From a virus: a stretch of 64,000 bases of DNA. Position numbers and translations under genes: made by a program. Under the pieces are notes generated by a model, which was not told the origin of the DNA, ran no database searches, and worked only from the letters and a program-made list of their open reading frames with translations. The first letter of the stretch is position 1. Each line of letters begins with the position of its first letter. Below, piece by piece: positions 1 through 64,000 of this stretch. The stretch lies in UHGV virus genome UHGV-0214148, one strand, 5' to 3'.

Positions 1-252
1 AAAAGATGAGATCAGTAAGATCACACCGCCTAACGTACGAGGTACGCGTAAGGCTTCGAAACGTCGGCAGTAAGAGCGTACACAATACTCGGAACCTAAG
101 ATAACGATTTCGCAGTATTCTGAACGAATCGGTAGTAATTGAGAAACGAGTTTATCGCACGTTTCTTTGTTGTCTTCTAATAACCCGCCACTGAGAATAT
201 AATTGACAATGTTCTCAGGTGCCGATGTGTTCGCGATTTTATTTTCCATCAT
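1..252 (-). CDS. hypothetical protein, partial (start codon at 252, runs off left edge)
   Basis: Open frame without stops from ATG at 252 to position 1; its ATG overlaps the stop of the upstream gene (TAATG). Confidence 0.5.
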   Translation of the reverse strand, partial: MMENKIANTSAPENIVNYILSGGLLEDNKETCDKLVSQLLPIRSEYCEIVILGSEYCVRSYCRRFEALRVPRTLGGVILLISSF

Positions 253-650
253 TAAACTCCTATTGTGATCTCCGTAATGTGCATTCTTCGCATCTCACGG
301 GTCATTCTCTCCATTGCTCGTTGACACTCGAATAAATTGTCGTAGTATTTCTGGGCGGTAACATTGAATAAAACTCGACCATCTTTCAATTGTTTAGCAG
401 CGACTCTTATAGTTTCCGATTCAAACAACCGACCGCCTCCCCTGCCAACCTTAACCATAACGTCACGAATAGTAACGTTTATAAGTTCACCGTTAGGGGA
501 AGTCACAACCTCCGTATACCAGTCACCTTCTTTAACGACATATTGTACTCTTTTACCACACAGCCAGTTTTTAACTTTCCCGTTAACAAACAGTTGGGCT
601 TTTAATGACAAACGCCTTTTTAAGTAAAATAAACGCATCATGTAAATCAC
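252..650 (-). CDS. hypothetical protein (132 aa)
   Basis: ORF track; same strand and tight spacing with neighbours. Confidence 0.6.
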   Translation of the reverse strand: MIYMMRLFYLKRRLSLKAQLFVNGKVKNWLCGKRVQYVVKEGDWYTEVVTSPNGELINVTIRDVMVKVGRGGGRLFESETIRVAAKQLKDGRVLFNVTAQKYYDNLFECQRAMERMTREMRRMHITEITIGV

Positions 651-684
651 CTTATCTCCCTCGGCGTTCCCGAGGGAGAGCTAA

Positions 685-966
685 TCACAGTTTCTCTTCT
701 ATTGTATCTAATCGAACTAACGCATCGTGACTGACTTTACGTGCATGTCCAATCGTACTGCCTAAAGCTTTTGTTGTTGGGTCTAAGGTATTCAGACGGT
801 GATACTGATAATCGATATCCCGTATACAACGCGCCTGTTGTTTTACCATCCGAATTAATTGTCGTTTGGTTTGACGATTGTTACTAAGTTCCTGCCGTAA
901 CCGTGCGTTTTCTTTATAAAGCTCCTGTTGACGTGAGTTAATTAATCCCAACAACCAATCTAACAT
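685..966 (-). CDS. hypothetical protein (93 aa), charged/Q-rich and probably helical
   Basis: ORF track; tightly packed with flanking genes. Confidence 0.6.
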   Translation of the reverse strand: MLDWLLGLINSRQQELYKENARLRQELSNNRQTKRQLIRMVKQQARCIRDIDYQYHRLNTLDPTTKALGSTIGHARKVSHDALVRLDTIEEKL

Positions 967-968
967 TT

Positions 969-1484
969 TTACCCCCGGTGCAAGAAAATACGGTTAGTGT
1001 TTTCGAATTTCGGTTCCGTCCACTCTAGTTCCCAGTAAGCCTGGTTAATATCGCGAGACGTAAGTTTCAAATTCGAAACGCCGGGGATATCGATCTGTTG
1101 CAGTAAATTAATAATCGTCATCAGCTCTTTACGAGGACGGTTCCAGATAACTTCAAGATATTCCTTTAGGCGTTCTGGGTAAGCGACAGGACGAATATAA
1201 ACTAACCCAGAAGGATACTCAATTGCTGAGGGCGTTCTTGGCACTAACCAAACCCAGTCTTTTAATAGCGGTCCTGGGTGATAGTTGGAGAGTTGGGTAA
1301 GCGCGTTTGCGACCGAACAGCAACGGAAGTAGGTGATATCCCAATCGCGTTCATGACAATTTCGCGCAACGATAACTTTTAAACGGTCAATAGGTTTACC
1401 GTCGATGGTCGTAACACCAGGTTGATTCGCCAGAATCTGACGTTCACGTTTAGTGTAAAGATTCATGTTAATATTTACTGACAT
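969..1484 (-). CDS. hypothetical protein (171 aa)
   Basis: ORF with AAAGGAG RBS 7 nt upstream of ATG. Confidence 0.8.
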   Translation of the reverse strand: MSVNINMNLYTKRERQILANQPGVTTIDGKPIDRLKVIVARNCHERDWDITYFRCCSVANALTQLSNYHPGPLLKDWVWLVPRTPSAIEYPSGLVYIRPVAYPERLKEYLEVIWNRPRKELMTIINLLQQIDIPGVSNLKLTSRDINQAYWELEWTEPKFENTNRIFLHRG

Positions 1485-1510
1485 TTAATGCTCCTTTAGG
1501 TAAATGGTGT

Positions 1511-1519
1511 GGGGGGGGG
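1511..1519. repeat. homopolymeric G9 tract (intergenic, upstream of RBS of 969..1484)
   Basis: Read directly from sequence. Confidence 0.95.
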
Positions 1520-1533
1520 TAGTTAATGCTTCG

Positions 1534-2376
1534 TTATTTAAGATTCTGAATTTCTCTCATCTCGTTACAAAACTTATCAAACAACTGGGCGTATTTGTCA
1601 ATGTGATTTTCGAACTCCCCAAAAAGGTGGCGTGAAAGGCGTTCGCTGACTTCCTTTTCGTATTTCTCGAGAAGTTGTTTAAAATATTCACTGTCTCTCT
1701 TAATTTTCTTCACATGGGATTCCAAAACTTTAAGAATCCATGATTCGTTTCTGATCAAGAGATTCAAATTACCTTCAAGATATTTGCTTTGATAAATCAT
1801 AAATTCGCGGCCTTCGAGTTCATCTTTCACGCGTCGGATAAACTCGCCAGCATTGGCTTCGCTAATATCTTCAACTGTAAATACCAGAACATTTTCTCCC
1901 TCTATGTCTTCCAATAGTTGATTTAAAAGAACACGATAGCTAGTATATTCATAGTTCACCCTAAGTACGTTGTTTTCAACCAGATAAGTGAATTTGTCGC
2001 TGTAAAAAAGGTATAATATCGATCCAATTTTACCTGCTTGTTTGGGGGTAAGCGGAATCTCGTCTGTGAAGTAAGCGACGTCTTTTGCGGTGGGCTTGTC
2101 TTTTAGCCTACAAGTCATTTGATCGGGTATTTCTTGCCCTTTAGGCATCTCAACAGGCCGTACCAAAATATCCATAACTGCACTAATGAGCTTGTTAGAG
2201 AAATCGACCTCGCCTTCTACCCAGAAAATATTAAATGTTTCCGATTTAACTTTATAGTAAAAGGTGTACGTTTTTTGTAACTCAGCGATTTCCTTAATTT
2301 GTTCTTCTGTGGGGATAGGGGAGATCTTAAACCTGCTGATGACTTTTTCTTCTTCGGTGAGTTCGAACTGTAACAT
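1534..2376 (-). CDS. hypothetical protein (280 aa)
   Basis: Long ORF in operon-like minus-strand arrangement. Confidence 0.8.
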   Translation of the reverse strand: MLQFELTEEEKVISRFKISPIPTEEQIKEIAELQKTYTFYYKVKSETFNIFWVEGEVDFSNKLISAVMDILVRPVEMPKGQEIPDQMTCRLKDKPTAKDVAYFTDEIPLTPKQAGKIGSILYLFYSDKFTYLVENNVLRVNYEYTSYRVLLNQLLEDIEGENVLVFTVEDISEANAGEFIRRVKDELEGREFMIYQSKYLEGNLNLLIRNESWILKVLESHVKKIKRDSEYFKQLLEKYEKEVSERLSRHLFGEFENHIDKYAQLFDKFCNEMREIQNLK

Positions 2377-2387
2377 GTTATAGTTCC

Positions 2388-2831
2388 TTAAATCATACCT
2401 GGGAATTCGAAATCGATTTTATCTAAAAGTTTGTAGTCGTCTTTTAGTTGAAGCATTAGTGTATTCTTAAACAGTTCAAGTGAACCGATAAAGTAAGCCG
2501 TATAGCAGCTACCACGAACAGAAGAGGAAAGACCCAAGTCTCTTAAACACTGTTTCAAGATTTCATGTTCTTCAGCGGTACCGAAAAGTTGGAAATTGAT
2601 AACGGTAATCTGTTTATTAATGATTGCCGATAACCATTCTTTAATTCTTCTCGTGGTTATACGTTCTTTGAAATCACTAGCTTCTGGCAACCAGGTAATG
2701 TGAACGAACGGTGCATCGTAATCCACGAGAACTTTTTGCTGCCAACGTACTTGCATCAAACCACGAATACGGTTTGCTAACGTTTCAGAATCACAAAGTA
2801 ACATAATGCCGTTAGTAGTATTTGGTTTCAT
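2388..2831 (-). CDS. hypothetical protein (147 aa)
   Basis: ORF track; 4-nt overlap with upstream gene. Confidence 0.75.
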   Translation of the reverse strand: MKPNTTNGIMLLCDSETLANRIRGLMQVRWQQKVLVDYDAPFVHITWLPEASDFKERITTRRIKEWLSAIINKQITVINFQLFGTAEEHEILKQCLRDLGLSSSVRGSCYTAYFIGSLELFKNTLMLQLKDDYKLLDKIDFEFPGMI

Positions 2832-3679
2832 AATTGCCCTTCCTTCTTAATGTAATCTTCAACCAACTTATCAAACACGATTTTTATTTTCTCGCGTTCA
2901 TCTTCATTCAATTCACCAGAACAGGTTAGCCCATTTATCTTTCCGTACCGTAATTCCAACACATATTTCAACCGATGACGTAAGGCTTGTTCAAAATGCG
3001 TCGGGATATAGATCGGTTCGAAGTTGTGTAATAAAGTAAAATTGTCTTCGGTGTGTTTAGGGGGTTCGAATTTTACTTTATCTAAGATAGTAAGCCAACG
3101 GTGTCTGTCGACTAACCGATCGTCCCAATAAACCGGTTTTGTCTTAGAGGGAGTAAGTGTGTTGTAGTTACTGGAATCAGAGACACGGAAATTTGCCGTG
3201 ACATAAGTCTTCGAGAGTAACGAGAGAAGACAAATCGTACCTTCTTCAGAGAAACTTAAACCCTCGTCGAGTACGTCTTTAGCTTTCTTGAAGTAGTCCT
3301 CAATATAGTCTTCAGCAATTGGTTGAATTTCTACCTCCATACAGCTAATTTGGGGCCCGTCTATCCGTAAAGGAATTTTTAGTTCAGCAATATATTGCCT
3401 ATCCGATGTATAAGCTCGCGTAATAATAGGGTACGTAACAGGCTTAGCTAAATGACGATATTCGCCATCGCTAATGACTGAGAGACGTCCAAAGCCATCT
3501 TTATTCGATTTTGAAAAACTGTAAAGGTCTTTTAGATACTCCAGATACTGGTCATCCGTCATTTCATCGGTATCAAATTCACGAATGTAAAGTTGATTAA
3601 AAGATCCCTTTGTTTGTTCGTAGTAATAACCAGGGTCCCTATTTGCTAGAATGTGCGGGAGATAATACGGGTGATACAT
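2828..3679 (-). CDS. hypothetical protein (283 aa)
   Basis: ORF with AAAGGAGG RBS; preceded by conserved promoter-like motif and a terminator. Confidence 0.85.
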   Translation of the reverse strand: MYHPYYLPHILANRDPGYYYEQTKGSFNQLYIREFDTDEMTDDQYLEYLKDLYSFSKSNKDGFGRLSVISDGEYRHLAKPVTYPIITRAYTSDRQYIAELKIPLRIDGPQISCMEVEIQPIAEDYIEDYFKKAKDVLDEGLSFSEEGTICLLSLLSKTYVTANFRVSDSSNYNTLTPSKTKPVYWDDRLVDRHRWLTILDKVKFEPPKHTEDNFTLLHNFEPIYIPTHFEQALRHRLKYVLELRYGKINGLTCSGELNEDEREKIKIVFDKLVEDYIKKEGQL

Positions 3680-3723
3680 CTAATCCTCCTTTAGGCTATA
3701 ACTAATGGAGTGAACGTAAATTT

Positions 3724-3760
3724 CACTCTCTCCTAGGTAATATATATCTGAGAAAAAATA
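3724..3760 (-). promoter_or_regulatory. conserved promoter-like motif copy 1
   Basis: Minus-strand consensus TATTTTTTCTCAGATATATATTACCTAGGTGAGAG about 45 nt upstream of the ATG, directly after a terminator. Confidence 0.5.
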
Positions 3761-3796
3761 TAAAAACCGTAGGATGGACTAAGTCCATCCTACGGT
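3750..3796 (-). terminator. intrinsic terminator after tailspike gene
   Basis: Hairpin CCGTAGGATGGACT-AA-GTCCATCCTACGG followed by T-run on minus strand. Confidence 0.7.
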
Positions 3797-3801
3797 TTAA
3801 A

Positions 3802-5922
3802 TTAAATAACTACCCAGCTTTTGCCATCGGAACCAATCTGCATTAGCGTAATACTTTCATTGGTCTCAATGGGTTTGGCAAGACCTTCCGTCCCACTCTT
3901 TGGAGTGATGAGAACGTTTGAGTTTTCCGGTTTAACGATGATCTTACCAGCCTTATTTGCCACGATCTGTATATTTCTACCCACACTATATTCTAGATCA
4001 GGAATAGTAAGTTGGCCGCCACGGTTGGTGGCTGGGAAATACACATAAGACGACACATCTTCCTCAGATAACACTATACCACCAGAATCACGATTGACCG
4101 AGATCTCAAACTTAGAAATATCGATATCGTAGGCAGTAACTTTCGTAATATCTGTCAGAACCAATTCGTTCAAATCGGTATTAGCTGGACTGTTCGCCAG
4201 ATCAAACGGAGTGCCATTCTTGCCGTCAAGCACAGGTGTGACTTTGATTTTATTGTCACCCGGATAAATGATTTCAAGCGTATGCCAGTTATTATCGTAT
4301 GCACCAAAAGTTCCTAATTGCGCATTCTGCTTTTTATGATGCATCAGATAAAGATTCGTAGCGTCGGTCTGTAAGAAAAAAGACATTAGGTACGGGTTCG
4401 TCTTAGCCACACCAGCGTCAGCAAGTGTAGTACCAGAAGGTAGGTCGGACGCGGAAATACGCCAATAAAGTCCTAATCCGAAACGATCTGCTGCTAAATC
4501 ACCTTTTAGTCTAAAAGTAACGGTCAGACGTCCACCGTAACGTATCATGTCCGCAGCAGTCGCCATTGACTTAGTTACATTCCAAGGTTTCATCGTTACA
4601 GCCTTTCTTAATTCGACGAAATGCCCGTTTCCATCCTCAGTTTTTTGCACGGTTACGTTACAATCAACGATATTGTTCCAACCTTGCCCTTTCAGGGAAC
4701 CATCTCCACGACGACCGTTATAACCAACAGACTCTACTAATGGGGTATAGCTTCTTACCACATTCATATTGTCTTTGGAGCTCTTAGTGTCGTTCTTCGT
4801 CAGGAACATTGCACCAATCGCTGTTCTTGATAATATCTCGGCAGCTATTCTCTCTGAGATAATACCGCGTCGTGCCCAAGAACTGAAATGACTATTCCTT
4901 TCTGCAGACGTCCAGTTATCAGAACTACGGGAGGCAGCACCGTAATAGGCAGCACCAGTGATATTAGGATCGTCAGTGGGATCATTAGTCGGAACATGTT
5001 GGCCATTATCGTCGTACATGAATGGAACAAAAAAGATATTTTTTTGTTCGTTGTTACGATAATTACCGTATATGGTTTCATATTGAGCAGGATATTTTTC
5101 CTTCCAATAATAGGTAGTGTCCCCACAGATCCATGGTACTTCGGCGGTGGCGTACTCGGGCATCTGAGAGAGATGGTCAGAGAGATCAGTTCGGAAACGC
5201 TCTACCATTGCGTTAAATAACGCTGGTTGTTGTGCGTATTGTACTTTAGTCAGATCATACTCTCCCTGCATCCACACTACAGCCAAGAGTTTATTTTTAG
5301 GATTAACTTCCAGGGCTTTTTTGGTCCGGCTAACTAAATCTTTATAAAGCGGTTTGTCCACCCCCCATACCGATGACGCCGCAGAGGCTCCTGTGGCTTC
5401 ATCGAAGGTACCTTCTGCACCACCCGTGAAAGCAGAACCGCCGCGTGCGCAGGGTACTAGTAAGATACCGGCGTTCTTAGGAATATACGGGAGAAGACGC
5501 TTCGCGATATGAAGACCTTGACCCACACATCCGTATTCACCTTTGTCTAAATTGGCATTGGGATGCGAGTATTTGGACATATCTTGCACGTCGTGCAGAC
5601 AGTGATCCGCTGGAATGACGTCGTTATATTTACAATCAGCCCCATTAGGCGTTACCTTCGCACGGCGCGCCATCTGTTTAATTCGCGGATCGGGAGCGTC
5701 CAACGTCGCCGGTAGAGGCAACCCTTCACCATAACTCATCGCATTAGATTGCCCGGCTATAGGAATCACGAAGTAATACTCCGGCTCCGTCGTGCCCTGA
5801 AGTTTTGCAATATCAATTTTATATTCTTTTTCTTCCTTAGAAAGAAGAACTAACGCACCTTTGAGATCGCCAGAGAAATTGTCGAGTTCATGGATACGTT
5901 TCTTTCCAATTGGCTGACTCAT
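3802..5922 (-). CDS. tailspike / tail fibre protein with carbohydrate esterase (SGNH/SASA-like, GQSN motif) domain
   Basis: N-terminal about 35 aa is similar to the N-terminus of the 1479-aa fibre (shared anchor domain). Motif IPIAGQSNAMSYGEG resembles the catalytic GQSNM block of sialate-O-acetylesterase-type SGNH hydrolases found in esterase tailspikes. Confidence 0.6.
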   Translation of the reverse strand: MSQPIGKKRIHELDNFSGDLKGALVLLSKEEKEYKIDIAKLQGTTEPEYYFVIPIAGQSNAMSYGEGLPLPATLDAPDPRIKQMARRAKVTPNGADCKYNDVIPADHCLHDVQDMSKYSHPNANLDKGEYGCVGQGLHIAKRLLPYIPKNAGILLVPCARGGSAFTGGAEGTFDEATGASAASSVWGVDKPLYKDLVSRTKKALEVNPKNKLLAVVWMQGEYDLTKVQYAQQPALFNAMVERFRTDLSDHLSQMPEYATAEVPWICGDTTYYWKEKYPAQYETIYGNYRNNEQKNIFFVPFMYDDNGQHVPTNDPTDDPNITGAAYYGAASRSSDNWTSAERNSHFSSWARRGIISERIAAEILSRTAIGAMFLTKNDTKSSKDNMNVVRSYTPLVESVGYNGRRGDGSLKGQGWNNIVDCNVTVQKTEDGNGHFVELRKAVTMKPWNVTKSMATAADMIRYGGRLTVTFRLKGDLAADRFGLGLYWRISASDLPSGTTLADAGVAKTNPYLMSFFLQTDATNLYLMHHKKQNAQLGTFGAYDNNWHTLEIIYPGDNKIKVTPVLDGKNGTPFDLANSPANTDLNELVLTDITKVTAYDIDISKFEISVNRDSGGIVLSEEDVSSYVYFPATNRGGQLTIPDLEYSVGRNIQIVANKAGKIIVKPENSNVLITPKSGTEGLAKPIETNESITLMQIGSDGKSWVVI

Positions 5923-5925
5923 CTA

Positions 5926-6438
5926 CTACTCTCCAAAAGTTAAGATTTTATTGTCAAACGTCAACACGACAGAATCATCACCGATGCCACACGGTGTTTC
6001 ATCTGGGCCGAAAACCACCACGGAGAACTGTCCTTTATAAGCGATGGAATTTGGAGCGATGCTAAGCGTTACCGCGTCTTTACCTACCGTGAACGACTGG
6101 TCGGTTAAATCGTCGGTTTGTAAGTTAGCACCACAAACGGCATTGACGGATTCGATAAGATCGTGTGCATTAAACCCTTCACCTATTACTTTTACCAGAA
6201 TAGGTTGTTGGTTTAACCACCGCTCTGCGGTTAAACGGTTGTAGTAGATTTGCAACGTTCTGTTTCCAGGACGTTTAATCTTTACAATGGCAGTGGAGTC
6301 ACGATCCATTTCATCACTGGTTTTTACGTCACTGACTTCAACCTCGTTCTCTTGCAAGTCAAGTTGGAGGTCATGGTTAACCAGTGAAATAACCATGTTA
6401 AGTGAAGTTAGTGATAAATCTGGTGTGAATTTTTCCAC
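5926..6438 (-). CDS. tail-fibre-associated protein, paralog of 12527..13087 (GTG start)
   Basis: GTG start with AGGAGG RBS; clear similarity to 12527..13087 (PDLSL...LVNHD..., YY.RL.A...L...PIL, N..D....VN..CG.NLQ..DL); sits immediately upstream of a fibre gene. Confidence 0.7.
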   Translation of the reverse strand: MEKFTPDLSLTSLNMVISLVNHDLQLDLQENEVEVSDVKTSDEMDRDSTAIVKIKRPGNRTLQIYYNRLTAERWLNQQPILVKVIGEGFNAHDLIESVNAVCGANLQTDDLTDQSFTVGKDAVTLSIAPNSIAYKGQFSVVVFGPDETPCGIGDDSVVLTFDNKILTFGE

Positions 6439-6492
6439 GTATGTTTACCTCCTAAGGTTGGGGGTCATAAAATATTGACTAAAAAACATTCA

Positions 6493-6501
6493 CCCCCCCC
6501 C
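6493..6501. repeat. homopolymeric C9 tract (G9 on coding strand), intergenic between adhesin paralog and fibre-associated gene
   Basis: Read directly from sequence. Confidence 0.95.
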
Positions 6502-6535
6502 ACGATTATTTTCAACCGCTTTCAGTTGAAAATAA

Positions 6536-6979
6536 TTAGCTAATTCTCAAATCACGCAGTGCGCCTGTCGATTTCATCGCGTTTTGGAACGCGCCACTGA
6601 TGTTATTAGTCCAGTAATAATGCTGTCCGTTAATAACCTGCTGATAGGTCAGTGCGCAGGTGTTACCACCTAAATTTACGGTAATGTTAGAGGCTCTGCC
6701 TCCTTGTAAGTAAACCGCTAAAGTAGGCTTTGCGTTGGCAACTATCGTCGTTAACTGTAACTCAATACCTACTAAAGTTCCCACCCCGCAGTTACCCGCG
6801 TTTTGAATGGTTCCCTGATTTTTCTGGTTTAACGGCCAGCTTGGTCCTACCGCGCCCCATTTCTTACCTAAAGAATCGCTATATGCAGCGGTTGCAATTT
6901 TACAGCCCATAGATCTTCCCACCATTTGACTCATCATAAAAGGTCTACCCAATCCTAATTTACTACCAGCAGCGCTCAT
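6536..6979 (-). CDS. gp38-like tail-fibre adhesin paralog; annotated from internal ATG, true start probably ATG at 7044 disrupted by G10 tract
   Basis: Paralog of 7298..7843. Upstream ATG (7044..7042) with AGGAG RBS is followed by G10 then TAA; one extra G restores a 22-aa extension MGGGVTGSWVGSSAKNETGEQW that matches the N-terminus of the paralog. Confidence 0.6.
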   Translation of the reverse strand: MSAAGSKLGLGRPFMMSQMVGRSMGCKIATAAYSDSLGKKWGAVGPSWPLNQKNQGTIQNAGNCGVGTLVGIELQLTTIVANAKPTLAVYLQGGRASNITVNLGGNTCALTYQQVINGQHYYWTNNISGAFQNAMKSTGALRDLRIS

Positions 6980-7032
6980 CCATTGTTCGCCCGTTTCGTT
7001 CTTAGCCGAAGAACCGACCCACGAACCGGTTA

Positions 7033-7042
7033 CCCCCCCCCC
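7033..7042. repeat. homopolymeric C10 tract (G10 on coding strand) immediately after an ATG with AGGAG RBS; frameshifts the adhesin paralog N-terminus
   Basis: Read directly; minus strand AGGAGatcgcgATG-G9-TAA. Confidence 0.95.
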
Positions 7043-7056
7043 ATCGCGATCTCCTG

Positions 7057-7287
7057 TTAAGATTTTCTACATGTTATTGAATCGAAAGCACCACGCCCAA
7101 CCCAACGCCAATTATAATGATGATCAGCTTTATAAAGTGTGTATCTGCCCTGCTTTTTTACGTCGAAAATATTGATCGTAGTCTCTTCATTACCCAGCTT
7201 AGCTGTGCCGTAACATACAGGTTCGGGTAGTTGTTGACATCCACTTACTGTAAGCAATGCGAAACCCAGTAAAACTTTTCTTAACAT
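7057..7287 (-). CDS. small lipoprotein (76 aa; signal peptide with lipobox LTVSGC)
   Basis: N-terminal MLRKVLLGFALLTVSGC is a typical signal peptidase II substrate; located between the two adhesin paralogs. Confidence 0.65.
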   Translation of the reverse strand: MLRKVLLGFALLTVSGCQQLPEPVCYGTAKLGNEETTINIFDVKKQGRYTLYKADHHYNWRWVGRGAFDSITCRKS

Positions 7288-7297
7288 CTTTCTGTCC

Positions 7298-7843
7298 TTA
7301 GACTACACTTATTGAAATTGTTGCACCGTTCTGATTAAATAACCAGTTGGTTGCCGTCTTAGCCTCATAGCGCCGGACGCCGTTACTGTAAGAGTACGGT
7401 AGAAAAGTAATCTTCGTTCCGTTAAACGAAAGCGTAATATTCTGATTTGGTCCATTAGTTAGGGCCATGTAGATAATACCAGTATTTTGTACTTGGCTAA
7501 GATGTGTGACGCTACAACCCAAGATCGAACCTGACACCGAACCGGCCGCATTTTGTGTTTGCACACGATTCGATACTGTAGAACCAGCACCCGTTGTTGT
7601 AGAGTTGTTCGAATACCCCCCATACGTATTTGTAATAGGAACCCACTGCGTGTTCGTAGCCTGCACCAAAACAACATAGGTTGATCGGCCTACAACGAGT
7701 TTAAGATCCTCTACGCTACGCCCGACCATCTGCGACATGTTAAATGGTGTGCTCAGTTTAAGCTTATTACCTGCCACACTCATCCACTCCTGACCGGTTA
7801 CTGCCTTTGCTGAGCTTCCAACCCAGCCGGATGCTACCCCCAT
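7298..7843 (-). CDS. gp38-like tail-fibre tip adhesin (181 aa)
   Basis: N-terminus MGVASGWVGSSAKAVTGQEWMSVAG...MSQMVGRS resembles, from memory, the conserved fibre-attachment N-terminus of T2-type gp38 adhesins; directly downstream of the long fibre gene, as in T-even 37-38 order. Confidence 0.55.
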   Translation of the reverse strand: MGVASGWVGSSAKAVTGQEWMSVAGNKLKLSTPFNMSQMVGRSVEDLKLVVGRSTYVVLVQATNTQWVPITNTYGGYSNNSTTTGAGSTVSNRVQTQNAAGSVSGSILGCSVTHLSQVQNTGIIYMALTNGPNQNITLSFNGTKITFLPYSYSNGVRRYEAKTATNWLFNQNGATISISVV

Positions 7844-7884
7844 AAATCCTCCAAACTAAAATAGGGGGATTACTCCCCCTATCT

Positions 7885-10800
7885 TTAATTCCCCTTGAGT
7901 TCTTTAAGCTCTTGGCGAAGAGTTTTCATGCCTTCTACTAACAACGCAATAACACCATTGTAATTTAGACGTAAACGTTTTTCGCCTGAAATGGCATCAT
8001 CATCCTCAGACACAAGCTCAGGTAACGCTTCTAGAGCGTCCTGAGCAATTAGACCTACAGAAGTCTGCCAGCCGTCGTCAGGATGCTGAATTTCGTACAA
8101 ATAACCGGTTAGTAACTCTAACCGATCCAAAGCCTTATCCAGCTTCACCAGATTACGTTTGTTACGACGGTCAGAACGAATCTGTACGTCGTTAAACGAA
8201 CCGTTACCGTTGCCAGTAACGTTATGTCCAAAGTTTACTTGGCCGTTAGAATTATTAAAAGACAACGGGCGTAATCCGTTCCAGGAACCCGCTGCGGCTT
8301 GTCCGGCGTCGGTTACTAAGAAATAGGTATTGGCACCGTCGTTACGTAAAATAAAACCGTAGGTACCGTAAGCGATTCGAAAATCAGGGTATTTAGTGGC
8401 CAATTTACCATTAACGGTTAAATCACCGCCTACAGTACCGCCCCCTGACGGTAACGCGCCCACTTCCGCAGCAGTTGGCTTGTTTCTCGTATTGTAAGCA
8501 CGACGCCAGCCTGGTGAGTATCCATCGCCGTTAAATACGTAGATAAACTCCGCATTAGTGAGTGCTCCGCCGACGCTCGTCGTTGTGGCGGTCGTTATAC
8601 GGATCGTGTAGTTGTTTGTGCTGTTGCCGTTACTAATGACTTCTATAACGGCCCCAGCTAACGGAATGACACCACAACCCGTCTCGCTGTGAGGTATGGA
8701 CGCACTGGCGGCATAAGCCCACGCACAGCGAGCAACCCACGATCTTGTGGTAAATGCGCCGTTATTTTTCAATAACGTCACTAGCTGTGCTGTAGTTATT
8801 GCACCGCCATTAGCGCCAGTTTCTAACCAACCACTAGGTGATGCCGGACAACCTATTTCGGCTGGCCCTAACGATATATTTCTAGTGCCATCAAACGCAA
8901 TACCATTGATGGTTCTTGCGGTTTGCAACTTTGTTGCCGTGGCTGCGTTTCCGGTGGTCGACTGATTCCCTGTTTGGTTTACTCCAGGTAAGTTGATGTC
9001 TTTAGTACCATCAAAAGCTACGCCACCTATATTTCGCGCAGTCTGGAGCTTAGTCGCAGTCGCAGCATTCCCCGTCGTCGATTGGTTACCGGTTTGGTTC
9101 ACACCGGGCAGACTAATGTCTTGCGAACCATCAAAGTTAATACCACCGATCTTACGTGGCGTTTGTAACTTAGTAGCGGTCGCTGCATTACCTGTCGTAT
9201 TCTGGTTACCTTGCTGGTTAACCCCCGGTAAATTGATATCCCCAGTACCGTCAAAGGTAACGCCCCCGATTCTGCGAGCAGTTTTCAGTTTCGTCGCGGT
9301 AGCAGCGTTACCAGTAGTATCTTGATTACCGGTGGTATTTACACCAGGAATACTATCACGGGCAGTATAAACTTGTGCCCAATCTGACCACGGCGCATCC
9401 GCTGTATCGCGTCGACTACGAATATAAACGGGTGCGTGCGCACCACTCGTGCCCGACCAACCGATTAACAGTTCACCTTCACCTAGCGCAGTAGAACCGC
9501 CCAAATGCAGCAAGTTACCATAAGCGGTCGGATAACCGTTATTGTAAACTTCGTACATCTGAATACCGGGTGTACCTTTGTTTGAACCGGTTAGTGCAGT
9601 AACCCGACCACGACCTACCAGGGTGTTGATATTGATGTCAGCAGAACCATCGAATCTCACACCGTTAATATTTCTGGCAGTTTGAAGTTTAGTGGCTGTC
9701 CCGGCATTACCCGTGGTGTTTTGATTACCCTGTTGGTTAACACCTGGGAGGTTAATATCAGCACTACCGTCGAAAGCGACTCCACCAATTCTACGTGCCG
9801 TCTTTAATTTCGTTGCGGTTGAAGCATTGCCTGTTAACTCGCCTGCTAACCCTTTTGCAAAGGTCTGTTTTTCTGCCCAGGTGTGTGCTGCATTCAATAC
9901 AGGCATCTGTCGTGGTGTAATCGTACGACTACCTTTCTCACCAGCGATACGTACTGCAAAGAATCGATAGTTGGCAGTAGACACCGTACTACGCCAAACC
10001 AACATACTCCGGCCTGATGTAGCGCCATCTGATGGACCAACCAGAATGCTAACTAAGTTACCGTCAATAACACCCCAATCCATTCCCGTAGGAATGTTTT
10101 TCATGGTGTTAAGCGGCGTACAGATTAACTCACCCGGTTTAAAGTCATAGGTTTGCCAGTCTAAAGGATCAACATTCGCACGTTCACCGCCGATACCTAA
10201 TACCAGCGGAAGCGAATACGATGTGAAAACCTCACGCCAATCGCTCCAAGCGTTACCCGTACGGATACGTTGGAATTTACGACCTTTAGTTTCTGTACCC
10301 GTACCGTATGTAGTATAATTCTGTTCGACCCCTGTACCGTCTAAGCGTAAGGTAACTTCACAAACGCCTAATATGGTTTCACCAGAAGAACCGGTAAGTG
10401 GACCGTTAGTTGCTTCACCAGTGACACTGAAACGTCCCGGTTTAACGAGATCGTTAAAATTGGCTTTAAAGAAAGCACCGTCAGTCTGATAACCAACCTG
10501 AATCCAATCTTCCCATTGCGGGTTTGATGAATCCCACGTTGCGGTCAAACCACGAACATACATCGTACCACGACGTGTGGTGTATCGCTGCAACCGTCCG
10601 AAAAGACCACCTTCCATTACTTCTAGTACGCCTTGCGCACCGCCACCTTCTTCAGGGTAATGTCTGCTAAAAACAGCCAGCGAACTGCTTGAGTTTCGCC
10701 AGTTACCCATATGCTCAGCGCCACCCAAACTGTTCAAGTCTATAGCGGTAGATAATGGACGTACACCAGTAGTTACCATTCTCCACGGCGACCAGGGTCC

Positions 10801-12324
10801 ATTGGCACCATTCCACTCGCCACTCAGCATACGGTTGTACACGTTACCATTACGACAGGTAAAACGCTGTGCACCACTGTAATTACCGGCTTTATACACT
10901 TCCAGATAACCGACTGCACCGTCTTCTGGGAAATGTTTTGCCATCGACGCATTGGTTGACGTCGACTTAGCCCACGTTCCTGTGTAATTGGCATCAGGAG
11001 CAAATGTGTTAATATCAGCATCTACAGGCATTTCGCCACGGAAACGTAGATAGGTGTCAGGAGACAGACCGATATTGCGAGCAAACGTTTCTTTATCTGG
11101 GATATCAGCGCCGTTAGAGTTTTTCTGTAACGCGCCATTCGCTTTATCTACAGTGGCTTTTAATCCCAAGAAATTGATGATATCCGCAGTTGACCCTTTC
11201 GCTAACAAGGATCTGGCCGTTTCTGTAAAATCCGTTAATCCGACTTTATTACTGCCAGTGAAATACATGAGTTTATTTGCCGCTGTGGTGACTGCGGCAA
11301 TGGCGGTGAGCAACGGACTGAGAGGTTGTTTCTGCGCAAGTTCCCCAGTAATCGTTGTTGCGAAGTTAGGGTCATTACCTAACGCCTCAGCTAATTCCGC
11401 TAAGGTATTTAACGTCTCGGGTGAAGAACCAACCAGTTCCGCAATCGCGTCACGCACCCAGGCCGTTGTGGAGATGCTCGTGTCGTTCGAGTCCTTCGGG
11501 GGTGTTGGGGATGACGGTTTACCCGTAAAATTCGGCGAATGTTTATTGGCTTTTAACTGTAATTCGTCATTCAGCTGTTTAACCGTGGACGGTGTGGCGG
11601 CCTCAGTCACGGATTCGCTAGTCAGTGTATCGTTAAGTTTAACGATACCTTTACCGGTCGTACTAGCGTCGATTAAGCCCTGCGCAGCGATTTTCTCCGC
11701 ACGTAAGGCAGCTGACTCCGAGCGTGTTGCTGCGCCTTCTGAACTTTCTTTATCTTTCGCGACCTGTGCAGCAATCTTCTCCACTGCGCCCTTACTGGCC
11801 TCAACTGAAGCCGCAGTATTCTCGACACCGGTAGCCGTCTGTTGGACTTGTCCGGCCTGTTGCGTAACCGTTTCTGCTTTCTTAGTTACATCAGCCGCTG
11901 CAGCCGTCACCGATTGTTCGCTTGTAGCGACAGCTTGAGCTTTCTCATTTACCGACTGTAATACAGTATCTACGGCAGTTTTCGCGGCTAAAACTTCAGC
12001 GTGTTTTTTGTTAACCTCAGCAGTTTTAGTGGCAACGGTTCCCGCTTGCTCGCTAACGGTGGAAGCTAACGTGTCAGTTTGTTGCTTCGCGGTTTCTGCT
12101 AAGTCTTTTGCTTGTGTGGCTTCTGTTGCAGACTGTTGTGATTTGGCCGCAGCCGTTTGTGCGTCAGCAACCGCGTTTCTGACGGTGTCAATATCCGCAA
12201 CAATCTCGCGGACAGGTAACTGATAATCCCTTTCGTCTTTCGAAAAAAGTAAAACGCCTTCACCGATATCCCCGGTGTATGGACGTAAATCGTGTAAACG
12301 AATTTTCTTTACCGCTTTAGCCAT
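7885..12324 (-). CDS. long tail fibre protein (1479 aa) with tandem fibre repeats and C-terminal intramolecular chaperone (peptidase S74-like) domain
   Basis: About 6 tandem repeats of the type TATKLQTAR-IGGV-FDG--DI-LPGVNQ-GNQ-TTGNAA; C-terminal ...SDRRNKRNLVKLDKALDRLELLTGYLYE... resembles the auto-cleaving chaperone domain of T5 pb1 and endosialidases; N-terminal coiled-coil and anchor region. Confidence 0.8.
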   Translation of the reverse strand: MAKAVKKIRLHDLRPYTGDIGEGVLLFSKDERDYQLPVREIVADIDTVRNAVADAQTAAAKSQQSATEATQAKDLAETAKQQTDTLASTVSEQAGTVATKTAEVNKKHAEVLAAKTAVDTVLQSVNEKAQAVATSEQSVTAAAADVTKKAETVTQQAGQVQQTATGVENTAASVEASKGAVEKIAAQVAKDKESSEGAATRSESAALRAEKIAAQGLIDASTTGKGIVKLNDTLTSESVTEAATPSTVKQLNDELQLKANKHSPNFTGKPSSPTPPKDSNDTSISTTAWVRDAIAELVGSSPETLNTLAELAEALGNDPNFATTITGELAQKQPLSPLLTAIAAVTTAANKLMYFTGSNKVGLTDFTETARSLLAKGSTADIINFLGLKATVDKANGALQKNSNGADIPDKETFARNIGLSPDTYLRFRGEMPVDADINTFAPDANYTGTWAKSTSTNASMAKHFPEDGAVGYLEVYKAGNYSGAQRFTCRNGNVYNRMLSGEWNGANGPWSPWRMVTTGVRPLSTAIDLNSLGGAEHMGNWRNSSSSLAVFSRHYPEEGGGAQGVLEVMEGGLFGRLQRYTTRRGTMYVRGLTATWDSSNPQWEDWIQVGYQTDGAFFKANFNDLVKPGRFSVTGEATNGPLTGSSGETILGVCEVTLRLDGTGVEQNYTTYGTGTETKGRKFQRIRTGNAWSDWREVFTSYSLPLVLGIGGERANVDPLDWQTYDFKPGELICTPLNTMKNIPTGMDWGVIDGNLVSILVGPSDGATSGRSMLVWRSTVSTANYRFFAVRIAGEKGSRTITPRQMPVLNAAHTWAEKQTFAKGLAGELTGNASTATKLKTARRIGGVAFDGSADINLPGVNQQGNQNTTGNAGTATKLQTARNINGVRFDGSADININTLVGRGRVTALTGSNKGTPGIQMYEVYNNGYPTAYGNLLHLGGSTALGEGELLIGWSGTSGAHAPVYIRSRRDTADAPWSDWAQVYTARDSIPGVNTTGNQDTTGNAATATKLKTARRIGGVTFDGTGDINLPGVNQQGNQNTTGNAATATKLQTPRKIGGINFDGSQDISLPGVNQTGNQSTTGNAATATKLQTARNIGGVAFDGTKDINLPGVNQTGNQSTTGNAATATKLQTARTINGIAFDGTRNISLGPAEIGCPASPSGWLETGANGGAITTAQLVTLLKNNGAFTTRSWVARCAWAYAASASIPHSETGCGVIPLAGAVIEVISNGNSTNNYTIRITTATTTSVGGALTNAEFIYVFNGDGYSPGWRRAYNTRNKPTAAEVGALPSGGGTVGGDLTVNGKLATKYPDFRIAYGTYGFILRNDGANTYFLVTDAGQAAAGSWNGLRPLSFNNSNGQVNFGHNVTGNGNGSFNDVQIRSDRRNKRNLVKLDKALDRLELLTGYLYEIQHPDDGWQTSVGLIAQDALEALPELVSEDDDAISGEKRLRLNYNGVIALLVEGMKTLRQELKELKGN
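8780..9850 (-). repeat. in-frame tandem coding repeats (~35 aa units) within the long tail fibre gene
   Basis: Repeated peptide motif visible in translation; also generates spurious antisense ORFs 8747..8965 and 8993..9325. Confidence 0.7.
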
Positions 12325-12526
12325 GATATTTAATTCTCTATCGGGAGCTAAAAGATCTGAGGAAGTGTTTTACCCCTCAACATTTTTATAAGCGGATTAT
12401 TATACTGGTTTTAATCCATCATCTTCTAACGTGAAAGTGATGCCCAACTCCGCGCTTCATGATTTGGGATTGTTAAGTTTTGATAAAAGTTTGCTTTGAC
12501 CTCCATTACCGGTAAAACGGTCAAGT

Positions 12527-13087
12527 TCATGTAGCCGGGTTTTCTTCAGCTGTGTCGTCATCTGGAACCTCAAAGGTAAGAACGGCATCATCACCAATAC
12601 AGAAGATCGCATCATCTTCGTTTGCTAATGCTCGTTCGGTTGTATCGAATAACGTTACCATAAACGCATTCATCCACGCAGGAGAATCGTCAGCAACGTT
12701 AACAGCAATGGGTTCGTTACCTAAGGTGATATCTGCAGCACGTAAATCTTCGGGTTGTAAGTTCGTTCCGCAGAATTCATTTACAACACCTAAAATGTCA
12801 CGAAGGTTGTCTTCAGTACCGTCTAACGAAATCAAAATAGGTTCAGACGCTAACACTTCGTCCGCATCCAAACGGTCGTAATAAACAACCACAGAAGCAC
12901 CATCAGGTTTCCTGATTTTTGTAATCTCTGTCAGTGTGTTACGACGCGAAGTGGTCGGGGACGGGTTTGCCATAGTGTTGCTAATACGGATTTCGTTTAG
13001 AGACAACCGTGAACCGTTATCGTGGTTGATTAAAGCGACCACTAATTCGGCTGAGGCCAGACTTAAATCAGGTACGTAAGTAGTCAC
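12527..13087 (-). CDS. tail-fibre-associated protein, paralog of 5926..6438 (GTG start at 13087)
   Basis: ORF track start at 13153 would translate a terminator hairpin; GTG at 13087 with GGGAGG RBS gives an N-terminus (MTTYVPDLSL) that aligns with the paralog's MEKFTPDLSL. Confidence 0.7.
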   Translation of the reverse strand: MTTYVPDLSLASAELVVALINHDNGSRLSLNEIRISNTMANPSPTTSRRNTLTEITKIRKPDGASVVVYYDRLDADEVLASEPILISLDGTEDNLRDILGVVNEFCGTNLQPEDLRAADITLGNEPIAVNVADDSPAWMNAFMVTLFDTTERALANEDDAIFCIGDDAVLTFEVPDDDTAEENPAT

Positions 13088-13100
13088 TAAAACCTCCCAG

Positions 13101-13145
13101 ATCAAAAAAATAAAAACACCTACCGCCCATAGAATCGGGCGGTAG
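13101..13145 (-). terminator. intrinsic terminator (hairpin CTACCGCCC...GGGCGGTAG + T-run)
   Basis: Stem-loop plus TTTTTATTTTTTT on minus strand; mistranslated as N-terminus in ORF track. Confidence 0.6.
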
Positions 13146-13173
13146 ACAGTCATTTTACAGCTAAAAAATCAAA

Positions 13174-13548
13174 TCAGTCCGTTAATTCTCCACACAACTC
13201 GACGTCAATACCGAACATCAATCCCACCTCTTGAAGCTTGTTCGCCAATAAGTGGCGATGACAAAACTTACCTGGCGGACAATAACACATCAAAACCAAA
13301 TCTTCGTGTCTAAGTAATGACACTAAAGTTTCGGCGTCGGTATCTAACAGTCGTTCGAGTTTGTACAAATACTTTATCGTGTACTCGCGTTCAGCAGCTG
13401 CATCCTTTGCAGAGTTTTTATACGCCATTAAGAAATCCCAGTCGGGGGCGAGTTCCTTTCGCCCCGACTTCACAGTGATATCCACTACGTGAAACCCTTT
13501 CTGCTTAGCTAACCGCCACTTAGCGAGTTGTAACGTCCAGATACGCAT
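13174..13548 (-). CDS. hypothetical protein, DUF488-like (C-x-C...C-H-R motif)
   Basis: Motif LVLMCYCPPGKFCHRHLLA matches from memory the conserved cysteine/CHR block of DUF488; not verified. Confidence 0.4.
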   Translation of the reverse strand: MRIWTLQLAKWRLAKQKGFHVVDITVKSGRKELAPDWDFLMAYKNSAKDAAAEREYTIKYLYKLERLLDTDAETLVSLLRHEDLVLMCYCPPGKFCHRHLLANKLQEVGLMFGIDVELCGELTD

Positions 13549-13745
13549 TAGGAACGAGTCTGCGATTCAGCCATCAACGCACAACTTTTCACAGCCTGTG
13601 CATGAAGCTCTGTACCAGGTGTGTAATCCTTTATACAATCCTGATACAATTCGCTTTTCTTTTCTAAAACACGATTGTCGCACTCGGCACTTGCTAGTGC
13701 CCCAGCGATAAGGATAAAAGCTACAATCGGTAACCAAATCTTCAT
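13548..13745 (-). CDS. small secreted protein (65 aa; cleavable signal peptide ALASA|E)
   Basis: Hydrophobic N-terminus with AxA site; periplasmic part paralogous to 13742..13969 (LY.-C...., .VK-C motifs). Confidence 0.55.
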   Translation of the reverse strand: MKIWLPIVAFILIAGALASAECDNRVLEKKSELYQDCIKDYTPGTELHAQAVKSCALMAESQTRS

Positions 13746-13969
13746 CGGCCATCTCCCATTAGTTTAGCATGTTCTGTGCACGCCTTTACCAATTCGCTGT
13801 AACGCGGATCGTCTACGGTCTTTCCTGACATACACTCACGATAAAGGCTTTCTTTGCGCGAGTCATCTGACACACGGACATAAAACATCAGCATCGTCAC
13901 AACCAGCACGGTTGAAACAATCGCTGAGATGATGTATCCATTAGCTCTTTTCATCGTATAAAACACCAT
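13742..13969 (-). CDS. small membrane-anchored protein (75 aa), paralog of 13548..13745
   Basis: N-terminal TM segment; ATGA overlap with neighbour. Confidence 0.55.
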   Translation of the reverse strand: MVFYTMKRANGYIISAIVSTVLVVTMLMFYVRVSDDSRKESLYRECMSGKTVDDPRYSELVKACTEHAKLMGDGR

Positions 13970-14472
13970 GGTTCTGGATAAAACCCTGTAAGTAAATCAA
14001 CGTAAAAACTATGTAAATTTGTTAGTGTTATAACGCACCCTAACAAATCATGCTCAGTATGGTGATAAATCACTACAGATGTTTCTGATACTCGTTTAAC
14101 ATGTATATGGCCCACGTCTTTAATGCTCTGATACAATCGTCCGAAATCGACCGTACCGACAGCATCAGATGAATCCGTAACCGAGTACCGTATACGTGGA
14201 GTCTCATTATTTACTAACGAAAGAAATTTCTCCACACTTTCAGCATGGATTTGTTCCATAAAGGATAAGTGTGGGAACACTTCTTTACGTAACGCGCTGC
14301 TTGAAATCTTAGCAAAAACCTGACGTTCCGTTAAGCGCATTAACTCGCCTAATCTTTTCAAGTCTTTGTTATAGTTCAGAAAAGCAACCACCTTTTCATC
14401 GTGCGTAATAGGCGGCCATTCGACCGCCTTTGCCCGACGTTGCTTAAACCAACTCGCGAGTCGCGCTATCAC
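13951..14472 (-). CDS. hypothetical protein (173 aa)
   Basis: ORF track; operon packing. Confidence 0.7.
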   Translation of the reverse strand: MIARLASWFKQRRAKAVEWPPITHDEKVVAFLNYNKDLKRLGELMRLTERQVFAKISSSALRKEVFPHLSFMEQIHAESVEKFLSLVNNETPRIRYSVTDSSDAVGTVDFGRLYQSIKDVGHIHVKRVSETSVVIYHHTEHDLLGCVITLTNLHSFYVDLLTGFYPEPWCFIR

Positions 14473-14474
14473 GC

Positions 14475-15167
14475 TTAGTAATCCTCTTCCTGATTCACTA
14501 CCGATTGGATACGGGATGCGACTTCGTTAGTGTCCAGGTCAGTTTCGTCTACCTTATCCACAAGTTTCTGTACTTTACGTACATGTGATTCGGTAATATC
14601 AAAACGACCACGATCGGCTAACAACAACGTTACCATGTCCTTACGTGTAACCATCAGTTCTTCTTCAGGTAAGTGTAAGGATTTGTCTAACAGACCCGAA
14701 TGCATGAAGTTTTCCAGTAAGCGTTCTTCCCCCTGGTCGAAATCATAACGTTCGTTAGGTGCAGCAACGAAAGCATAACCGAAGTAGTTTTCTTCCGTCT
14801 CACGTAGCGACTTGATGATTTTGTCACCGTGTTGACAGAAATCACTTAACGTGTAGTCGTCAAGCGTTGCCACGACGGTTTCTGCTTGCACACCATTATC
14901 TGTTTCGTACAGATGCGCAACCCACAGTTTCCAGTTACGTGGCTCGTCAAACAAACCACCGATTAACATATCGGTAGCCGCCATGCGCATACGCGGTGAC
15001 GTTGTAAACTGGAAACCACGACCTGCGTACGGACCGATAGGACGAATAGAGCTACCGACGAAAGTAATGCGGTTTAGCGCATTTTCAGCAATGGTGTGCG
15101 CAGTACGGTTAGCAGCGGCTTTCGGATTATACTTTTTGTTACGCGGTTTCTTTTGTTTGGTAGCCAT
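14475..15167 (-). CDS. hypothetical protein (230 aa)
   Basis: ORF track. Confidence 0.75.
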   Translation of the reverse strand: MATKQKKPRNKKYNPKAAANRTAHTIAENALNRITFVGSSIRPIGPYAGRGFQFTTSPRMRMAATDMLIGGLFDEPRNWKLWVAHLYETDNGVQAETVVATLDDYTLSDFCQHGDKIIKSLRETEENYFGYAFVAAPNERYDFDQGEERLLENFMHSGLLDKSLHLPEEELMVTRKDMVTLLLADRGRFDITESHVRKVQKLVDKVDETDLDTNEVASRIQSVVNQEEDY

Positions 15168-15649
15168 TATTTATTCTCAACTAATACTGTGTGAAATGCT
15201 TTGTAAAGAGCTTGACGTGTCTCAATTAACGCGGGACGATTAATCAAGCACATGTATCCAATTTTCCAAGACCAGTAAGAAGTGTCGTCGGTATTTAACC
15301 CGTAATCAGGTTCAAGATATACCAAATCCGTGTATGCATCTGGTATATAAAGACGACACAAACTAAGATTCCAGAAATTCGGTAAATCCGATTTTGCAAG
15401 TTCAGTCATAACCTGCATTGGAATCTGACTTCCAATAGCGTCTGTTGCAAAAACGATATGCAGATTTCCAGGTGACTTAGAATACATACCGTGACCTTCA
15501 CAACTCCACATTGTCGCCAAGTGTGGATGGTCGTTGATTAGCTTGCAGGTGTCACGAACACCTTTTTCAATATAGCCGTTTTTAACTGCAAACTGACTAC
15601 GCTCTTTAAATGATGCTAGTCTTTCTGCATCAACAGAAAATTGATTCAT
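15167..15649 (-). CDS. hypothetical protein (160 aa)
   Basis: ORF track; start overlaps upstream stop. Confidence 0.75.
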   Translation of the reverse strand: MNQFSVDAERLASFKERSQFAVKNGYIEKGVRDTCKLINDHPHLATMWSCEGHGMYSKSPGNLHIVFATDAIGSQIPMQVMTELAKSDLPNFWNLSLCRLYIPDAYTDLVYLEPDYGLNTDDTSYWSWKIGYMCLINRPALIETRQALYKAFHTVLVENK

Positions 15650-16110
15650 GTTGGGTTCTTCCCTAAAATTATCTCACGCATTTCCAGGTAGGTGTCAAAC
15701 GGCACCACGGTGTCTTTATAACGTAGCGTTACGTAGGTTACAAAATGTTGGGGTGCCAGGAAAGGACGTTTTGGTGACCCGTCGTGATTGTAATACTGCT
15801 TCGGACGATATTTGTTGAAAATGTCTTCCCGTGGGAATAATGATTTCTGAATAACCACTTCCCAACGGTGCGGCGTTTCCAAGAGCCCAATACGGATCAG
15901 CATACCATCTACCCACCGGCTCATGTTTTCGGTTAATACGAAACTGACGTGGTGATGTTGTACCTCTGCTAACGCGACTTCGGGTTCTTTATCCAGTCGC
16001 ATTAATACCGCAAACAGTGGGCGATAATCAGAATCGTACAAGTCACGGAAAGCAGTTTTCTCACGCTGTTTAAACAACTCAACAATTTCTTTAGATTCGA
16101 AGTAATTCAT
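15646..16110 (-). CDS. hypothetical protein (154 aa; start revised to ATG at 16110, ATGA overlap with upstream stop)
   Basis: ORF track start at 16152 would overlap upstream gene by 46 nt; ATG at 16110 gives classic ATGA coupling. Confidence 0.7.
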   Translation of the reverse strand: MNYFESKEIVELFKQREKTAFRDLYDSDYRPLFAVLMRLDKEPEVALAEVQHHHVSFVLTENMSRWVDGMLIRIGLLETPHRWEVVIQKSLFPREDIFNKYRPKQYYNHDGSPKRPFLAPQHFVTYVTLRYKDTVVPFDTYLEMREIILGKNPT

Positions 16111-16502
16111 TTTGAAATCCCCAATTCGTAAGTAACTAAATCGAACAAACACATTTCCAGCATCGCTTGATACAATGTGTGTTCCCCATTACCCACAAAA
16201 CCATTGTTCAACATTTTATACGTATCTACCCCAAACATCGTCTTTACGTCTATAGGACGTTTTTCGAGAATACGTAATAGCGATATTTCCATTACAATCC
16301 AATAAGCAGGCTCAACCTTAATTCTGAATAACGGATTGATTTTACTTATTGTTTTATCCCAAATATTAAACCAGCGAACCCATTCTGTGCTATTCTGGGG
16401 TTTACGCAATCTAAGACGCGTATACGGTGAGTTGTTATATTGGTCGATAAATGTCTTAATGACATCAGCTTTTCTTGACATTATACCTATTATTGCGGTC
16501 AT
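16107..16502 (-). CDS. hypothetical protein (131 aa)
   Basis: ORF track. Confidence 0.7.
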   Translation of the reverse strand: MTAIIGIMSRKADVIKTFIDQYNNSPYTRLRLRKPQNSTEWVRWFNIWDKTISKINPLFRIKVEPAYWIVMEISLLRILEKRPIDVKTMFGVDTYKMLNNGFVGNGEHTLYQAMLEMCLFDLVTYELGISK

Positions 16503-16548
16503 CTCTATATTCTCCTAATCATTAAAATAGCCGCAGTTGTAAAAAAGA

Positions 16549-17070
16549 CTACGGGTTAAAAGGTAGCGGCTTGCAATCCCGCTTTTTCATCTCCTCTACT
16601 AACTCAGGTAATGTACACCAGCGTTTAAATTGGTTGTTAGCTTTAAAGTGGCTGAGAATCTCCTCAATGCGCTCAATAGACCACTTCCCTTTCCCTACGT
16701 TGTCTAGATCCTTACGTACCGATAGCGTCTCAATGGTAAACGCTAACTCTGAACTATCCGAGTGGTCGTACAACAATCTTACTGGTGTTGGTTGGTGTAG
16801 CGTAACACGCCACCCTGCCTCTTTAGCCCAATAGACGTCTTTAATTCGACCGCTGACGTCAATTACGGAACTGATATAAGTCCAATCGCTATCCAATTTG
16901 TTCTTTTCGGCGGTTAATGCATCTTCTAATCGTAAGGAGTTAGGGGACGGAATCCACCAACCGTACTTACCGTAATAATCGTCTATTACAGTAATACCTT
17001 CGTAATACAAATATTGTGTTTTTGTATTAACGAATATTTCATCGCCAATTAAAACCACGTTTATCTTCAT
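16549..17070 (-). CDS. hypothetical protein (173 aa)
   Basis: ORF track. Confidence 0.75.
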   Translation of the reverse strand: MKINVVLIGDEIFVNTKTQYLYYEGITVIDDYYGKYGWWIPSPNSLRLEDALTAEKNKLDSDWTYISSVIDVSGRIKDVYWAKEAGWRVTLHQPTPVRLLYDHSDSSELAFTIETLSVRKDLDNVGKGKWSIERIEEILSHFKANNQFKRWCTLPELVEEMKKRDCKPLPFNP

Positions 17071-17558
17071 CGTAAGTGCTTCCTGTAAAACAAGTCATAG
17101 GTGGTCGAGCTAGATGGATCAATAGAACCTACCAATGGCATAATTTTCTTTTCTGATATTCCAGTTGCCCAAGCAGCTCGCGCAAAACCTCCGCCAGAAC
17201 CCGTTGTCCAAACCGCATTTTTATTTATTACAAACGTTTTAAACTTATCTGCTACTAATGTCAGCCAATGTGTTTCTTTAGCCGTAAAAATGACGATTTG
17301 ATCGTATATTCGCTCTTTTTCGATAAGATCCGCAAGCAAGGGCTCAACCTTCTTACGTTTATCCTCGTCTAAATATTCTTCTATAGCAGCGGTAATCGAC
17401 ATTTTCCAAAACTCGGTGTCCAGTACACGTTCGCCCGTGTAGAAAACAAACTTGTTTTTGTGTTTATGCAGTTTGGGCAATTCTTTAACCGTACCAGCAT
17501 AATCCACAAGTCGGTCAGCTAAAATGTAATCCTTTGTTACCAATACCGTTGTCATCAC
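17067..17558 (-). CDS. hypothetical protein (163 aa)
   Basis: ORF track; 4-nt overlap with downstream gene. Confidence 0.75.
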   Translation of the reverse strand: MMTTVLVTKDYILADRLVDYAGTVKELPKLHKHKNKFVFYTGERVLDTEFWKMSITAAIEEYLDEDKRKKVEPLLADLIEKERIYDQIVIFTAKETHWLTLVADKFKTFVINKNAVWTTGSGGGFARAAWATGISEKKIMPLVGSIDPSSSTTYDLFYRKHLR

Positions 17559-17564
17559 ACACCT

Positions 17565-17606
17565 CGAAGAAAAATAAAAGTACCCTCTCTCCTAACGGAG
17601 AGAGGG
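17565..17606 (-). terminator. intrinsic terminator (CCCTCTCTCC-TAAC-GGAGAGAGGG)
   Basis: 10-bp GC-rich stem then T-run on minus strand. Confidence 0.7.
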
Positions 17607-17613
17607 GCACTGC

Positions 17614-17883
17614 TTAAATCTTACGGCTGCTACCGTAGCAGCCACGACCGGCTGTCGTTTTCGCAGCACTGACAGGCGCTAACGCAACCATCGTACCATC
17701 GTCCTTAACAATCTGTAAGTTACCTGCGCGAACCAGACCTTTAAAGGTAATCTTCACGCCCTTACGTAAACTCTTCACATTGAAACCGTCGAGTTTGAGT
17801 GTTTTGATTTTCTCAGGTTTACCTTCTTCGTAATAAGAAAGTACATTACCTGCACGTTTTTCAACAATATAGATCTTAGCCAT
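17614..17883 (-). CDS. hypothetical small basic protein (89 aa), own promoter-like motif and terminator
   Basis: Flanked by promoter-like motif (17914..17947) and terminator (17565..17606). Confidence 0.7.
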   Translation of the reverse strand: MAKIYIVEKRAGNVLSYYEEGKPEKIKTLKLDGFNVKSLRKGVKITFKGLVRAGNLQIVKDDGTMVALAPVSAAKTTAGRGCYGSSRKI

Positions 17884-17913
17884 TTTAGATTACTCCATTT
17901 AGTTAAGTGAGAA

Positions 17914-17947
17914 TTCTCACATAGATGAAATATATCTTAAATTTTTT
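17914..17947 (-). promoter_or_regulatory. promoter-like motif copy 5 (degenerate; contains 14-bp palindrome GTGAGAATTCTCAC)
   Basis: AAGATATATTTCATCTATGTGAGAATTCTCAC upstream of 17614..17883. Confidence 0.4.
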
Positions 17948-17956
17948 AGACAGCCA

Positions 17957-18265
17957 TTAACATAGCGCAATATTAACCGACTTACCAGGCAGCGGGAAAT
18001 GCTGAAGTTCTATCGATAGAAGTTTCCTGTCAATAGTCAGTATTTCATCAACGTTGGGTGTAAGGCGGAACACAGTGCGCGGTAACGTGAAAGGCACGTT
18101 CGTTGAACAGTTTTTTAACAGTAACTGATCCTGAGGATAGTCAATTTCTACCACCCTCCCAATTACCCAACGTTCGTGAACCTCACCACCTAGCGGTGCA
18201 GTTAGTGCCCGTTGCAAGCGCTGTAAATTCGTTTCGTCGGTATTAGTGTGGTTTTGGTTCGACAT
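17957..18265 (-). CDS. hypothetical protein (start revised to ATG 18265)
   Basis: ORF track start 18376 overlaps upstream gene by 134 nt; internal ATG at 18265 has a GGGGA RBS. Confidence 0.5.
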   Translation of the reverse strand: MSNQNHTNTDETNLQRLQRALTAPLGGEVHERWVIGRVVEIDYPQDQLLLKNCSTNVPFTLPRTVFRLTPNVDEILTIDRKLLSIELQHFPLPGKSVNIALC

Positions 18266-18560
18266 AGATTTCCCCAAACACGTATGCGGTTCCGGCTTCA
18301 TTTGTCGGTTTAGCAACGCACCACTTCCATTCTTTAGTTTCAGGGTTTTGCCAGGACAACAAAAGAGAACCCTCACAGATTTCAGAGGTATCGACCTCAG
18401 GGTGGAACAGCATGAATTCGTTTTCGTTGTCGTCCACTACGACGAATTGACCTTCTTCTACCCTTTCGAACTTAGCAACACCTACTACAGTTGCTGGCTC
18501 GCCAACAGTAAATACCATTTCTTGTTTTGGTAAATCACGGTGAATCGCACTTAACCACAT
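18243..18560 (-). CDS. hypothetical protein (105 aa)
   Basis: ORF track. Confidence 0.65.
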   Translation of the reverse strand: MWLSAIHRDLPKQEMVFTVGEPATVVGVAKFERVEEGQFVVVDDNENEFMLFHPEVDTSEICEGSLLLSWQNPETKEWKWCVAKPTNEAGTAYVFGEIYVEPKPH

Positions 18561-18611
18561 TTAGCTGTTCCTCAATTAATTTTGTTTACGTGTGCATAAT
18601 TAGACACGAAA

Positions 18612-18652
18612 CCGTAAAAATAAATACTCCCTCTCTCCAAACGGAGAGAGGG
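18612..18652 (-). terminator. intrinsic terminator (CCCTCTCTCC-AAAC-GGAGAGAGGG)
   Basis: Same stem sequence as 17565..17606. Confidence 0.7.
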
Positions 18653-18657
18653 TAAGT

Positions 18658-19164
18658 TTACAGTACGTTTTCTTCGCGATCGTCTACTAAAATCGAAGTA
18701 ATCACATAACGCGCTAAGCGACTGCGTGCTTCTTCCGTTTCTTCTTCAGAAGGTAACTGTTCGCCCGCAGGTGCACACAACGTTAGCCCAGATTCACGAA
18801 GCTGCTCGGTATAGTCTTCCACAGCGCTGTCGAACGTACCACGAATACCTGCTACCGCATCCATAATTTCGTCGTTCGGAATAATGGATTCTTTTAGCAC
18901 GGCGTGAGCATCCGTAGGCTCCACCATTTGCAGGTTCTGTTCTACCAGCAACGCCTGTTTCGCTAAGCTGTCGGTGATAAAGCAAGATAGAATCTTTTCG
19001 AAATCGTCTAACGAGAATTCGGAGTCTTCAGATGCCCCGGTAATCAATTGCCCGTAGCGATTAAAGAATTCTTTACAACGCGTTTCGTAGTCAGCTTCTA
19101 AGTCGCGAACACCGAGATCAAAATCGTGCTGCTCAAGCTGATTAAAATCCAGAGTCTCTTTCAT
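18658..19164 (-). CDS. hypothetical highly acidic protein (168 aa)
   Basis: Strong excess of D/E over K/R; isolated between two terminators. Confidence 0.75.
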   Translation of the reverse strand: MKETLDFNQLEQHDFDLGVRDLEADYETRCKEFFNRYGQLITGASEDSEFSLDDFEKILSCFITDSLAKQALLVEQNLQMVEPTDAHAVLKESIIPNDEIMDAVAGIRGTFDSAVEDYTEQLRESGLTLCAPAGEQLPSEEETEEARSRLARYVITSILVDDREENVL

Positions 19165-19202
19165 CTCTAAGTCTCCAGTTAAGAGGTCATATTACCTGCT
19201 GG

Positions 19203-19430
19203 TTAGAGTGCCAACGTTAACCCGGTATGGGTTTCTACTGAACCAACACCGTCACGCGCTTTTGCTTTGGCGATGAGTTTGTCAATTACACGTTGATGAC
19301 TGCGAGTAATATCTTTACCTGGATAACCGATAATCAGCACGTTCTCAGCATTAATAACCGCCGAGAACTCGTTATCACCTGCAACATAAGCAATCTTTTT
19401 GTCTTTGGTTACAATACGTTTGATTTCCAT
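19203..19430 (-). CDS. hypothetical protein (75 aa)
   Basis: ORF track. Confidence 0.6.
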   Translation of the reverse strand: MEIKRIVTKDKKIAYVAGDNEFSAVINAENVLIIGYPGKDITRSHQRVIDKLIAKAKARDGVGSVETHTGLTLAL

Positions 19431-19439
19431 TCAATGTCC

Positions 19440-20213
19440 TTAAAAGATAAAATGACCAGTTAATGCTTCTGCTTCAACACCAGGCATCGATGGAGGTGCT
19501 GAATATGGAAAAGTAAGACGCACGGTTGCGCCCTTTAAATACGCAATACGGTAGTACGTGGTCAAGAGCGCATTCCCGTAAGTACAATCGTTATAGAAGA
19601 AACCTTCGGTGGCAAACGTCTTTTCGTTGATTTTCGAATAGACTAAGATACCTTCAACTTTACCATCTTTACGGCAGCACAAACCTTCTGCTGCACCAAT
19701 CGCTAACAATTCCAGGCAGCGCGTATCCAAATTGACATTAACCACCTTAGTGATCGTAATCGTTTCTTCTAACGTTAGAGATTCAATATCATCTACATCA
19801 GGCAAATCGGTGCGAACTTCAGGTTTTTCAGTAAACGTCAGCTCATAATCGATGAACGACGGCTGCATACGCAAGAACGCCATTAACTGATCGCGACGTT
19901 TTAGGTCATTGGCAGGGTATGTGACATCAAACACCTCTACATTTAACAAACGTTTGAGTTGTGCGAAATTAATTTTCTTCTTCGCAAACACAACGATTGC
20001 CGACATGTAGAAAATCTTACCATCGGCGCGACCGGAGAAGACACATTGCAGCTGATTCGTGTTCGAAAGAATGATAAAGGTCGGATCTTCAGATTCGCGA
20101 ATGATGTCTTTTTCTATCAACCCTTTTCGTAGACGGGTTAGCGAAACTATTCTACCGCCCACACCAATTGCTAAATGGTCATTACGATAATCGTCAATAT
20201 CCACTATACGCAT
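19440..20213 (-). CDS. hypothetical protein (257 aa)
   Basis: ORF track; start/stop overlap with Dam gene. Confidence 0.75.
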   Translation of the reverse strand: MRIVDIDDYRNDHLAIGVGGRIVSLTRLRKGLIEKDIIRESEDPTFIILSNTNQLQCVFSGRADGKIFYMSAIVVFAKKKINFAQLKRLLNVEVFDVTYPANDLKRRDQLMAFLRMQPSFIDYELTFTEKPEVRTDLPDVDDIESLTLEETITITKVVNVNLDTRCLELLAIGAAEGLCCRKDGKVEGILVYSKINEKTFATEGFFYNDCTYGNALLTTYYRIAYLKGATVRLTFPYSAPPSMPGVEAEALTGHFIF

Positions 20214-21028
20214 TAGAGCACTCCCAGTAATTCAGTCACTGTTTTCCGAGCGGCACCAGACGCACCCATATAGCGACCGACCTCAATACTGCGCCACTCA
20301 AAACCGTAATAAATTTCTCGGGTGAGTAGGGTGTCTGCATTTGACAGCACGACGCTGTTGCCACGTCCCACCTGCTGCTGTAGTAACTTGGCTAATTCAC
20401 GATGATCCGTTTGTGAGAATTCTTTACGGTGGTATTGCGCGTGTTTCGCGGTATCCGATAACGGAATATAAGGAGGATCAGCATAAATCACGGCATCTTC
20501 AGGTGTCCGTGCTAATACAGAACGAAAGTCCTCACAAACAATTTCTAGATACTCAACTTCTGCGCAACGTTTAGCCCAATCCCGAATTTCTTCTAATGGA
20601 TAATAAACGCCATTCGGGTAACGTCCAAACGGAACATTGAACCCACCACTACTGTTATAGCGACACATCCCGTTATAACCGTGACGCATTAAGTATAAAA
20701 ACATTGCAGCACGTTCAACTTCGGTCATCGTTTTACCGCTATTAAACAGTTCACGACGTTCCATATACTTTACAGTGGTATTGCCGTCTAAGAACAACGG
20801 TTGCGATGCAGCGATCAGTTCTTCAGGCTGTTCACGCGCAACACAAAGTAAGCGTATCAAATCGGGGTTAGAATCCGATAGAATATACCGGCTGTAATTC
20901 GTATTTAGGAAAACAGACCCTGCGCCCACAAACGGTTCTACAAAGGTTGAACGTTTAGGTAAGACCTTTTGTAATTCACCCAAAACGCGTGTTTTCCCAC
21001 CCATCCATTTAATTATCGGTTTCCGCAT
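20213..21028 (-). CDS. dam: DNA adenine methyltransferase (Dam family, N6-A MTase)
   Basis: KWMGGK N-terminus, FVGAGSV SAM-binding motif, DPPY catalytic motif; collinear similarity to E. coli Dam. Confidence 0.88.
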   Translation of the reverse strand: MRKPIIKWMGGKTRVLGELQKVLPKRSTFVEPFVGAGSVFLNTNYSRYILSDSNPDLIRLLCVAREQPEELIAASQPLFLDGNTTVKYMERRELFNSGKTMTEVERAAMFLYLMRHGYNGMCRYNSSGGFNVPFGRYPNGVYYPLEEIRDWAKRCAEVEYLEIVCEDFRSVLARTPEDAVIYADPPYIPLSDTAKHAQYHRKEFSQTDHRELAKLLQQQVGRGNSVVLSNADTLLTREIYYGFEWRSIEVGRYMGASGAARKTVTELLGVL

Positions 21029-22007
21029 TATATCCGCCTTGTAACGATGACACTTCGTCGACTAACACCAATTTGACATGATTTTTCTGACGCTCCCAAC
21101 TGACGACGTTTTCGTCACGCACTAAAACAAATTCGTATTCGTAGGGGCGAAATTTAAATAATTCGACGGCCAGGTGCCTGAATGCAGGGTTGTTATTGAA
21201 ACACCCTATTTCTAATGGTGCCGCTGTTGTCGATGCAATTTGTAGAGCACGATACAATAAAGTCCGTCCGATACCACGACCCCGATGTGTCTCACTTACC
21301 GCAATGGCTTTTAATTCACACTCGTTAAGATTACGCAATTTAACTTGCACCGCGCCCACAATATCGTTGCCGTCCATCCAAACGTAGGTGTGGTGGTTGA
21401 CGTGGCGTACTAACTCCACCAACGTTTCGACTTGTGGCATGATTTGACGTGAGCGACTCACAGGGTCAGCGTTGATGTTTTCAACGACACTCGTACCCAA
21501 AAGCAACATAAGCTGTTCACGTTGTGCGGCAGTTAACTCTTTATAAAAATCGCCGGAAATGTTCTTCACGTTTGTTGGTAGAGCGATATCCAACAACGAG
21601 CGTGTACCTAAGCGATACGTAGTGTGGGTGTGTCTAAATCCTAAGTCATTAAGCTCAGCGATTTCTTCTACACCACTGGCGATTCGATTAAGGTACGTAA
21701 AACCGGTATAGTCGAGTACCAGTAGCAGGTTCAGTTTGTTCAAACAACCCGGTACAATTTCATGCATATACAAGCAGTGTAACGTTGGGTCGCCGTAAAT
21801 GTGTTTTGTGATGATAAACCCTTGGATTGTTTTTCCTTTTTGTAAAGAGAACGTATTCAGTTCACTATTGCACAACGCCTCACGAATCACAGCACCGTTA
21901 GGGCCCGATAAACATGCCTGAAGTTGAGGGTTGCGAATATCTCTACGTGCTAACCGACCTACTGTTAAATCCGTGGCGGTATGTTTTATAATCTTCATAA
22001 AAGCCAT
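21009..22007 (-). CDS. two-domain protein with C-terminal GNAT acetyltransferase fold
   Basis: C-terminal motif IAVSETHRGRGIGRTLLYRAL is a canonical acetyl-CoA binding motif A; 20-nt overlap with dam start. Confidence 0.7.
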   Translation of the reverse strand: MAFMKIIKHTATDLTVGRLARRDIRNPQLQACLSGPNGAVIREALCNSELNTFSLQKGKTIQGFIITKHIYGDPTLHCLYMHEIVPGCLNKLNLLLVLDYTGFTYLNRIASGVEEIAELNDLGFRHTHTTYRLGTRSLLDIALPTNVKNISGDFYKELTAAQREQLMLLLGTSVVENINADPVSRSRQIMPQVETLVELVRHVNHHTYVWMDGNDIVGAVQVKLRNLNECELKAIAVSETHRGRGIGRTLLYRALQIASTTAAPLEIGCFNNNPAFRHLAVELFKFRPYEYEFVLVRDENVVSWERQKNHVKLVLVDEVSSLQGGYNAETDN

Positions 22008-22049
22008 GTTAATTACTCCTTAAAAGGTCGTCTCAAAACAATACGCTAA

Positions 22050-22089
22050 AGTTGTAAAAACAAAAAAGAAAGGGGAACCGAAGTTCCCC
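22050..22089 (-). terminator. intrinsic terminator (GGGGAAC-CGAA-GTTCCCC)
   Basis: Hairpin + T-run on minus strand. Confidence 0.65.
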
Positions 22090-22101
22090 AATTATTAAAC
22101 A

Positions 22102-22773
22102 TCATGCAGAAGGGGCAGAGTTTGTAAAAGCAAGATTGGGTGTCAAGCCAGCTTTCCCTAATTTTTCATACAGGTAATTGAAAAATCTGAGATGGGCGTC
22201 GTAGTGGCCAGCCGCTACTCGCTGGCCGTAAACTTCTACCAAGTCAGGCGAAAACTTAATATGGCAGTTTTGTCTAGAGAACAAAGGTTGTTGCACCCCA
22301 CCCTTAATTAAGATGCGATACTTTTTACCGTCGTCTGTTACGGCGTGAAGAATATTTGTACTGAAATGGAAATAGATAGAAGGGTTAAAACACAACCAGG
22401 TGGCGGCATTGATTAGTAAGTCAGCTAACTTAACAGCGATTTTGTCAAGTTCAGGCCCTTCAAACTTATGCATTAACCGCAGAAGAATTTCAGTAATAAC
22501 CGTGCCTGTAAGTAATTTGTCTCTATTAAGACCAGGTGCAACCGCCAAAACATCACCATTATAAGTGCAGACAAGTGTGAATAAGTTGAAAGGCTGGTCT
22601 TGATAAAGTTCGAAAACCAGGTCAGTATACGGGCTAAAAGTTAAGAATTTCACCCCGAGTATTTCATTAACGCAGGGTAAAAGCTCAACTTTCACAGGCG
22701 GTTGAGCTTCGTTAACTTTAGTCTCGTTCTTTACAGCTTCTTCAATTACGGTTTTACCAATTTTCGGTGGCAT
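22102..22773 (-). CDS. hypothetical protein (223 aa)
   Basis: ORF track. Confidence 0.7.
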   Translation of the reverse strand: MPPKIGKTVIEEAVKNETKVNEAQPPVKVELLPCVNEILGVKFLTFSPYTDLVFELYQDQPFNLFTLVCTYNGDVLAVAPGLNRDKLLTGTVITEILLRLMHKFEGPELDKIAVKLADLLINAATWLCFNPSIYFHFSTNILHAVTDDGKKYRILIKGGVQQPLFSRQNCHIKFSPDLVEVYGQRVAAGHYDAHLRFFNYLYEKLGKAGLTPNLAFTNSAPSA

Positions 22774-22794
22774 GATAATACTCCTTCAGGTTGA

Positions 22795-23154
22795 TTAGTG
22801 TGTTGCGGCGTTAGTGATAAAACGCACATTCTTCGTGGTGCGTTTAATGGACGTGTTTGCAACGTAGTCCAACGCGGACTCTACGTGAACGGTTACTGAG
22901 CAACGACCCTTAACGGAATTAAAACTAATCTGGTATTTCAGACGAATCGCATCAGCAACTTTCATCATAATCGGCAAACTTAAACGTTCTGAGTGATCGT
23001 TCTTAATAGACGAGATAACGGGTTGTGAAACTTTCGCAAGCTGGGCAAGTTCACGCTGAGTAATGTCTTTTGTGGTCAAATGACGAATTACGTAAGACAA
23101 GTGAAGACCGAATTTACGCTTTGCCAGAATGATGGAATTGTGATTGTAAGCCAT
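22795..23154 (-). CDS. putative HTH DNA-binding regulator (119 aa)
   Basis: Segment ITQRELAQLAKVSQPVISSIKN resembles an XRE-type helix-turn-helix; follows a promoter-like motif copy. Confidence 0.5.
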   Translation of the reverse strand: MAYNHNSIILAKRKFGLHLSYVIRHLTTKDITQRELAQLAKVSQPVISSIKNDHSERLSLPIMMKVADAIRLKYQISFNSVKGRCSVTVHVESALDYVANTSIKRTTKNVRFITNAATH

Positions 23155-23203
23155 TGTAAATACTCCTTTAGGTTAACAAGTCGGTGTAAAGAGTTAATCA
23201 TAA

Positions 23204-23238
23204 CTCTCACCTAGGTAATATATATCTGAGAAAAAATA
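23204..23238 (-). promoter_or_regulatory. conserved promoter-like motif copy 2
   Basis: Near-identical to copy 1; upstream of HTH gene. Confidence 0.5.
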
Positions 23239-23268
23239 AAATATAGGTACCACCGTTGGGTGGTACCT
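23231..23268 (-). terminator. intrinsic terminator after tmk
   Basis: AGGTACCACC-GTTG-GGTGGTACCT + T-run. Confidence 0.65.
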
Positions 23269-23274
23269 AAGCGG

Positions 23275-23898
23275 TTAGTTTGCTAAAATGTGCGTAACAA
23301 TCTCAGCGGCTTTCAAACGGTAATCGTCATTCTGCGTTACTGGTAATAATGCGTGAAGACAACCACCTTCTGTTAAGATGTGATGCGCGAAACGATAATG
23401 GTCGCGTAAGCCATCCCAAGATTGGTTGTCCTTTAGGTACTTAACCGTAAGTACCTCATCGTCCCAATTCTTACCTTGTTCTTCTACACGTTTCTTAAAT
23501 CGCGCTAACGCTGTTGGGTAATCAACATCTGTCCAAATATAAAGGTCTGGCGTGTGGAAATGACGAGTTAGCTTACGTTGGAAAACTACGTCCTTGCCAT
23601 CTGTCCCCTGATAAACAATCGTTGAAGGGCAAAAACGATCGAAAATAACGACATCGTACTCGTCAACAACATGGTCTAACGTGTGAAGGAAGTCATCACA
23701 CATTGCTTCAGCAATTTTTGTTTTCGAAGCAGACTGTACAACCAAGCTACGTGCACGAATACCCGCCTCGGTTTCAGACGTCGGATGGTTCCGAATACAC
23801 ACTTTTAATCCTGCGGACTCCAACATCGCTTTTACCATTTTACACAATGTTGATTTCCCAGAAAAATCAGGACCATCAATAGACACTGTCTTAAGCAT
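23275..23898 (-). CDS. tmk: thymidylate (dTMP) kinase
   Basis: P-loop GPDFSGKST; DRF..ST.VYQG block equivalent to Tmk DRH..S..AYQG. Confidence 0.75.
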   Translation of the reverse strand: MLKTVSIDGPDFSGKSTLCKMVKAMLESAGLKVCIRNHPTSETEAGIRARSLVVQSASKTKIAEAMCDDFLHTLDHVVDEYDVVIFDRFCPSTIVYQGTDGKDVVFQRKLTRHFHTPDLYIWTDVDYPTALARFKKRVEEQGKNWDDEVLTVKYLKDNQSWDGLRDHYRFAHHILTEGGCLHALLPVTQNDDYRLKAAEIVTHILAN

Positions 23899-23932
23899 TA
23901 TTGTTTTACCTTTTTACGCACGTTAAGTGAAA

Positions 23933-23960
23933 CCTCTCACAATGAGAGTAACAGTTGTAA
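23933..23960 (-). promoter_or_regulatory. promoter-like motif copy 6 (weak; shares GTGAGAG core)
   Basis: Upstream of tmk at similar spacing. Confidence 0.3.
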
Positions 23961-23964
23961 TAAT

Positions 23965-24006
23965 TTACAATAAAAAAAGAAACCCGCCCCTACCGTTAAG
24001 TAGGGG
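23965..24006 (-). terminator. intrinsic terminator
   Basis: CCCCTAC-loop-GTAGGGG + T-run. Confidence 0.65.
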
Positions 24007-24013
24007 TAAGGTT

Positions 24014-24619
24014 TTATTGGTGATCAACAATCGGATCACTCCACACTTCTGACGTTTGTGGTGCGGTGAGGTTAGCAGCCTGTGCAGATGTTACGCACAG
24101 CAAGACTAACCCTTGTTTAGCAAGATAATGTTGCATTCTTGCAGCCTGCACAGCGGTGTCCACAATAACGAGCTCAGCGCCACGTAGAAGCGTTAGAGCC
24201 GCTTGACCCTCTTGCGGTGTGGTTAAGGCATCACTGTCGTCCAGAATGCGTTTAAGGCGGTTATACGCCAGCCCAGTTACATTACTTCGACCTGCACGAA
24301 GATCGACAACCATATCGTTGTATTCCCCCACCACTTGTTGCGTCGAATTGGGATAAAATCGAAACGCGGCACGGCGGCGTTTACGACGCACCTCAGAAAT
24401 CGCGCGTTGTAAAACCAGTAAAACGTATTTCGGTGCCGCTTCGCTATTCGGACGACGCATCTTAGCTAAACGTGCAGCTAAATCCAAAATTTTCGTTAAG
24501 GGATAGCGGTGTTTAAACCCGTCACGTTCGATAGTAACGCCACGCTTAGGCAACTTGCCCGTTTTGTTGATATACGATACTGTAATCAATAGTAATGAAT
24601 CGAGAATCATCTCTGACAT
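24014..24619 (-). CDS. hypothetical protein (201 aa)
   Basis: ORF track. Confidence 0.7.
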   Translation of the reverse strand: MSEMILDSLLLITVSYINKTGKLPKRGVTIERDGFKHRYPLTKILDLAARLAKMRRPNSEAAPKYVLLVLQRAISEVRRKRRRAAFRFYPNSTQQVVGEYNDMVVDLRAGRSNVTGLAYNRLKRILDDSDALTTPQEGQAALTLLRGAELVIVDTAVQAARMQHYLAKQGLVLLCVTSAQAANLTAPQTSEVWSDPIVDHQ

Positions 24620-24633
24620 TACAAGGCCCTCTC

Positions 24634-25005
24634 TTAGAACCCCTCAAGAACAGCTTTCACAAATTCATAAACCGTGCGTCGGTGTTCTTCAAGCGGATAA
24701 ACAAACTTAGAATAATCGTTGTTCCAGACAACCGGATAGAGGTCGCCGTCACAACTTAAATAGCTCTTACGAACCATGTAATAATCTAAACCTACACGGA
24801 AGTTTAACGACAGGCTCCCGTGTTTACTACAAACGTGTAGCTGGAGCGATTTCACACCGTCATGGGTCGGCGATTCAATCGTTTCCGCATACAATACATC
24901 CGAACACTGTTCTATAGTGCTAACGACATCTCTGAGGTTGTTGTCCGCATCGATGGTCGCTTTTCGGAGAGCGTCGGTGTATTGCTGAAGTTCTCGATAG
25001 AACAT
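24634..25005 (-). CDS. hypothetical protein (123 aa)
   Basis: ATG with AGGAG RBS; overlaps the 3' end of 24912..25544 by 94 nt in another frame. Confidence 0.6.
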   Translation of the reverse strand: MFYRELQQYTDALRKATIDADNNLRDVVSTIEQCSDVLYAETIESPTHDGVKSLQLHVCSKHGSLSLNFRVGLDYYMVRKSYLSCDGDLYPVVWNNDYSKFVYPLEEHRRTVYEFVKAVLEGF

Positions 25006-25544
25006 CCTGCTAATCTCCTGTCTCTACCGTATGGCAGAGGAAATGCTTTGTGTTCAAATTCTGCAACGACATACGCAGGATAGAACAAAAGGTATTTATA
25101 GAACGTAGCTAACGTAACGTCTTTCGGGGTGGCTAAGAAGTAATTAAGATCGGGGTTGTCTGGAAAAGCAAAATGCAACCCTGTGTATACCTGACCTTTG
25201 TACTCCCCATTAAAGGGCGTCACTGCACATCGTGGACGTGTTGGTTCGACGTGTAACCAACGACTCCCTACGTGATAAACACCACGTACCGCCGCGTTTC
25301 GTGTTTTACCCAAATAACGGCAACGGATATTCTTTTCCCACGCAGCACGTTGGGTGGGTGAACCCAGAGAAACAAACCGCGTTAAAGCTTCAGGTGTAAA
25401 GTAATCAAAAATGCCCGTCGGTAAATACCAGCACGCCTTATCGATTCGTACCACTCTCCAACCAGGACGAAAACCCACAGCGTAACGCTCTACACCAAAA
25501 GTATATCTAGACCCGTCGTGAAACGGTACGAATCTTGCAGCCAT
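24912..25544 (-). CDS. hypothetical protein (210 aa; 3' end overlaps next gene, possible frameshift or true overlap)
   Basis: ORF track. Confidence 0.6.
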   Translation of the reverse strand: MAARFVPFHDGSRYTFGVERYAVGFRPGWRVVRIDKACWYLPTGIFDYFTPEALTRFVSLGSPTQRAAWEKNIRCRYLGKTRNAAVRGVYHVGSRWLHVEPTRPRCAVTPFNGEYKGQVYTGLHFAFPDNPDLNYFLATPKDVTLATFYKYLLFYPAYVVAEFEHKAFPLPYGRDRRLAGCSIENFSNTPTLSEKRPSMRTTTSEMSLAL

Positions 25545-25545
25545 T

Positions 25546-26013
25546 TTAGATTTCCTTTATCATTTCCCTGCATTCAGTACGGAATCCCATTTTCTCATAC
25601 AAGGAGATAGCTTTAACGTTGTTGTCTAACACATCCAAACTCATCCAACCACAACCTTTGGACTTTCCATATTCACGGACTTTGTCCATAAGTGCACGAC
25701 CCACCCCTTGAGAACGCGCTTCGGGAATCACGTAGTAGTTCCCAATATAAACAAATGTGTCCTTCGAGCAAGAACCCATTGAAAAGGTCATAATTCCCAG
25801 AAGTTGTTCGTTGTCATCCACGGCACACGCACAGAGATAATCTTGGGGCCAGATCTCTTCTAAGTGTTCAATTGGGTTGAACGTGTCGCGTCCGGTTAAC
25901 TGACTAATACGCACTTTCTCTTCTGCGAACAACATGTTGTGCAGTTTGAGTACCTGGTCGCCGTATAACTTTCCGTATTTACTGTCGGGTTTGAGAATAA
26001 TAGTGATACGCAT
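25546..26013 (-). CDS. GNAT family N-acetyltransferase
   Basis: Motif A VIPEARSQGVGRALM and C-terminal NNVKAISLYEKMGF. Confidence 0.75.
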   Translation of the reverse strand: MRITIILKPDSKYGKLYGDQVLKLHNMLFAEEKVRISQLTGRDTFNPIEHLEEIWPQDYLCACAVDDNEQLLGIMTFSMGSCSKDTFVYIGNYYVIPEARSQGVGRALMDKVREYGKSKGCGWMSLDVLDNNVKAISLYEKMGFRTECREMIKEI

Positions 26014-27146
26014 TATTTAACCTCAATCAGTGACAACCTGCACCACTCCAGTAACCCTTCCGCAACGCGCACTAACGAGGTAGTAAACGCATCTTCTAAA
26101 CGCAGTGCGTTTTTATAACGTACGGTAGCGTCGCGTAACTCCCGCCCTTCAAGCGACTTAAGTTCCTTACGCATACGCTGAATCTCATCATAAATTCCTG
26201 TATACCCAACACTACGTCGTTTCGCACCACGCTGACGTAACGCTCGGATAATGTTTCTAACGGCGTCGAGTGCTGAACCGATTTCGTGCAAGTTTAGAGA
26301 TTTGATTGTGTGGCCAAAATCACCATCGCGAGCAATCGCCCATTCAATCTTACCGCTGTCGTGTTCAACGACCACCACGTTACCTGGCCACGGATATGCC
26401 TTCACCGTTTTAAACGGATCGATAATACCGAACAGCCCTGCGCTTCGTTTAATCGCCCAGTTCGTTGACCGGCCCACTTTCTCCAAACCGCTCTCGGTAA
26501 CTTTCTTGCTCTTACCGATTAACGTACGTGTTTTAACGGTATACTCGTTGACCATCGCATCCATTGCACTCAGGTTCTTACTGAACTCAATACATGCTTT
26601 TACGTTAGGCTTGTCTTCTAAACAAACTTTGGTTGTCCAACTTCCCGTGTCACAGTCAACCGGTTCTAAAGTGTCCTTGATACCGAGTAAACTTAAACGT
26701 GCTTCTAACTTCTGTAGCTTGCGCTCTAACGACGATGCTTTGGACGTCGCTTCTTTCAGTTCATTAATAACTTCTTTACCGGCGGCTTCCGCGAAGTCGA
26801 TGAAACGTAAGGCCAGCTGCTTAGAATGTTTACCTGCGAATTTTCCAGACGCTTTGGCTCCTGCCACTGCTGCTTTTCCAGCAACGCGTCCAACTCCCTT
26901 AACCGCTCTGCCGGTCGCACGCGCGACCGCTTTACCTACCCCTGCGTAAGGCTCGGTGTCCGCAACAAATTGCGCGCGTTCCATCATCGCTGCGGACTCC
27001 AACGCAACGTGGACATCATCTAAAGCCCACCGTTTTCGGATAGCGACAACCGCTGGATAATTGTCTTTAACATTAAGCGATTCTAACGCGACCAATCGAT
27101 CGTAGTCATCGCAAAGGACTTCTAAATCGGAATCTAATGTTGACAT
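26013..27146 (-). CDS. hypothetical protein (377 aa) with Ala/Gly/Lys-rich segment
   Basis: ORF track. Confidence 0.75.
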   Translation of the reverse strand: MSTLDSDLEVLCDDYDRLVALESLNVKDNYPAVVAIRKRWALDDVHVALESAAMMERAQFVADTEPYAGVGKAVARATGRAVKGVGRVAGKAAVAGAKASGKFAGKHSKQLALRFIDFAEAAGKEVINELKEATSKASSLERKLQKLEARLSLLGIKDTLEPVDCDTGSWTTKVCLEDKPNVKACIEFSKNLSAMDAMVNEYTVKTRTLIGKSKKVTESGLEKVGRSTNWAIKRSAGLFGIIDPFKTVKAYPWPGNVVVVEHDSGKIEWAIARDGDFGHTIKSLNLHEIGSALDAVRNIIRALRQRGAKRRSVGYTGIYDEIQRMRKELKSLEGRELRDATVRYKNALRLEDAFTTSLVRVAEGLLEWCRLSLIEVK

Positions 27147-27196
27147 CCTTTACCCCATTTTAAGCTAAAGCGGGGAGAAGCCCGCCCTGACTAACT

Positions 27197-27745
27197 TCAT
27201 AATAAGCGTAGGTCTTCTAACCACTTAGATGCATCCGTAACATGATAATAACAAGGGATGTTCAGTGACTGTGCGTAGCGAACACCCATCGCCGTACCCC
27301 CTTTTGGATTTCCCTTTTTATCATGCTCGGCGTAATAATAGACGGCGTCTACATGATCGTCCAAAGAATCACCGGATACAATATTTAAGTTTCGTCCATG
27401 CAACGCCCAAGCTATTTCCGATAGCTTATCAGGATTAGGGTGAAGCGATGCCACAATCCCACGATAACGGACGTCTTGTGGAATAACGCGAAAATCCACA
27501 TTCGGATGTAACTTACGTAACCACAACTTACGTTCGTCAGGCAAATAACAAATATGTGGACCTGGTTCAGTACGTGCTAACATAAACTGTAATTGGTCTG
27601 GTCCTTTGTAACAACCGCCTGACCGCGTTTCGATACTGTGCTGTTTATTACGAAGAATTTTGAACCCACGTTGCAACACATCCAACATTTCTTGCATCGT
27701 GTCTTCGGGCGTTTCTCGAGAACCAATAATAGCAATTTTATACAT
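27197..27745 (-). CDS. hypothetical protein, possibly DprA/SLOG-like Rossmann fold
   Basis: N-terminal KIAIIGSRE resembles the GSR motif of DprA/Smf-type domains; weak. Confidence 0.35.
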   Translation of the reverse strand: MYKIAIIGSRETPEDTMQEMLDVLQRGFKILRNKQHSIETRSGGCYKGPDQLQFMLARTEPGPHICYLPDERKLWLRKLHPNVDFRVIPQDVRYRGIVASLHPNPDKLSEIAWALHGRNLNIVSGDSLDDHVDAVYYYAEHDKKGNPKGGTAMGVRYAQSLNIPCYYHVTDASKWLEDLRLL

Positions 27746-27769
27746 TTGTCACCTCCATACTGAAGTTGT

Positions 27770-27817
27770 GAAGTGAAAAAAAAAGAAAGCAGGAGAGAAC
27801 CCTGAAAAGGTTCTCTC
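27770..27817 (-). terminator. intrinsic terminator
   Basis: GGAGAGAACC-CTGAAAA-GGTTCTCTCC + T-run. Confidence 0.7.
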
Positions 27818-27832
27818 CTATCGGTGATGTTA

Positions 27833-28471
27833 TCACGCTTCTAAACCACTTAAAACGACGGTCTCGAGTAACGCTTTGCCCATCCAGACGTCCAACTCAC
27901 CATCTAAGCCCCCTAAAGGACGTTTATTCAGTTCGTTGTTGTAATTAAGTCCGTCAAGGGTTTTATTCGTAATAATTTGCCCAATATGAAGCGGTAGAAT
28001 AAATCGATTTCGTGCGCTATAAATAAACGAATCACATTCGTAAATTACCACATAGCGTTCGAGATCCTCATCATACTCAACGTGACACTGCGAGCCCGTG
28101 TCCCATGCACGTGACAAAACCATACCACGGTCTTGACACATCTTCTCCACCGACACTTTCGCGGACTCTGCCCATTTATCGTAATTTTTAGGTTGGCCGT
28201 TTTCGAAATCGAACCAATCCAGATACTTACCGGGAATATCAAGAAAGTCGTTCAATTGAAGTTTCGTGTAAGATATCATCACCGCGTCGTTAATATCATT
28301 GCGGTTAGTTAACTTTACTCGATACCGACCTTCCGGTGTGGGTGCGCCTATTAAAGAAACATCCACTTTCTCAGCCGAAAGCTTTTTACGTACACTGCCG
28401 CTATTACAGTAACTAACGAGGTTGAGTAAGTTCTGTCTATGACCAACTTCAAAATCAATTACAAAAGACAT
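27833..28471 (-). CDS. hypothetical protein (start revised to ATG 28471 with GGAG RBS)
   Basis: ORF track start is GTG at 28495 overlapping upstream stop; ATG at 28471 has a better RBS. Confidence 0.7.
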   Translation of the reverse strand: MSFVIDFEVGHRQNLLNLVSYCNSGSVRKKLSAEKVDVSLIGAPTPEGRYRVKLTNRNDINDAVMISYTKLQLNDFLDIPGKYLDWFDFENGQPKNYDKWAESAKVSVEKMCQDRGMVLSRAWDTGSQCHVEYDEDLERYVVIYECDSFIYSARNRFILPLHIGQIITNKTLDGLNYNNELNKRPLGGLDGELDVWMGKALLETVVLSGLEA

Positions 28472-28494
28472 ACAAACTCCGCGGGGGTTAATCA

Positions 28495-28887
28495 CTAATA
28501 CCCGTATAATGGGTACCGTGCGGTGATCTCATCACCAACATAGAAAGTTAAACGTTGAACATTAATACTTTTATTTGCGTAGGGTACAGTTTCTAACGTT
28601 ACCTTTACACTGGCAGAACAACTACCCGGATCAACAAACTGATATGTACGCCGTTTGATGTTTACCAAATAGTAGCCGCCTGCCGGGCACAATTCGGTTT
28701 TACCGTAATTTACCGTGGCGAACTCATCGTTTTGAACTGCAACAACTGGCTGGTCGGTAGATTTAAAAACGACGGGTTTATCGCCCGGCACTGTAGGTTC
28801 AAAACGACTAATATCGTGCGGTTTAAATTCCGCGAACGCGGAAAATGAAAGTAACGTTAGAAATAGGGTAATGACAGTTCGTTTCAT
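28495..28887 (-). CDS. secreted protein (130 aa; N-terminal signal peptide)
   Basis: MKRTVITLFLTLLSFSAFA signal peptide. Confidence 0.7.
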   Translation of the reverse strand: MKRTVITLFLTLLSFSAFAEFKPHDISRFEPTVPGDKPVVFKSTDQPVVAVQNDEFATVNYGKTELCPAGGYYLVNIKRRTYQFVDPGSCSASVKVTLETVPYANKSINVQRLTFYVGDEITARYPLYGY

Positions 28888-29363
28888 CGGTCTACCTCAT
28901 CAAGATGATCGCGTAGCCATGGCATCGACTCTAAGCGCGGAATCATATTCCGTGTGTTCGGCGAAAACCATAGCGCTTCACGATATTTCTTTTTGAAACG
29001 TTCCCAGTGATACGAGAAAGGTTTGGGTGTAAAACCGCGCTCTTTTAGCACCTCCTCCCAAACCAAGTCTTTAATAAAATCGTCCACTAAAATTAATACC
29101 AACACTTTCCATTTACTGCGTCGGTAGTGCCGTGTAAAAGATTTGCGGAGATCAGAAAAGTCCTCTCGACGACGAGAACGTACTGCTGGAGTTGCCTTCT
29201 CTTTAAATTGCGAACAAGGATTATGTTGTAGTATCGTTACAGGAACTCCCCGAACACGGCCTGTACGTAAATCAACCTCGTGTGCGGGGATAACTTCAAC
29301 GCAACGTAACACTTTTGCTTTATTGCCTTCCAAGCACCGCGTCTCATATTCGACACGAATCAT
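28884..29363 (-). CDS. hypothetical basic protein (159 aa)
   Basis: ORF track. Confidence 0.7.
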   Translation of the reverse strand: MIRVEYETRCLEGNKAKVLRCVEVIPAHEVDLRTGRVRGVPVTILQHNPCSQFKEKATPAVRSRRREDFSDLRKSFTRHYRRSKWKVLVLILVDDFIKDLVWEEVLKERGFTPKPFSYHWERFKKKYREALWFSPNTRNMIPRLESMPWLRDHLDEVDR

Positions 29364-29382
29364 TTTGGGCTCTCAACTGTTT

Positions 29383-29859
29383 CTAATAAATCTTATCCGC
29401 AACAGAGAGAAAGATGGGGGTGTTTTCAATAAAATCCACCAAATATCCTTCTTCCGGCGGGGCGTATGACGAATCAACGTTACTGTTCGTCATACGAAAA
29501 TACCGACGGGAGTCACTGGCAATAAACCATCGGTCTATTTGGAAGCCTTTTTTGGAAAAGAAACACAACCCGTCTATGTTTGAGGGATGGACACGACACA
29601 TCACCATTTGACGATCTGAATTAAGTTGAACGTATTTCAGTAAAAAGGAACCTACGCCGCTACGACGAGAACCTTCGGCCACTACCAGATAGATAAGATT
29701 CCCCGGTTCCCAGATTGCAACCCCATGTGTAATATCGTCTTCAACAGCCAACGTGATTCTAACTGGCGTTTCCCGAATCGAATTTAAGTCGTTGACGTAT
29801 TCACGTAATTCAGGAAATTTAGCGGAAATTTTGTCTTCGGTAATATCTAACTGCTGCAT
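29383..29859 (-). CDS. GNAT family N-acetyltransferase
   Basis: Motif VVAEGSRRSGVGSFLL and FFSKKGF. Confidence 0.7.
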   Translation of the reverse strand: MQQLDITEDKISAKFPELREYVNDLNSIRETPVRITLAVEDDITHGVAIWEPGNLIYLVVAEGSRRSGVGSFLLKYVQLNSDRQMVMCRVHPSNIDGLCFFSKKGFQIDRWFIASDSRRYFRMTNSNVDSSYAPPEEGYLVDFIENTPIFLSVADKIY

Positions 29860-30539
29860 TATTGTTCCCCTATCGATAAAACGTTTTTAACAAATTCATC
29901 CCACGTGGTGTTCCCACCAGAAGTAAATAAACTGCTAAGTGGAACGTTTCGATGCTGTGGAATAATCGCATCGAGTTTCGTTACTGGAACTTCGGCCCAT
30001 AAAGCCCAACCGTACAACCCCTCCACTGTTTTTCTCTCACCACGTAGGGATGGCACCCACCAGGTAAACTGTATGAATCTTTTACCGCGACAGATTTTAA
30101 GGCTGGTAGTAAAACCGTGGTCTAACATCCGAACGTCGTCAAACTTACAATTAATCGAGAAAAGACCATAACGGGCAAGTAATCTCCTTATCTGTAACAT
30201 TAGGTCGTTTTGGTATTTGTTCAGTGTGGCAATGTCTACAAAAACCTGTCCCTTCCCAACCCCAAACCCTTTCTTTTCTAAATGCTCCGCTATTAACGCA
30301 GACGTACTCCCCTCTACACCCGGACAATCTAGACTGCCGGATAAAGGTACTGCACGATAATAGCGATGGAGCGTCTCTTGAAAAGCCGCCGTAAGAATTT
30401 TTTCCTCTTTAACGAAATCAACAATTTCCCCATTAGAGGTGACCAGCGGTCCAACCTTCAGGTCCTGAATAGGTATCAGTAACGTTCTGGTCATTAAGCG
30501 TAATGGTTCCACAATAGCACTCCTTCTTTTAAGTCTCAC
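29859..30539 (-). CDS. hypothetical protein (226 aa)
   Basis: ORF track. Confidence 0.7.
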   Translation of the reverse strand: MRLKRRSAIVEPLRLMTRTLLIPIQDLKVGPLVTSNGEIVDFVKEEKILTAAFQETLHRYYRAVPLSGSLDCPGVEGSTSALIAEHLEKKGFGVGKGQVFVDIATLNKYQNDLMLQIRRLLARYGLFSINCKFDDVRMLDHGFTTSLKICRGKRFIQFTWWVPSLRGERKTVEGLYGWALWAEVPVTKLDAIIPQHRNVPLSSLFTSGGNTTWDEFVKNVLSIGEQ

Positions 30540-30554
30540 AGTATGTTTAAAAAT

Positions 30555-30597
30555 TGTAAAAATAAAAAGAAGTAACCTCTACCCGAAGGTAGAGGTT
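30555..30597 (-). terminator. intrinsic terminator
   Basis: AACCTCTACC-CGAA-GGTAGAGGTT + T-run. Confidence 0.65.
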
Positions 30598-30601
30598 AAT
30601 G

Positions 30602-31180
30602 TTATTTCGTTGTTGGGCTTTCCGTCTTCGACTTAAGCTGGCCTGATTTCTCAAGCTTCTTCTCAACAACTTTTGTGGCTATCTCAAGAGACTTATAAGC
30701 CAACGTTTTAATCGGCCAAGTCGCAAAAACAACCAACGCAAAGAACGGTACCAACGTCACAATCAGAACATCTAAACTGTCTTCTGGAAAATGTTGATGC
30801 GTGTCATAACCCAGGAAACCGGTTACAACAACCGTCGCTAACGTCAGGAGGGCAATAATGAACTTCTGGGGAGCGGATAATTTCGGCCATAAGGTTAGCA
30901 TGGTTTCTTTGCTAATCTCATCCCCTAGAGATTCCACAGCGTCAGTTGCCTGCTGATGGAATTGTTCTGACAGTTTGCCTAAGTTATCGATTAGCGTCGG
31001 GCGTAAGTCGGAAAGAATCTTTGTTCCAGAACGGGTGACGTCAACGTCGACGTCATCCCCATACGCCGCTTTCAAGAGTTTCGTTAACTGTTCAGACTGT
31101 TCTTTACTTAACTTTCTGTTTCCAGCTTGGATCAATAAGTCAAGTATTTCAGTGGGTAGTGCTTGTGTGCTCGGTTCCAT
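30602..31180 (-). CDS. membrane protein (two predicted TM helices)
   Basis: Hydrophobic segments FIIALLTLATVVVTGFLGY and VLIVTLVPFFALVVFATW. Confidence 0.7.
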   Translation of the reverse strand: MEPSTQALPTEILDLLIQAGNRKLSKEQSEQLTKLLKAAYGDDVDVDVTRSGTKILSDLRPTLIDNLGKLSEQFHQQATDAVESLGDEISKETMLTLWPKLSAPQKFIIALLTLATVVVTGFLGYDTHQHFPEDSLDVLIVTLVPFFALVVFATWPIKTLAYKSLEIATKVVEKKLEKSGQLKSKTESPTTK

Positions 31181-31824
31181 TATCGTTTTCTCCGACGCCT
31201 TCTCCGCCTGGAGGTCTTAGTCGACTTTTGTTTAGGCGGTAGCAGGCTGTTTAAGTTTAACAGATTTACCCTGACGAAAATATTTCCCACCGCCACAGCA
31301 TCAATACTGTGCTCATCTAACGTTGTAATATCAAACAAAGCATGTTCGCGGTAGAGCTTGGTCACGGCCCGAAACATATCGGTTTTATCCGTCCCCTTCG
31401 CTTCCACCCCAACGAATGATTTTACAATGATAGGATTGAAGCCGTGTAAAATTTTCTCCGGGTAAACGTCCCACAAAGTACGTCGCAACATTAATTGTAG
31501 TTCGACACCAGATTCATAAGCGGAGAGTTTTGCTCTCCGCATAAACGGTGTCTCTGTTGCAACGAAAGTTGGGCAGGCAATCCGAAGAAATTCACGGTAA
31601 CAAGCTTCGAGCTTAACTAAACGATCGTCACGCTTACCGACACACTCTGCAAACGCATTTGGATGCGTTGGGTCTAATACATGCATGGTATCAGCCCAAA
31701 CCACTTCGGCTTGATCGCTGCCGTATTCCCAATCCAATACTGCCATACCAAGATGGCTCGTACCGGGGTCTATTGCCGCGATTCTTACCATCTTATCTGG
31801 AAGTCTCGGCTCGGGTATCAACAT
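31180..31824 (-). CDS. RuvC-like Holliday junction resolvase with poly-Arg C-terminal tail
   Basis: IDPGTSHLGMAV, ATETPF, KSFVGVEAKGTDKTDMFRAV and DEHSIDAVAVGN blocks are collinear with RuvC catalytic motifs; C-terminal RRRRRRRKR encoded by mixed Arg codons. Confidence 0.65.
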   Translation of the reverse strand: MLIPEPRLPDKMVRIAAIDPGTSHLGMAVLDWEYGSDQAEVVWADTMHVLDPTHPNAFAECVGKRDDRLVKLEACYREFLRIACPTFVATETPFMRRAKLSAYESGVELQLMLRRTLWDVYPEKILHGFNPIIVKSFVGVEAKGTDKTDMFRAVTKLYREHALFDITTLDEHSIDAVAVGNIFVRVNLLNLNSLLPPKQKSTKTSRRRRRRRKR

Positions 31825-32711
31825 CAGTTAGCTGTCCCCAGGAAGAACGGTGCAGGTTGTCCGATACGAATGGTCAAAGACAATTTGTCATTCGTCTGTG
31901 CCAGGTTGGTAAACATCGAAATATAGTACAGCGCTTGAACACCGATCGCCTCGTTATAGCTGAATTTAGACCCAGTTGCAGAGTCCCCGGACGCGACCTG
32001 GTCTAACCCTGAACAGAGTGCCAGTTCAGAGATAATTGAACTACGCGGGCTACCACGCATAATGCTCGTTACGTTCATATATTCCTGAACATCAAAGTCT
32101 GTCCACGGAATAACCAGGTCAGCACCCGATTCGACATAACGACCATCTGGAATTGCAACGGTACCATCGTCGTCGTAATCGTAGTCCGGCAATACCTTCG
32201 GTACGGGGTTTAATTCCGTGTCTGTGTACACAAAGTCTTCGACGGTCTCAACACCGTTCTCACGCCTGATATCGTAATCGGTGGTTTTTACAGCGCGCAT
32301 GTCGATGCGTTTTAAATAATACGCCCAGTATTCGCGTTTGTTAAACGTTTCCAAAGTACGAAAAGCGTAGTTCTTACGTTGTTCGTCAGACAGATCATTG
32401 TCTTTTGTACGCAGGACAAACGGAACGCGGGAAAACATCCCGGAAGCAATAGGTTCTTTACCTACAGGCACAACGTCAGCCACCACATCAGAGGTGTCGA
32501 CCATATGGCCACGGTTGCCAATTGCCATGTACTGCAAATGAGGACGCGCTTTACCGTCCGGCACTGGTGTTTGCATGAGTTTATAGAACTCATTCAGTGT
32601 GGATTTTTGCGGGTATTGCACGTCAGCACCGGTAATTAATGCGGTAGCCAAACGCATCGCATTAAGCGTTACCGTCGAGAGTTTACCGTCGTAAACTTTG
32701 ACATTAGACAT
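31824..32711 (-). CDS. hypothetical protein (295 aa)
   Basis: ORF track. Confidence 0.75.
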   Translation of the reverse strand: MSNVKVYDGKLSTVTLNAMRLATALITGADVQYPQKSTLNEFYKLMQTPVPDGKARPHLQYMAIGNRGHMVDTSDVVADVVPVGKEPIASGMFSRVPFVLRTKDNDLSDEQRKNYAFRTLETFNKREYWAYYLKRIDMRAVKTTDYDIRRENGVETVEDFVYTDTELNPVPKVLPDYDYDDDGTVAIPDGRYVESGADLVIPWTDFDVQEYMNVTSIMRGSPRSSIISELALCSGLDQVASGDSATGSKFSYNEAIGVQALYYISMFTNLAQTNDKLSLTIRIGQPAPFFLGTAN

Positions 32712-33231
32712 TGATTAATTCTCCTGGGCGGAACCCATCCAACGCTAATTTCGTCACAAGAGACGCCAATTTGCGTGGGGTGGAATCAGTAAATACGACC
32801 GGAATCGTTCCTTTAAAAGACAAATGATTCGGGACGAGACGAACATCATAAGAATCCAGCTCCTCTGAAATCGGCTCAATCATAATGTCGTCAGCACGCA
32901 GGTCAATCCCTGTTTGTGCAACGATATAATCAGCCAACTCCTCGCTGGACGTTACTGCGCCTTTCGGTACACTCACCGGTTCATCGGCCAGGAACGTTGC
33001 CAAATCAACGCGAGTTAAAATGAATTCCTGGTTACCGACAACGCCGTTACGGAAGACGGCAGCAACCTTTGATTCTAGTCCGTAACGTTGACGTTCTGCT
33101 AAAGTTAGTGGTTGAACGCCGTTTGCGTTAAACTCGATGTTATCAGCAGTATAGGATAGACTAAATACGTAGTTAATCCGGTCTACTAAAATTTGTTTAG
33201 GTGCTTTCGTTAAATCGACACGATATGCCAT
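32704..33231 (-). CDS. hypothetical protein (175 aa)
   Basis: ORF track. Confidence 0.75.
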   Translation of the reverse strand: MAYRVDLTKAPKQILVDRINYVFSLSYTADNIEFNANGVQPLTLAERQRYGLESKVAAVFRNGVVGNQEFILTRVDLATFLADEPVSVPKGAVTSSEELADYIVAQTGIDLRADDIMIEPISEELDSYDVRLVPNHLSFKGTIPVVFTDSTPRKLASLVTKLALDGFRPGELINV

Positions 33232-33238
33232 GATTCTC

Positions 33239-35422
33239 TCACTTAGGTAGCTGGTCTAACGTAAACCCTTCGAGATCGTTAATTTTCACCTGTTCGTTTA
33301 ACGCCCAGTCGTCAAGTGAAGACTTGACCTTAACAATCCCGGTGGTCGGTTCATTAATATCCACCACGACTTGCTGATTCACTCTCACACGGATACCCAT
33401 GTAAATGTTCATCCGTAGTTTGATGTGTTGCGGCATGGACAGTTCTTTAATCACCGGCGCTGCGGGAAGCACTTTGTCCGTCGTCATGTATTGGTGTCGC
33501 GTAACTGACTGTACGCCTAAGAGAGGTTCAATAATGGTAACTGTACCCTCCCCACTCATAGGGATATCCCCTAAGATTGGACAAAGCGGGTCCATAACGT
33601 CGTAAGAATCTGACCCCATCCGCGCAGCAAAATGTACGGTATACGACGAAAGCGTGGTCATTAATCGGACCATCGCGCGCTGTATTTCAGATTGCGAAAT
33701 TGTTGCACGCGTTTCAAGGTTTGTTGCGGTGTTCAATGCATCGACTGCAATATCTTGCCACGTCTCTGCAGAGACCAACGTATAGTCTAGCCCAAAGGTC
33801 TTAAAGAACTCGTCGTAGTTACGATACTTTAACTTTAAATCACAGCGATAATCACGATAATGGTAATCGAACAACATTAAGCCCGCAGCACGATCGGGAA
33901 TCTTACGGCGGTTTTGGCTGTAACGCCAACGGCGTCGCTTCTGTAAGATAATTTCATTAACCGTATCGTAAAGTTCGTCGGCACTGAGAATGGTCCCGAC
34001 TACCTCGGTGTGGGTGTCGGTATAGTAGTTAATCAGCGCATCGAAACGATGTTCCCAACTCGGGATAAGATGTTGTTCCATTTCATCGAAGGGCACCCAA
34101 CGTTTAATCAACACATCAAAAACGTTAAATACGGGGATTTCTTCAAGGGCAACATCGGAGTAACCTTTATACGCCGCGTACAGAAACAGTGCCAACAGTT
34201 CTTTCGAACTTAACTTTAATGTATCGCCGTTCGTTGGGTTAAGAATCTCATGGTAGATGCTGTATTTTCCCTTCGCTACCAAATGTACCCATTCATTAAA
34301 GAGGTTATGTGTGTATTCAAAACGCTCAATAGCTTCTGGGTCAACGGCGGTTACTTCTACGAGTTTCGTCGTTAAGTTGGGGTATTGTGTCAGACTCAGT
34401 CGTGTGTCTAAGTCTTCTTGGTACTCTGGTTCGTACGCCGGGTTGTTATACGCTAACCCCACCTCTTTTTGGATTATGTCCGTAGTGGTAACAATATCCA
34501 AATCGCGTCCAGAGTCTTTCTCTGTGTAGTTTAAAGATTGCTGATAACCGATAGGCAACGGTGTTAAGGTTGAATCGTCATCATCTTTCGGCTCGTGAAT
34601 CTGCTGCGCAACATTATACCCAACCGCAGGCATTCCCCAGCCTGTCAGTAGCGCATCGATTTGCCAGTCGAAGATCTCCTCTTTCCCTGAGTTACGTTCC
34701 CAGTATCGAATATTTCGATAAAGAATGAATTTTTGTTTCTGAGTCAGGTACGGCATAAACTCATGCAGTTCCTGGTGCGAAGCTAAAAATTCGGTAACGA
34801 AGAAAGAGTGTGTTTCTGTCGTATGCTGTAAAGAAGAACGAATATAACCAATTATGCCCGGTAGCTGCGGAAACAACATGCAGTAGAAAGCTAACACAAA
34901 CGCATCGTTGTGGACCTTCCAACCCTCAGCCATGTAACGGACGTGGGCTGCACGAATTCTCGCTTCCAGTCGGCTAATCAATGACGTCTCTTGTGATTCT
35001 ACTAACGAACTGTCGTAGTACAAAATAGAACAATCGTCTACACGTAACGCGTAATTTAAATCGATTGGCGTAAAGACGCCGCGAATATAAACCGCGTATT
35101 CGGGATAAGTTGCGATCAACGCCTCGATATACTCGACATTCGAACGAAAAACGTTAGAGGTCTTTTTATGACGGGACAGGTTGGCTGTCGTTAATTCTAT
35201 CTGCTCTTGCGTGTCGAGCGACGTGATGTAAATGGGTTTATCCATTTCGTGACGTTGTCCTGCTAAATGCAGGTAGTATCGCCACGTACTACGGTTATCG
35301 GAAACGAAACCGCCGTTCTCGGTTATTGCCAGATTCATCTGTTGTGCGATTGATTCTGATTTAATAATCAGCGATTTCGCCAACGCGATGTTCTGATCAC
35401 GAAATATGTTAAATCTCTGCAT
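33239..35422 (-). CDS. hypothetical large protein (start revised to ATG 35422)
   Basis: ORF track uses TTG at 35434; ATG at 35422 (MQRFNIF) is more likely. Divergent from plus-strand gene only 11 nt away. Confidence 0.8.
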   Translation of the reverse strand: MQRFNIFRDQNIALAKSLIIKSESIAQQMNLAITENGGFVSDNRSTWRYYLHLAGQRHEMDKPIYITSLDTQEQIELTTANLSRHKKTSNVFRSNVEYIEALIATYPEYAVYIRGVFTPIDLNYALRVDDCSILYYDSSLVESQETSLISRLEARIRAAHVRYMAEGWKVHNDAFVLAFYCMLFPQLPGIIGYIRSSLQHTTETHSFFVTEFLASHQELHEFMPYLTQKQKFILYRNIRYWERNSGKEEIFDWQIDALLTGWGMPAVGYNVAQQIHEPKDDDDSTLTPLPIGYQQSLNYTEKDSGRDLDIVTTTDIIQKEVGLAYNNPAYEPEYQEDLDTRLSLTQYPNLTTKLVEVTAVDPEAIERFEYTHNLFNEWVHLVAKGKYSIYHEILNPTNGDTLKLSSKELLALFLYAAYKGYSDVALEEIPVFNVFDVLIKRWVPFDEMEQHLIPSWEHRFDALINYYTDTHTEVVGTILSADELYDTVNEIILQKRRRWRYSQNRRKIPDRAAGLMLFDYHYRDYRCDLKLKYRNYDEFFKTFGLDYTLVSAETWQDIAVDALNTATNLETRATISQSEIQRAMVRLMTTLSSYTVHFAARMGSDSYDVMDPLCPILGDIPMSGEGTVTIIEPLLGVQSVTRHQYMTTDKVLPAAPVIKELSMPQHIKLRMNIYMGIRVRVNQQVVVDINEPTTGIVKVKSSLDDWALNEQVKINDLEGFTLDQLPK

Positions 35423-35433
35423 CGGAGACCCCA

Positions 35434-38151
35434 ATGGACGATATTAGTAAATTAACGGGCGACCCCGCCGTAGCTGCAATTCTTCGTAAAACTACGGGCC
35501 CAGCACCCCAGCAACAACGCGGTACGCGTAGCGAGGGTGGTTCTACGCCAACACGTCAGGAACTTGCAGGAATTGTAAGTTCGCGTATTCGTACTATCAA
35601 AAATGCGGAACGTATCTTTGATGCGTTACCTGAACTCGAAACGATTGTTACCATTGCAACTTCGAGCTTGCTGTCGACAAAAGACTTAATCAACACCACG
35701 TTGATTTACGACAACATCGCAGACATTCCAATTGACTTACGTAATGACCTACTGACACCAACGCGTGATTATCATGATAACGTACGTCAATTACCTAAGA
35801 AATTATATCAGTGGATTTACGACGCGTTAAAAACAAAAGGCGCAAGTCCAGTGATGATAATCTCGGACAACGGTTTTGACCAGTTGTTCGGTTTAGACGC
35901 CAAAGTCGCTACCGAATCCGTACGTCGTTCTCAAGCTGCCTATTTCGAAGAACAGCTCGGTATTCTCGGTCCAATCAACGGGCAAGATGACGGGCAACGG
36001 GTGGGTGTGGAATCTATTCTGAGTCGTGTCCGTGGGCCTGTTAAAGGACCACAATCACTGAAAATCAATTTCAGTAACCATGATAAGATGTTCTCAGATA
36101 AGTTCGAAATGGACATCTCGATCACCGACAACCCACGTATCACGTTACTACCCCATGCTTATCGTCGAATCGCTCATGAGAACGCACGTACTGGTCTCTA
36201 CGGCCAATTAGAGCAAGCCGCATATGAAAAGCCTGCCACACCGACAGGTGCTACGCCGTATGAAGTTAATCAACAGTTTAACGACCGTCAGCGTGACGCG
36301 GCTGAAAAAGGCTTCATTAACTTAGGCGATCTGAACGAAGCGTACAAAGGTACACCAAAAACTCAGACTTATGGCGATATTCCGATTATTTCGATGAATG
36401 AAAACAACCAAATCGAATATTTCGAATGCCTATTGCCTGCTGAGTCTACCGCACCGTTGGTTATCGGCGACGACGTTCGTAACCCTATTGGGTTTCTGAC
36501 CATTATTGACGATATGGGTAACTTCATCAACTCACGTTCTTCACTTTACGGGGACGCGAACTTTATGAACTACCTTAATAACGACGGCATGACGGACAGT
36601 ATTATCAACCGCTCTAATTTGGGTTTGGGTAATACCTCTCGTATAACGCCAGAGATCGCCAACCGTTTAAGTGCCCGTTGTAGCGAGATTGCTGAGAACG
36701 AATTTACCCGTGCGTTAAGCCAGGCATTGGGTGGAGCTGAAATCAGCATGAAAATTACCGAAACTTTCGGTCGTATTCTGCTGGCACGTCACCTCGCAAA
36801 ACGTCACACACAGGTTGTCTATATCCCGGTTAATAACTTGTGCTACTTTGCAACGGACTTTAACGAAGATGGTATTGGGGTGTCTATCACTGAACGTTCC
36901 TTTATCATTTCTACGGTCAGGATGGCGCTGTTGTTCGCAACGATGAACTCTTCAGTGTTGAACTCAGCACGTCACATGCAATACGACATCGAGTTATCGC
37001 CGGACGATATGAACGGTCAGAAAACGGTTGACCAGGTTAAATCAGATATCCTTAACTCCTATAACCGTCGTTTACCGATGTGGGGTGATATCAATGACGC
37101 TTGGTCGATGGGGGCTAATGCCGGGATTGCATTTAACGTGACGGGTAATGAATACTACGCCAGTCATAAAGTGTCCGTTTCGGACACAACGCCTGAGTAT
37201 AAAGTGCCCGATCAACAAATCGATGAAAACTTACTCCGTCGTACTTGTCACATCGCGTGTGTAGACCCGGATCTTGTTTTGACGCCGGAAAACCTGGAAT
37301 TTGCTTCGCAGATTTATTCCAAGTCACTGCTGGTCACTCAGCAAATCGTGAAGAAACAAGAAATTCTGTCTACGCCGTTAACACGCTACGTGACAAACAG
37401 TTTGCAAGCCTCTCCTAAATTACAAGCAGAGTTGGTTCGTATTATTGTTGAATATATTCGCAATCAAAATCCTAATGTAACAGGTGAAGACTTGACCAAA
37501 CAAACGTCGGAGTATCTGGCGAAGTTCATCAACGGTATGAAGGTCACTTTACCACCACCAGACACATCAGCTTCTTCTTCACAAGCGGATCTGTTTGATA
37601 AACGCTATGAGTTCATTGAGAAACTGGCGGATCTGGTTGTTACCGACGATATTTCGAATATGCTTCAGAATGAAGGTATCGAAATGCAGCCTGATGATCT
37701 CAAGACGATGATTAAATCGTTCTATACGCGTAACTGGCTGCGTAATCAAGGCATCGAAACCGATCTGTTTGATTTGATCTACGACGAAGATAAACGTGGT
37801 GAAAACGTCAAGATGATTTCTGATGAAATCGCAGCAGCATCGAAGACGCTGATTCAGTTAGCTAAACGCACAACAGGTAAAGTTGAAACCTTAGCAAAAG
37901 CGGCTGATTTGAATCCTGAGGACGCCAATAACTTCGGCGGGGGTAGCGACTTCGGTGGCGGCTCTGAAGACGACGGTGGCTTAGGGGGCGATGAGGACTT
38001 AGGTGGTGACGATATGGGCGGTGATGAAGACTTGGACATGTCTGATGATGAAACGACGGAAACCGATACGACAACGGAAGAAGACGTTTCTGCTGAAGAC
38101 ACAGACGAGACGGATACCGGTACAGACGACAACGCCGATGAAACTCTCTAA
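35434..38151 (+). CDS. large protein (905 aa) with Gly/Asp/Glu-rich acidic C-terminal tail
   Basis: GGAG RBS; long ORF; followed by bidirectional terminator. Confidence 0.85.
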   Translation: MDDISKLTGDPAVAAILRKTTGPAPQQQRGTRSEGGSTPTRQELAGIVSSRIRTIKNAERIFDALPELETIVTIATSSLLSTKDLINTTLIYDNIADIPIDLRNDLLTPTRDYHDNVRQLPKKLYQWIYDALKTKGASPVMIISDNGFDQLFGLDAKVATESVRRSQAAYFEEQLGILGPINGQDDGQRVGVESILSRVRGPVKGPQSLKINFSNHDKMFSDKFEMDISITDNPRITLLPHAYRRIAHENARTGLYGQLEQAAYEKPATPTGATPYEVNQQFNDRQRDAAEKGFINLGDLNEAYKGTPKTQTYGDIPIISMNENNQIEYFECLLPAESTAPLVIGDDVRNPIGFLTIIDDMGNFINSRSSLYGDANFMNYLNNDGMTDSIINRSNLGLGNTSRITPEIANRLSARCSEIAENEFTRALSQALGGAEISMKITETFGRILLARHLAKRHTQVVYIPVNNLCYFATDFNEDGIGVSITERSFIISTVRMALLFATMNSSVLNSARHMQYDIELSPDDMNGQKTVDQVKSDILNSYNRRLPMWGDINDAWSMGANAGIAFNVTGNEYYASHKVSVSDTTPEYKVPDQQIDENLLRRTCHIACVDPDLVLTPENLEFASQIYSKSLLVTQQIVKKQEILSTPLTRYVTNSLQASPKLQAELVRIIVEYIRNQNPNVTGEDLTKQTSEYLAKFINGMKVTLPPPDTSASSSQADLFDKRYEFIEKLADLVVTDDISNMLQNEGIEMQPDDLKTMIKSFYTRNWLRNQGIETDLFDLIYDEDKRGENVKMISDEIAAASKTLIQLAKRTTGKVETLAKAADLNPEDANNFGGGSDFGGGSEDDGGLGGDEDLGGDDMGGDEDLDMSDDETTETDTTTEEDVSAEDTDETDTGTDDNADETL

Positions 38152-38154
38152 ATA

Positions 38155-38220
38155 GCAAAAAAAAAATAATTCGAGCTTACTCCGACCCTTCTGGGGTCGG
38201 AGTGGCTTTTCTTTTTTTTT
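38155..38220. terminator. bidirectional intrinsic terminator between convergent genes
   Basis: A10-hairpin(CTCCGACCC...GGGTCGGAG)-T-rich run. Confidence 0.75.
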
Positions 38221-38520
38221 TCACCACGCTATCTCGTCTTTCTTAATAGCAAGGTCCAGCATCACTCCTATTGCTAAGGGATCGTTATCGTACGCCGTCA
38301 GTTTCGCTAACAGTTCCGACTGACCTGATTTCTTGACGGCTTTCAGTAACTCATTACGTGCATTATAGTAGATAAGCCAGTATCTACCGTGATTGATTTT
38401 GGTGTTTGAATGCTCTAATAAGTAGCGATTAAACTCCATGGTTGCTTTGGTTTCAGGTAACTCAAAACGAAAACGTGGGCTACGTTCGTAGTCTACATTA
38501 ATAACGACATATTTAATCAT
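38221..38520 (-). CDS. hypothetical protein (99 aa)
   Basis: ORF with GAGG RBS. Confidence 0.7.
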   Translation of the reverse strand: MIKYVVINVDYERSPRFRFELPETKATMEFNRYLLEHSNTKINHGRYWLIYYNARNELLKAVKKSGQSELLAKLTAYDNDPLAIGVMLDLAIKKDEIAW

Positions 38521-38559
38521 TTCCTCATTCCCTCACTATAGTGGGCGGCTATAATAAAT

Positions 38560-38597
38560 TGGGGAATAAAAATAAAGGAGGAGAGCCGAAGCTCTCC
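38560..38597 (-). terminator. intrinsic terminator
   Basis: GGAGAGC-CGAA-GCTCTCC + T-run. Confidence 0.6.
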
Positions 38598-38607
38598 TGT
38601 GGGGCGA

Positions 38608-38856
38608 TTAGACAATAGCGGCAATACGTTCTTCTAACAACAACTTCTCTGCGGCCATTACCTCCAGTTCCGCAGTGATCAGTTTCACTTGGCGATCGTC
38701 AATGAAAATTGGGCGTTTTTCAATGAACTGTTCGCGTTCGTGCATCCGAACTTGGAGTTGGTATAACTCCAGATTAAGCTGTTGCTTTAAACGAGCGGCG
38801 GTATCAATCTCCTTTAACTCAATTTTTGTATTACTGTAATCAACATAGGCTGCCAT
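38608..38856 (-). CDS. hypothetical coiled-coil protein (82 aa)
   Basis: ORF track. Confidence 0.7.
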   Translation of the reverse strand: MAAYVDYSNTKIELKEIDTAARLKQQLNLELYQLQVRMHEREQFIEKRPIFIDDRQVKLITAELEVMAAEKLLLEERIAAIV

Positions 38857-38900
38857 GATACTGTCCTGTGGTGTCTATAGATTAGGGGGCACGAAGCCCC

Positions 38901-40541
38901 TTAGTAACGCACCGGTGCGGTAATTTCACCATTGCTAAGCAGTGTATAGGATGCCGACGGGGTAGCCAGCTTCACAATAGCTTCAGGTGCGCGTTGGTTA
39001 ATTGCTTCATAGATACCGACAATAGGTTCAAACGCATTACCGAAGGAGGAAATCTCTACGATATTGCGACCTTTTGCAGACGGGTAATCCGCAGGCAGCT
39101 GAATGGTGTAAGTTACACGGCAAATTTCAATAGCACGATCGTTAGATTTCAGACGGAAGTGCAGCTTACGAACAGAACGTGCAACCAGCAAGCACAGTTC
39201 GCGGAAGAAATCCGCAGCCGTGGTTACGCCATTTTCACCGATAGTGCGCGGGAACAGCGTGTCACGGAAGTATTCGAGATCGCTTAAGTTACAATCGAAT
39301 TGTACAAATTTCGTACCTGGAATTCCTTTACCGTAGTTTGTCGCAACAGCAATCGCGTTATGAACCAAAACAGTGAGCGTTGCGTTAAACTGCTGACAGA
39401 ACTCCACACAGCTTTGTTTCAGTGTATCCGGCTCCTCTGCCTGAGTATTGAAATATTGCAGTAGGCGCTCAGACATTTTACGGATGCGGAACACCTCATC
39501 GATCGTACGCTTCAGCATTTCTTCAGGATCGTCAATATCGCGAATATCTTCGATACCATCGATTGCCTGGCGGGTGGCAGTATAAAATTCTTGAAGGTAA
39601 GTTTTGCTCGAATCCGTACTCACCATCGGGAACAATTTATACTCGCTTTCGGTTTTCACCATCACATCCGCTTCATCATAAACGCAATAATCGACGTCTT
39701 CATTATCGATGATTTCGTCAACCTTTTCTGACCAATTGTGATGGCTAGAATACGGTGAATTTTTGATGCGTTCATTGAGTTCTTTCGGCGTAAGAATATT
39801 TTTCTTAATCTGTTCTCTAAGTTCGTGATCTAAATAGTCTTCCACAATTTCCACCCGGAAATGATCGATGATAGGTTTATTGTAACGTTCGACAAGTTCT
39901 TCGATAGTTTTCTCGTCGAGCTCACGCGGCTTGTTAGCTTCCACCATAGACTGCGAAACAGTCGGTTTAGGCTGTGCCTGTTGCACGGGTTGCTGTGCAG
40001 GCTGGCCGAAGTTACCTTGCGGTTGCGCTGTTTGCTTCTGTGCCGCTGTGCGCGGATCGTAAGTTGACATTGGGATAGAACCCCCTTGTACCGCTGGTGC
40101 TGGTTGTGGACTACCATAGCCGCTGCCTGGGAAGCTAGACGCTGGCATCGCTAAGCTCGGAGACCCACCCATTGCTGGGCCACCAAAAGTGCTCGATTGC
40201 GCCATAAGCTGTTTAGCTTGTACCGCATACTGATTTGCCGTACGGAATTCCTGTTCCAGCTGGCTGTGAATACGCGGGTCCAGTGGCTGCATACCACGCC
40301 CCAGTAAGTCACTATACAGCGTCGATTTAAAAGTTGCCAGAATCGCCGATGCAGTTTCGTTATCTGGACGACGGTTGTATACAAACCACGTGGCGACGGT
40401 AACGGCATTATCCATGTATTTGTCGTCATTCAATCCAGCAGCACGTGCTTGATTACAAAGATACGATAAAAGTTCATCACGACCACTGGAGATCGTGCTA
40501 TAGATGTGGTTACGAATTACGTCTTTATTGACAGTTGCCAT
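38901..40541 (-). CDS. hypothetical protein (546 aa) with Q/P/G-rich low-complexity linker
   Basis: ORF track. Confidence 0.8.
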   Translation of the reverse strand: MATVNKDVIRNHIYSTISSGRDELLSYLCNQARAAGLNDDKYMDNAVTVATWFVYNRRPDNETASAILATFKSTLYSDLLGRGMQPLDPRIHSQLEQEFRTANQYAVQAKQLMAQSSTFGGPAMGGSPSLAMPASSFPGSGYGSPQPAPAVQGGSIPMSTYDPRTAAQKQTAQPQGNFGQPAQQPVQQAQPKPTVSQSMVEANKPRELDEKTIEELVERYNKPIIDHFRVEIVEDYLDHELREQIKKNILTPKELNERIKNSPYSSHHNWSEKVDEIIDNEDVDYCVYDEADVMVKTESEYKLFPMVSTDSSKTYLQEFYTATRQAIDGIEDIRDIDDPEEMLKRTIDEVFRIRKMSERLLQYFNTQAEEPDTLKQSCVEFCQQFNATLTVLVHNAIAVATNYGKGIPGTKFVQFDCNLSDLEYFRDTLFPRTIGENGVTTAADFFRELCLLVARSVRKLHFRLKSNDRAIEICRVTYTIQLPADYPSAKGRNIVEISSFGNAFEPIVGIYEAINQRAPEAIVKLATPSASYTLLSNGEITAPVRY

Positions 40542-40580
40542 TATTATACTCCTGTTACGTCTTTTCTATAATTTAATTCG

Positions 40581-42356
40581 TTAACGGCCAATCTTCGCAA
40601 TGTCTTCTTCGGTTGCTTGGATCAACTCGTTGAGTTTTGGATTACGTACCATCACCAGTTGGGTGTTCGTCTTCATATACGGATTGAGAATACCCGATTT
40701 AAACGGTGATGATTTCGGAATGTAATACACGTTACCACATTCCAGATGAGATGCAGAGGCATGTTTTGTCCGGTCATTAAGGTTAACCGTCTTACCGCCC
40801 TTGCTGTTACGTTTGGATTCTGTTTCTGTCTGGCTGATAGCATGGGTTGAAACCCCCAGCACCATAGACTCGGTAGAAGCGTTGAAATAACTTACACCGC
40901 CATTGCCGGTAATGTTGCGTAATACCAGGCTAGTTACAATGTCTTTATTCAACGCGCTGCGTATCATGTTCGCACAAGACTCCGGTGTTCGATTTTCCGT
41001 TTGTCCCAAGTGGAAACGAATCGCTGCGATGGTAGGCGTAAAGCCACGCTCACCCAATAACAGGTAATCTGTTACGGTCAGACGTTTTCCATACATTGAC
41101 GGAATATCACCTTGTTTCGTAAGGCGCGTTCTCACCATCAACTTCGTCGCGTACCAGAAGAAATCAAACATATCCATATCGTCCGGGATATCGGGATCTG
41201 ACATCATTAACTCACCACGGAATGTTGAGTTAACGTAGCGTTCGCACTCCGTATAGTGTTTCGTCATGCTGTGTGCCAGTTCAATATCGGACGGTTTAAG
41301 TCCAACAATACTTCTCCCCAAAATCTCCCGCCAAATTGCGGAGGAATTCAGGTTTACAACATCGTCCTCCATTGCAAGTTCGTTAATCGCGGTAAACAAC
41401 GGCGGTAAAGGAACAACGTTGCCGTTTTTAATCGCTTGCTTTCCGCAATAATAGTGCGCTGCTTTAAAGAATGCAGAAATCGCCACGAGTAATAAGTGCT
41501 CGTTTTGATCCCATCCCGCTTTATCGAGATTTGGTAAAGCCTCTGCAGGAACCGTCACTACGTACATAATCGACCGATTATGTTTAGGCTCACCTGAACT
41601 GATTACTACTTTTTTATCGAGATCGATTTCAGGTACTTTGAATGCAGGATATATCTCCACATCCACGCCAGTATAACGTTTGATGGCTTCCTTAAATCCA
41701 TAACGCCCGAATAGCCAGTACATTAACGGCTTTTCGTCCGTGTCAGGATGTGTGGCGTTTTTGGCTTTAAACAAATTGTTTGTTCCGGGCAAGAACAACT
41801 CTTCTTTCTTCCCATTCACTAAAATCCGTACCGGGTGCTTACAGAATTTTAATGACGCTTTACGTTTAAAGTCAAAATTAACAAACACCCCGCCGTGCTC
41901 ACGACAGATACCCGGCTGATGAATAACAGGTGCAACATGATACGTTGTTCCGTAATAGTTCATCAACCCACCACGACGAATGAAAGGCAAGTTAATCGGT
42001 CTTGAGATTGGTCTTGAGTCTCCAGGAATACGGAACGACGACATGACCATATACGCATCGGTATTAGCGATTGACATCACACCACGACGCTTATCCATCC
42101 TGCTGCTCTCTGAACGAGACAGCTTATAGATAAAAGTTTCGAACGGCGACATTAAACGAACACCCAACACGGCCAAGCCTTCAGGAACACGAGGGTTCTC
42201 TACAGGATGGTAATCTAGCTCACGTTTCAAGATACGATGTACACGATCGTGAATACCATCTTTGGCTTGTGTATAACCGACTCCTTCCGCAATCGCACGG
42301 TTAAAGGGTACTATTTTACCACTCTCTTTAAGCTTTTTGATTGCATCTTTAAACAC
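40581..42356 (-). CDS. hypothetical protein (591 aa)
   Basis: ORF track. Confidence 0.8.
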   Translation of the reverse strand: MFKDAIKKLKESGKIVPFNRAIAEGVGYTQAKDGIHDRVHRILKRELDYHPVENPRVPEGLAVLGVRLMSPFETFIYKLSRSESSRMDKRRGVMSIANTDAYMVMSSFRIPGDSRPISRPINLPFIRRGGLMNYYGTTYHVAPVIHQPGICREHGGVFVNFDFKRKASLKFCKHPVRILVNGKKEELFLPGTNNLFKAKNATHPDTDEKPLMYWLFGRYGFKEAIKRYTGVDVEIYPAFKVPEIDLDKKVVISSGEPKHNRSIMYVVTVPAEALPNLDKAGWDQNEHLLLVAISAFFKAAHYYCGKQAIKNGNVVPLPPLFTAINELAMEDDVVNLNSSAIWREILGRSIVGLKPSDIELAHSMTKHYTECERYVNSTFRGELMMSDPDIPDDMDMFDFFWYATKLMVRTRLTKQGDIPSMYGKRLTVTDYLLLGERGFTPTIAAIRFHLGQTENRTPESCANMIRSALNKDIVTSLVLRNITGNGGVSYFNASTESMVLGVSTHAISQTETESKRNSKGGKTVNLNDRTKHASASHLECGNVYYIPKSSPFKSGILNPYMKTNTQLVMVRNPKLNELIQATEEDIAKIGR

Positions 42357-42366
42357 GCCATGCTCC

Positions 42367-43377
42367 TTACGTTAGCATCCCTATAAATGCGACACCCGCC
42401 GCCAAATACGCAGGGACAGATTTAAATAGGTCTGAGCCGTCCTTACGAATGTAAGAACGCGTCTCGTAGAATTCTTTACGCGCCTCAGCCCGTGACTTCG
42501 CTTCCAATTCCTGTTGCTTGAATGCTAAAGTCAATCGCTCCTTTTCTAAAGCCATGCTCTGTAGTTGTTTCTTGTGTTCCAATTCTAACTTGTCTTTTGC
42601 CGAATCCAAGCTTTCTAATTTTTCTTTGTACTGCTCCTCTAAACGTTGCTTAATCTCAAAGAGGCCGGGAACTGCTTCTTGCCATCGAAACGCGTCTGCC
42701 GCTGCCTCATCCTTAAATAATCTAAACGGTGAAGTAATGTCGTCAAATTCAAAATGAATCATTCGACTGCCTTCCACCCTCGTTCCACCTCCTATTATCA
42801 TGTAAACGCCCGGTTCATAATAGCGTGACGTTATTGGTTCGATTTTCATTTTCGTACCGTAGAAACGTAGCCACCGATAATTGTCAGGCTCGTCGTAGCG
42901 CTGCACAACAACAACACCCAATGTAAATTCAGTGCGCTCACCTCCAGGGCGCATAGTTGGGGGTTTACTATCTAAGCGTATCGGTGTTGTTGAGAAAGCA
43001 AAGCCTAACTGCTTTAGTACAACCAAATCTCCTCGCAGCAACGCACCAACGTCGTTTACTGCATACTCTAACGTTACCTCCCCTTTTTCTTTCAATTGGT
43101 CGCAAAAGCGAGAAAACTGTTTTCCCGGCATCAGTTCAGCAAACCCATTGAGATTCGCGCATCTTCCGTATGATTGATACGTCACGTAAACGATAACCCC
43201 ATGCTCATCAGCGGGGTTTTTCGAAGCATTTAAAATAAAGCTACCGCCACTGGTTTCAGTGACGTGGATAGGCACGCCAGTGTTATTTTCAAACGTAACA
43301 AGTTTCCTCAATCCAGACGTTTGACATAACGAGCGTTCAGAGATACTGGGCACCACATCAATATCAAGACGTTTCAT
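42367..43377 (-). CDS. hypothetical protein (336 aa) with C-terminal coiled coil
   Basis: ORF track; promoter-like motif about 90 nt upstream with a 16-codon leader ORF. Confidence 0.75.
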   Translation of the reverse strand: MKRLDIDVVPSISERSLCQTSGLRKLVTFENNTGVPIHVTETSGGSFILNASKNPADEHGVIVYVTYQSYGRCANLNGFAELMPGKQFSRFCDQLKEKGEVTLEYAVNDVGALLRGDLVVLKQLGFAFSTTPIRLDSKPPTMRPGGERTEFTLGVVVVQRYDEPDNYRWLRFYGTKMKIEPITSRYYEPGVYMIIGGGTRVEGSRMIHFEFDDITSPFRLFKDEAAADAFRWQEAVPGLFEIKQRLEEQYKEKLESLDSAKDKLELEHKKQLQSMALEKERLTLAFKQQELEAKSRAEARKEFYETRSYIRKDGSDLFKSVPAYLAAGVAFIGMLT

Positions 43378-43465
43378 GGGAACCCAAGCTAAATTTTAAT
43401 GATGACACATATCTTTAGTTTAAACTGTATTTTTTCCATACATACTCCTTTAAAACCAACTGGCC

Positions 43466-43500
43466 GTCTCCCTTTAATAATATCTATCCAAAAAATAATA
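43466..43500 (-). promoter_or_regulatory. promoter-like motif copy 7 (degenerate, ends ...TATTAAAGGGAGAC)
   Basis: GGATAGATATTATTAAAGGGAGACG following the capsid-gene terminator. Confidence 0.4.
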
Positions 43501-43552
43501 GAAAGAAAAAAAAATAAAAGGTCTAAGCCCCGAAGGGCTTAGACTCTTTTTA
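43495..43552. terminator. strong bidirectional terminator downstream of 764-aa virion gene
   Basis: A-run-GTCTAAGCCC-CGAA-GGGCTTAGAC-TCTTTTT. Confidence 0.75.
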
Positions 43553-43559
43553 AGCAAGA

Positions 43560-45854
43560 TTACTTACCAGCAGCAGCTTTGCCTTCGCCAGCAACGTTAC
43601 CTGCTACACCACCTTCGGTTTGTTTCTGACCGTTCTGTTCAACAGAAACATTGTAAGCCAGTTTTTCTTCAACCAGTTTGGTGATGCCTTTAACCCAGAT
43701 CAGACCAGTGATCGGGCAGTGGCAGATGTGCGCGTTACGCGGCTGTACGGCCAGCTCTTTAGAGGTAGAACCGTTACGCTGAATGTTGATGTTGGTAACC
43801 ATGATCGGAGACCAGAAGTGGTTACCCCAGTTCAGCACGTTGTAGGAACCATCGTCCGCAGTCGGAACTTTCAGGAACCATTGCAGACGACGAGTCCAGG
43901 AACCGTCAGCTGCGTTGTAGATACGCCAGCGGTCATCGTTGGTGGTGATCACTTCGTATTCGTAGCGATCGCCCAGCAGACGTTGGTCGCCCTGTACCAG
44001 CAGCAGCATAGATGCAGTCGGTTCGTCAGTTGCAATAACAACTTTCGGCAGAATGTCCGGATCGGCAGTGTACAGACGCAGCGCAGGAATGAAGCGAGAT
44101 TCCTGGATAGCCTGAGTTACCTGATTACCGATACGCTGTACCAGGCCCTGACGAGCGTTGATCAGTGCATCTTTGGTATCCAGGGACTGTACAACTTCAT
44201 CAACGTTGTAGTCAGACTCTTTGAACCACGGAGCAACCCAGTGACGGCCCAGACCACGAATGGCCGGTTTGTCCCACGGAGTGATCATGCTTGCAGCAGC
44301 GTTACGTACCGCTTCGGTGTAAGACAGCGTCTGAGTGATAGCCAGCTGTTCGTTACGGATGTTAACTGCGGAAATCAGGTCGTCCAGACGTTCGGTATCG
44401 TCGTATTCAACGCCAACCGGAGACTTGGTCAGGATCGGAGAACCGTATTGCAGTTTGTAGTTTTCTTGTTCCCAGATTGGGTCAAGCAGCAGACCCTGGG
44501 TACGACGGTTTTCGTTGGTACGAGTACCATCGAAGCGCCAGCCCATCAGTTCAAGTTTCAGACCGTCCAGGATAACTTTGCCGGTACCAGATTTGGTATC
44601 AACTTTGTTACCGGTAGCGTCGTACAGACCTTCGATTTCCAGTTTGTGACCAGCGATGTCAACTTTACCACCGAACTGACCGGTAGTGAACAGAGACATG
44701 TTGATGGTGATCACATAACGCAGGGTGTAGGAGTTCTGTTCCAGTGATTTCAGTGCCGGAATAGCTTCGCCTTTCCAGTCGGTGGTTTTCGCATTCAGAG
44801 AGAACGCAGTACGACGGAATTGCAGTACCAGCTCACGGCCATCACCTTCAGCAGGACGCTGGAAGGTTGCGAACTGCATGTCACGAACGTGCAGTTTGAT
44901 GAATTTACCTGCTTTCGCTTCTTCGGTCGGTTTACGTACGGAAATCAGCAGGCTGCCCAGAGCACAACCCGGTGCGATTTCATCAGTTTCGTCGTAACCT
45001 TCCTGAACGATACCCGGATGCGCAGACAGCTGGAACAGGTTCAGAGTGTCTTTAGCAAAGCTCAGGTAGTTAGTCGGGTACGGAGGTACACGACCCAGGC
45101 GAACAGATTCGTTCGGTACCAGTTCTTCGCTTACGAAGTATTCAGCGTTTTCACCGGTTTCCATTACGTAAGGAACGATGTTGATCGCTTCGTCCTGAAG
45201 AACGGTGTGGTCAGTCAGCGCTTCGTGCAGGTTACGACGATGATCTTCAACAACGTCTTTGGTCAGTAACGCGTGCATGACACCACGAGAAACGGTGGTC
45301 ACTTTGGTACGTACGGTAATACCAACATCGTTGGTGTCAACGGTGATGGTCGGGAACAGAGTCTCAGCAAAACGAGACTGAGTTTCCAGAGCACGTACGT
45401 TCAGCGTCCAGGTCAGACCCAGGTTTTTGTCGTAATCTTTGTTGGTGTAGTATTCCTGAGCAACAACCATACGCTCTTTGCCCCAGTCGCCGTTACCAGC
45501 TTGGGAACCAGGAATCGCAACGTCCAGGTTAAAACGGCTATGGAATTCTGGCTTAGCGTATTCTTGCGCTACTTTTTCTTGCAGGTCCATACCGTGACCA
45601 GCAGCACCCAGAATCATTGCAGAAGCAACTTCCGCAGCGTGGGACATTTTCTTACCGCCAGCAAACGCGTTTGCGTAGTGCTGTGCAGCATCGTCACGCA
45701 GGGTACCAAAAACTTTCGTGTTGCTACGTACAGACTCACCAGCAACGATGGTGTTCCACATTTCGCCAGCACTGTTGTTACTAATGACGCTTTGTACCAG
45801 CGAGTTACCAGCTTGTACGAGTTTCTCCAGATTAGAGATTCGGGTATCTTTCAT
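43560..45854 (-). CDS. highly expressed major virion protein candidate (764 aa; possibly major capsid protein)
   Basis: E. coli-optimal codon usage (CTG, CGT, GGT, AAC, GAA) contrasting with neighbours; strong bidirectional terminator immediately downstream. Function inferred only from size and expression signature. Confidence 0.85.
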   Translation of the reverse strand: MKDTRISNLEKLVQAGNSLVQSVISNNSAGEMWNTIVAGESVRSNTKVFGTLRDDAAQHYANAFAGGKKMSHAAEVASAMILGAAGHGMDLQEKVAQEYAKPEFHSRFNLDVAIPGSQAGNGDWGKERMVVAQEYYTNKDYDKNLGLTWTLNVRALETQSRFAETLFPTITVDTNDVGITVRTKVTTVSRGVMHALLTKDVVEDHRRNLHEALTDHTVLQDEAINIVPYVMETGENAEYFVSEELVPNESVRLGRVPPYPTNYLSFAKDTLNLFQLSAHPGIVQEGYDETDEIAPGCALGSLLISVRKPTEEAKAGKFIKLHVRDMQFATFQRPAEGDGRELVLQFRRTAFSLNAKTTDWKGEAIPALKSLEQNSYTLRYVITINMSLFTTGQFGGKVDIAGHKLEIEGLYDATGNKVDTKSGTGKVILDGLKLELMGWRFDGTRTNENRRTQGLLLDPIWEQENYKLQYGSPILTKSPVGVEYDDTERLDDLISAVNIRNEQLAITQTLSYTEAVRNAAASMITPWDKPAIRGLGRHWVAPWFKESDYNVDEVVQSLDTKDALINARQGLVQRIGNQVTQAIQESRFIPALRLYTADPDILPKVVIATDEPTASMLLLVQGDQRLLGDRYEYEVITTNDDRWRIYNAADGSWTRRLQWFLKVPTADDGSYNVLNWGNHFWSPIMVTNINIQRNGSTSKELAVQPRNAHICHCPITGLIWVKGITKLVEEKLAYNVSVEQNGQKQTEGGVAGNVAGEGKAAAGK

Positions 45855-45866
45855 TTGTTTAATACC

Positions 45867-46391
45867 TTAATGAGATAAATGACATGCGTATAATTGCGTC
45901 AGCACTTCGTTAGCGGCAAACTGCGTTGAGGTACTGAAGCAGTCATCCACGACGCGAGTCTTGGTACGCATATATTTAAAAAGTTCTGCGCAGAACATCT
46001 TTTTCGCAGCGTGGTCTTCACCCGAAGAAAAACCCGAACCGGACTTCGCTTCTGCAAATGACGCCACAATCGTATCACCACGTTGAGTAAACACCCAACG
46101 TACGCGACAAGGAATTGTTTCCCCATATAAATCGTCAAGGGAAACCTTTTCGCCTGATTCGACCAGACGTAACACCTGATCATAATATTTACCTGGAAGC
46201 ACAGGCGGAGCCATCAGTGCTTTATAAATAGCAGAACGACTTACTTCAGGTAAGATAATAGAACTGAAACCATTCGGACAGTCATATAACCAGTTAAAGA
46301 ACCCTGCCTGGAGCAATTCTATACTTTTAACGGCAGCGCCTTTATCTATGTTAGGTTGAACTTCCCACGGTGGACTAAAACGAATTTGCAT
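45867..46391 (-). CDS. hypothetical protein (174 aa)
   Basis: ORF track; 12 nt upstream of the 764-aa gene. Confidence 0.7.
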   Translation of the reverse strand: MQIRFSPPWEVQPNIDKGAAVKSIELLQAGFFNWLYDCPNGFSSIILPEVSRSAIYKALMAPPVLPGKYYDQVLRLVESGEKVSLDDLYGETIPCRVRWVFTQRGDTIVASFAEAKSGSGFSSGEDHAAKKMFCAELFKYMRTKTRVVDDCFSTSTQFAANEVLTQLYACHLSH

Positions 46392-46404
46392 TTAAGGATG
46401 CTCC

Positions 46405-47967
46405 ATGAATAACAAAATGATGTTGATAACCGCCTTAGCCACATTATACGCTGAAAGTCTTCTGACCGATCCTGAAAAGGACCACGACATCATAAGAAAA
46501 GTGCTGTTAGAGGCTAAGCTTCCTGATTACGCAGAAGAAGGTGACGAACGTGCCGCCCTCGTCGAAATCAAGGATATCATCACATCCATCATAGACGGCG
46601 GTATGCCTTACGACCACACAAACGTCATGAAACGTTTGAAACTGGCCACTACGCAAATACGTCCTCTATACGATACGATTACCAAATTCCTGGAAGATGA
46701 TATTCCAGAAGAACCAGAAGCACGCATCGAGCATCTTAATCGCCAAGTAGCACAATACTACTTTCAGTTACGTCAAGCTATTCAAGGCGTACAACTGAAA
46801 CAAAAATTGGGTCGTACGTTAGGCGCACTGAACGGCACTGAAACGCGTGTTGATTTACAAACGGCGCTCAACGACCTTAAGGATACCTTATCCACGTTCA
46901 GTGAACGCTCTCATAATAAGATTCCTTCTCTGGTAGGGGAATTGATTACTGACAATAAAGCACCCTTCGTACATGTATTCGACTCTATCAGTAAGAAAGC
47001 GGCAGGGAACGGGTTGCGTACGGGGTGGAAAGCAATTAACCAAATGCTTGGCTGTAACAAAGGGATCACTGAAGAACTCTGGCTGATGCCTGCTCTCCCC
47101 TTTAACTGTAAGTCATTATTCAGTTTATTGCTCTCTATTAGCATTCCTGTATTCAACACCCCAGAAAAGGTGATGGCAAATGTTAAAGGTGACTTACAAC
47201 CGGTTATTCTGGATTTAAGTTTAGAAAACGAATTAGATGTTAACTTGGCTTACGCGTATCAAGCACTTTACGGACACTTTGAAGGTACAGCTCCGGTAAT
47301 GGTTGCACCTGAAACGGCAACTGACGAAGAAAAAGCGCTACACAATGCACAAATGTCAGATTACCTCTGTAGTAAAATGCGGGCAAACGGTTGGGAGTAT
47401 ATTTTCCAAAAACACACAAACTCCGATTTTAAAATTCACTATTTGAATGATTTGATTTTAGATTTAAAACGTCGAGGTTATCATGTAGCTGGAATACGCG
47501 GAGACTATTTCGGTACTATCAGCAAAGCAGGACACGGTAACGGTATTGCGGGTAGTGACATTAAAGAAATTTATCGTATCGCGCGAAACATCCAAGTGGT
47601 ACGTAATCGTGGTTTCCTCTTAGCACCACACCAAATCTCACCAGAAGGCAAAAAATTAAAAGCACTCGACCCAGCAAGTTTCTGTAAGAGCTTACCTGGT
47701 CGTGGTCTTTACGACAACTGCTCTAGCTTAGACAACGAAGCTGACGGTGAGATGTATTTTAACAAACGTGTCGTCAGCGGACACAGCTATTTAGAAGTAC
47801 AACGCGGTAAACACCGTACCATTATTGACACCAAAGAAGCTTATCATTATACTGTAATACCTTTCCGCGATGTTGGCATTTTGCCATGGGATTGTGATAA
47901 AGAAGAAACTGTAACAGCCTCGTCGATTAACGTATTTACCGGCGGCATGGGTGACGAACTCTTTTGA
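46405..47967 (+). CDS. hypothetical protein (520 aa)
   Basis: Plus-strand ORF followed by plus-oriented terminators. Confidence 0.8.
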   Translation: MNNKMMLITALATLYAESLLTDPEKDHDIIRKVLLEAKLPDYAEEGDERAALVEIKDIITSIIDGGMPYDHTNVMKRLKLATTQIRPLYDTITKFLEDDIPEEPEARIEHLNRQVAQYYFQLRQAIQGVQLKQKLGRTLGALNGTETRVDLQTALNDLKDTLSTFSERSHNKIPSLVGELITDNKAPFVHVFDSISKKAAGNGLRTGWKAINQMLGCNKGITEELWLMPALPFNCKSLFSLLLSISIPVFNTPEKVMANVKGDLQPVILDLSLENELDVNLAYAYQALYGHFEGTAPVMVAPETATDEEKALHNAQMSDYLCSKMRANGWEYIFQKHTNSDFKIHYLNDLILDLKRRGYHVAGIRGDYFGTISKAGHGNGIAGSDIKEIYRIARNIQVVRNRGFLLAPHQISPEGKKLKALDPASFCKSLPGRGLYDNCSSLDNEADGEMYFNKRVVSGHSYLEVQRGKHRTIIDTKEAYHYTVIPFRDVGILPWDCDKEETVTASSINVFTGGMGDELF

Positions 47968-48070
47968 GTCTGGGGAGCTTCGGCTCCCCCTATAACCCCT
48001 TATGCGTCTCGGAAAGCAAAAAAAAACAGAAGACTATTAATTATGAATGGAAAACAACTACCGAACTAAG

Positions 48071-48100
48071 CAGGGGGTGGTAGCAACACCCCCTTTATTA
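48071..48100 (+). terminator. plus-strand terminator after 46405..47967
   Basis: GGGGGTGGT...ACCCCC + TTTATTA. Confidence 0.6.
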
Positions 48101-48109
48101 GTTAGTAAC

Positions 48110-48271
48110 TTATCTCCTTACAGGTGGTTGGTGAACATTGTGGTTGTTAACCGTTTTCGGTGCCGCAACGAGGCCGAGACGAACATATTCGTCCATGCGT
48201 TGGTTAAACTGAATTTGTTTCTCACGATTTCGCATCGCGGTATTGAACATCTGTATTTGATATTCGTTCAT
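48110..48271 (-). CDS. small protein S1 (53 aa), member of tandem small-gene array
   Basis: ATG with AAAGG RBS; weak similarity (Q-x-x-x-L-G motif) to S2/S3; below the ORF-track size cutoff. Confidence 0.45.
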   Translation of the reverse strand: MNEYQIQMFNTAMRNREKQIQFNQRMDEYVRLGLVAAPKTVNNHNVHQPPVRR

Positions 48272-48332
48272 TTTTCATTACCTTTCGTAATGTTGTAAAA
48301 ACGTCAACAACTTTATGTGTTGACACCGTACA

Positions 48333-48420
48333 GTAGAGACTGTTCCACCAGTCTCTACTGCTTTAACTTCTCTTTGGAAAAGTTAAAGCTAAGAAAAGGG
48401 GTGGTGAAGCACCCTTTTTT
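48333..48420. other. structured intergenic unit U1: variable 10-bp hairpin + conserved 31-nt box + terminator-like hairpin
   Basis: GTAGAGACTG-TTCCAC-CAGTCTCTAC, then TGCTTTAACTTCTCTTTGGAAAAGTTAAAGC, then GGGTG hairpin + T6. Confidence 0.6.
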
Positions 48421-48492
48421 ATACCTACGACCACCATCTCGGCAGGTTACTGTACGAGGAGGAGGGGCGCTGACACGCCCCTCCTTTATTTG

Positions 48493-48666
48493 TTAGTAGT
48501 GTTCACTCCTCTTTTCAGTGAATATCTGCGTGAAACGGTTGGTAGACGGTTTTAACCGTTTATCCATGCCGAGCTGACTATACTTGTAGATACGTTGCTG
48601 TAAATTGGTCTTTGCTGCACTCTGTTCTGCAAGCATTTTGTCAGTAAAGTAGTAACCATTGTTCAT
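48493..48666 (-). CDS. small protein S2 (57 aa), paralog of S3
   Basis: ATG with AGAGGG RBS; aligns with S3 (AEQ...QLG..KRLK.S.N....QIFTE.RS..Y). Confidence 0.55.
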   Translation of the reverse strand: MNNGYYFTDKMLAEQSAAKTNLQQRIYKYSQLGMDKRLKPSTNRFTQIFTEKRSEHY

Positions 48667-48728
48667 GGTAAGCCCTCTTTGTAGGGTGATTAAAGAAATC
48701 CACTACGGAAACGTGGTGGTGCTGTAAA

Positions 48729-48828
48729 GGGTACGCTGGTGCTACAGCGTACCCTGCTTTAACTTCTCTTTCGAAAAGTTAAAGCTATGTAAAGGGGTGT
48801 GACAGCACCCCTTTATTTTATTTAGTAG
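48729..48828. other. structured intergenic unit U2 (same architecture)
   Basis: GGGTACGCTG-GTGCTA-CAGCGTACCC + conserved box + terminator hairpin. Confidence 0.6.
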
Positions 48829-48992
48829 TTACTTCTCCTTTCGGTGAAGATCTGTACTCGAGGATTGTTAGAGGCTTTAAGCCTTTTATTTAATCCGAGT
48901 TGTTGAACCTCTCTTAGTCGTTCATTAAACCTCGCTTGTTCTGCATAGCTGTTTGAGATAGAAGTAAAGATACGTGTATTGTTGTTAGTCAT
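48822..48992 (-). CDS. small protein S3 (56 aa), paralog of S2
   Basis: ATG with GAGG RBS; conserved with S2 at protein level. Confidence 0.55.
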   Translation of the reverse strand: MTNNNTRIFTSISNSYAEQARFNERLREVQQLGLNKRLKASNNPRVQIFTERRSNY

Positions 48993-49020
48993 GTTAAAAC
49001 CTCACACGAGTTGGGGATTA

Positions 49021-49140
49021 AGCTATTACGTACCGGTAATAGCGACAAGTAGGGACTGTATAGGCAGTCCCTACTGCTTTAACTTCTCTTTCGAAAAGAT
49101 AAAGCGCCTATGGGGAGTGTTGGCGCATTCCCCCTTTAGG
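49021..49140. other. structured intergenic unit U3 (same architecture, preceded by 22-bp palindrome)
   Basis: GTAGGGACTG-TATAGG-CAGTCCCTAC (compensatory change relative to U1) + conserved box + hairpin. Confidence 0.6.
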
Positions 49141-49153
49141 TTGTTACCCCCTC

Positions 49154-49282
49154 TCAACTACCGACTGGGTGTTTCTTGGGTTGTGTTAACGTTGGTTGCG
49201 CTATTTCACTAACCCTTCGTTGAAATTCGAGCTGTTTTACGGACAACTCGTTTAACCGTCGAAACAACAGTTCATGTTTCAT
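49154..49282 (-). CDS. small protein S4 (42 aa)
   Basis: ATG with AGGAG RBS at 9-nt spacing. Confidence 0.5.
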   Translation of the reverse strand: MKHELLFRRLNELSVKQLEFQRRVSEIAQPTLTQPKKHPVGS

Positions 49283-49358
49283 GAACTTATCTCCTATGTT
49301 GAATTTGCGAAAATAAATAAAGTGTACCCCTAATCCCGAAAAGGATTAGGGGTTGCTT

Positions 49359-50174
49359 TTATTTAGTCGCTACGTATTGAACATGACCACATTCCTTACA
49401 TTGCACGTTGGCTTTCGGGATTGTCAGGCCGGTTAAAGGAACACGTATTTGGTACTGTGCTCCACATTCTTCACAAACAAAATCGTATTCTGGATAGACA
49501 CGACCTTTTAATTTCTCTTCTTTCCTTAGTGTGCCTGCTAAGAACAGCATCGCACCTAACGCTTCATTAATCTGCTGTTCCCATTCTCCGTCTAACGGGT
49601 AAGCGAACGCACGAGTCAACGTTTCCACCATCTCTGGAGCATTACTTACATAAACGTGTTTCAGTTCAAACTCAACACGCTGTAAGCCAAACAATACGCG
49701 CGCTGTTACTGTAACGTTATCTAATGTTTGTGCAAACACAACAGGATTATCGTCACCGTACATTGCGAATAACGCAGCACGTTCGTATTCGATATCACTC
49801 CACTCGATTAGTTCTACAGATTTAATCTCTTCCGCAATCGCTGCATTACCGAACGTTTCATGTTCCAATAATCCGACGATAACTTCATTCAACGATTTCA
49901 ATTGCTGTAAACGAATCACAGGATCGGTGTTCACGATAAGCAAACGATGCATTCTGGATTTCAACCAGTTAATCGTTCCTTCTACACCACCCCCAAACGA
50001 GCAGATGCTTATCACTTCAGGTTCGCGAAGGATAAGAGTGGATTTTCCTGCTGCCGTACTCAAGTAGAGTTTAAAAGACTTATCGCTGGACTCTACAACG
50101 ATGGCAATGTCTTCAGTTGGAACGAAGTTTTCATTGCTCAGTCCACGCGGAAAATAATCTTTAATGGTAATCAT
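49359..50174 (-). CDS. hypothetical protein with C-terminal zinc ribbon (CxxC-16-CxxC)
   Basis: CEECG...CKECG at the C-terminus. Confidence 0.75.
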   Translation of the reverse strand: MITIKDYFPRGLSNENFVPTEDIAIVVESSDKSFKLYLSTAAGKSTLILREPEVISICSFGGGVEGTINWLKSRMHRLLIVNTDPVIRLQQLKSLNEVIVGLLEHETFGNAAIAEEIKSVELIEWSDIEYERAALFAMYGDDNPVVFAQTLDNVTVTARVLFGLQRVEFELKHVYVSNAPEMVETLTRAFAYPLDGEWEQQINEALGAMLFLAGTLRKEEKLKGRVYPEYDFVCEECGAQYQIRVPLTGLTIPKANVQCKECGHVQYVATK

Positions 50175-50190
50175 CTTTTATGCTCCAATT

Positions 50191-50223
50191 AATAAAAAAA
50201 TTAAGGGCACCCGAAGGTGCCTT
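50191..50223 (-). terminator. intrinsic terminator after small lipoprotein gene
   Basis: AGGGCACC-CGAA-GGTGCCTT + T-run. Confidence 0.6.
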
Positions 50224-50228
50224 ATACA

Positions 50229-50372
50229 TTAACCACGACCAGTGCACTGTGCAACGGAATTACCGTTGTCGATGCAAGTGTCGTAGCCTTTGTCGATGTC
50301 CAGATACAGGCAACCCAGAACAACAGCGATAACAACAGCGAAGATAGCTTTTTTGTGTTTTACAGAAATCAT
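50229..50372 (-). CDS. small putative lipoprotein / membrane peptide (47 aa)
   Basis: MISVKHKKAIFAVVIAVVLGC... with lipobox-like VLGC; own promoter-like motif (50418..50443) and terminator (50191..50223); below ORF-track cutoff. Confidence 0.55.
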   Translation of the reverse strand: MISVKHKKAIFAVVIAVVLGCLYLDIDKGYDTCIDNGNSVAQCTGRG

Positions 50373-50417
50373 GATATAACTCCTAATTAAGTATTCGATA
50401 AATGAGTATTACGTAAA

Positions 50418-50443
50418 CTCTCACCTAGGTAATATATATCTGA
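50418..50443 (-). promoter_or_regulatory. conserved promoter-like motif copy 3
   Basis: Core CAGATATATATTACCTAGGTGAGAG upstream of small lipoprotein gene. Confidence 0.5.
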
Positions 50444-50559
50444 AATCTTTTTGAATCCATATACCCTCTAGAACGCTCTAAAACGCATTCTGACGCAATT
50501 TTCTTTTTAAAGGGTAATTAGTCGTCTTAGCGGTTAAATGACTTCTGCGTGTCGTTTAG

Positions 50560-50602
50560 GAATAAATAAAAGGTATTCCCGTTACCCATAGAGGTAACGG
50601 GA
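50560..50602 (-). terminator. intrinsic terminator
   Basis: TCCCGTTACC-loop-GGTAACGGGA + T-run. Confidence 0.6.
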
Positions 50603-50607
50603 AGTTT

Positions 50608-51414
50608 TTACAGACCTTGCATCTTATCCATTACAGCGATTTCAGGATCGTTAATGCCCGTCTTCGAAGAAATCATAAAGCGCTTATCGCTAATAGCTTC
50701 TACAGATTCGCGAATAAACAATGACTTTTCTTCCGCAACAGGGAGAATAGAATCGTTATCCTGCGGACCCACAAGCTGACAACTGAATGGCACATAGCTG
50801 TTGAAAGTCACATAAGGACCTAACTGCAAGACCGGATACACTTCATTAAAGTTATTTGATGTACCGCTGTCTGTAGAAATCACAGAATAGCGCACCACCG
50901 CACGAACCGCTGTTGTGTATTCAGGATCGCGGGCTTCACCCACCACGGTAAAACGAAACGCATTGAAGTCGTAGTCTTCCGACTCACTAAAGTGTGAAGG
51001 GAGAATACGTTCAATATACTGAGGATAGGTTTCTTGTTGCCCTGGAACAACCGCTGCAGCTAATTTCTGAGCATAGAAGTAACAATAAGCAAAGCCGTAT
51101 TGCGCTTCTAAAGCACCAGACACCACGGCGGTTGTGATCGCGTGCAGGAACAACAAATGGCCTAACGTCCCTTTTTCTTCGATTGGTAATAAGCGACAAT
51201 TCTGTACACCGTCTACGGTATAAATAACAGAAATCGTTTTGTCAGCACTGGACGCCATGATGTAGTCCAACTGGCGTTGTTCGCCACCAGGAATAACATT
51301 AAGGCAACGTTCTAACAACTTCGACGGTTTCGAAAAATTCTCTTCTTCGAACTTGTCGATTTGAATTAACGTTTGGCCAGACATTCTGAAAGTAAGTAGA
51401 TTACTCATTAACAA
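50608..51414 (-). CDS. hypothetical protein (268 aa)
   Basis: ORF track. Confidence 0.75.
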   Translation of the reverse strand: MLMSNLLTFRMSGQTLIQIDKFEEENFSKPSKLLERCLNVIPGGEQRQLDYIMASSADKTISVIYTVDGVQNCRLLPIEEKGTLGHLLFLHAITTAVVSGALEAQYGFAYCYFYAQKLAAAVVPGQQETYPQYIERILPSHFSESEDYDFNAFRFTVVGEARDPEYTTAVRAVVRYSVISTDSGTSNNFNEVYPVLQLGPYVTFNSYVPFSCQLVGPQDNDSILPVAEEKSLFIRESVEAISDKRFMISSKTGINDPEIAVMDKMQGL

Positions 51415-51440
51415 ATCCTTTAGGTTACGGACGACATAAT

Positions 51441-52760
51441 TTACGTAGCGGTTGTAAATTTTTCATTAGTCAACCACAACGTCAATTGACTAATGGTATT
51501 AAATTGTGGGGACGCCATCGAACCACCGTCAACGGCAGCTTGGAAAACTTCACCAACCAACGTCCCATAACGAGTGTATACACCGTAATTATTCGCATAC
51601 AGATATTTTACTGCCATACCCGGCTGCAATAAACCGTACGCTGAACGGTTCCAGGTCGTTGCGGTCAGTGTCCCTCTGGCGGCAGCCAACTTAGAACGAC
51701 GAGGCTTATCCGTGTCGCTGAAGTGCTCGTTTGGATCAATAGGTGCATTAACAACACCGCCGGGGTACTGTGTAGGGTCTGCTGCCGAAACAAACGAATC
51801 TGACGTCGTTGCTGAAACGTCGCCTGGAGAGAAAGAACTTGCACGTCCATCTAAGGCACGGATTGAACCCACACGGTAACCTGTTCCCTGATTTAACGCG
51901 AGGGCGTCTTTGTCTTCGAAGGTGTGAACATCGCCACCGCAAATCAGATAAATGACGTCACCTGCAATGTGACACGTTTTATCTAAATAGGCAACTTTCT
52001 CTCTTGGAAGGTTAATTACCACCAGTTTCTTTTTTGCCGAAGAGAATTTCTTAGAATCCCACGGTTGAAAGATATGCCAACGGTGTTTATACAAGAAGAC
52101 ACCTAATCCTTGACTATACACACCGTAGCGGTTCTGAATGAAATCGAAAACCGAAAGAAAACTTTGCGAATCGGGAATCAAAATGTCACGATAAGGCTGT
52201 TGTTCTTCTTCCTCGTATTCCACACCAACCAACTGACCTTCTGGTGCATCCCCGGTAGGTAACGTATCGGCAAGTAATGCACGAACGACACTTAATCCAT
52301 CGGTTTCGTGGTAAATCCCTCCTACCTGACGACAACGAAGGAACCACATCGATTCGTCCATCAGTTCCAACGTTACCACGCCCAACCCTTTTTGGTCAGA
52401 TTCACCCAAAAACATTGTAGGTGATTCCATATCAGGATCGTGGTTGTTAACCACAATTCCTCGGTAGTTCAGTTGCGCAATGGTTTTCTTGTTCATTGTC
52501 CGCATCAGGATTTTAACTGATAAATCCCCTTCTGCCGATGACGTAAGAATACGTTGCTGGCTCAGTGGAATCACCACACTGAGGTGCGTGATGGTCGTTA
52601 AATCCTGAGCGAAATTACTGGCATGGATTATCGACATGGTTTTGTAAACGTCAATCGTCACCCCACGGACCGTGATAAGGGGTACGTAGTCGATGGCCGG
52701 TAATCCCGCCGCTTGTGCAATGTGCACGTTTGCTATGTTCTGTAACCGACCAAACGACAT
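51441..52760 (-). CDS. hypothetical protein (439 aa)
   Basis: ORF track. Confidence 0.8.
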   Translation of the reverse strand: MSFGRLQNIANVHIAQAAGLPAIDYVPLITVRGVTIDVYKTMSIIHASNFAQDLTTITHLSVVIPLSQQRILTSSAEGDLSVKILMRTMNKKTIAQLNYRGIVVNNHDPDMESPTMFLGESDQKGLGVVTLELMDESMWFLRCRQVGGIYHETDGLSVVRALLADTLPTGDAPEGQLVGVEYEEEEQQPYRDILIPDSQSFLSVFDFIQNRYGVYSQGLGVFLYKHRWHIFQPWDSKKFSSAKKKLVVINLPREKVAYLDKTCHIAGDVIYLICGGDVHTFEDKDALALNQGTGYRVGSIRALDGRASSFSPGDVSATTSDSFVSAADPTQYPGGVVNAPIDPNEHFSDTDKPRRSKLAAARGTLTATTWNRSAYGLLQPGMAVKYLYANNYGVYTRYGTLVGEVFQAAVDGGSMASPQFNTISQLTLWLTNEKFTTAT

Positions 52761-53299
52761 TACAGAATTCCTCCACGTCTACGGTATATCTGTTCAATAC
52801 GGTGCATAATCGTATCGTTGAACTGATGCCGCTCTGTTTCCAATCGGACTTCGCCAAATAACGCTTGTACGGAAACCGCCATTGTTACTTCGGGTTTCTT
52901 AAAGTAACCGTAACGGTTCGCTACCGGGAACAGTTTACGCGCTAACGCATTAAACTGACGCAAGCCCTCCATAGGGACTTTACGTGTTGTCAGGTGTGGG
53001 GTCTGCATGTAATTTAGCCAATCAGCTAAGTGTTCCATGATATACCCGTACACGATGATCCCGTCATGTGGGTCGTGGACGTCTAACGCCGCGCCAGATT
53101 CTGCATAAACCGCAACTTCGAAAGGTCGCATGTATACAGTCTTTTTATTGAGCAGTATCGCGCGTGCTTTTTTCTCGTCTTCCGGTAAGAACAACCCATG
53201 TTCCTGAGACATGTACGTTGAAATCGTCGTCCATTCAGGGACACGCCATCCCACCCACTTGTGAAACAGCATAAATGCTGCGCTACGTTTTTCAGCCAC
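52760..53299 (-). CDS. hypothetical protein (start revised to GTG 53299 with GAGGGA RBS)
   Basis: ORF track start 53401 overlaps upstream gene by 100 nt. Confidence 0.6.
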   Translation of the reverse strand: MAEKRSAAFMLFHKWVGWRVPEWTTISTYMSQEHGLFLPEDEKKARAILLNKKTVYMRPFEVAVYAESGAALDVHDPHDGIIVYGYIMEHLADWLNYMQTPHLTTRKVPMEGLRQFNALARKLFPVANRYGYFKKPEVTMAVSVQALFGEVRLETERHQFNDTIMHRIEQIYRRRGGIL

Positions 53300-53300
53300 G

Positions 53301-54671
53301 TTAATCCCTCGCATACCGTAACAACAAATACACCATCGGAATGTAATAGAATTGCGCATCCTTCGGCAAACGGTAAACTTCTTCAAACAACCGTAATGCA
53401 ATTACCGTTGACAGTGGGCGTTTATTCAGATAGAGATATAAACCGTATTCTAATAACGAACTGTACGAGCCCTCGTAGAACGTTGGGCTTAACAAATACG
53501 GTTCGTAAGTCAGTGGTAGAAATGCAGGGATTGATTCGCCTTCATTACCCCGATAGTTCTCCACTTCAACCGGTTCAAACTCCGTCCACTTCGGCCACTG
53601 TCCAGGGAAACGTTGCGCCATCCCATAGCCCGGTTTTAATTCATCGGTAAAGAATCGGGTATCCGAAATTAATGACCAGGTCACAGAATTCCGATGCTGC
53701 ATCGTACGGAAGGTTTTTACCTGCCAGACACTGGAATCACGTTTATAATCCGCTAAGAACGTTGGCGATTGATTTAACAACGCTGTCCAGACCGTTTCAA
53801 TATCTTCCACACGCATTGGTGGGTGCGGATAGATTTGAATATCTTTACCGACAGTCCGTAAACCTACAGAACGTACAAACTGTGCTAAGAACACGTCGTA
53901 GTACGCGCGACTACGCAGCCCATCGCTGTGCCGATCGTGCGGGAAAAGCAACGTTGCCGTTTCCCCATCGTAAAACCGTTTTACGTAAGTCTGTTCAATA
54001 TCCGCAATCGCATCAACAACCTTCAAAAACGCACGGTATTCTTTCGGTGTCAGTAACGTATCACCGCCCGTCCAGGCACGTTCAGAAACGTAATAATACT
54101 CACGGACCGTACAACGGCGAATGGTTTCTGCAACTTCTGGATCAACTTCAAACAGCAGCGTATATTCAATGTTATACGTTGCAATTTTGTTATTGGACAT
54201 CCGCACGACGTTCGTGACATTGAACAACGCGAACCGTCCGTCTCCAATCGGGGCAACAAAAAAACACCCTTCGTTGGGAATCACCGAGTTCGCCATTGTT
54301 GCGGCACCGGACATGGTGAACGTTTTGTTTGTCGTGTCCTGAGAACGATCTAACGGTGTAGTAACCCGCAATTCTAACCCGATGATTTTCTCTACTTGCT
54401 GGTCAGGCGTAAGTACCTTCGAATCGAAGAATTTCTTCGCGTCGTTACGCCCTTTCAGGAAATTAAAGAAATCCACTGTCCAGGAAGACCCTTCCAGGTA
54501 CTTCATCAGGTACTGTTTCGGTATACGCTCTAAATCCGTCACCGTTGTACGTGTCGGTTGTGTCACCACGTTCGTGGTTTCTTTCACACCGTCTTGTGGT
54601 TTATTCAACTCAGGGATCGGGCGTTCCACCGGTTCGAAAGAAGACGGTTTATCACGCTTCGCTTTGAGCAT
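53301..54671 (-). CDS. hypothetical protein (456 aa)
   Basis: ORF track. Confidence 0.8.
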   Translation of the reverse strand: MLKAKRDKPSSFEPVERPIPELNKPQDGVKETTNVVTQPTRTTVTDLERIPKQYLMKYLEGSSWTVDFFNFLKGRNDAKKFFDSKVLTPDQQVEKIIGLELRVTTPLDRSQDTTNKTFTMSGAATMANSVIPNEGCFFVAPIGDGRFALFNVTNVVRMSNNKIATYNIEYTLLFEVDPEVAETIRRCTVREYYYVSERAWTGGDTLLTPKEYRAFLKVVDAIADIEQTYVKRFYDGETATLLFPHDRHSDGLRSRAYYDVFLAQFVRSVGLRTVGKDIQIYPHPPMRVEDIETVWTALLNQSPTFLADYKRDSSVWQVKTFRTMQHRNSVTWSLISDTRFFTDELKPGYGMAQRFPGQWPKWTEFEPVEVENYRGNEGESIPAFLPLTYEPYLLSPTFYEGSYSSLLEYGLYLYLNKRPLSTVIALRLFEEVYRLPKDAQFYYIPMVYLLLRYARD

Positions 54672-56160
54672 TCTCTGTTCCTCGCATGGTAATAATGGTC
54701 GAGTTCAGCACCGTCAATAACACACGGGCTTCTACGTTCGGAATCAGTTTATTAATGTCATCGATAACACTCGGCGGTAACACCGGCTTATCCCACCACC
54801 AATCAGGAACGTCCCATTTCGGGAACAACCACTCAATTAATACTTTCGCTGCCTGTGGATATAACTGTAATGGCCAGAGGTTCATTCCACGCCAGTCAAA
54901 CATGACCGATTCGGTTAAGTAATAACCCTTATTTACTTTCAGGTCACGACCTTTAAGCGAAAACGTATTTCCTTCCCAATGGTAGAAACGCGGTTCGATA
55001 ATCTGTCCCTCTTCGAACAACTCGATACGGAAAACACCCGTCTGTCCTGTCGGGTCGATCGCACGACAATGTTCGATATACGGTAGCAACGCTTCGTTCC
55101 ATTCGTAAGGTAAATCTTCCGTAGACATCACCTTCGGCGATAACATGTTGTCCGGTTCAAAAACAACATCTGTACCGAAAATCGGTAAGAGTTTATCTTT
55201 AAGCGGGGAGTGCGTACGATGGAACTGTTCCGTGGGAGATAACAAATACGGGAGACGAATATACTGACGAGTTTCGTTAATCCACCAGGTTGAATCGAGA
55301 TTCTTCTGTTGTGGATGGCGGTAAACTAACTCCTCGTTAGATACCCACGGAGGATCTATCTCCGGCCAATATTCATCGGGCAGTGGTGTCTGATTGATGA
55401 TATACGGATACGATACCACAATCTCTTCAGGGCGCTGATAAGAGAAACGGATAACGAACGTTGCTTCCCAGTGGTTTTCATCTTTATCCCAAGCCGGTGT
55501 TTGAACGTCATATACCGTTTCTAAACGCGTAGGTGCGTAACGTACCGCAATGGTTTCCTGCCCCCCGGCAACATTGGCTGCACGAAATACGTCGGGCGTA
55601 AAATACGCTTTCAAATAAGCTTTAAAATCGTCAAACGTCGGTACTCGTGTTCCTGCAGCAACGTAGCAGGCATTCAACAACTTTAACGCGGGTTTAGGGA
55701 TATAATAGAACGCTTCTGACTCTGTCATGGTCGAATAACGGCCCATGTCCACTAATGAGTCTAAACGGTTCGTCCAGCGCAATAACTCATCACGTGAGGC
55801 ACTGGTACGTCGTAACGTTACTGTTACGTTATACATCGTTCTAACGGGCCAGGCGCGTACCTGATCGACACGGTTCTCAAAGAAGTACGGTTCAGCCTGC
55901 TGACCAACCTGACGATTGATTCTGGCCCACTCATCGCGTTCTTCTTCTACTTCAACGTAAACCTTTTCAGGTGAACTGTACTCTACTTCAGTACCGTCAC
56001 CTAAAGTAGAATCCGGTTGATGGGCGCTATTGAATTCATCGAGGAAAACAACCGCTGCTGTATCAATACCAGACTCATTAAGTACACGTTGTATAACGCC
56101 ATCGATTATTGGTTTGCGAATGGTCGCGTCTAACGACGGAATTTCAAAATACTGTTGCAT
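54652..56160 (-). CDS. hypothetical protein (502 aa)
   Basis: ORF track. Confidence 0.8.
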   Translation of the reverse strand: MQQYFEIPSLDATIRKPIIDGVIQRVLNESGIDTAAVVFLDEFNSAHQPDSTLGDGTEVEYSSPEKVYVEVEEERDEWARINRQVGQQAEPYFFENRVDQVRAWPVRTMYNVTVTLRRTSASRDELLRWTNRLDSLVDMGRYSTMTESEAFYYIPKPALKLLNACYVAAGTRVPTFDDFKAYLKAYFTPDVFRAANVAGGQETIAVRYAPTRLETVYDVQTPAWDKDENHWEATFVIRFSYQRPEEIVVSYPYIINQTPLPDEYWPEIDPPWVSNEELVYRHPQQKNLDSTWWINETRQYIRLPYLLSPTEQFHRTHSPLKDKLLPIFGTDVVFEPDNMLSPKVMSTEDLPYEWNEALLPYIEHCRAIDPTGQTGVFRIELFEEGQIIEPRFYHWEGNTFSLKGRDLKVNKGYYLTESVMFDWRGMNLWPLQLYPQAAKVLIEWLFPKWDVPDWWWDKPVLPPSVIDDINKLIPNVEARVLLTVLNSTIITMRGTENAQSEA

Positions 56161-56250
56161 TGGCTTGTTCCTTCGTTATAGTCATATCACAGGCGCGAAA
56201 TGAAAAAAAAAATAAAAGGGAACCGAAGCCCCCTTTTACGTTTAACCTGC

Positions 56251-56547
56251 CTATAACAGATAAGGTATACCTTCAAAGATAATCTCATCGTTAGCGAAGC
56301 CAACAGACGCTTCCTCACCCCCAGAGGTGGTTGCCCAAATCTCTGCCGCAAAACGCTGGTTGTTAATCAACAGCCCACGGTTGTTTTCGAACAACACTAT
56401 CAAGATCAACCTGACGCTTTTCTCTTGATGTAAACGGCGTATAAACGCGTGCTTTACAGGAGAAGGATACCAGGTGAAGCGCGCTATTTTCCCTTTCGCA
56501 ACTCTACCTAAAAAGAGCTTTTCTAAGGTTACAAACTCAGTGCCCAT
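56251..56547 (-). CDS. hypothetical protein (start revised to ATG 56547)
   Basis: ORF track start 56583 overlaps DHFR by 47 nt. Confidence 0.5.
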   Translation of the reverse strand: MGTEFVTLEKLFLGRVAKGKIARFTWYPSPVKHAFIRRLHQEKSVRLILIVLFENNRGLLINNQRFAAEIWATTSGGEEASVGFANDEIIFEGIPYLL

Positions 56548-57073
56548 CTCTTTTCCAAATCTGATAATGCCAACGCGGAACATCGCTATCCGGTTTGGAA
56601 GCGTGCGTTAAGTTATAAACCAGTCTAAACGTGTTACGATCGATTTCAGGAAAGAACGCATCCGCACCATCGACTTTAACTTCTACGCGTGACAAGTAAA
56701 TCTTATCCACGTAAGGTAACGCCTGATGGTAAATTTCTGCACCACCGATAATAAAGATTTCTTTAGGATAACCCTTTTTCTCAACCTCAGTTTTGAGGAA
56801 CTCAATAATCGAACCCATTTCACCCTTAAGGTTAAGCACCCCATCGATTTCGGGCACACCACCAGGTCTTCTCGTCAACACGACATGGTGACGATTAGGC
56901 AGGGGTTTATGCCCTAACGATTCCCATGTCTTGCTTCCCATCACGATAACCTTACCTGATGTAAGTGCCTTAAAATTCTTTAAGTCATCGGGAATACGCC
57001 ACGGTAATTTATTGTCTTTCCCAATTTCGTTATTCAACCCAGCAGCAGCTATCATCGAAACTGTAATTGTCAT
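56537..57073 (-). CDS. folA: dihydrofolate reductase
   Basis: MIAAAGLNNEIGKDNKLPW...VMGSKTWESLG...IGGAEIY matches the DHFR signature; true start is ATG at 57073 with GGAG RBS (ORF-track N-terminal extension rejected). Confidence 0.88.
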   Translation of the reverse strand: MTITVSMIAAAGLNNEIGKDNKLPWRIPDDLKNFKALTSGKVIVMGSKTWESLGHKPLPNRHHVVLTRRPGGVPEIDGVLNLKGEMGSIIEFLKTEVEKKGYPKEIFIIGGAEIYHQALPYVDKIYLSRVEVKVDGADAFFPEIDRNTFRLVYNLTHASKPDSDVPRWHYQIWKRDGH

Positions 57074-57375
57074 TTCTTTATCTCCAGTGAGCCTCTTAAA
57101 TGGCGTATAAAATCTTTTCGGGTATACCGACTCGTTTTGTACTGATCGGCTAAATGGTAAACGGTAACGTACCGCCCTTTGGCTTCCATATGCAAATGCG
57201 TTATATTGCCATCGTTCGTAGGGAGTGGTCTGATCAGAGGAATCATCAAATCCCCATTCCAACCAGGTTCATTAAGTCTCGGTATCAGTAATCGAATGTC
57301 TAGCCGTTTTACGCAGTACACCACATTACTTTCCGGCAACTTAACAACACATATCGCATCGGCTTTGAGTTTCAT
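57070..57375 (-). CDS. hypothetical protein (101 aa)
   Basis: ATGA overlap with DHFR start. Confidence 0.65.
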   Translation of the reverse strand: MKLKADAICVVKLPESNVVYCVKRLDIRLLIPRLNEPGWNGDLMIPLIRPLPTNDGNITHLHMEAKGRYVTVYHLADQYKTSRYTRKDFIRHLRGSLEIKK

Positions 57376-57377
57376 TT

Positions 57378-57977
57378 TTAACCTTCCTGGTATTGTCTAA
57401 TTCCGTAATCAGGTAGAATGTTTTCTACTGTGTTTTTCGGTACAACTGAAAGCTGGTTGTATAAATTCAACAAATCTTCACGCAGTAACTTCTGCTCGAT
57501 ATCAAGTTTATAACAAGCCAGTTCTTTTTCTAGCGGTTTAAGTAACACAACGCGTGTTTGAAAACCGTCAATAGGCTCAGGAACACGATAACCACGACGA
57601 CGGTAAAAGGTTTCCAGCTTCGAATAATCGCGAATGTATGTTTTCGTCAGTGTGGAATAACCTGCGTCTAACATAAACTTGTAGAACGGACGTAAAGCAA
57701 TGAAACGATCGTATTCCAGGTGTTCTGGAATATAGAATTCGTAATTGTTGTAAGTGAGCGTGGAGAGTTGAGAACCATTACAATGCGCACAGTTAATAAA
57801 AATAGCCAGTCCAATCATTACCGGACGTGGGACGATAAGGGTTTTATCGCCAAACCGAATACGAAAGATTTCCTGCTGTAAACTGGTTTCAGATACAACT
57901 TCAGCGTCTAAAATATTAAATTTGTTCATTTCTATTCTCCTAAAGGTCGAAAAAATAAAGCCCTCCGTAGAGGGCAT
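57378..57977 (-). CDS. hypothetical protein (199 aa)
   Basis: ORF track. Confidence 0.75.
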   Translation of the reverse strand: MPSTEGFIFSTFRRIEMNKFNILDAEVVSETSLQQEIFRIRFGDKTLIVPRPVMIGLAIFINCAHCNGSQLSTLTYNNYEFYIPEHLEYDRFIALRPFYKFMLDAGYSTLTKTYIRDYSKLETFYRRRGYRVPEPIDGFQTRVVLLKPLEKELACYKLDIEQKLLREDLLNLYNQLSVVPKNTVENILPDYGIRQYQEG

Positions 57978-57982
57978 TCTGA

Positions 57983-58624
57983 TTATAGAGCTTCGAAGAA
58001 ACGATCTACCGCCTGCGCAGCGGTAAGGTTAATCTGAATGAAAGTGCTTTCCTGTTCTGTTTCTTCGCTTGCTACCAGCGGGAGCAGCTTAAAGCCATCA
58101 CCTACTTCCAATACGCGCTCCACGATACGCGGTATGTCATTTAATCCAGATAGTGAACTGGTGACATCATCCATACGCATCTCGGCCGCATCATTCGCAA
58201 TACTGCAAACCAACTCTTCATTCGTAGGTTCAACAATACGAAAGTAGATAACGGTCGTAAAGAACTTATTCTCGCCTTCACAGATAGCAACATGCGAATC
58301 TTCAAAAGAGTAATATTTCACACCATCAAAAGTTCTGGTAACAACCGGGGTGTTGACATCTTTAAGCAAGCTGTTTAAAAGGGTCTGTGGCAAACGGCTC
58401 TGAATTTCTGTTTTATACACAAATTCACGTCGACCAACCTTCAGCACCTCTTCATCAAGACCCTTACAGCCAGCGTCTATAGCCCTTGCTAACCAAATCG
58501 AAATTGCAATAACTTCGGCTTGATACAACGATAAGACTCTTGCGTTTGGTGCCGCCATTACGAGTTTGTCGCCTTCAACAGAAAAGGCACATTCACAGAA
58601 GTCAGCTAAATTGTAACGTGTCAT
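57983..58624 (-). CDS. hypothetical protein (213 aa)
   Basis: ORF track; promoter-like motif upstream. Confidence 0.75.
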   Translation of the reverse strand: MTRYNLADFCECAFSVEGDKLVMAAPNARVLSLYQAEVIAISIWLARAIDAGCKGLDEEVLKVGRREFVYKTEIQSRLPQTLLNSLLKDVNTPVVTRTFDGVKYYSFEDSHVAICEGENKFFTTVIYFRIVEPTNEELVCSIANDAAEMRMDDVTSSLSGLNDIPRIVERVLEVGDGFKLLPLVASEETEQESTFIQINLTAAQAVDRFFEAL

Positions 58625-58673
58625 GATAATTCTCCTAAACGTAATAAACAGGTCGTTAAAAGATTACATTGTA

Positions 58674-58700
58674 ATCTCACTAAGGTAATATCTATCTGAG
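58674..58700 (-). promoter_or_regulatory. conserved promoter-like motif copy 4 (degenerate)
   Basis: CTCAGATAGATATTACCTTAGTGAGAT upstream of 57983..58624. Confidence 0.45.
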
Positions 58701-58714
58701 ATTATTTTTAATGC

Positions 58715-58760
58715 GAAAAAAAAAAGAAAGGGGAGAACCACCCCATTACAGGGTGGTTCT
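58715..58760 (-). terminator. intrinsic terminator after paralog A virion gene
   Basis: AGAACCACCC-CATTACA-GGGTGGTTCT + T10. Confidence 0.65.
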
Positions 58761-58779
58761 CTTACTAAACAATCAGGGA

Positions 58780-60069
58780 TTATTTAGATTTTTCGTAAGC
58801 AGCGATACCTGCGGAGATATAGCCGTTCAGACCGCCAGCCAGATGTTTCTGAGTAGAGGCAATAACTTTCTCGCCCAGAGACACTGCCTGGTTAATGCTG
58901 TTGATGTAACGACGTGCGGTACGTACAGATTCGGTCAGTTCCGGTTTTTCGTCGATCTTCACGCTGTCGATTTCTTTCAGCAGCTTCTCAATCTGCTGAC
59001 TGAATTTCTCGCGAGCCTGTTCGGTCTTACGATATTCCAGAACGTTCTTCTCAATCTGTTTACCCACTTCGTTGAAGAAGGCATTGGTCTTAGCCAGTTC
59101 GCTAACAGACGGAGTTTTAACGTTGGTTTCAGCACGGTTTTCAGCTTCCACGTAGCTGGAGCTAAAGCCGCCTTCTTCGTCATATTCCATCTTCAGCGCC
59201 ATGTTACCAAGTTTGAACTTGTTAACGTCTTCTTTGGCCAGAGCAGCGAAGTCTGCTTTCAGTTTATCAACTTTAGCGCCATCGCCTTTAACAACGTTAC
59301 CAACCAAATCCGTACCGTTGTTCAGGAAGCTCTGAACGTTACCACTGTAGTAGGTGGAAACGTGGTTCAGGATATTCTTCAGGCGCACCAGATCGTCACC
59401 AACGAATTTACCGTCGACGGACAGAGACTTGATGAAGCCACCAGAGATTTCATCTTTCTTCTGTTTGCCCAGCTTACGAATAGCTTCGTCGTATTTCTTA
59501 GAACGGGCCTGGATGGATTTACCCTGGTTGGAGAATTTCAGCCAACGATCTTTGATCTTACGGCCTTGTTCTTTCAGCCATTCCCAAATACGTTTCAGGA
59601 AGGCTTTAATGTCTTCCCACAGGGATTCACGAGCAACCTGACGACGGTTACGAGAACCGTAGGATTCGTGAGCAACAGAAGAACGGTGTTCGAAGTTCCA
59701 ACGAGAACGGATAGATTCCTGAGCAACGTCCAGCGCAGTCGCAGCGTCGTCCGGCATATCTTCTTCGGCGTCCATCGGTTCTTCACCGTCTTCGCCAGCA
59801 CCTTCACCGTCAGCAGCAGCCTGAGCTTCATCCAGAACTTCCAGCTGAGCATCAGTTTCGTCACCGTCTTCTGCCAGCAGTTCAGCGTCAGCGTCCAGGG
59901 CTTCGATCGGTTTGGTATCATGCTCGATATCGGCCAGAGTACCTTCAACAGATTCTGCTGGCAGTTCGATGCCGTCTGGAACTACAGTGGCAGTAGCTTC
60001 CATCGATTCACGAGCGGCGCGAGTTTTTGCGAAATTTGCCATTTTAAGCTTTTCCTCTAAGGGGAACAC
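58780..60069 (-). CDS. highly expressed virion-associated protein, paralog A (429 aa)
   Basis: Host-optimal codon usage; first 16 aa (MANFAKTRAARESMEA) identical to paralog B and C-terminus conserved (GLNGY..AGI.AY.KSK). Confidence 0.85.
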   Translation of the reverse strand: MFPLEEKLKMANFAKTRAARESMEATATVVPDGIELPAESVEGTLADIEHDTKPIEALDADAELLAEDGDETDAQLEVLDEAQAAADGEGAGEDGEEPMDAEEDMPDDAATALDVAQESIRSRWNFEHRSSVAHESYGSRNRRQVARESLWEDIKAFLKRIWEWLKEQGRKIKDRWLKFSNQGKSIQARSKKYDEAIRKLGKQKKDEISGGFIKSLSVDGKFVGDDLVRLKNILNHVSTYYSGNVQSFLNNGTDLVGNVVKGDGAKVDKLKADFAALAKEDVNKFKLGNMALKMEYDEEGGFSSSYVEAENRAETNVKTPSVSELAKTNAFFNEVGKQIEKNVLEYRKTEQAREKFSQQIEKLLKEIDSVKIDEKPELTESVRTARRYINSINQAVSLGEKVIASTQKHLAGGLNGYISAGIAAYEKSK

Positions 60070-60118
60070 GTCGTTCCCCTATTGATTTATTTCAAGAACT
60101 GTACGAGCGTAAGTCTAA

Positions 60119-61390
60119 TTATTTAGACTTTTTGTACGCGCCGATACCAGCACCCAGGTAACCGTTCAGACCGCTAATGACGGTGTTAGCTACGTAGCTA
60201 ACGGCACGGTTCAGGGTCTGGTAGTTCTTCACAGACTGATCAGCAGCTTGACGTGCATTACGCAGTCCTTCCCACTTACTCTCGTCTTTTTCGTTGTTCA
60301 GCGCGTTGGACGCTTTTTCAGCAGCCTGTTGCAGTTTCACGATTTCAGAATCGTAAGCACGGAAATCTTTCAGTACGGCTTCGAAGCCTTTACCGATTGC
60401 TTCCAGAGCAGATGCTGCGCCAGCCATTTCAGAAACAGACGGAGTAGCCACTTCTTTATCGTCAGAAGCGTCACCGGTGCTCATGAAAGCAATTGCGGTG
60501 AACTTGTGGCCGCCAGCCAGTTCTTTAGTACCAGCCTGAACGTAAGCGTTGCCCGGCAGTGCCAGCAGTTTAGACGCATCACCATTTTCAAAGTTCGGCA
60601 GAGAATGCAGTTTAGACGCTGCTTTACCAAACAGTTCTACCGGCTGATCGCCACGCATTGCTTTGAATGCGTCATCGTCACCTTTGGTAACAGCGGTCAC
60701 AGCTTCACCGGCTTGTTTTTCCAGTGCACCGATAGCACCTTTCGCTTTACCTGCGGTAACTTCTTTAGCGATGGCAATAGAGCCAGCAGCATCGAATTTA
60801 CCTTCGATGGACAGTTTGGTGATAAAGCCACCAGAAATGTTGTCTTTATCTTGTTTGCCCAGCTTGCGGATCATTTCCTGATATTTCTTCGCACGTTTCT
60901 GCGCGGTCTTACCGACGTTGAAATATTTCAGTTTCAGGTCTTTGATCTTCGCGATCACTTCTTTACAGAACTGAATGAAGCGCTCGTAAAGACCCTTCAG
61001 GGTTTCTTTCCAACCTTCCTGGGCAGCAGCAGTCATGCCACGACCACGGCGATAGGATTCGCGAGCCAGTTTAGTGCGCTCCAGGTTCCAACGACGTGCG
61101 ATGGATTCCTGTGCCACTTCGTGCAGGGCAACCGCTTCTTCCGGCATTTCTTCACCGTTAGCAACGGCTTCTTCCGCCTGTTCGATAGCGTCTTCAGTAC
61201 GCTCGGTATCGGCAGCCAGGGTTTCACCGTCGGTTTCCAGCTGATCGAGCTGACCGTCGATAGATGCTACGTCCGCAAGTTGGACGTCCAGGTTCTCTTC
61301 TGCCGGTTCAACGTTGCTGATACCGTCGATTACTTCATCGGCCGCTTCCATCGATTCACGAGCGGCGCGAGTTTTTGCGAAATTTGCCAT
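60119..61390 (-). CDS. highly expressed virion-associated protein, paralog B (423 aa)
   Basis: As paralog A. Confidence 0.85.
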   Translation of the reverse strand: MANFAKTRAARESMEAADEVIDGISNVEPAEENLDVQLADVASIDGQLDQLETDGETLAADTERTEDAIEQAEEAVANGEEMPEEAVALHEVAQESIARRWNLERTKLARESYRRGRGMTAAAQEGWKETLKGLYERFIQFCKEVIAKIKDLKLKYFNVGKTAQKRAKKYQEMIRKLGKQDKDNISGGFITKLSIEGKFDAAGSIAIAKEVTAGKAKGAIGALEKQAGEAVTAVTKGDDDAFKAMRGDQPVELFGKAASKLHSLPNFENGDASKLLALPGNAYVQAGTKELAGGHKFTAIAFMSTGDASDDKEVATPSVSEMAGAASALEAIGKGFEAVLKDFRAYDSEIVKLQQAAEKASNALNNEKDESKWEGLRNARQAADQSVKNYQTLNRAVSYVANTVISGLNGYLGAGIGAYKKSK

Positions 61391-61449
61391 TTCGTTTATT
61401 TCCTTTGGTTATATAACCCAATTACACGCCCCTAGAATGAGGGGCCCCC

Positions 61450-62010
61450 TTAGGGACGTGCGATTTTCAAAAACACTGCTAACGACGAGATCATGTCGGA
61501 CAACCCGTTCGGGCGCGTCATCCAGCGTGCCAGCAGTTCATGGTCTGCATAAGATAAAAGACGTTTGCTACACTCAACAGATTGGTGAGCGGAGCCCATA
61601 TTACGTACAGTACCTCGGCGACCAAACGCAGCAGCTAACAGACGCGAGCCTAATGCACCCGTCTGTTCAACATTCTTCGTGTTACGAACATCGTTCATAT
61701 ACGACGACAGCAAAGTCGACCACTGCCCTAACGTCACATTACGTCGCTTACCATCCAGCAGGAAGGCTACGCTTTCGTTATAAAACGTATTAAAGGTAAA
61801 TCCGACCTGCGGATATTCGTCATATAATACCTGCTGCAATGAGTCAGCAGCCATCAGACGAAAGTACGGTAAAATAACGGCGGCGGCTTCCAGTGTTTTG
61901 TGAATAACCTCGTCATCGTGTGTGTCGATTGGGTTTTTCGATAAAATCGACATGTAGGATTTAATGCGCTCTACAGCAACATTAAATTCTGGACTATCGT
62001 GCTCAAACAT
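61450..62010 (-). CDS. hypothetical protein (186 aa)
   Basis: ORF track. Confidence 0.75.
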   Translation of the reverse strand: MFEHDSPEFNVAVERIKSYMSILSKNPIDTHDDEVIHKTLEAAAVILPYFRLMAADSLQQVLYDEYPQVGFTFNTFYNESVAFLLDGKRRNVTLGQWSTLLSSYMNDVRNTKNVEQTGALGSRLLAAAFGRRGTVRNMGSAHQSVECSKRLLSYADHELLARWMTRPNGLSDMISSLAVFLKIARP

Positions 62011-62027
62011 TCGCCTCTCCTAACGGT

Positions 62028-62963
62028 TTACGCTAAACCGTATTTCTTTTCAAGACGCTCACGCTTGTGCTTGAGTTCCATCAGATGCTTTTCACTGATT
62101 TCAATCAGTTTCTCAATGTGGGCATCACCCTTACCTTCTGCGACTTGCTTTTTGTAAAGTAAGATACGCAGTTCCGCCGCTTTCGCCGCTTCTACACACT
62201 CGTCGTACTTATCCATCTGCCGTTCAGCGATATTCAAACGTACGCGCAATATCAGCGAGATTGGGAACGGTACACTGCTCATTCCCAGTGGGTCAACGGA
62301 GCTCGAACCGAACTGTTGCGCCAACTCACCGTAAGTTTCGTCGTTAAAGATCGCTTCAGGAATTTCCGCATAATCCGCTTTCAGTTTATTCAGCGGCGTT
62401 GCCAGCACACGGACAGCAATGCAGTAAGAAATAGAACGAGTATTGAGGTATTGAAGGTCATTCGGACCGACGCCTTTTACTTCAATATTCGAGCCTTCTA
62501 CGGCGGCTATTTCTTCTGCGGTTACGTAGTTAAGTAAGGTGGCACTGTAACCTGTAAAGAAGTCAATCAGGTCAAGCAGTCTGAGCACCGTTAATTTATT
62601 AAACGTCATTGAAGACGTGACTAACGCTTTACCAATGTCACGCGTAATACATTGGTCTAAGAAAGAACGCAATTGTAGCGTGTTTTCCATCGAGGCAACG
62701 ATGTATTCCAGCATCGAAGGATTACGGAGACCTTTGGCTTCCAGACCGGAATTCCGCAGGTATTTAACCAAATCATCCGACATGTCCTGCACCGTTTTCG
62801 ATTTAAACGGCTTGCCTTCTTTCGACGCTACCAGCTCTTGCAGAGACTGGAAACGCGGTAAAAGTTGTTCACCAATCGCATCACAGTTTGATGAGAGTTG
62901 GTTTTTCAAGTTTGTTGCTTCAAAGCTCGGCAACAACATAGCGAGCATATTCGGGATTGCCAT
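62028..62963 (-). CDS. hypothetical protein (311 aa)
   Basis: ORF track. Confidence 0.75.
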   Translation of the reverse strand: MAIPNMLAMLLPSFEATNLKNQLSSNCDAIGEQLLPRFQSLQELVASKEGKPFKSKTVQDMSDDLVKYLRNSGLEAKGLRNPSMLEYIVASMENTLQLRSFLDQCITRDIGKALVTSSMTFNKLTVLRLLDLIDFFTGYSATLLNYVTAEEIAAVEGSNIEVKGVGPNDLQYLNTRSISYCIAVRVLATPLNKLKADYAEIPEAIFNDETYGELAQQFGSSSVDPLGMSSVPFPISLILRVRLNIAERQMDKYDECVEAAKAAELRILLYKKQVAEGKGDAHIEKLIEISEKHLMELKHKRERLEKKYGLA

Positions 62964-62973
62964 GCCTTACCCC

Positions 62974-63999
62974 TTAAAGAACTGGCTGAGCGCCAGAGCG
63001 ATACGCTTCGATGATTTTATTTACATCGGCGCTACCAGACTTCGATTTACTAAAGTCAGATTTATCGAGTTCCTGAGAGCCGTTCTGACCACGGGTATAA
63101 ATAGTGACACGATTCCAGGTGGTGTCCACAACAACATAGTAGACGGTCAAGGTGTCTTTGAATACACGTTGACGGATATTGAAATCGTCGAATTCGCCAC
63201 CTAGCTGTGCGGTCAAACCGTCGATGGTGTCTTGAGAAACCACCATGACGGAAGATGCGTTATTGATAGACGGTGCCAGAGACAGCAAACCAGACAACCA
63301 GTTACCGTTCTTCTTCTCCATCATCTTACGGTAATAACCGGACTTATCGCGATAACGGTTCTTACGATATTCTTCTACCAGGTCGTTACAGAACGCGATG
63401 TCTTTTACGTAACTCAACGCACCAACACGTGCACGCAGCCAACGTTCCCAGAATGTTTTCGTCTGGTCACTGAACGCAATCAGCGTTTCAATTTGTTCGG
63501 TCGGTAAGGATTTCACATCCAAACGTAGGCGCATTGGGAGTTCGACTTTATTACCGTCACGTTCGAATGTTACTGAGAACATTTTCCCGTTGGACAACCC
63601 TTCTTGATCGAAAAGCAGTTTAATCGGTTCACCTTTCCCGCCACTGACCGAACCTTTTGATTCCTGGGCGACCCGTCGGGCAGATTCGCCGACTGCAATG
63701 CCGATTTTATCGTATGATGGTAAACCATAACGGGCAGATTCGCCGACTGCAAGCGCTGCTAAGCGGGAACCGCTGCGGACTGCGTTATCAAGTGCACTAC
63801 GACGTGTGCTGACCTGATCCAGGGTACCGATAATGTCAACATCCGGTACACCGGTTAACAGTGAGATAGCCGTTAATTGGTTTCCTGCCAGCAAAATTTG
63901 GATTTTCTCCAGAATTCCCGGAAGGTAATCTAAACCCAGCAGGCTTTGTTCGACTAAGGTAATGTGCTCGTTATAGAGCACTGAGTTAAATTCCTCCAT
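62974..63999 (-). CDS. hypothetical protein (341 aa) with internal 22-bp in-frame direct repeat
   Basis: ORF track; repeat cgggcagattcgccgactgcaa at 63677..63698 and 63731..63752. Confidence 0.8.
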   Translation of the reverse strand: MEEFNSVLYNEHITLVEQSLLGLDYLPGILEKIQILLAGNQLTAISLLTGVPDVDIIGTLDQVSTRRSALDNAVRSGSRLAALAVGESARYGLPSYDKIGIAVGESARRVAQESKGSVSGGKGEPIKLLFDQEGLSNGKMFSVTFERDGNKVELPMRLRLDVKSLPTEQIETLIAFSDQTKTFWERWLRARVGALSYVKDIAFCNDLVEEYRKNRYRDKSGYYRKMMEKKNGNWLSGLLSLAPSINNASSVMVVSQDTIDGLTAQLGGEFDDFNIRQRVFKDTLTVYYVVVDTTWNRVTIYTRGQNGSQELDKSDFSKSKSGSADVNKIIEAYRSGAQPVL

Positions 64000-64000
64000 C

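Follow-up and report, generated by a model that had tools for sequence, protein, structure and literature searches.

The window analysed here, a 64-kb stretch of DNA, comes from a phiKZ-like jumbo phage of Enterobacteriaceae with a genome of ~225 kb, which carries a PhiKZ_MCP capsid gene and is kin to the Asesino- and SPN3US-like phages. This phiKZ-like jumbo phage is frequent in human gut metagenomes. The portion of the window that covers the three G/C tracts discussed below is part of the tail-fibre module, in which every gene lies on the minus strand. The genes and elements are:

969..1484, minus strand: 171-aa gene 3' of tract 1, PHROG 8180, function unknown
1511..1519, minus strand: tract 1, C9 on the coding strand
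1534..2376, minus strand: 280-aa gene 5' of tract 1
3802..5922, minus strand: SASA-esterase/DUF6645 fibre protein, 706 aa
5926..6438, minus strand: DUF7941 protein, 170 aa, opening the second fibre set
6460..6501, minus strand: tract-2 hairpin, G9 (6493-6501) with C5 (6460-6464) and an AT-rich inner stem, predicted from RNAfold and conservation
6506..6535, minus strand: AT-rich 11-bp hairpin (TTATTTTCAAC/GTTGAAAATAA) abutting the adhesin 2 stop codon
6536..7044, minus strand: adhesin 2, gp38-like tail-fibre adhesin, out of frame (Gp38_N; PHROG 1121, E-value 2e-44); 6536-6979 as a mechanical ORF
7033..7042, minus strand: tract 3, G10 on the coding strand, its first G being the G of the ATG at 7042-7044
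7051..7055, minus strand: Shine-Dalgarno sequence AGGAG, read from the sequence, 6 nt 5' of the adhesin 2 ATG and 2 nt past the Cor stop
7057..7287, minus strand: Cor-like superinfection-exclusion protein, 76 aa (PHROG 1119, E = 1.3e-25)
7298..7843, minus strand: adhesin 1, gp38-like, 181 aa, in frame (Gp38_N)
7885..12324, minus strand: long tail fibre, 1479 aa, with Phage_fiber_2, Gp34_trimer and Peptidase_S74 chaperone domains

The two adhesins are 67% identical over their N-terminal 43 aa and unrelated in the remainder, and the long tail fibre (7885..12324) is their presumed carrier. Gp38_N scores 72.7 bits in adhesin 1, 68 in adhesin 2 after repair of the frame and 26 in truncated adhesin 2, the Pfam cut-off being 25. 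A profile search did not find the glycine-rich GP38 domain (PF05268) in either window adhesin, whereas adhesins of 257-263 aa from sister lineages do carry it. The Cor-like gene always adjoins the 181-aa adhesin 1 in relatives, and the two are inherited as one cassette. Shorter runs of six G's are present on the coding strand inside adhesin 1 (7616-7621) and the SASA-esterase fibre gene (5361-5366), the latter being G7 in the relative L036, where the gene is split. The 280-aa gene is deleted, truncated or replaced, depending on the relative.

An earlier note on this DNA had described the three tracts as a cluster that is unlikely by chance. Reading the runs in the window bore out their coordinates (G9 at 1511-1519, C9 at 6493-6501 and C10 at 7033-7042), and these are exactly the three G/C runs of at least 7 nt that the window holds. 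A first-order Markov model predicts 0.085 G/C runs of at least 9 nt per window against the three observed (Poisson P ~1e-4), and three random points would fit into 5.5 kb with P ~0.02, in agreement with that description. When runs of at least 6 nt are counted, five of six lie inside the first 7.7 kb of the window (binomial P = 1.4e-4). The note's statement that no comparable run exists elsewhere holds for G/C runs of at least 7 nt but not for A/T, for which there are seven runs of 9-10 nt (at 27776, 38157, 38212, 43506, 48018, 56203 and 58716). All seven are intergenic, and they are mainly T-tails on the coding strand. Long A/T runs differ in length among relatives too, and thus length variation by itself is no proof of selection. 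The genome-wide homopolymer count that had been suggested was run on a complete relative, NZ_CP173450.1 (E. coli 98232 'plasmid', 221,873 bp); it has two G/C runs of at least 7 nt, both confined to the fibre module and one of them the homologue of tract 2.

The tract at the adhesin 2 start codon

Tract 3 had been assigned to coding sequence. Indeed, it overlaps the adhesin 2 start codon at 7042-7044, but the gene is frameshifted in the window sequence, and mechanical ORF calling therefore puts its start at 6979. The layout on the coding strand is AGGAG-N6-ATG(G)n-TAACC, and the G10 of the window reads ATG-GGG-GGG-GGG-TAA, giving MGGG* and hence the OFF form. Tract lengths of n = 3k+2 (5, 8, 11) bring the ATG in frame with the 165-residue gp38-like body (ON), whereas 7, 9 and 10 are OFF, with a stop 3-13 codons into translation. 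When lengths of 7 to 13 were generated in silico, only 8 and 11 gave the full product (168 and 169 aa, respectively) and the others gave 3-14 aa; the restored adhesin of G8 or G11 has a complete Gp38_N domain (2-40 of 40). The sole in-frame restart is M23, which has no Shine-Dalgarno sequence and whose product would miss half of the fibre-attachment domain. The residues regained by repair, VTGSWVGSSAKNETGEQW, align to the N-terminus of adhesin 1, and homologues in Stx phages, the phage-plasmid CMS-2020a and sister jumbo phages begin with ATGGGGGTA, which corresponds to G5; the ancestral state of the tract would appear to be G5. As in translational phase variation, a homopolymer of at least ~7 nt is thus found at the start of an ORF (G10 overlapping the ATG), and changes in its length toggle in silico between full and truncated adhesin 2.

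Among 17 distinct near-identical genomes of the Cor lineage, tract 3 is G7 in one, G8 in one, G9 in eight, G10 in six and G11 in one, these lengths being taken from short-read metagenome or isolate consensus, in which long homopolymers can be miscalled. Zero other differences separate L003 (G8) from L012 (G11) over ~11 kb, and L036 (G9, OFF) is one SNP away from both of these ON genomes. In the consensus assemblies the tract therefore outpaces its surroundings, its length differing within clades of 0-2 SNPs per 11 kb, and ON and OFF forms occur within 0-1 SNP of each other with an intact ORF in the OFF alleles, as expected of a reversible, phase-variable gene. In the protein collection, ON forms of 168 aa were found on 14 contigs and of 169 aa on 7, with OFF forms on 61 (~74% of contigs). 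This OFF share resembles the random-length expectation, and would also fit a gene heading for loss.

The adhesin 2 body is intact in all 17 copies, with neither a nonsense mutation nor a further frameshift, and pN/pS is 0-0.14, each pairwise value being based on 0-3 non-synonymous and 1-7 synonymous differences. Adhesin 2 does not appear to be decaying. In L013 and L051, where it is the sole adhesin, the tract is G5 and ON. OFF alleles were found only where a further adhesin precedes, namely in L045, L048, L049 and the Cor lineage; L045, a Salmonella Enteritidis assembly, has G9 (OFF) at the same start codon on a different flank. This distribution suggests that the switch arises where adhesin 2 is redundant.

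A different explanation would be that the phage is losing adhesin 2 as a redundant gene, the G-run being a mutational scar and the ON forms chance in-frame lengths. Consistent with this, the OFF share is near the two-thirds expected from random lengths, adhesin 2 is OFF through an inactivating G4 in L048 and L049 and absent from L047, and other fibre genes carry inactivating mutations in the near-identical L036, L037 and L038. We nevertheless consider such a loss unlikely, because the 165-codon body is intact in 17/17 tract-bearing copies with a pN/pS of at most 0.14, ON and OFF alternate inside a clade with 0-1 SNPs, a tract arose at this start codon in two flanking contexts, and it is uninterrupted across lineages that are ~5-6% divergent. 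An OFF adhesin 2 might also be rescued at the RNA level, by RNA polymerase slippage on G10 or by ribosomal frameshifting, in which case each phage would make some adhesin 2 regardless of the tract length in its DNA. Long homopolymers are known slippage sites of RNA polymerases, and the tract, at 10 nt, sits at the extreme 5' end of the ORF. However, the G10 frame meets a TAA right after the tract, with no slippery heptamer or stimulator left, and the DNA-level variation is already enough to account for the data; we consider an RNA-level explanation very unlikely. Rescue of this kind could coexist with DNA-level switching. Finally, the comparisons all rest on short-read consensus, homopolymers of at least 9 nt are error-prone and A/T runs also differ between assemblies, which would suit the view that sequencing or assembly errors produce the length differences and that the real length is fixed at each tract. 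We find this most improbable, since the gaps reach 3-4 nt (G8 versus G11; G9 versus G13) and thus exceed plus or minus 1, the tracts recur across independent studies, assemblers and isolate genomes, and indels in near-identical genomes are almost confined to these tracts. Even with fixed lengths, the G10 of the window would leave adhesin 2 out of frame.

The two intergenic tracts

The other two tracts are intergenic, as the earlier note had them. Tract 1 lies 15 nt past the stop of the 280-aa gene and 27 nt 5' of the ATG at 1484, and tract 2 lies 55 nt 5' of the GTG at 6438. In relatives, tract 1 is 8-11 nt long or has a short C-rich sequence in its place. Of 22 genomes compared across lineages with and without Cor, 9 lack tract 1, and their downstream Shine-Dalgarno sequence, ATG and gene are unchanged. 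We thus read tract 1 as an apparently lineage-specific growth of a C-rich spacer, hypermutable and dispensable, which would not act as an on/off switch.

The G arm of tract 2 is 5-13 nt long across relatives. The predicted hairpin is placed directly 5' of the Shine-Dalgarno sequence of the DUF7941 gene, and the stretch of the window that is conserved in E. coli 98232 starts exactly at the G-run. Relatives keep the G-run and a run of C4-5, and the loop diverges. The arm is just G5 or G6 in L053, L052 and L048, the G5 of L053 being part of a perfect stem of 12 bp. Since pairing with C5 takes five of the G's, whichever they are, the arm has been free to grow from G5-6 to G9-13. Similar hairpins stand 5' of other fibre-module genes with either arm expanded (G10..C7 in L052, G6..C9 in L047). 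In the first relative sets, the G run is at least 9 nt in 24/24 tract-2 copies, that of L011 being interrupted by an A, which could point to function rather than neutrality. No compensatory change was found in the stem among homologous tract-2 sequences, in which G:C changed to G:U only, and the lone change on both sides in the stem alignment belongs to a non-homologous tract-B sequence; the hairpin is thus unproven by covariation. Folding and conservation suggest that tract 2 is the expanded 5' arm of a hairpin that is conserved, clamped by G:C pairs and placed before the DUF7941/esterase-fibre operon, and the tract's length probably has little or merely quantitative effect.

Length changes in tracts 1 and 2 had been proposed to act on promoter or leader spacing, a proposal that our data do not support. 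The region has 14 sigma-70-like sites versus 14.8 in shuffles, and thus no excess, although the phage's own promoters may differ, and searching the upstream regions for k-mers yielded no signal at the tracts. Phages of the phiKZ type use RNA polymerases of their own for transcription. The downstream genes are intact in relatives in which tract 1 is absent or tract 2 is G5-G6. In a broader form of the proposal, the intergenic tracts would be transcriptional phase-variation elements, the length of tract 2 adjusting expression of the esterase-fibre operon, and that of tract 1 expression of the 171-aa gene, through a promoter, terminator or leader. Their positions 27-55 nt 5' of start codons agree with this, as do the consistently long G-run of the 24 tract-2 copies, which marks the 5' edge of a conserved leader, the pairing by RNAfold of G-runs of at least 9 nt also with CCUU beside the Shine-Dalgarno sequence, and the precedents of the Neisseria porA/opc or Treponema tpr promoters (PMC7864442). 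We still regard transcriptional tuning as rather unlikely, given a promoter signal that is not above chance, relatives in which this operon is preceded by G5 or G6, the many relatives that do without tract 1, small predicted energy differences and a stem in which covariation was not found.

A model for the fibre module

All three tracts are hypermutable, and just one of them was found to gate a gene. The idea of a contingency locus is thereby upheld for 7033-7042, which overlaps the start codon, sets the frame by its length and varies from 7 to 11 at 0-2 SNPs, but not for the intergenic tracts. Our joint reading, to which we assign a probability of about 0.7, is that tract 3 is a frame switch, tract 2 an expanded hairpin arm and tract 1 a dispensable lineage-specific expansion. 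At the level of sequence, the frame logic of tract 3, its hypermutability and the occurrence of ON and OFF together in one clone appear established, and point to a slipped-strand contingency switch that would impose translational phase variation on adhesin 2.

A plausible mechanism would be that replication slippage alters n at tract 3 and turns adhesin 2 on or off. Adhesin 1, from the gene just 5' of Cor, would be made already, and adhesin 2 would add a second specificity, the two having a common N-terminal attachment domain and a different receptor-binding part. With adhesin 1 always made and tract 3 slipping, the population would at all times contain both particles that bear the second specificity and particles that lack it, and this mixture may represent bet-hedging over host receptors. 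Competition of the adhesins for the fibre tip, like any effect on host range, is inferred.

It is also conceivable, though doubtful, that the fibre module as a whole is a multi-tract contingency island. If so, the G:C-run hairpins before fibre operons (tract 2, the hairpin 5' of the long fibre and 'tract B', which separates two paralogues of DUF7941) would be length-tunable attenuators, and switching at a lower rate would occur at the G6 runs of the esterase fibre and adhesin 1. In that case a single jumbo-phage clone would keep producing combinatorial receptor-binding configurations, possibly aided by replication escaping host mismatch repair.

Comparison with known systems

As summarised in two other papers, Campylobacter Fletchervirus has tracts of 7-11 G's in receptor-binding genes, and slippage frameshifts the gene, leading to phase-variable expression and sub-populations differing in receptor use (Sorensen et al., Cell Rep 2021, 35:109214, via 10.1101/2025.10.21.683753, PMC10579305). 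Going by these summaries, the present system is similar in having a polyG run of 7-11 in a receptor-binding gene and several such proteins per phage, here two adhesins, a long fibre and an esterase fibre. It differs in being found in a phiKZ-like Enterobacteriaceae jumbo phage rather than in a Eucampyvirinae myovirus of Campylobacter, a host whose genome is itself rich in polyG switches. Compared with the Fletchervirus tracts as summarised there, the present tract falls at the start codon of a small tip adhesin of the gp38 type and is confined to lineages with the extra-adhesin cassette, and the switch was identified in metagenomic sequence rather than by experiment. The PhiKZ_MCP capsid gene and the gp38-like adhesins speak against kinship with Fletchervirus, the likeness being in mechanism only.

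Contingency loci of T2 and T4 are A-runs of 6-9 nt in agt, rIIA and other genes, at which homopolymer frameshifts are reversible and occur at ~1000-fold raised rates (Gomez, Barrick and Waters, 10.1101/2025.10.21.683753). They share with tract 3 homopolymer frameshifting in a phage gene that is read as bet-hedging. In coliphage tail-fibre genes, however, repeats of at least 6 nt are under-represented (0.77x; same source), and in contrast to both T2/T4 and this trend the long G/C runs are here clustered in the fibre module. Phase variation through poly-G or poly-C tracts at promoters is described for tpr and tp0126 of Treponema pallidum and for porA and opc of Neisseria (PMC7864442). There too, intergenic G/C runs of 7-12 nt precede surface-protein genes and vary in vivo, but they are in or beside a mapped sigma-70 promoter and their length changes transcription, whereas here no promoter was detected at the tracts, tract 2 would be a hairpin arm and tract 1 dispensable.

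Tropism switches are further known from the invertible G segment of Mu and C segment of P1 and from the diversity-generating retroelement of Bordetella phage BPP-1 (PMC10579305). In these, as we infer here, one genome gives rise to particles with alternative receptor specificity, but by site-specific inversion or reverse-transcriptase mutagenesis; at the fibre module we found no invertase, inverted repeats or retroelement. With the T-even gp38 tip adhesins (Gp38_N PF21721, GP38 PF05268, PHROG 1121), the window adhesins share the Gp38_N domain and a place after the long-fibre gene, though they do without the glycine-rich GP38 domain. They are most closely related to small adhesins encoded by Stx podophages and SSU5-like phage-plasmids, and in the fibre module the adhesin genes are stacked two or three deep behind a single fibre gene.

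Long G/C runs in a jumbo-phage fibre module

Exactly three G/C homopolymers of at least 7 nt are present in the window, namely a G9 at 1511-1519 (tract 1), a C9 at 6493-6501 (tract 2) and a C10 at 7033-7042 (tract 3). Under a first-order Markov model, 0.085 G/C runs of at least 9 nt are expected in the window, so that finding three has a Poisson probability of ~1e-4, and three points placed at random would all lie within 5.5 kb with a probability of ~0.02. The first 7.7 kb holds five of the window's six G/C runs of at least 6 nt (P = 1.4e-4). Coding-strand G6 runs also lie inside adhesin 1 (7616-7621) and the esterase fibre gene (5361-5366), and the remaining 56 kb contain just one other G/C run of 6. 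Because seven A/T runs of 9-10 nt, each intergenic, occur elsewhere in the window, the rarity of long runs that the earlier note had pointed out holds for G/C specifically. The suspected enrichment is also supported by a genome-wide homopolymer count in NZ_CP173450.1, a complete relative from E. coli 98232, which has 51 C5, 36 G5, four G/C runs of 6 and zero of 7-8, and exactly two long G/C runs, both in the fibre module: a C10 (the tract-2 homologue) and a C9 between DUF7941 paralogues. These genomes thus contain extremely few long G/C runs, and they lie only in the fibre module. Outside that module, a G5-to-G10 expansion was seen in a hairpin of one related genome (L024; further L numbers likewise denote related genomes).

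Long A/T runs differ in length among relatives too. An A10 at 38157 and a T10 at 38212 (38157-38221) stand on either side of a GC hairpin that separates two convergent genes; the arrangement looks like a bidirectional terminator. At this site the A run varies from 6 to 10 and the T run from 8 to 10 among relatives, and L019 and L028 have the inner stem and loop in the opposite orientation (CCCCAGAAGGG vs CCCTTCTGGGG). The corresponding loci from relatives are all at least 161 SNPs apart, too divergent to serve as a within-clone control of A/T against G/C instability.

The window belongs to a lineage of phiKZ-like jumbo phages with genomes of about 222-227 kb. Its capsid gene is PhiKZ_MCP, and its structural genes are 73-75% identical in nucleotide sequence to those of Erwinia phage Asesino and of SPN3US-like Salmonella phages. 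A megablast of the region against a phage collection returned a single 135-bp match and no close isolated phage in that collection, and the sequences flanking tracts 2 and 3 had no exact-pattern match in IMG/VR or JGI metagenome contigs. Relatives were gathered through exact-protein look-ups. Near-identical contigs (~225 kb) turn up often in human gut metagenomes (158 indexed blocks for the Cor-like protein, 218 for one of its neighbours), and relatives are present in isolate assemblies of Shigella (Shigella flexneri), Salmonella and E. coli. One of them, NZ_CP173450.1, is a circular 221,873-bp 'plasmid' of the urinary strain E. coli 98232, which hints at a carrier state. Elsewhere in the window, two pairs of long ORFs overlap almost completely on opposite strands at 58711-60069 (449 aa, plus; 429 aa, minus) and at 60119-61435 (423 aa, minus; 395 aa, plus).

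Genes of the fibre module, in order of transcription
7885-12324, minus: long tail fibre, 1479 aa, with Phage_fiber_2, Gp34_trimer and Peptidase_S74
7298-7843, minus: adhesin 1, 181 aa, gp38-like
7057-7287, minus: Cor-like exclusion protein (PHROG 1119)
6536-7044, minus: adhesin 2, the second gp38-like adhesin
5926-6438, minus: DUF7941 protein
3802-5922, minus: SASA-esterase/DUF6645 fibre protein, 706 aa
between the esterase fibre and the 171-aa gene, minus: three proteins without assigned function, 283, 147 and 280 aa
969-1484, minus: 171-aa protein (PHROG-8180)

Run length and reading frame of adhesin 2

On the coding strand, tract 3 reads AGGAG-ATCGCG-ATGGGGGGGGGG-TAACCGG, and the first G of the run is the G of the ATG. 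When the length was varied in silico, G10 gave ATG GGG GGG GGG TAA and G9 a 13-residue peptide, while G8 or G11 placed the ATG in frame with the entire downstream adhesin-2 ORF (ON, as opposed to OFF). The residues regained in the G8/G11 reading, VTGSWVGSSAKNETGEQW, can be aligned with the adhesin-1 N-terminus, and the repaired adhesin 2 scores 68 bits with Pfam Gp38_N (positions 2-40 of 40), compared with 26 bits for the truncated ORF. Homologues from Stx phages, the phage-plasmid CMS-2020a and sister jumbo phages start ATGGGGGTA, and the ancestral run was therefore G5.

Among 17 distinct genomes with the adhesin-1/Cor cassette, tract 3 is 9 nt long in eight, 10 in six, and 7, 8 and 11 in one each; these, like all tract lengths reported here, are consensus values from short-read assemblies. 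Tract-3 length does not track phylogeny. The consensus sequences of L003 (G8, ON) and L012 (G11, ON) have zero other differences over ~11 kb, and L036 (G9, OFF) is one SNP from both. In the protein collection, 14 contigs carry the 168-aa ON product, 7 the 169-aa one and 61 the gene-caller's truncated product of 124 aa, so that ~26% of contigs are ON; G5 and G14 forms of Cor-lineage adhesin 2 are absent from this collection. The predominance of OFF is compatible with random tract lengths, and thus also fits a weakly selected gene. None of the adhesin-2 copies carries a nonsense mutation or an additional frameshift, and pN/pS among adhesin-2 haplotypes is 0-0.14, a range resting on few substitutions.

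The adhesin locus is organised as an array of cassettes, and the state of adhesin 2 can also be compared across fibre modules of different composition. Where it is the sole adhesin, directly after the fibre (L013, L051), the run is G5 and ON. Where a 257-263-aa GP38-domain adhesin lies ahead of it, it is usually G5/ON as well (L014-L018, L052, L053, 98232), but OFF via G9 on a different flank (GTAGCGTCAGG) in L045, a Salmonella Enteritidis assembly, OFF via G4 in L048 and L049, and lost altogether in L047. Expansion of the start-codon tract has occurred on at least two sequence backgrounds. Every OFF allele seen, expanded (G7-G11) or contracted (G4), is in a genome with a redundant adhesin 2, yet in most genomes of the GP38-260 lineage adhesin 2 is redundant and nevertheless G5, ON. 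Judged by these genome comparisons, an abundant, uncultured enterobacterial jumbo phage of the human gut appears to use polyG phase variation on a spare tip adhesin.

Adhesins 1 and 2 are 67% identical over their N-terminal 43 residues, and no similarity is detectable past them. By analogy with T-even gp38, this fits a shared N-terminus that would serve as a common attachment site on the fibre, with the rest forming different receptor-binding parts. Cor-type superinfection-exclusion proteins are found in temperate lambdoid phages; here one of them (PHROG 1119, 7057-7287) lies inside a jumbo-phage fibre module. It always accompanies the 181-aa adhesin 1, and the two are like a cassette of receptor-binding protein plus receptor blocker.

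The two intergenic tracts

Tract 1 is a C9 on the coding strand; the 280-aa gene has its stop codon 15 nt upstream of the run, and the ATG at 1484 comes 27 nt downstream. In relatives its place is taken by C8-C11 or by a short C-rich stretch (GGCTTAATCACACCACC or GGCTTAATTACCCCAC), with identical SD, start codon and downstream gene in either case. No predicted structure is formed by this tract, which is hypermutable, yet clearly dispensable.

Tract 2, a G9 on the coding strand, is separated from the stop codon of adhesin 2 by an 11-bp AT-rich hairpin, and the DUF7941 gene begins 55 nt downstream with its GTG. In the RNAfold prediction the G-run is paired with C5 at 6460-6464, an AT-rich inner stem lying between them; G-runs of at least 9 additionally pair with CCUU beside the SD. 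In E. coli 98232, conservation with the window starts exactly at the G-run, the sequence upstream being unrelated, and in L045 the loop has diverged and the G-run and ACCCCC are kept. The G arm is 9-13 nt in most genomes (at least 9 in 24/24 first examined, one of which, L011, has an interrupting A, GAG10). It is G6 in L048 and L052, interrupted in L049, and G5 within a perfect 12-bp stem (GGGGGATAAAAT/ATTTTATCCCCC) in L053. Hairpins of like design precede other fibre-module genes, with expansion possible in either arm: between two DUF7941 paralogues, G9-11 pairs with C5 in 98232, L050, L052 and L053 and G6 with C9 in L047, and upstream of the long fibre in L052, G10 pairs with C7. Alignment folding recovers the tract-2 G:C stem; among homologous tract-2 sequences its pairs change just from G:C to G:U, and compensatory changes were not found. 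The simplest reading is that the G:C hairpins would be structural, with homopolymeric arms that can lengthen without losing pairing.

The earlier note had taken all three tracts as a contingency locus, with the intergenic ones possibly acting through promoter or leader spacing. For tract 3 the idea stands in kind, since its length sets the frame and ON and OFF alleles exist, but the mechanism proposed for tracts 1 and 2 lacks support. Sigma-70-like sites in 900-7900 are at shuffle level (14 vs 14.8), and the over-represented upstream k-mers of NZ_CP173450.1 are ATAGATATTA and T-runs, neither of which was found at the tracts. With no promoter excess, a dispensable tract 1 that some relatives lack, and short tract-2 arms in others, promoter-spacer control by these two tracts is unsupported, and for tract 2 a minor possibility. 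As for ATAGATATTA itself, it is enriched about 15-fold in NZ_CP173450.1 upstream regions, has exactly two copies in the window (43478-43487, 58686-58695) and may be a phage promoter element.

Two rearrangement-based explanations were also considered. The G9 at 1511 and the C9 at 6493 are mutually inverted, as the ends of an invertible segment would be, but beyond the run itself their flanks have nothing in common and no relative shows the inverted arrangement, so this reading was rejected. That the tracts are recombination junctions is an unproven side idea: the cassette boundary at adhesin 2 coincides with tract 3 and the edge of the conserved leader with tract 2, but around tract 1 the deletion endpoints are AAAT microhomologies 8-20 nt outside the tract.

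Fibre-module diversity and known systems

Behind an otherwise conserved backbone, the fibre module shows extreme architectural diversity (L013-L018, L045-L053). One, two or three adhesin genes are stacked per module, the second fibre is either the esterase, an alternative of 644-731 aa or a protein of 206 aa, and L046 is without the long fibre and any adhesin. A 120-nt (40-aa) in-frame indel at window ~9140-9260 (L003, L012, L036) makes the long fibre 1479 or 1439 aa. L036, L037 and L038 are 0-2 SNPs from L003 and L008, yet separate inactivating changes are found (window equivalents in brackets): G6 to G7 in the esterase fibre (about 5361-5366), a 1-nt deletion splitting the long fibre (about 9700) and, in the 280-aa gene, GAA to TAA (about 2350) and a 167-bp deletion (1534-1700). 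Selection on the module as a whole seems to fluctuate or to be relaxed in the gut.

If phase variation of adhesin 2 is confirmed, host range would be a property of the population and not a fixed genotype, which bears on metagenomic phage-host links and on the choice of therapeutic phages. Gene callers and annotators would systematically miss or shorten such genes, as here, where a 169-aa adhesin becomes 124 or 147 aa. The locus would be a tractable test case, as it combines one fibre with two adhesins and a linked Cor-like exclusion protein.

To our knowledge, experimental documentation of polyG-driven phase-variable receptor-binding proteins has so far been limited to Campylobacter phages; those of Fletchervirus phages were reportedly described by Sorensen et al. 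in 2021. Tract 3 matches the Fletchervirus systems in mechanism, but is without homology to them, and host and phage group differ. Sorensen et al. are cited for the Fletchervirus systems in 10.1101/2025.10.21.683753 and PMC10579305. The former, a study of T2 and T4, proposes contingency loci for both phages, and finds homopolymers depleted in coliphage tail-fibre genes (10.1101/2025.10.21.683753); tract 3 fits the general notion and is not homologous. Our literature search turned up nothing on such tracts in SPN3US-like or phiKZ-like phages or in coliphage adhesins. For intergenic poly-G, the closest precedents are Treponema tpr/tp0126 and the Neisseria porA/opc promoters (PMC7864442). Those are defined by a tract that lies within a mapped promoter, and none was detected at the tracts in the window. 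Tract 3 offers unusually clear natural evidence, since ON and OFF alleles occur in genomes of an abundant uncultured gut jumbo phage that are otherwise identical, and it is set apart from the Fletchervirus and T2/T4 systems by its position on the start codon and by its target, a small gp38-type tip adhesin that lies behind another adhesin.

Follow-up and report, generated by a model that had tools for sequence, protein, structure and literature searches.

The window, a 64,000-nucleotide stretch of viral DNA (UHGV-0214148), carries a repeated intergenic element that, judging from its sequence, is most likely the early promoter for an RNA polymerase (RNAP) carried in the particle of a phiKZ-related giant phage. 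Most of the best-conserved copies have a conserved hairpin at the predicted transcript start. The best explanation of the data as a whole, with a probability of roughly 0.8, is that a phiKZ-related jumbo phage uses the sites as early promoters and that class-A leaders begin with a +1 hairpin. The window derives from a new jumbo phage that is related to phiKZ and belongs to the SPN3US/phiEaH2 clade, and the repeated promoter is an already known kind of element that is new in this phage.

At least seven copies had been reported in the first-pass annotation, and six of the seven are genuine. All six lie on the minus strand, with predicted +1 positions at 3730, 17918, 23208, 43470, 50422, and 58678. 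Class A, the most conserved subclass, reads AGATATATATTACYTAGGT-GAGAG. The sites and their neighbors, with weight-matrix (PWM) and covariance-model (CM) scores, were as follows:

2828-3679 (-): gene of 283 aa with no family match, first after promoter 3730; predicted 5' UTR 51 nt
3708-3728 (-): hairpin, +3 to +23, GAGUGAA-auuuacg-UUCACUC; MFE -7.6 kcal/mol; also in the stem-loop scan
3730-3764 (-): class-A early promoter; predicted +1 at 3730, core TATATTAC at 3737-3744; 35-mer with one mismatch; PWM 42.3 bits, CM 39.4 bits
3764-3798 (-): intrinsic terminator adjoining promoter 3730 upstream; 16-bp stem, -28.9 kcal/mol
17614-17883: gene downstream of promoter 17918, phrog_12339
17918-17952 (-): degenerate early promoter AAGATATATTTCATCTATGT-G; predicted +1 at 17918; PWM 32.9 bits, CM 18.2 bits (E 0.18); palindrome GUGAGAAUUCUCAC from -2 to +12; syntenic with weak SPN3US site 100812
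22795-23154 (-): HTH DNA-binding protein, 119 aa, first gene after promoter 23208; Pfam HTH_37/HTH_3, phrog_7126; predicted 5' UTR 54 nt
23189-23208 (-): hairpin, +1 to +20, GAGAGUUA-ugau-UAACUCUU; stem from +1, MFE -7.5 kcal/mol; compensatory changes among homologous sites
23208-23242 (-): class-A early promoter, -34 to +1; predicted +1 is G at 23208, core TATATTAC at 23215-23222; exact 35-mer; PWM 44.1 bits, CM 68.5 bits; syntenic with SPN3US site 94236, upstream of the SPN3US HTH gene
23244-23269 (-): intrinsic terminator of the tmk gene, adjoining promoter 23208 upstream; 11-bp stem and T-run, -21.8 kcal/mol
23934-23960 (-): seventh reported copy; common features only GTGAGAG, a small hairpin, and CACTTAAC
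23987-24006: terminator upstream of the seventh reported copy
43389-43439 (-): 16-codon micro-ORF with a strong ribosome-binding site, starting 31 nt after predicted +1 and preceding gene 42367-43377
43470-43504 (-): class-B-like early promoter GGATAGATATTATTAAAGG-G; predicted +1 at 43470; PWM 29.3 bits; no anchored hairpin; syntenic with SPN3US site 72483, which follows the major head gene
43521-43544: terminator upstream of promoter 43470
50229-50372 (-): small lipoprotein-like gene, 47 aa (...VVLGC...), first after promoter 50422
50422-50456 (-): class-A early promoter; predicted +1 at 50422, core at 50429-50436; PWM 43.8 bits, CM 54.5 bits; upstream ATTCAAA element spaced as in phiKZ; syntenic with SPN3US site 65410
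57983-58624 (-): gene of 213 aa with no family match, first after promoter 58678; predicted 5' UTR 54 nt; hypervariable allele
58660-58678 (-): hairpin, +1 to +19, GAGAUUAC-aau-GUAAUCUU; 8-bp stem from +1, MFE -5.5 kcal/mol
58678-58712 (-): early promoter with variant core GATAGATATTAC; predicted +1 at 58678; PWM 38.7 bits, CM 46.6 bits; syntenic with SPN3US site 56291
58733-58761 (-): intrinsic terminator after the internal-head-protein gene 58780-60069 (-); -21.9 kcal/mol

The 35-mer matched perfectly at 23204-23238 (-) and with a single mismatch at 3726-3760 (-), so the copy placed at 3724 is real but its start was given 2 nt off; shuffled sequence contained no match. A 27-nt weight matrix gave 29-44 bits at 3726, 17914, 23204, 43466, 50418, and 58674, the same six sites on which it was trained. 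Beyond these, nothing on either strand of the window (128 kb) exceeded 8 bits; the maxima in shuffled sequence averaged 8.0 bits. All six sites lay between genes and pointed toward a downstream gene on the same strand; intergenic DNA makes up only about 6.6% of the window. Chance alone predicts no match of comparable strength in the window. The sequence CAGATATATATTACCTAGG was also recovered independently by an unbiased k-mer count of intergenic DNA. TATATTAC by itself showed no enrichment, with 3 occurrences in the window against 2.0 expected; the significance comes from the long motif. The seventh copy, at 23933, shared GTGAGAG but failed in the AT-rich core, scoring 0.6 bits in the reported register with no CM match, and was rejected on promoter criteria. 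Among the genes said to be driven by the motif, the HTH gene and the small lipoprotein-like gene do follow sites; tmk is not demonstrably driven by it, because site 23933 fails.

The element spans about -34 to +1 and comprises A-34/T-32/A-29 AAA and then T-23/T-21 CAGA; the core TATATTAC occupies -14 to -7 and is followed by a 6-nt spacer with a final T and by G+1. At two sites, the T-run that had opened the proposed consensus belongs to the end of the preceding terminator and not to the promoter. The reported position after a terminator holds directly at 3726, 23204, 43466, and 58674; at 50418 the terminator lies ~130 nt upstream, and at 17914 there is none. The distance to the start codon, given as 40-90 nt counted from the motif, nearly holds, with predicted 5' UTRs, counted from the predicted +1, of 31-54 nt, or 93 nt when the long gene is taken at 43466.

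The suggestion that TATATTAC is the early-promoter core of phiKZ was borne out. In the first 50 kb of phiKZ it was the most over-represented 8-mer upstream of genes, and all seven TATATTAC-N6-G sites were intergenic, co-directional with the next gene, and had T-1 and G+1. One of the seven lies ahead of PHIKZ054, where published dRNA-seq work places an early-promoter motif at a primary start site. Early (vRNAP) promoters of phiKZ were described by Ceyssens et al. (2014) and refined by dRNA-seq and ONT-cappable-seq. Window and phiKZ sites agreed position by position at T-32, A-29, A-28, T-21, A-19, T-1, and G+1, with T-23 in six of seven phiKZ sites, and also had in common an ATT(C/A)AAA element placed 20 nt before the core. 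In contrast to phiKZ, the sites here have a clade-specific and far more uniform sequence at positions -20 to -15 (CAGATA) and in the spacer (CYTAGGT), and the initial transcribed GAGAG with its anchored hairpin is missing from most phiKZ sites. Start sites in the window and the SPN3US clade are predicted positions.

The experimentally mapped early consensus of AR9 is AAATATATATTAT-(6N)-G(+1), also written ATATATTAT-N6-G, with starts mapped by dRNA-seq and primer extension (PMC5312081). The AR9 promoter resembles the window element in having ATATATTA(T/C), then 6 nt, then a G start, and in being highly conserved and affected by single changes; it is read by an injected multisubunit RNAP (PMC5312081). 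The two differ in the final core base (T in AR9, C here), and AR9 has uracil-containing DNA, a Gram-positive host, and no reported 5' hairpin (PMC5312081). Transcription also starts 6 nt past the element in phiKZ and phiR1-37, and according to a review every RNAP-encoding jumbo phage has such a motif.

By megablast, the promoter was the only DNA, a methylase fragment aside, that the window had in common with 38 jumbo-phage records. In IMG/VR, a 21-mer from the motif occurred 41 times in 14 contigs, 13 of which were 107-246 kb long. Because this set was gathered with the fixed 21-mer, its lack of variation between -19 and +2 is built in; beyond the search pattern, A-34 (42/42), T-32 (41/42), A-29 (42/42), and T-21 (42/42) were conserved, in a set where many sites are orthologues and not independent. 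The window is syntenic with SPN3US at 50-115 kb, and SPN3US carries the motif at sites syntenic with those of the window. In total, seven class-A and about 15 class-B sites were found in SPN3US, some directly upstream of presumed non-virion RNAP clusters (15611 -> 17704; 28966 -> 29014/31251); the motif was absent upstream of the SPN3US vRNAP genes.

No RNAP gene was found inside the window itself. A 225-kb contig 96-99% identical to the window encodes a homologue of SPN3US gp241 (76% identity), the essential, head-associated vRNAP beta-N subunit, so the lineage of the window phage encodes a virion RNAP homologous to that of phiKZ. The earlier proposal of a promoter for a phage-encoded polymerase is therefore supported by the phiKZ/AR9 core match, the common flanks, the syntenic SPN3US sites, the position of sites ahead of non-virion polymerase genes, and the vRNAP of the lineage.

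A host sigma-70 promoter, with TATATT at -14 to -9 as a -10 element (5/6 match to TATAAT, at a distance roughly compatible with the predicted start) and AT-rich upstream DNA as an UP element, is highly improbable. A sigma-70 scan showed no enrichment and no call overlapping the motif, as a -35 hexamer matching in 4/6 or more positions is absent at 16-18 nt, in agreement with the original remark that the motif does not fit sigma-70. There is no TG extension either, the conserved C-7, T-1, G+1, A-34, and T-32 are irrelevant to sigma-70, and phiKZ-type infection is independent of host RNAP. The two flavors in SPN3US, class A (...TATATTACCTAGGTGAGAG) and class B (AGATAGATATTATCT...), with the hairpin confined to class A, could indicate a non-virion RNAP reading middle genes, or a difference between classes in polymerase or timing; in 201phi2-1, the class of a promoter is not always the one expected from the function of its gene. 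This too is improbable, since the middle and late motifs of phiKZ (weak AT-rich or TACT near -22 to -24; TATG at the start) and the late motif of AR9 (AACA-N6-TA/G) are dissimilar, the GATATTA(C/T)-N6-G core of mapped vRNAP promoters is common to both classes, and class-B sites precede non-virion RNAP genes, which are early in phiKZ and AR9.

Transcripts from class-A early promoters are predicted to open with a hairpin of 6-9 bp whose anchor lies between +1 and +3. No description of a +1 hairpin at such promoters was found in the literature searched. Mean MFE was -5.7 kcal/mol, compared with -2.0 for shuffled sequence and -1.3 further downstream; chimeras of 5' and 3' halves averaged -3.6 kcal/mol, and the real value was reached in 0 of 1000 permutations. 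Of 38 sites, 25 had an uninterrupted stem, 6 bp or longer, anchored within +1 to +3 (0 of 2000 permutations), and the other 13 had stems below 6 bp. Paired cells made up 98.6% of the ungapped set (82% shuffled) and 87.5% of 49 sequences (72% shuffled) in a model-based alignment that leans toward the structure. Six of eight pairs showed double compensatory changes (slid controls at most 0.05). The G+1-U pair was G.U in 30 sequences, which fits RNA rather than duplex DNA. An unguided MAFFT/RNAalifold run gave no consensus structure because loop lengths differ. The hairpin was found with class A only, not with class B, and promoter 43470 was not picked up by the hairpin-containing CM. At class-A site 50418 it was weak (-2.7 kcal/mol), and in one subfamily the stem reaches G-2/T-1, outside the RNA if +1 is correct.

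The same covariation bears on the idea that the long conservation reflects an overlapping operator of a DNA-binding regulator, for example the HTH protein after the best copy. Here ACCTAGGT forms an 8-bp palindrome from -8 to -1, class B has AGATA-N5-TATCT and scores on both strands, and the HTH gene is kept downstream of a class-A copy in both the window phage and SPN3US. However, ACTTAGGT in half of the class-A copies breaks the palindrome, phiKZ has the same architecture without these palindromes, and the downstream inverted repeat varies with pairing kept and G.U pairs used, which favors RNA structure over a protein site. An operator seems improbable as the explanation, and would at most be an extra layer, not an alternative.

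N4 virion RNAP reportedly recognizes a hairpin in the DNA ahead of the start site. N4 resembles the present case in its injected virion polymerase and promoter-associated inverted repeat (PMC4496689), but its enzyme is a single-subunit RNAP whereas the polymerase here would be multisubunit, and the inverted repeat here lies downstream of +1 and contains G.U pairs.

The +1 hairpin is probably a 5'-terminal mRNA stabilizer. Anchoring at the very first nucleotides is the hallmark of 5'-end protection, as known from ompA-type stem-loops and from what RppH and RNase E require. Such 5'-terminal stabilizers were reportedly described by Emory, Bouvet, and Belasco in 1992. As in the ompA type, the hairpin lies 0-2 nt from the 5' end and pairing is kept while sequence is free to vary; the stems here are shorter, AU-rich, and tied to one specific promoter class, and the stabilizer role is a proposal. 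A promoter-proximal attenuator or pause site, or an export, translation, or processing signal of immediate-early mRNAs, is unlikely. The 3' arm usually continues into UUU(U)A, the leader from hairpin to ribosome-binding site is semi-conserved (aaCGACyuGUUaA...CCUAAAGGAG), and 201phi2-1 makes sRNAs by premature termination in 5' UTRs. Against it, besides the 5' anchoring, the stems, at -5 to -8 kcal/mol, are short and rich in A and U, unlike the real terminators of this genome with their GC-rich stems of 10-16 bp and long T-runs.

In the proposed mechanism, most copies, placed just after the terminator of the preceding unit, would restart transcription of small early units encoding the HTH protein, the 47-aa lipoprotein-like peptide, and genes without known relatives. 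A leader of 31-54 nt with a strong ribosome-binding site would stand ahead of these presumed early genes, and the class-A hairpin would most likely shield the 5' end, keeping RppH and RNase E from 5'-end-dependent decay of the transcript.

Composite terminator-promoter units recur around the genome, and it is conceivable, though doubtful, that they are conserved mainly as recombination cassettes shuffling accessory genes. The gene after promoter 58674 (57983-58624) is not homologous to the gene that SPN3US carries in the syntenic position, and in relatives with 93-98% identical flanks it is very divergent (roughly 35-40% aa identity, by eye), with the break at the cassette. T4-type PeSLs likewise combine a terminator stem-loop with an early promoter, repeated genome-wide beside variable small genes (PMC2839356, PMC4122927), and the one mosaic boundary here coincides with a cassette. 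PeSLs, however, carry host sigma-70 early promoters (PMC2839356, PMC4122927), which the sites here do not fit, and a recombination role is seen here at a single locus only. That is one clear boundary among four class-A sites; at 3726 and 50418 the site is kept together with its gene in relatives, and fast evolution of an arms-race gene accounts for the same data. Shuffling would be a by-product of promoter function, not a substitute for it.

Several local observations accompany the early-promoter sites. In relatives 96-98% identical to the window (L010/L035), a perfect class-A copy stands in place of variant site 58678. The ORF at 58711-60060 (+) was rejected as spurious, the internal-head-protein gene being on the minus strand. 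Gene 50229-50372 forms a single-gene unit bounded by promoter 50422 and a terminator at 50206-50221, and its 47-aa product is identical in the close relative L035. An equivalent of the micro-ORF at 43389-43439 is visible in SPN3US.

The motif, a ~35-bp promoter-like element, was found in six intergenic copies in the window (3726, 17914, 23204, 43466, 50418 and 58674), each on the minus strand, which was the coding strand of the next gene in all six cases; intergenic DNA made up only ~6.6% of the window. The 35-mer of the first-pass annotation occurred exactly at 23204-23238 (minus strand) and with one mismatch at 3726-3760 (minus strand), while shuffled sequence gave 0 matches. Inspection of all seven places at which a copy had been claimed showed that sites 50418 and 58674 were close to the 35-mer, and that sites 17914 and 43466 were recognisably related to it. 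The proposed genome-wide motif scan was run over the window using a 27-nt weight matrix: the six sites scored 29-44 bits, no other place on either strand scored above 8 bits, and the maxima from shuffled sequence averaged 8.0 bits. As the matrix was trained on the same six sites that it scores, these values show the absence of further copies and are not an independent validation of the six. The window showed no enrichment of the octamer TATATTAC by itself (3 copies, with 2.0 expected); only the long motif was significant. An unguided k-mer count of intergenic DNA recovered terminator tails, the ribosome-binding site CCTAAAGGAG, and CAGATATATATTACCTAGG.

The seventh claimed copy, at 23933, was rejected. 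It scored 0.6 bits in its original register, had no covariance-model match and had only the GTGAGAG end in common with the other copies; in an alternative register (AATTATTAC-N6-T) it was without the G start. A match in coding DNA at 29839-29852 (10.5 bits), without the spacer and start context, was taken as chance.

The six units, by predicted +1, were organized as follows:

3730, minus strand: terminator 3764-3798 directly upstream; leader of 51 nt; 283-aa protein, no family match
17918, minus strand: no upstream terminator; leader of 35 nt; 89-aa protein, phrog_12339
23208, minus strand: terminator 23244-23269 directly upstream; leader of 54 nt; Cro/C1-type HTH protein
43470, minus strand: terminator 43521-43544 directly upstream; leader of 31 nt; 16-codon micro-ORF ahead of a 336-aa gene
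50422, minus strand: terminator ~130 nt upstream; leader of 50 nt; 47-aa lipoprotein-like peptide
58678, minus strand: terminator 58733-58761 directly upstream; leader of 54 nt; 213-aa protein, no family match

Each copy had been described as following a terminator. This held directly for 3726, 23204, 43466 and 58674; at 50418 the terminator was ~130 nt off and at 17914 there was none. Most of the six leaders contained a strong ribosome-binding site. The 47-aa lipoprotein-like gene formed a single-gene unit from promoter to terminator. The 16-codon ORF (MEKIQFKLKICVIIKI; 43389-43439, minus strand), located 31 nt past the predicted start at 43470, had a strong ribosome-binding site, and the gene behind it (42367-43377) had no obvious one; the equivalent place in SPN3US held a small ORF and a second promoter. 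The intrinsic terminators of the window had the common tail yTTTATTTTT (examples: 3764-3798, 17583-17606, 18629-18652, 38579-38598, 43521-43544, 49326-49353 and 50576-50603), resembling the conserved 'TTAT' tail reported for phiKZ terminators. The ORF at 58711-60060 (plus strand, 449 aa) was rejected as a spurious shadow ORF: it had no family match and nearly all of it overlapped the internal-head-protein gene at 58780-60069 (minus strand). Small plus-strand ORFs at 43399-43542 and 50217-50390 likewise overlapped promoter regions.

The window sites were compared with mapped promoters of virion RNA polymerases (vRNAPs). The experimentally mapped early consensus of phage AR9 is AAATATATATTAT-(6N)-G(+1), and transcription in phiKZ and phiR1-37 starts 6 nt past a conserved AT-rich element (PMC5312081). 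According to a review, all jumbo phages that encode an RNAP have such a motif, centred near -10, ahead of their early operons, and it was confirmed wherever tested (PMC7598289); dRNA-seq placed the early motif of PHIKZ054 at a primary start site (PMC8244752). The phiKZ consensus was derived directly from the first 50 kb of the phiKZ sequence; among the 8-mers upstream of genes there, TATATTAC was over-represented more strongly than any other. Its seven phiKZ copies were all intergenic and lay on the coding strand, with a 6-nt spacer ending in T between TATATTAC and a G; one of them preceded PHIKZ054. The window sites read AGATATATATTAC-CTAGGT-GAGAG, with core, spacing and start base as in phiKZ. 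Counted from the predicted +1, the core spanned -14 to -7 and was (A)TATATTAC in three window sites and the variants GATATTAC, GATATTAT and TATTTCAT in the other three; as an AT-rich element near -10, the window core was identical to the phiKZ core and near-identical to that of AR9. The first-pass annotation had named this core as the phiKZ early-promoter consensus, and this was borne out by the same core, spacing and G in 7/7 phiKZ sites.

The G located 6 nt past the core, taken as the predicted +1, was present in 6/6 window sites, 7/7 phiKZ sites and 42/42 IMG/VR sites (the last collected with a fixed 21-mer, making -19 to +2 invariant by construction), and the hairpin described below begins there. 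In phiKZ, T-32, A-29, A-28, T-21 and A-19 occurred in 7/7 sites and T-23 in 6/7. Among 42 unique sites from the SPN3US-like clade, positions outside the search pattern were also conserved: A-34 (42/42), T-32 (41/42), A-29 (42/42), T-21 (42/42), and T-23. Positions T-32, A-29, A-28, T-23 and T-21 were common to phiKZ and the window clade, and extra conservation around -20 and -30 is as described for phiKZ and 201phi2-1. These positions show position-by-position conservation of the predicted promoter recognition by the virion polymerase between phiKZ and the distant SPN3US clade.

The published middle and late motifs bear no relation to the window motif, which makes recognition by the non-virion polymerase (nvRNAP) unlikely. 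A host sigma-70 promoter is also unlikely, since the sites had no -35 element and their conserved positions are irrelevant to sigma-70; as first described, no -35/-10 arrangement fitted any site. Sigma-70-like sites never overlapped the motif and were no commoner than in shuffles (29 vs 34, 31 vs 33, and 24 vs 30). As an extra layer, the motif is possibly an operator of the HTH protein: ACCTAGGT is palindromic, although the palindrome is broken in half of the copies. In the reading with the best support, the injected virion RNA polymerase would recognise the -34 to +1 element and start at the G, which would restart transcription right after the terminator of the preceding unit. We infer the polymerase assignment, the exact start and the early timing from homology to mapped promoters.

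By its proteins the phage was a phiKZ-related jumbo phage (major head protein, internal head proteins, DnaB-like helicase and long tail fibre). A 731-aa virion protein was 75-82% identical to its phiEaH2, Asesino and SPN3US counterparts, and the window was syntenic, inverted, with SPN3US 50-115 kb. When 8 kb was compared by megablast with 50,697 phage records, no extended similarity was found; the only matches were a methylase fragment and the motif itself, and those to the motif fell between genes, in unannotated DNA of Salmonella, Erwinia, Proteus and Escherichia jumbo phages of ~240 kb. The suggested search for a phage RNAP gene found none within the window, where Pfam on large ORFs gave no RNAP domains, and the SPN3US RNAP genes map outside the region syntenic with the window. 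A 225-kb contig that was 96-99% identical to the window (IMGVR_UViG_3300029126_000001) encoded a homologue, 76% identical, of the 1401-aa SPN3US gp241, the vRNAP beta-N subunit, a protein that is essential and associated with the head (PMC5105663). Judged by this homologue, the lineage encodes a virion-packaged multisubunit RNAP, seen through the near-identical contig rather than the window. The homologues here are multisubunit beta/beta' fragments, unlike the N4-type single-subunit virion RNAP.

Matrix matches in the whole SPN3US genome (26 in total) formed two groups. Class A, the most conserved subclass, contained seven copies (tCAGATATATATTACyTAGGTGAGnG) and class B contained ~fifteen copies of a looser motif around AGATAGATATTATCT. 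Five SPN3US sites corresponded to window sites:

SPN3US 56291, window 58674 (minus strand): after the internal head genes
SPN3US 65410, window 50418 (minus strand): before the 47-aa lipoprotein-like gene
SPN3US 72483, window 43466 (minus strand): after the major head gene
SPN3US 94236, window 23204 (minus strand): before the HTH gene
SPN3US 100812, window 17914 (minus strand): before a small gene without known function

Motif copies were also located directly upstream of the presumed nvRNAP gene clusters of SPN3US: site 15611 is ahead of the operon to which the gene at 17704 belongs, and the genes at 29014 and 31251 come after site 28966. Across the whole SPN3US genome no copy was found ahead of the vRNAP genes. 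This would be the arrangement expected of virion-polymerase promoters, and phiKZ and AR9 show it, with vRNAP promoters upstream of nvRNAP genes (PMC7598289). In IMG/VR, the 21-mer AGATATATATTACYTAGGTGA occurred 41 times on 14 contigs: 13 of 107-246 kb and one 7-kb fragment. Since AGATA-N5-TATCT forms an inverted repeat, the SPN3US class-B sites 15609/15611, 72679/72681 and 191597/191599 gave scores on either strand. Those at 15.6 kb and 191.6 kb were between divergently oriented genes, and class-B sites so placed might act in both directions.

Each class-A copy was followed by an inverted repeat whose sequence differed from copy to copy. The repeat is downstream of +1, unlike the DNA hairpin of N4-type vRNAP promoters, which is upstream of the start. 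In a set of 42 unique class-A sites, the 30 nt that begin with the predicted +1 folded to a mean of -5.7 kcal/mol vs -2.0 shuffled, with the stem beginning at +1 in most sites; a control stretch (+36 to +65) folded to -1.3 kcal/mol. Chimeras in which the 5' 11 nt came from one site and the 3' part from a different one folded to -3.6 kcal/mol, and 0/1000 permutations reached the real mean. In 25/38 sites an unbroken stem of 6 bp or more was anchored at +1 to +3, and the mean stem length of real sites was reached by 0/2000 permutations.

Because loop lengths vary, no structure emerged from the transcribed region with unguided MAFFT and RNAalifold; these two were replaced by the anchored-stem counts, the chimera permutations and a covariance-model alignment. 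Several pair types occurred at stem positions 4, 5, 7 and 8. An ungapped alignment of nine sites, selected for equal geometry, gave 98.6% pairing vs 81.9% shuffled. The covariance-model alignment of 49 distinct sequences, which leans toward structure and contains many orthologues, gave 87.5% vs 71.7%. Within these 49 sequences double compensatory changes occurred in six of eight pairs (51 such cells vs 16.9 expected), the observed values were reached by 0/500 shuffles, and slid controls gave 0.05 or less. In 30 sequences the G+1-U closing pair was G.U, in keeping with structure in the RNA rather than a palindrome of duplex DNA. The hairpin is not general but specific to class A: the class-B sites of SPN3US and most sites of phiKZ folded no better than shuffles. 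Within the window, 23208, 3730 and 58678 had a strong hairpin and 50422 a weak one; 17918 had a short palindrome spanning -2 to +12, and no anchored hairpin was found at 43470.

In E. coli mRNAs, a stem a few nt from the 5' end blocks RppH and the RNase E 5' sensor. The stem here was offset by 0-2 nt from the predicted +1 which, given that start, is within the 2-4 unpaired nt at most that define an ompA-type 5' stabiliser. By analogy, the most likely role of the hairpin is 5'-end protection, in which it would shield the 5' end of the transcript. Attenuation is less likely, because the stems are short and AU-rich, unlike the true terminators of this genome with their 10-16 bp GC-rich stems and long T-runs.

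It is conceivable, though we consider it less likely than not, that the class-A unit (promoter, +1 hairpin, semi-conserved leader and strong ribosome-binding site) is a dedicated immediate-early cassette, in which the hairpin is a functional RNA signal marking a subset of virion-polymerase transcripts. Such a cassette may be common to SPN3US-, phiEaH2-, Asesino- and Huxley/Machina-like jumbo phages. Until the phage nucleus has formed, its hairpin might protect transcripts against host RNases; alternatively, it might be a mark by which transcripts are exported from the injection vesicle or preferentially translated. No description of such a cassette was found in the searchable literature.

The repeated units might, as part of the same cassette, also serve as recombination points swapping host-takeover genes. 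A comparable role has been discussed under the promoter-early stem-loop (PeSL) cassettes of T4-type phages (PMC2839356, PMC4122927), and it was suggested here by one locus. The gene after promoter 58674 (57983-58624, minus strand) was not related to its syntenic counterpart in SPN3US; the allele in the window was hypervariable, with ~35-40% aa identity by eye in two IMG/VR relatives whose flanks were 93-98% identical; the mosaic boundary at 58674 coincided with the promoter/leader cassette. Other class-A sites were without such a break, the breakpoint check giving one clear case (58674) and two sites without a breakpoint. Like PeSLs, the window units are repeated composites of terminator and predicted early promoter (4/6 sites directly after a strong terminator); unlike PeSLs, which carry a host sigma-70 early promoter, they have no sigma-70 -35/-10.

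A promoter motif of this kind is predictable in every RNAP-encoding jumbo phage (PMC7598289). Elements of this kind have been established before; the window motif is a further example rather than a new kind, and the result mainly extends current understanding. The sequence GATATATATTAC was not found in print in the literature searched, which did not take in Ceyssens 2014 and Lavysh 2016, and an earlier description is possible; the same literature gave no link of jumbo-phage early transcripts to 5' stem-loops. The motif provides, from sequence only, a map of the likely first-expressed genes of an uncharacterised enterobacterial jumbo phage and its relatives, the gene set where host-takeover and anti-defence functions are expected. 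The parts worth following up are the position-level conservation with phiKZ, useful for work on the still unpurified vRNAP, and the covarying hairpin anchored at +1, a testable hypothesis on how early jumbo-phage mRNA survives in the host cytoplasm before the phage nucleus.

Other repeated elements were also observed in the window. A structured element of ~100 nt, read on the minus strand, occurred in three copies, each followed by a small minus-strand ORF:

48317-48418, minus strand: first copy
48713-48814, minus strand: second copy
49033-49134, minus strand: third copy

The element combined a terminator-like hairpin with a 13-bp hairpin that hardly varied (GCUUUAACUUUUC/GAGAAGUUAAAGC) and with a third hairpin, of 11 bp, whose sequence varied with compensatory changes (34 pairs, 10 compensatory, from only three copies). 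Scans for tRNA and Rfam families were empty, with no match for this element, and in IMG/VR it was found on only two contigs, both of this lineage. The sequence TTTTTACAA(C/T) (TTTTTACAAY) had four exact copies, all on the minus strand (16536-16545, 22051-22060, 30553-30562 and 48292-48301), at least three of them intergenic and shortly after a terminator tail; a one-mismatch version occurred at site 23933. With one mismatch allowed, TTTTTACAAY was not enriched in the window (18 found, 20.8 expected). It may be another promoter class, or it may belong to the terminator tail. Near the tail-fibre gene cluster, the intergenic regions 1485-1533, 6439-6535 and 6980-7056 contained runs of 9-10 G (C on the opposite strand), which could be slippage or phase-variation sites, or merely sequencing-prone.

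Follow-up and report, generated by a model that had tools for sequence, protein, structure and literature searches.

A block of genes on the minus strand of the gut phage genome UHGV-0214148 (positions 13087–3802 of the 64,000-nucleotide stretch that we analysed, referred to here as the window) is best explained as the peripheral host-recognition cluster of a jumbo phage in the family Chimalliviridae. We propose that this cluster arose when imported parts for receptor binding were grafted onto a single docking peptide specific to the lineage, and we put the probability of this explanation as a whole at roughly 60%. Judged by sequence, the phage, with a genome of about 225 kb, is a member of the Chimalliviridae related to SPN3US and Asesino. 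At the DNA level, the window is 73–75% identical to Asesino, phiEaH2 and SPN3US-like phages, and a PhiKZ_MCP gene is present in the region; the family includes both Seoulvirus and Erskinevirus. The gene coordinates of the initial annotation proved correct, with every gene on the minus strand, as are all features of the block described below. Two strong predicted intrinsic terminators bound the block: one with a 13-bp stem and a T-run (13117–13148) ends the upstream unit, and one with a 16-bp stem (3764–3798) lies directly 3′ of the esterase stop codon. Profile searches recovered each of the elements that the annotation had named, that is, an S74 auto-chaperone, an SGNH-type esterase, gp38-like adhesins, paired paralogous accessory proteins and a common N-terminal anchor.

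The anchor is shared by a 1,479-aa long tail fibre and a 706-aa esterase. When the two full-length proteins were compared by BLASTP, residues 1–41 of the fibre (12202–12324) aligned to residues 1–41 of the esterase (5800–5922) with E = 5.9e-6, a similarity that by this measure exceeds chance. The peptide of about 41 aa follows the consensus M-x4-KK-x-R-L-H-E-L-D-x-F-T-G-D-x3-G-V-L-L-F-S-K-D-E-K-E-Y. Using a profile made from three sequences, we retrieved 23 proteins at E ≤ 1e-3 among 1.84 billion representatives, and 17 of the 23 matches begin at residue 1; on the evidence of this search, the peptide is rare and N-terminal in the proteins that carry it. The cargoes behind it range from 53 to 1,494 aa; among them are an S74 fibre, the esterase and a protein of 710 aa whose Ig-like matches are weak. 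Both SPN3US and Asesino have it at the start of the gene immediately 3′ of a DUF7941 gene. The peptide also heads SPN3US gp123, which is found in the wild-type virion and is absent from the head proteins; both gp123 and gp124 are listed as virion proteins without a head label, and on this basis gp123 is a tail-associated virion protein that carries the anchor (PMC5694885, Suppl. Table 1). We propose that the peptide docks cargo proteins to the tail periphery. In the window it would do so for two cargoes, the long fibre and the esterase, each encoded right after a DUF7941 paralogue. The docking partner would most likely be a DUF7941 protein, given that the phiKZ homologue gp127 is located in the outer baseplate. 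A profile comparison of the peptide with the DUF7941 tail found no similarity.

Both small proteins with GTG starts match Pfam DUF7941 and are paralogues, as first suggested (34% identity, E = 1e-32). DUF7941b (186 aa, 12527–13087, 67.9 bits) is the orthologue of SPN3US gp122 and is 45–46% identical to its SPN3US and Asesino counterparts; DUF7941a (170 aa, 5926–6438) is preceded by an AGGAGG Shine–Dalgarno sequence. The GTG at 13087 is the correct start of DUF7941b, with gene callers and orthologues giving a form of 186–187 aa. A longer 208-aa ATG reading frame from 13153 was rejected as spurious because it contains the 13-bp terminator hairpin (13148–13117). The N-terminal domain of DUF7941b has a homologue in the peripheral-baseplate protein gp127 of phiKZ (profile against PDB 9XQD PHIKZ127, E = 1e-7). 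For DUF7941 proteins, a preprint on phage Goslar puts forward an association with the peripheral baseplate and assembly into head-to-tail filaments. Compared with phiKZ gp126/gp127 and the Goslar gp22/gp23 ‘fibre cloud’, the predicted proteins here are short forms (170–186 aa) that lack a cargo domain of their own and are encoded beside separate cargo proteins.

This cluster, SPN3US gp122–gp123–gp124 and Asesino gp139–gp140–gp141 have one gene order in common, in which a DUF7941 gene precedes a gene whose product begins with the docking peptide. In the window, however, the unit is present twice, the peptide is fused directly to the long fibre and to the esterase, a gp124-like gene is absent from the cluster (presumably deleted) and the small gp123-like protein has shrunk to a stub of 34 codons. 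This stub (MTTQLKKTRLHELDRFTGNGGQSKLLSKLNNPKS and a stop; 12457–12561) overlaps the end of DUF7941b and aligns to the N termini of a 153-aa protein of genome L001, SPN3US gp123 and Asesino gp140; by this alignment it is the remnant of an ancestral gene for a gp123-like small anchor protein. The claim that each fibre or spike is preceded by an accessory protein is correct for the window, SPN3US and Asesino but not for the two closest relatives, in which the second DUF7941 gene (DUF7941a) has no anchored partner downstream, and one-to-one pairing is therefore not universal.

The long tail fibre (7885–12324) matches Pfam Phage_fiber_2, Gp34_trimer (8260–8559) and Peptidase_S74 (8011–8175; 40.5 bits against a cutoff of 22), the last confirming the chaperone suspected at its C-terminal end. 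Its shaft is a mosaic that resembles P1 S, P2 H and T-even fibres and includes four 40-aa repeats, and its gp37-type tip matches S16 gp37 of the gp37–gp38 complex (PDB 6F45, E = 1.3e-11). The fibre would fold with the S74 intramolecular chaperone, which would then be cleaved off at Ser1384 of the S1384-D-R-R-N-K1389 motif (8158–8175), exposing a tip of the T2/T6/S16 type that binds one Gp38_N adhesin. This arrangement shares with the T2, T6 and S16 tips the S74 domain with its Ser...Lys motif, the S16-gp37-like tip and an adhesin gene directly downstream, the first ~48 aa of which match the S16 gp38 attachment domain. It differs in being a single chain with an N-terminal chimallivirus docking peptide and no gp34–36 proximal half, in its short adhesins (167–181 aa, PHROG 1121) that lack the glycine-rich receptor-binding domain, and in having two adhesin genes in tandem that are separated by a cor gene. 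A short GC hairpin 3′ of the fibre gene (GGGGGAGTAATCCCCCT; 7863–7879) is possibly a weak terminator or attenuator.

The first adhesin gene, gp38a (181 aa, 7298–7843), matches Gp38_N over its full length (Pfam, 72.7 bits) and PHROG 1121; residues 1–48 match S16 gp38 (6F45_D, E = 9e-6). Its C-terminal domain is all-beta in an AF2 model, and a Foldseek search with this model found no structural match among solved structures. The initial description of two gp38-like adhesins was right in that both are Gp38_N paralogues, with ~70% identity between gp38a and in-frame gp38b in the attachment domain, but the likeness stops at that domain, the classical glycine-rich C-terminal domain being absent, and gp38b is frameshifted here. 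Between the two adhesin genes lies a gene overlooked until now (7057–7287), encoding a Cor-type superinfection-exclusion lipoprotein of 76 aa (PHROG 1119, E = 1.3e-25) with a signal peptide and the lipobox ...LTVSG|C. On a 109-kb phage-plasmid contig, a Cor-like gene that neighbours an S74 fibre and a Gp38_N adhesin has a product 54% identical to this protein, which may have arrived together with the gp38a cassette. It shares the PHROG 1119 match, the lipoprotein signal and a position next to fibre and adhesin genes with the Cor lipoproteins of phi80, N15 and T1, but its genome is that of a jumbo phage. When produced by infected cells, it would block the entry receptor.

The interrupted gp38b gene (6536–7044) has an ATG at 7044–7042 with an AGGAG Shine–Dalgarno sequence upstream, then a poly-G tract and an intact frame up to its stop. 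We rejected an intact 147-aa second adhesin gene at 6536–6979: this reading frame matches only Gp38_N positions 21–40 (Pfam), and the poly-G tract puts it out of frame with the true ATG. The tract (7033–7042) comprises 10 G including that of the ATG, and the 9 G that follow the ATG leave the gene OFF in the window, where it ends after MGGG. An in-frame gp38b needs 4, 7 or 10 G after the ATG and encodes 168–169 aa at 7 or 10 G. Across 11 genomes that are ~99% identical, the run lengths after the ATG are 6, 7, 8, 8, 9, 9, 9, 9, 9, 10 and 10 G, with no other indel in the surrounding 880 bp. The gene is in frame in 3 of these 11, and in-frame runs give gene calls of 168 or 169 aa that carry Gp38_N. 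Cluster counts gave 18 contigs with ON forms and 54 with the OFF call (18 of 72 ON). The state with two adhesins is thus conditional, not fixed. A second tract of 9 G (6493–6501), preceded by a 14-bp hairpin, lies between gp38b and DUF7941a; it measures 9–11 G in relatives, has an interrupted GAG10 form in genome L011 and has expanded from the G5 seen in L001. The simplest reading of the differences between genomes is that the tract in gp38b would act as a homopolymer switch, turning an alternative tip adhesin ON or OFF.

The esterase (3802–5922; Pfam SASA 46.5 bits, DUF6645) carries the predicted GQSN motif at residues 57–60 (5743–5754), within a NanS catalytic domain at residues 45–364 (4831–5790), followed by a NanS-p C-terminal lectin-like DUF6645 domain (residues 400–610, 4093–4725) and a C-terminal extension (residues 611–706, 3805–4092). 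It matches PDB 3PT5 (E = 3e-122) and 6YP6 (E = 5.5e-38) and is ~50% identical to NanS-p of Stx phages over residues 43–610. Deacetylation of O-antigen or capsule had been suggested; the esterase assignment stands, but the protein is a close homologue of the NanS/NanS-p 9-O-acetyl-sialate esterases and not a generic deacetylase. From this homology, it likely acts on O-acetylated sialic acids, carried either by mucin or by bacterial polysaccharides that contain sialic acid. The Stx-phage enzymes (933W, BP-4795, phi24B gp84) share the SASA domain with GQSN and the lectin-like DUF6645. They differ in their N-terminal DUF1737 capsid-decoration domain, in lacking the extra C-terminal ~95 aa and in being encoded downstream of stx, whereas the gene here lies in the fibre cluster of a virulent-type jumbo phage. 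Because homology to NanS-p starts at about residue 43, the docking peptide replaces DUF1737 and its linker. We propose that this N-terminal swap moved the esterase from the capsid of Stx phages to the tail, where it would strip O-acetyl groups from sialic acids on mucus or bacterial surface polysaccharide.

Other readings of the anchored proteins and their neighbours have to be weighed. It is improbable that the esterase is instead soluble and released during or after lysis, as was first proposed for Stx-phage NanS-p, with its N-terminal likeness to the fibre serving co-assembly or regulation. NanS-p enzymes have long been seen as conversion or fitness factors, and although phi24B gp84 is a virion protein docked by DUF1737, its autoprocessing frees the catalytic part from the capsid. 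Yet here DUF1737 is precisely replaced by a peptide otherwise found only at the N termini of fibre or tail cargoes, one that heads a tail-associated virion protein in SPN3US, and the gene sits inside the terminator-bounded fibre cluster right after a DUF7941 gene. The DUF7941 proteins themselves might be non-virion, chaperone-like assembly or attachment factors for docking-peptide proteins, or unrelated members of the large SPN3US ‘paralog family B’, the other members of which are head proteins. We consider this unlikely, but it gains some weight from two observations: mass spectrometry did not detect gp122 in wild-type SPN3US virions, and a third DUF7941 paralogue in the window (32704–33231) occupies the position of the SPN3US head protein gp83. 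Against it, phiKZ gp127, a homologue in sequence and fold, is modelled in the outer peripheral baseplate; Goslar virions contain abundant DUF7941 proteins, and these form filaments; and the order of DUF7941 gene and anchor-bearing gene is kept in SPN3US, Asesino, L001 and L026.

The poly-G tract in gp38b likewise admits other explanations. The gene could be the remainder of a cassette that is turning into a pseudogene, its tract differences neutral slippage or short-read assembly noise, with gp38a sufficing as adhesin. It is OFF in the window and in ~70–75% of sampled genomes, near the two thirds expected without selection; conversely, the ON share lies near one third, which gives no hint that either state is selected. 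In other parts of the genome, long A and T runs (A10, T10) vary equally between assemblies, and two further G/C runs, both intergenic, vary as well; tract variability is a general property of homopolymers here, not special to the gp38b site, and some of it may be short-read assembly noise. We nevertheless find decay rather unlikely. None of the 11 genomes has a break in the frame after the run, the Shine–Dalgarno sequence is intact, and synonymous changes outnumber replacements by 8 to 3, in a comparison of only 11 variable codons, some of them linked. Homologues of gp38b have the ancestral ATGGGGGTA, run-free intact orthologues occur in related phages and phage-plasmids, and ON and OFF forms are also found in a second sublineage. 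The tract is, moreover, the only homopolymer of at least 8 nt in coding sequence in the 64-kb window, from which long homopolymers are otherwise excluded. Alternatively, genomes that look OFF could still make gp38b by slippage of RNA polymerase or ribosomes, in which case the run would govern how much of the second adhesin is made and would not be a binary switch. Transcriptional slippage on homopolymers of at least 9 nt is established in bacteria and viruses, and a run at codons 2–4 yields only tiny out-of-frame products, but the efficient known cases are mostly A or T runs, and we regard this as very improbable.

If the tract is an ON/OFF switch, gp38a would always be encoded and gp38b only with 4, 7 or 10 G after the ATG, and the two paralogues would compete for the fibre tip. 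Mu (Gin, G segment) and P1 (Cin, C segment) switch tail fibres by inverting a segment, and the functional outcome would match theirs, in that fibre tips of alternative specificity would occur in one phage population; the fibre shaft here shares sequence with P1 S. Unlike these systems, the cluster has no invertase and no inverted repeats, and replication slippage would add a second adhesin instead of exchanging one. Further parallels are the hypermutable polyG tracts reported for genes of Campylobacter Fletchervirus (Sorensen 2021, Cell Rep 35:109214, as cited in PMC10877375) and the hypermutable homopolymer tracts of the T2/T4 contingency loci (PMC12633550), which likewise generate in-frame and out-of-frame alleles by length polymorphism within a reading frame. 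In contrast to both, the tract here lies at codons 2–4 of the gene for a second, alternative adhesin of the fibre tip, the phage is an enterobacterial chimallivirus, and the evidence comes from natural gut-metagenome populations, not laboratory lineages. The module may have dual receptor specificity, as the initial annotation proposed. Replication slippage that alters the run length would yield progeny in which virions with gp38a alone are mixed with virions carrying both adhesins and, if this is true, the mixture would constitute a bet-hedging switch of host range.

All genes of the region are carried on the minus strand, and the DNA of the flanking 25 kb is 73–75% identical to that of Erwinia phages Asesino and phiEaH2 and of SPN3US-like Salmonella phages. 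Given this relatedness, the presence of a PhiKZ-type major capsid gene inside the window, and the placement of Seoulvirus and Erskinevirus as genera of the Chimalliviridae, we assigned the window to a jumbo phage of the nucleus-forming type. Near-identical contigs of 223–227 kb were found in many human gut metagenome assemblies, and isolate assemblies of Shigella flexneri and Salmonella include proteins that match the window's own with few or no differences. Among annotated records the nearest, at about 84% identity, are circular ‘plasmids’ of about 222 kb from Enterobacter ludwigii (L001; NZ_CP134650.1, 222,441 bp) and from a urine isolate of Escherichia coli (L026; strain 98232, NZ_CP173450.1, 221,873 bp). 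Assemblies of cultured isolates repeatedly hold relatives as circular ‘plasmids’ or as whole contigs, with 223–226-kb contigs deposited under S. flexneri and Salmonella; these deposits suggest a stable carrier state or pseudolysogeny.

Domain searches and pairwise comparison recovered at the cluster every element listed in the initial annotation. The block is bounded by a 13-bp terminator hairpin (13148–13117, minus strand) and by a 16-bp terminator directly 3′ of the esterase stop (3798–3764, minus strand). The two small proteins described as paralogues both belong to DUF7941, with 34% identity between them: DUF7941b (186 amino acids (aa); 12527–13087) precedes the long fibre (1,479 aa; 7885–12324), and DUF7941a (170 aa; 5926–6438) precedes the esterase (706 aa; 3802–5922). 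A 208-aa open reading frame with an ATG start (12527–13153) was considered as the first accessory protein and rejected because the terminator hairpin lies within it; gene callers and orthologues use the short form, and the annotated GTG start at 13087 was retained. A scan for sigma-70 promoters returned fewer sites than shuffled sequence (10 versus 14.8) and is uninformative where a phage has its own RNA polymerases. Directly upstream of the cluster, and at the same position in SPN3US, lies a gene for a DUF488-N3a protein (13174–13548) with weak matches to two PADLOC candidate-defence models. Directly past the esterase terminator, the window lineage has a 283-aa gene (2828–3679); L001 and L026 lack both this gene and the esterase, and the two may have arrived together. 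Searches of Pfam, PHROG and PADLOC found no match for the 283-aa gene or for a 147-aa gene that is also downstream of the esterase.

The fibre carries Phage_fiber_2, Gp34_trimer and Peptidase_S74 domains, which bears out the S74-like chaperone proposed for its end. The Peptidase_S74 match is C-terminal (aa 1384–1438) and scores 40.5 bits against a Pfam gathering score of 22. Where this domain begins, a serine and a lysine stand five residues apart (S1384-D-R-R-N-K1389); we take S-D-x-x-x-K to be the S74 cleavage-site motif, as in endosialidase and T5 pb1. The protein is a mosaic, with shaft parts 57% identical to P1 S and 61% identical to P2 H, and with 46–49% identity to T6 and T2-like gp37 towards the tip. 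Its last ~140 residues (aa 1339–1477) match the S16 gp37 fragment that was crystallized with gp38 (6F45_A, E = 1.3e-11), and this gp37-type tip is encoded directly upstream of an adhesin gene, gp38a. The shaft also contains four 40-aa repeats at aa ~1080–1240 (window ~8600–9100; LPGVNQxGNQxTTGNAATATKLQTARxIGGxxFDGxxDI), which were seen at the protein level only, as Tandem Repeats Finder reported no DNA-level array in the fibre gene. Two metagenome contigs, L003 and L012, have three repeats and a fibre of 1,439 rather than 1,479 aa; the population is thus polymorphic for shaft length.

The adhesin gp38a (181 aa; 7298–7843) has a complete Gp38_N domain (72.7 bits, full profile covered), and its match to S16 gp38 is confined to the attachment domain (aa 1–48, E = 9e-6). 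Its C-terminal domain is all-beta in an AF2 model that is confident for aa 100–181 only; a Foldseek search of this fold against the PDB returned nothing below E = 0.03 (TM 0.24), and thus no significant solved homologue. The gp38 proteins of T2, T6 and S16 have a polyglycine sandwich receptor-binding domain, and we found none of its glycine-rich motifs in the window adhesins, which, unlike those proteins, fall into the short PHROG 1121 group, as do adhesins of Stx podophages and phage-plasmids. At the DNA level, gp38a is related to ‘tail fiber adhesin’ genes that occur in Stx phages with short tails and in phage-plasmids of ~109 kb. Between the two adhesin genes lies cor (76 aa; 7057–7287), which encodes a lipoprotein whose signal peptide has a MLRKVLLGFALLTVSG-C lipobox; PHROG 1119, the Cor family of superinfection-exclusion proteins, was its sole match (E = 1.3e-25), with none in Pfam. 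The same neighbourhood recurs on a 109-kb phage-plasmid contig, where genes for an S74 fibre and a Gp38_N adhesin are followed by two small genes and then by one for a Cor-like protein 54% identical to that of the window. For Cor of phi80, T1 and N15, the receptor that is blocked is FhuA.

Of the two gp38-like adhesins claimed initially, the second, gp38b (6536–7044), held only in part: in the window it is frameshifted, and the remaining 147-aa open reading frame covers only profile positions 21–40 of Gp38_N, a domain that is complete in in-frame alleles. The sequence upstream of this frame reads AGGAGATCGCG-ATG-GGGGGGGGG-TAACCGGTTCG..., and the homologue on the p09EL50 plasmid reads ATGGGGGTAACATCG, encoding MGVTSGWVGSSAKNETGEQWMSAAG.... 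In the window, nine G follow the gp38b ATG directly (tract 1, 7033–7042) and translation stops just past MGGG; the full adhesin requires 4, 7 or 10 G. Over 880 bp, we aligned the window with ten metagenome contigs that have an identical gp38a. Mean identity across the 11 genomes was 99%, and indels were confined to two G-runs. At tract 1 there were six G in L008, seven in L003, eight in L009 and L010, nine in the window, L004, L005, L007 and L011, and ten in L006 and L012, such that 3 of the 11 genomes are in the in-frame (ON) state. Independent gene calls agreed: a Gp38_N protein of 168 or 169 aa was called in precisely those contigs that have 7 or 10 G, and the others gave a truncated call of 124 aa. 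In-frame (MGGV...) and out-of-frame forms both occur in a second sublineage as well, and other lineages keep an unexpanded MGV.... Scans of IMG/VR and JGI metagenomes for further tract alleles gave no matches, and the phage was seen in ENA/Logan assemblies only.

Only three runs of G or C of at least 7 nt are present in the 64-kb window, two flanking gp38b and one at 1511–1519, and within the window no other homopolymer of at least 8 nt lies in coding sequence. As a control, we examined A10 and T10 runs around a bidirectional terminator, which also vary among contigs (6–10 and 8–10 nt, respectively). Long runs in general are therefore unstable in length, or subject to some assembly noise, and the special feature of tract 1 is its position rather than its variability. 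At that terminator (38157–38221), with its varying A/T tails, two contigs (L015 and L024) show an inverted hairpin loop (CCCCAGAAGGG versus CCCTTCTGGGG).

In a protein collection, the truncated call of this sublineage occurs on 54 contigs (OFF) and in-frame forms on 12 + 6 contigs (18 ON); read in the ON frame, variable codons comprise 8 synonymous and 3 replacement changes and there is no further disruption, a count that draws on only 11 sites, some of them linked. Two main rivals bear on the idea that tract 1 acts as a switch: gp38b may be a decaying remnant, or slippage at the level of RNA or the ribosome may make the switch leaky. In the 5′ part of gp38b, a 135-bp segment (6887–7021) is 96% identical to ~109-kb phage-plasmids of E. 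coli and Shigella (p09EL50 and CMS-2020a) and 87% identical to adhesin genes of O104:H4-type Stx2a phages. At the sequence level, this similarity points to a recent exchange of the attachment-domain segment.

The second run flanking gp38b, tract 2 (6493–6501), is intergenic and has expanded from the G5 found in L001. Genomes differ here, having 9 to 11 G, and the form in L011 is interrupted (GAG10). Its RNA context is predicted to fold stably (z = −3.2), with the G-run pairing with CCCCC at 6452–6456 near the ribosome-binding site of DUF7941a. A 14-codon upstream open reading frame (MFFSQYFMTPNLRR; 6441–6485) follows tract 2; the ribosome-binding site of DUF7941a, a gene with a GTG start, overlaps the stop codon of this short frame. 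The third run (1511–1519; 9 nt) is also intergenic, reads as poly-C on the coding strand and lies ~28 nt ahead of the site where ribosomes would bind for a gene of 171 aa; the run measures 8–10 nt in one haplotype and is absent (CACACCACC) in the other.

The similar N termini noted for the fibre and the esterase align end to end over aa 1–41 (E = 5.9e-6), and we refer to this segment as the docking peptide. When the esterase peptide was searched by tblastn against 2.3 Gb of phage genomes, it matched SPN3US-like phages, Asesino and related jumbo phages only, plus one weak chance match; that one aside, the match was always at the start of the gene after a DUF7941 gene. In SPN3US, for example, the DUF7941 match spans 105831–106337 and the docking peptide 106352–106480. 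The DUF7941 N-terminal domain is present in the DUF7941 proteins of the cluster, and the order of a DUF7941 gene followed by a docking-peptide gene occurs twice in the window and also in SPN3US, Asesino, L001 and L026. The peptide occurs a third time in a stub of 34 codons (12561–12457, minus strand), which overlaps the end of DUF7941b and is a remnant of a gp123-like gene. We built a profile from these three copies and searched 1.84 billion representatives with it; 23 proteins scored E ≤ 1e-3. The match begins at residue 1 in 17 of these, and protein lengths run from 53 to 1,494 aa. Among them are gp123-like proteins of ~155 aa, proteins of 259–273 aa, the esterase, an S74 fibre and a 710-aa protein whose Ig-like matches are weak. 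One 41-aa N-terminal peptide, usually encoded beside a DUF7941 gene, bears very different cargoes.

SPN3US gp123 (16.5 kDa), a docking-peptide protein, and its neighbour gp124 (113.7 kDa) are found in wild-type virions, and neither bears the label ‘Head’ in the published list (PMC5694885, Supplementary Table 1). In phiKZ, the DUF7941 protein gp127 was modelled where the gp139 band ends, within the outer part of the peripheral baseplate (PMC13250141), and a 2026 preprint on phage Goslar reports DUF7941 proteins to be abundant in virions and to form head-to-tail filaments, and proposes an association with the peripheral baseplate. DUF7941 as the docking partner of the peptide is the most likely reading. 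We hold it at that strength because SPN3US gp122, the orthologue of DUF7941b, was not detected in wild-type virions and because the position of a third DUF7941 paralogue of the window (32704–33231) corresponds to that of the head protein gp83. Both observations speak against a structural role; in a main rival reading, DUF7941 proteins would serve in assembly and not as adaptors. The third paralogue (175 aa) has an SPN3US gp82-like 731-aa gene on one side and a DUF7208 gene on the other, and in L021 (13096–15813) it is called as one 905-aa fusion with the upstream gene. The C-terminal tail of DUF7941 is of low confidence in the AF2 monomer. The idea that the docking peptide copies the DUF7941 linker or tail, and docks by mimicry, was dropped as a sequence-supported proposal at a profile–profile probability of 0.2%, and a DUF1737-like capsid-binding domain was rejected after the peptide gave no Pfam match even at E = 10.

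The esterase motif noted in the 706-aa protein is GQSN at aa 57–60, within a protein that has SASA (46.5 bits) and DUF6645 (107.5 bits) domains in Pfam. The alignment of residues 45–364 to E. coli NanS (3PT5; E = 3e-122) brings identical GQSN, WMQGE and SHFSS motifs together, and residues 400–610 match the C-terminal lectin-like domain of NanS-p (6YP6; E = 5.5e-38); the C-terminal ~95 aa gave no match in a Pfam search. Homologues of about 50% identity occur in 347 phage records, nearly all of them from Stx phages or from related phages of E. coli and Shigella. The NanS-p protein of phi24B, gp84, decorates the capsid, where it is held by an N-terminal DUF1737, and is autoprocessed (bioRxiv 10.64898/2026.04.10.717836). 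The window esterase instead has the docking peptide at its N terminus and gave no DUF1737 match even at E = 10. Similarity to BP-4795 NanS-p begins at ~aa 43, past the 41 aa of the docking peptide; an apparent tblastn extension to aa 18 was rejected as non-similar filler. Judged from these sequences, the protein would clearly exemplify how a docking-domain swap alone can transfer a sialate O-acetylesterase from the capsid to the tail. A main rival is that the esterase is not tail-borne.

The relatives allow a tentative history of the cluster. SPN3US and Asesino have a simple unit of DUF7941, a small anchor protein and a ~1,000-aa tail protein. L001 and L026 keep this unit, followed by a long fibre and a classical glycine-rich gp38 (261 or 238 aa), and beyond it a gp38b-like 170-aa adhesin and DUF7941a, without esterase or Cor. 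The window cluster has no gene for a gp124-like ~1,000-aa tail protein. We infer that the window lineage lost the small anchor protein and the ~1,000-aa protein, leaving the stub, and that it replaced the classical gp38 with gp38a and Cor; it would also have gained the anchored esterase and the 283-aa gene after DUF7941a, and expanded the G-runs.

In the mechanism that we propose, the fibre and the esterase would plug into the tail periphery through one docking peptide. The fibre would mature by S74 cleavage and carry one Gp38_N adhesin at its tip, the slippage-prone G-run would set whether the second adhesin is also made, and Cor would protect infected cells. Taken as a whole, we give a probability of roughly 0.4 to the reading that a hypermutable poly-G, lying at codon 2 of the gene for an alternative tip adhesin, serves this nucleus-forming human gut jumbo phage as a natural host-range contingency switch, with ON and OFF alleles coexisting across gut populations; that the phage displays a sialate O-acetylesterase on its tail through a portable 41-aa peptide that fits any cargo to a DUF7941 peripheral-baseplate system; and that the two further G/C runs nearby could tune expression of neighbouring modules.

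S74 fibres, Gp38_N adhesins, NanS-p, Cor, DUF7941 and phage homopolymer contingency loci are each of a described kind, the last known from Campylobacter phages and from T2/T4 (PMC12633550). Their joint occurrence in a chimallivirus is new, and so is the placement of a G-run, polymorphic in the population, at the second codon of an alternative tip adhesin; further new elements are the apparent use of one short N-terminal peptide as the common handle of unrelated cargoes and the probable retargeting of NanS-p through a docking-domain swap. The cluster hints at how chimalliviruses attach their host-recognition proteins, in a part of the virion that cryo-EM has barely begun to resolve, and the docking rule is directly testable and usable for engineering the host range of jumbo phages. 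Retargeting of the esterase bears on how gut phages handle mucus and sialylated bacterial surfaces. Repeat-driven switching has so far been shown in Campylobacter phages and, in the laboratory, in T-even phages; the putative switch described here is a case from natural populations in which a repeat would turn a phage receptor-binding protein ON or OFF in Enterobacteria and, as the phage recurs in many human gut metagenomes, could be tracked in existing read data.
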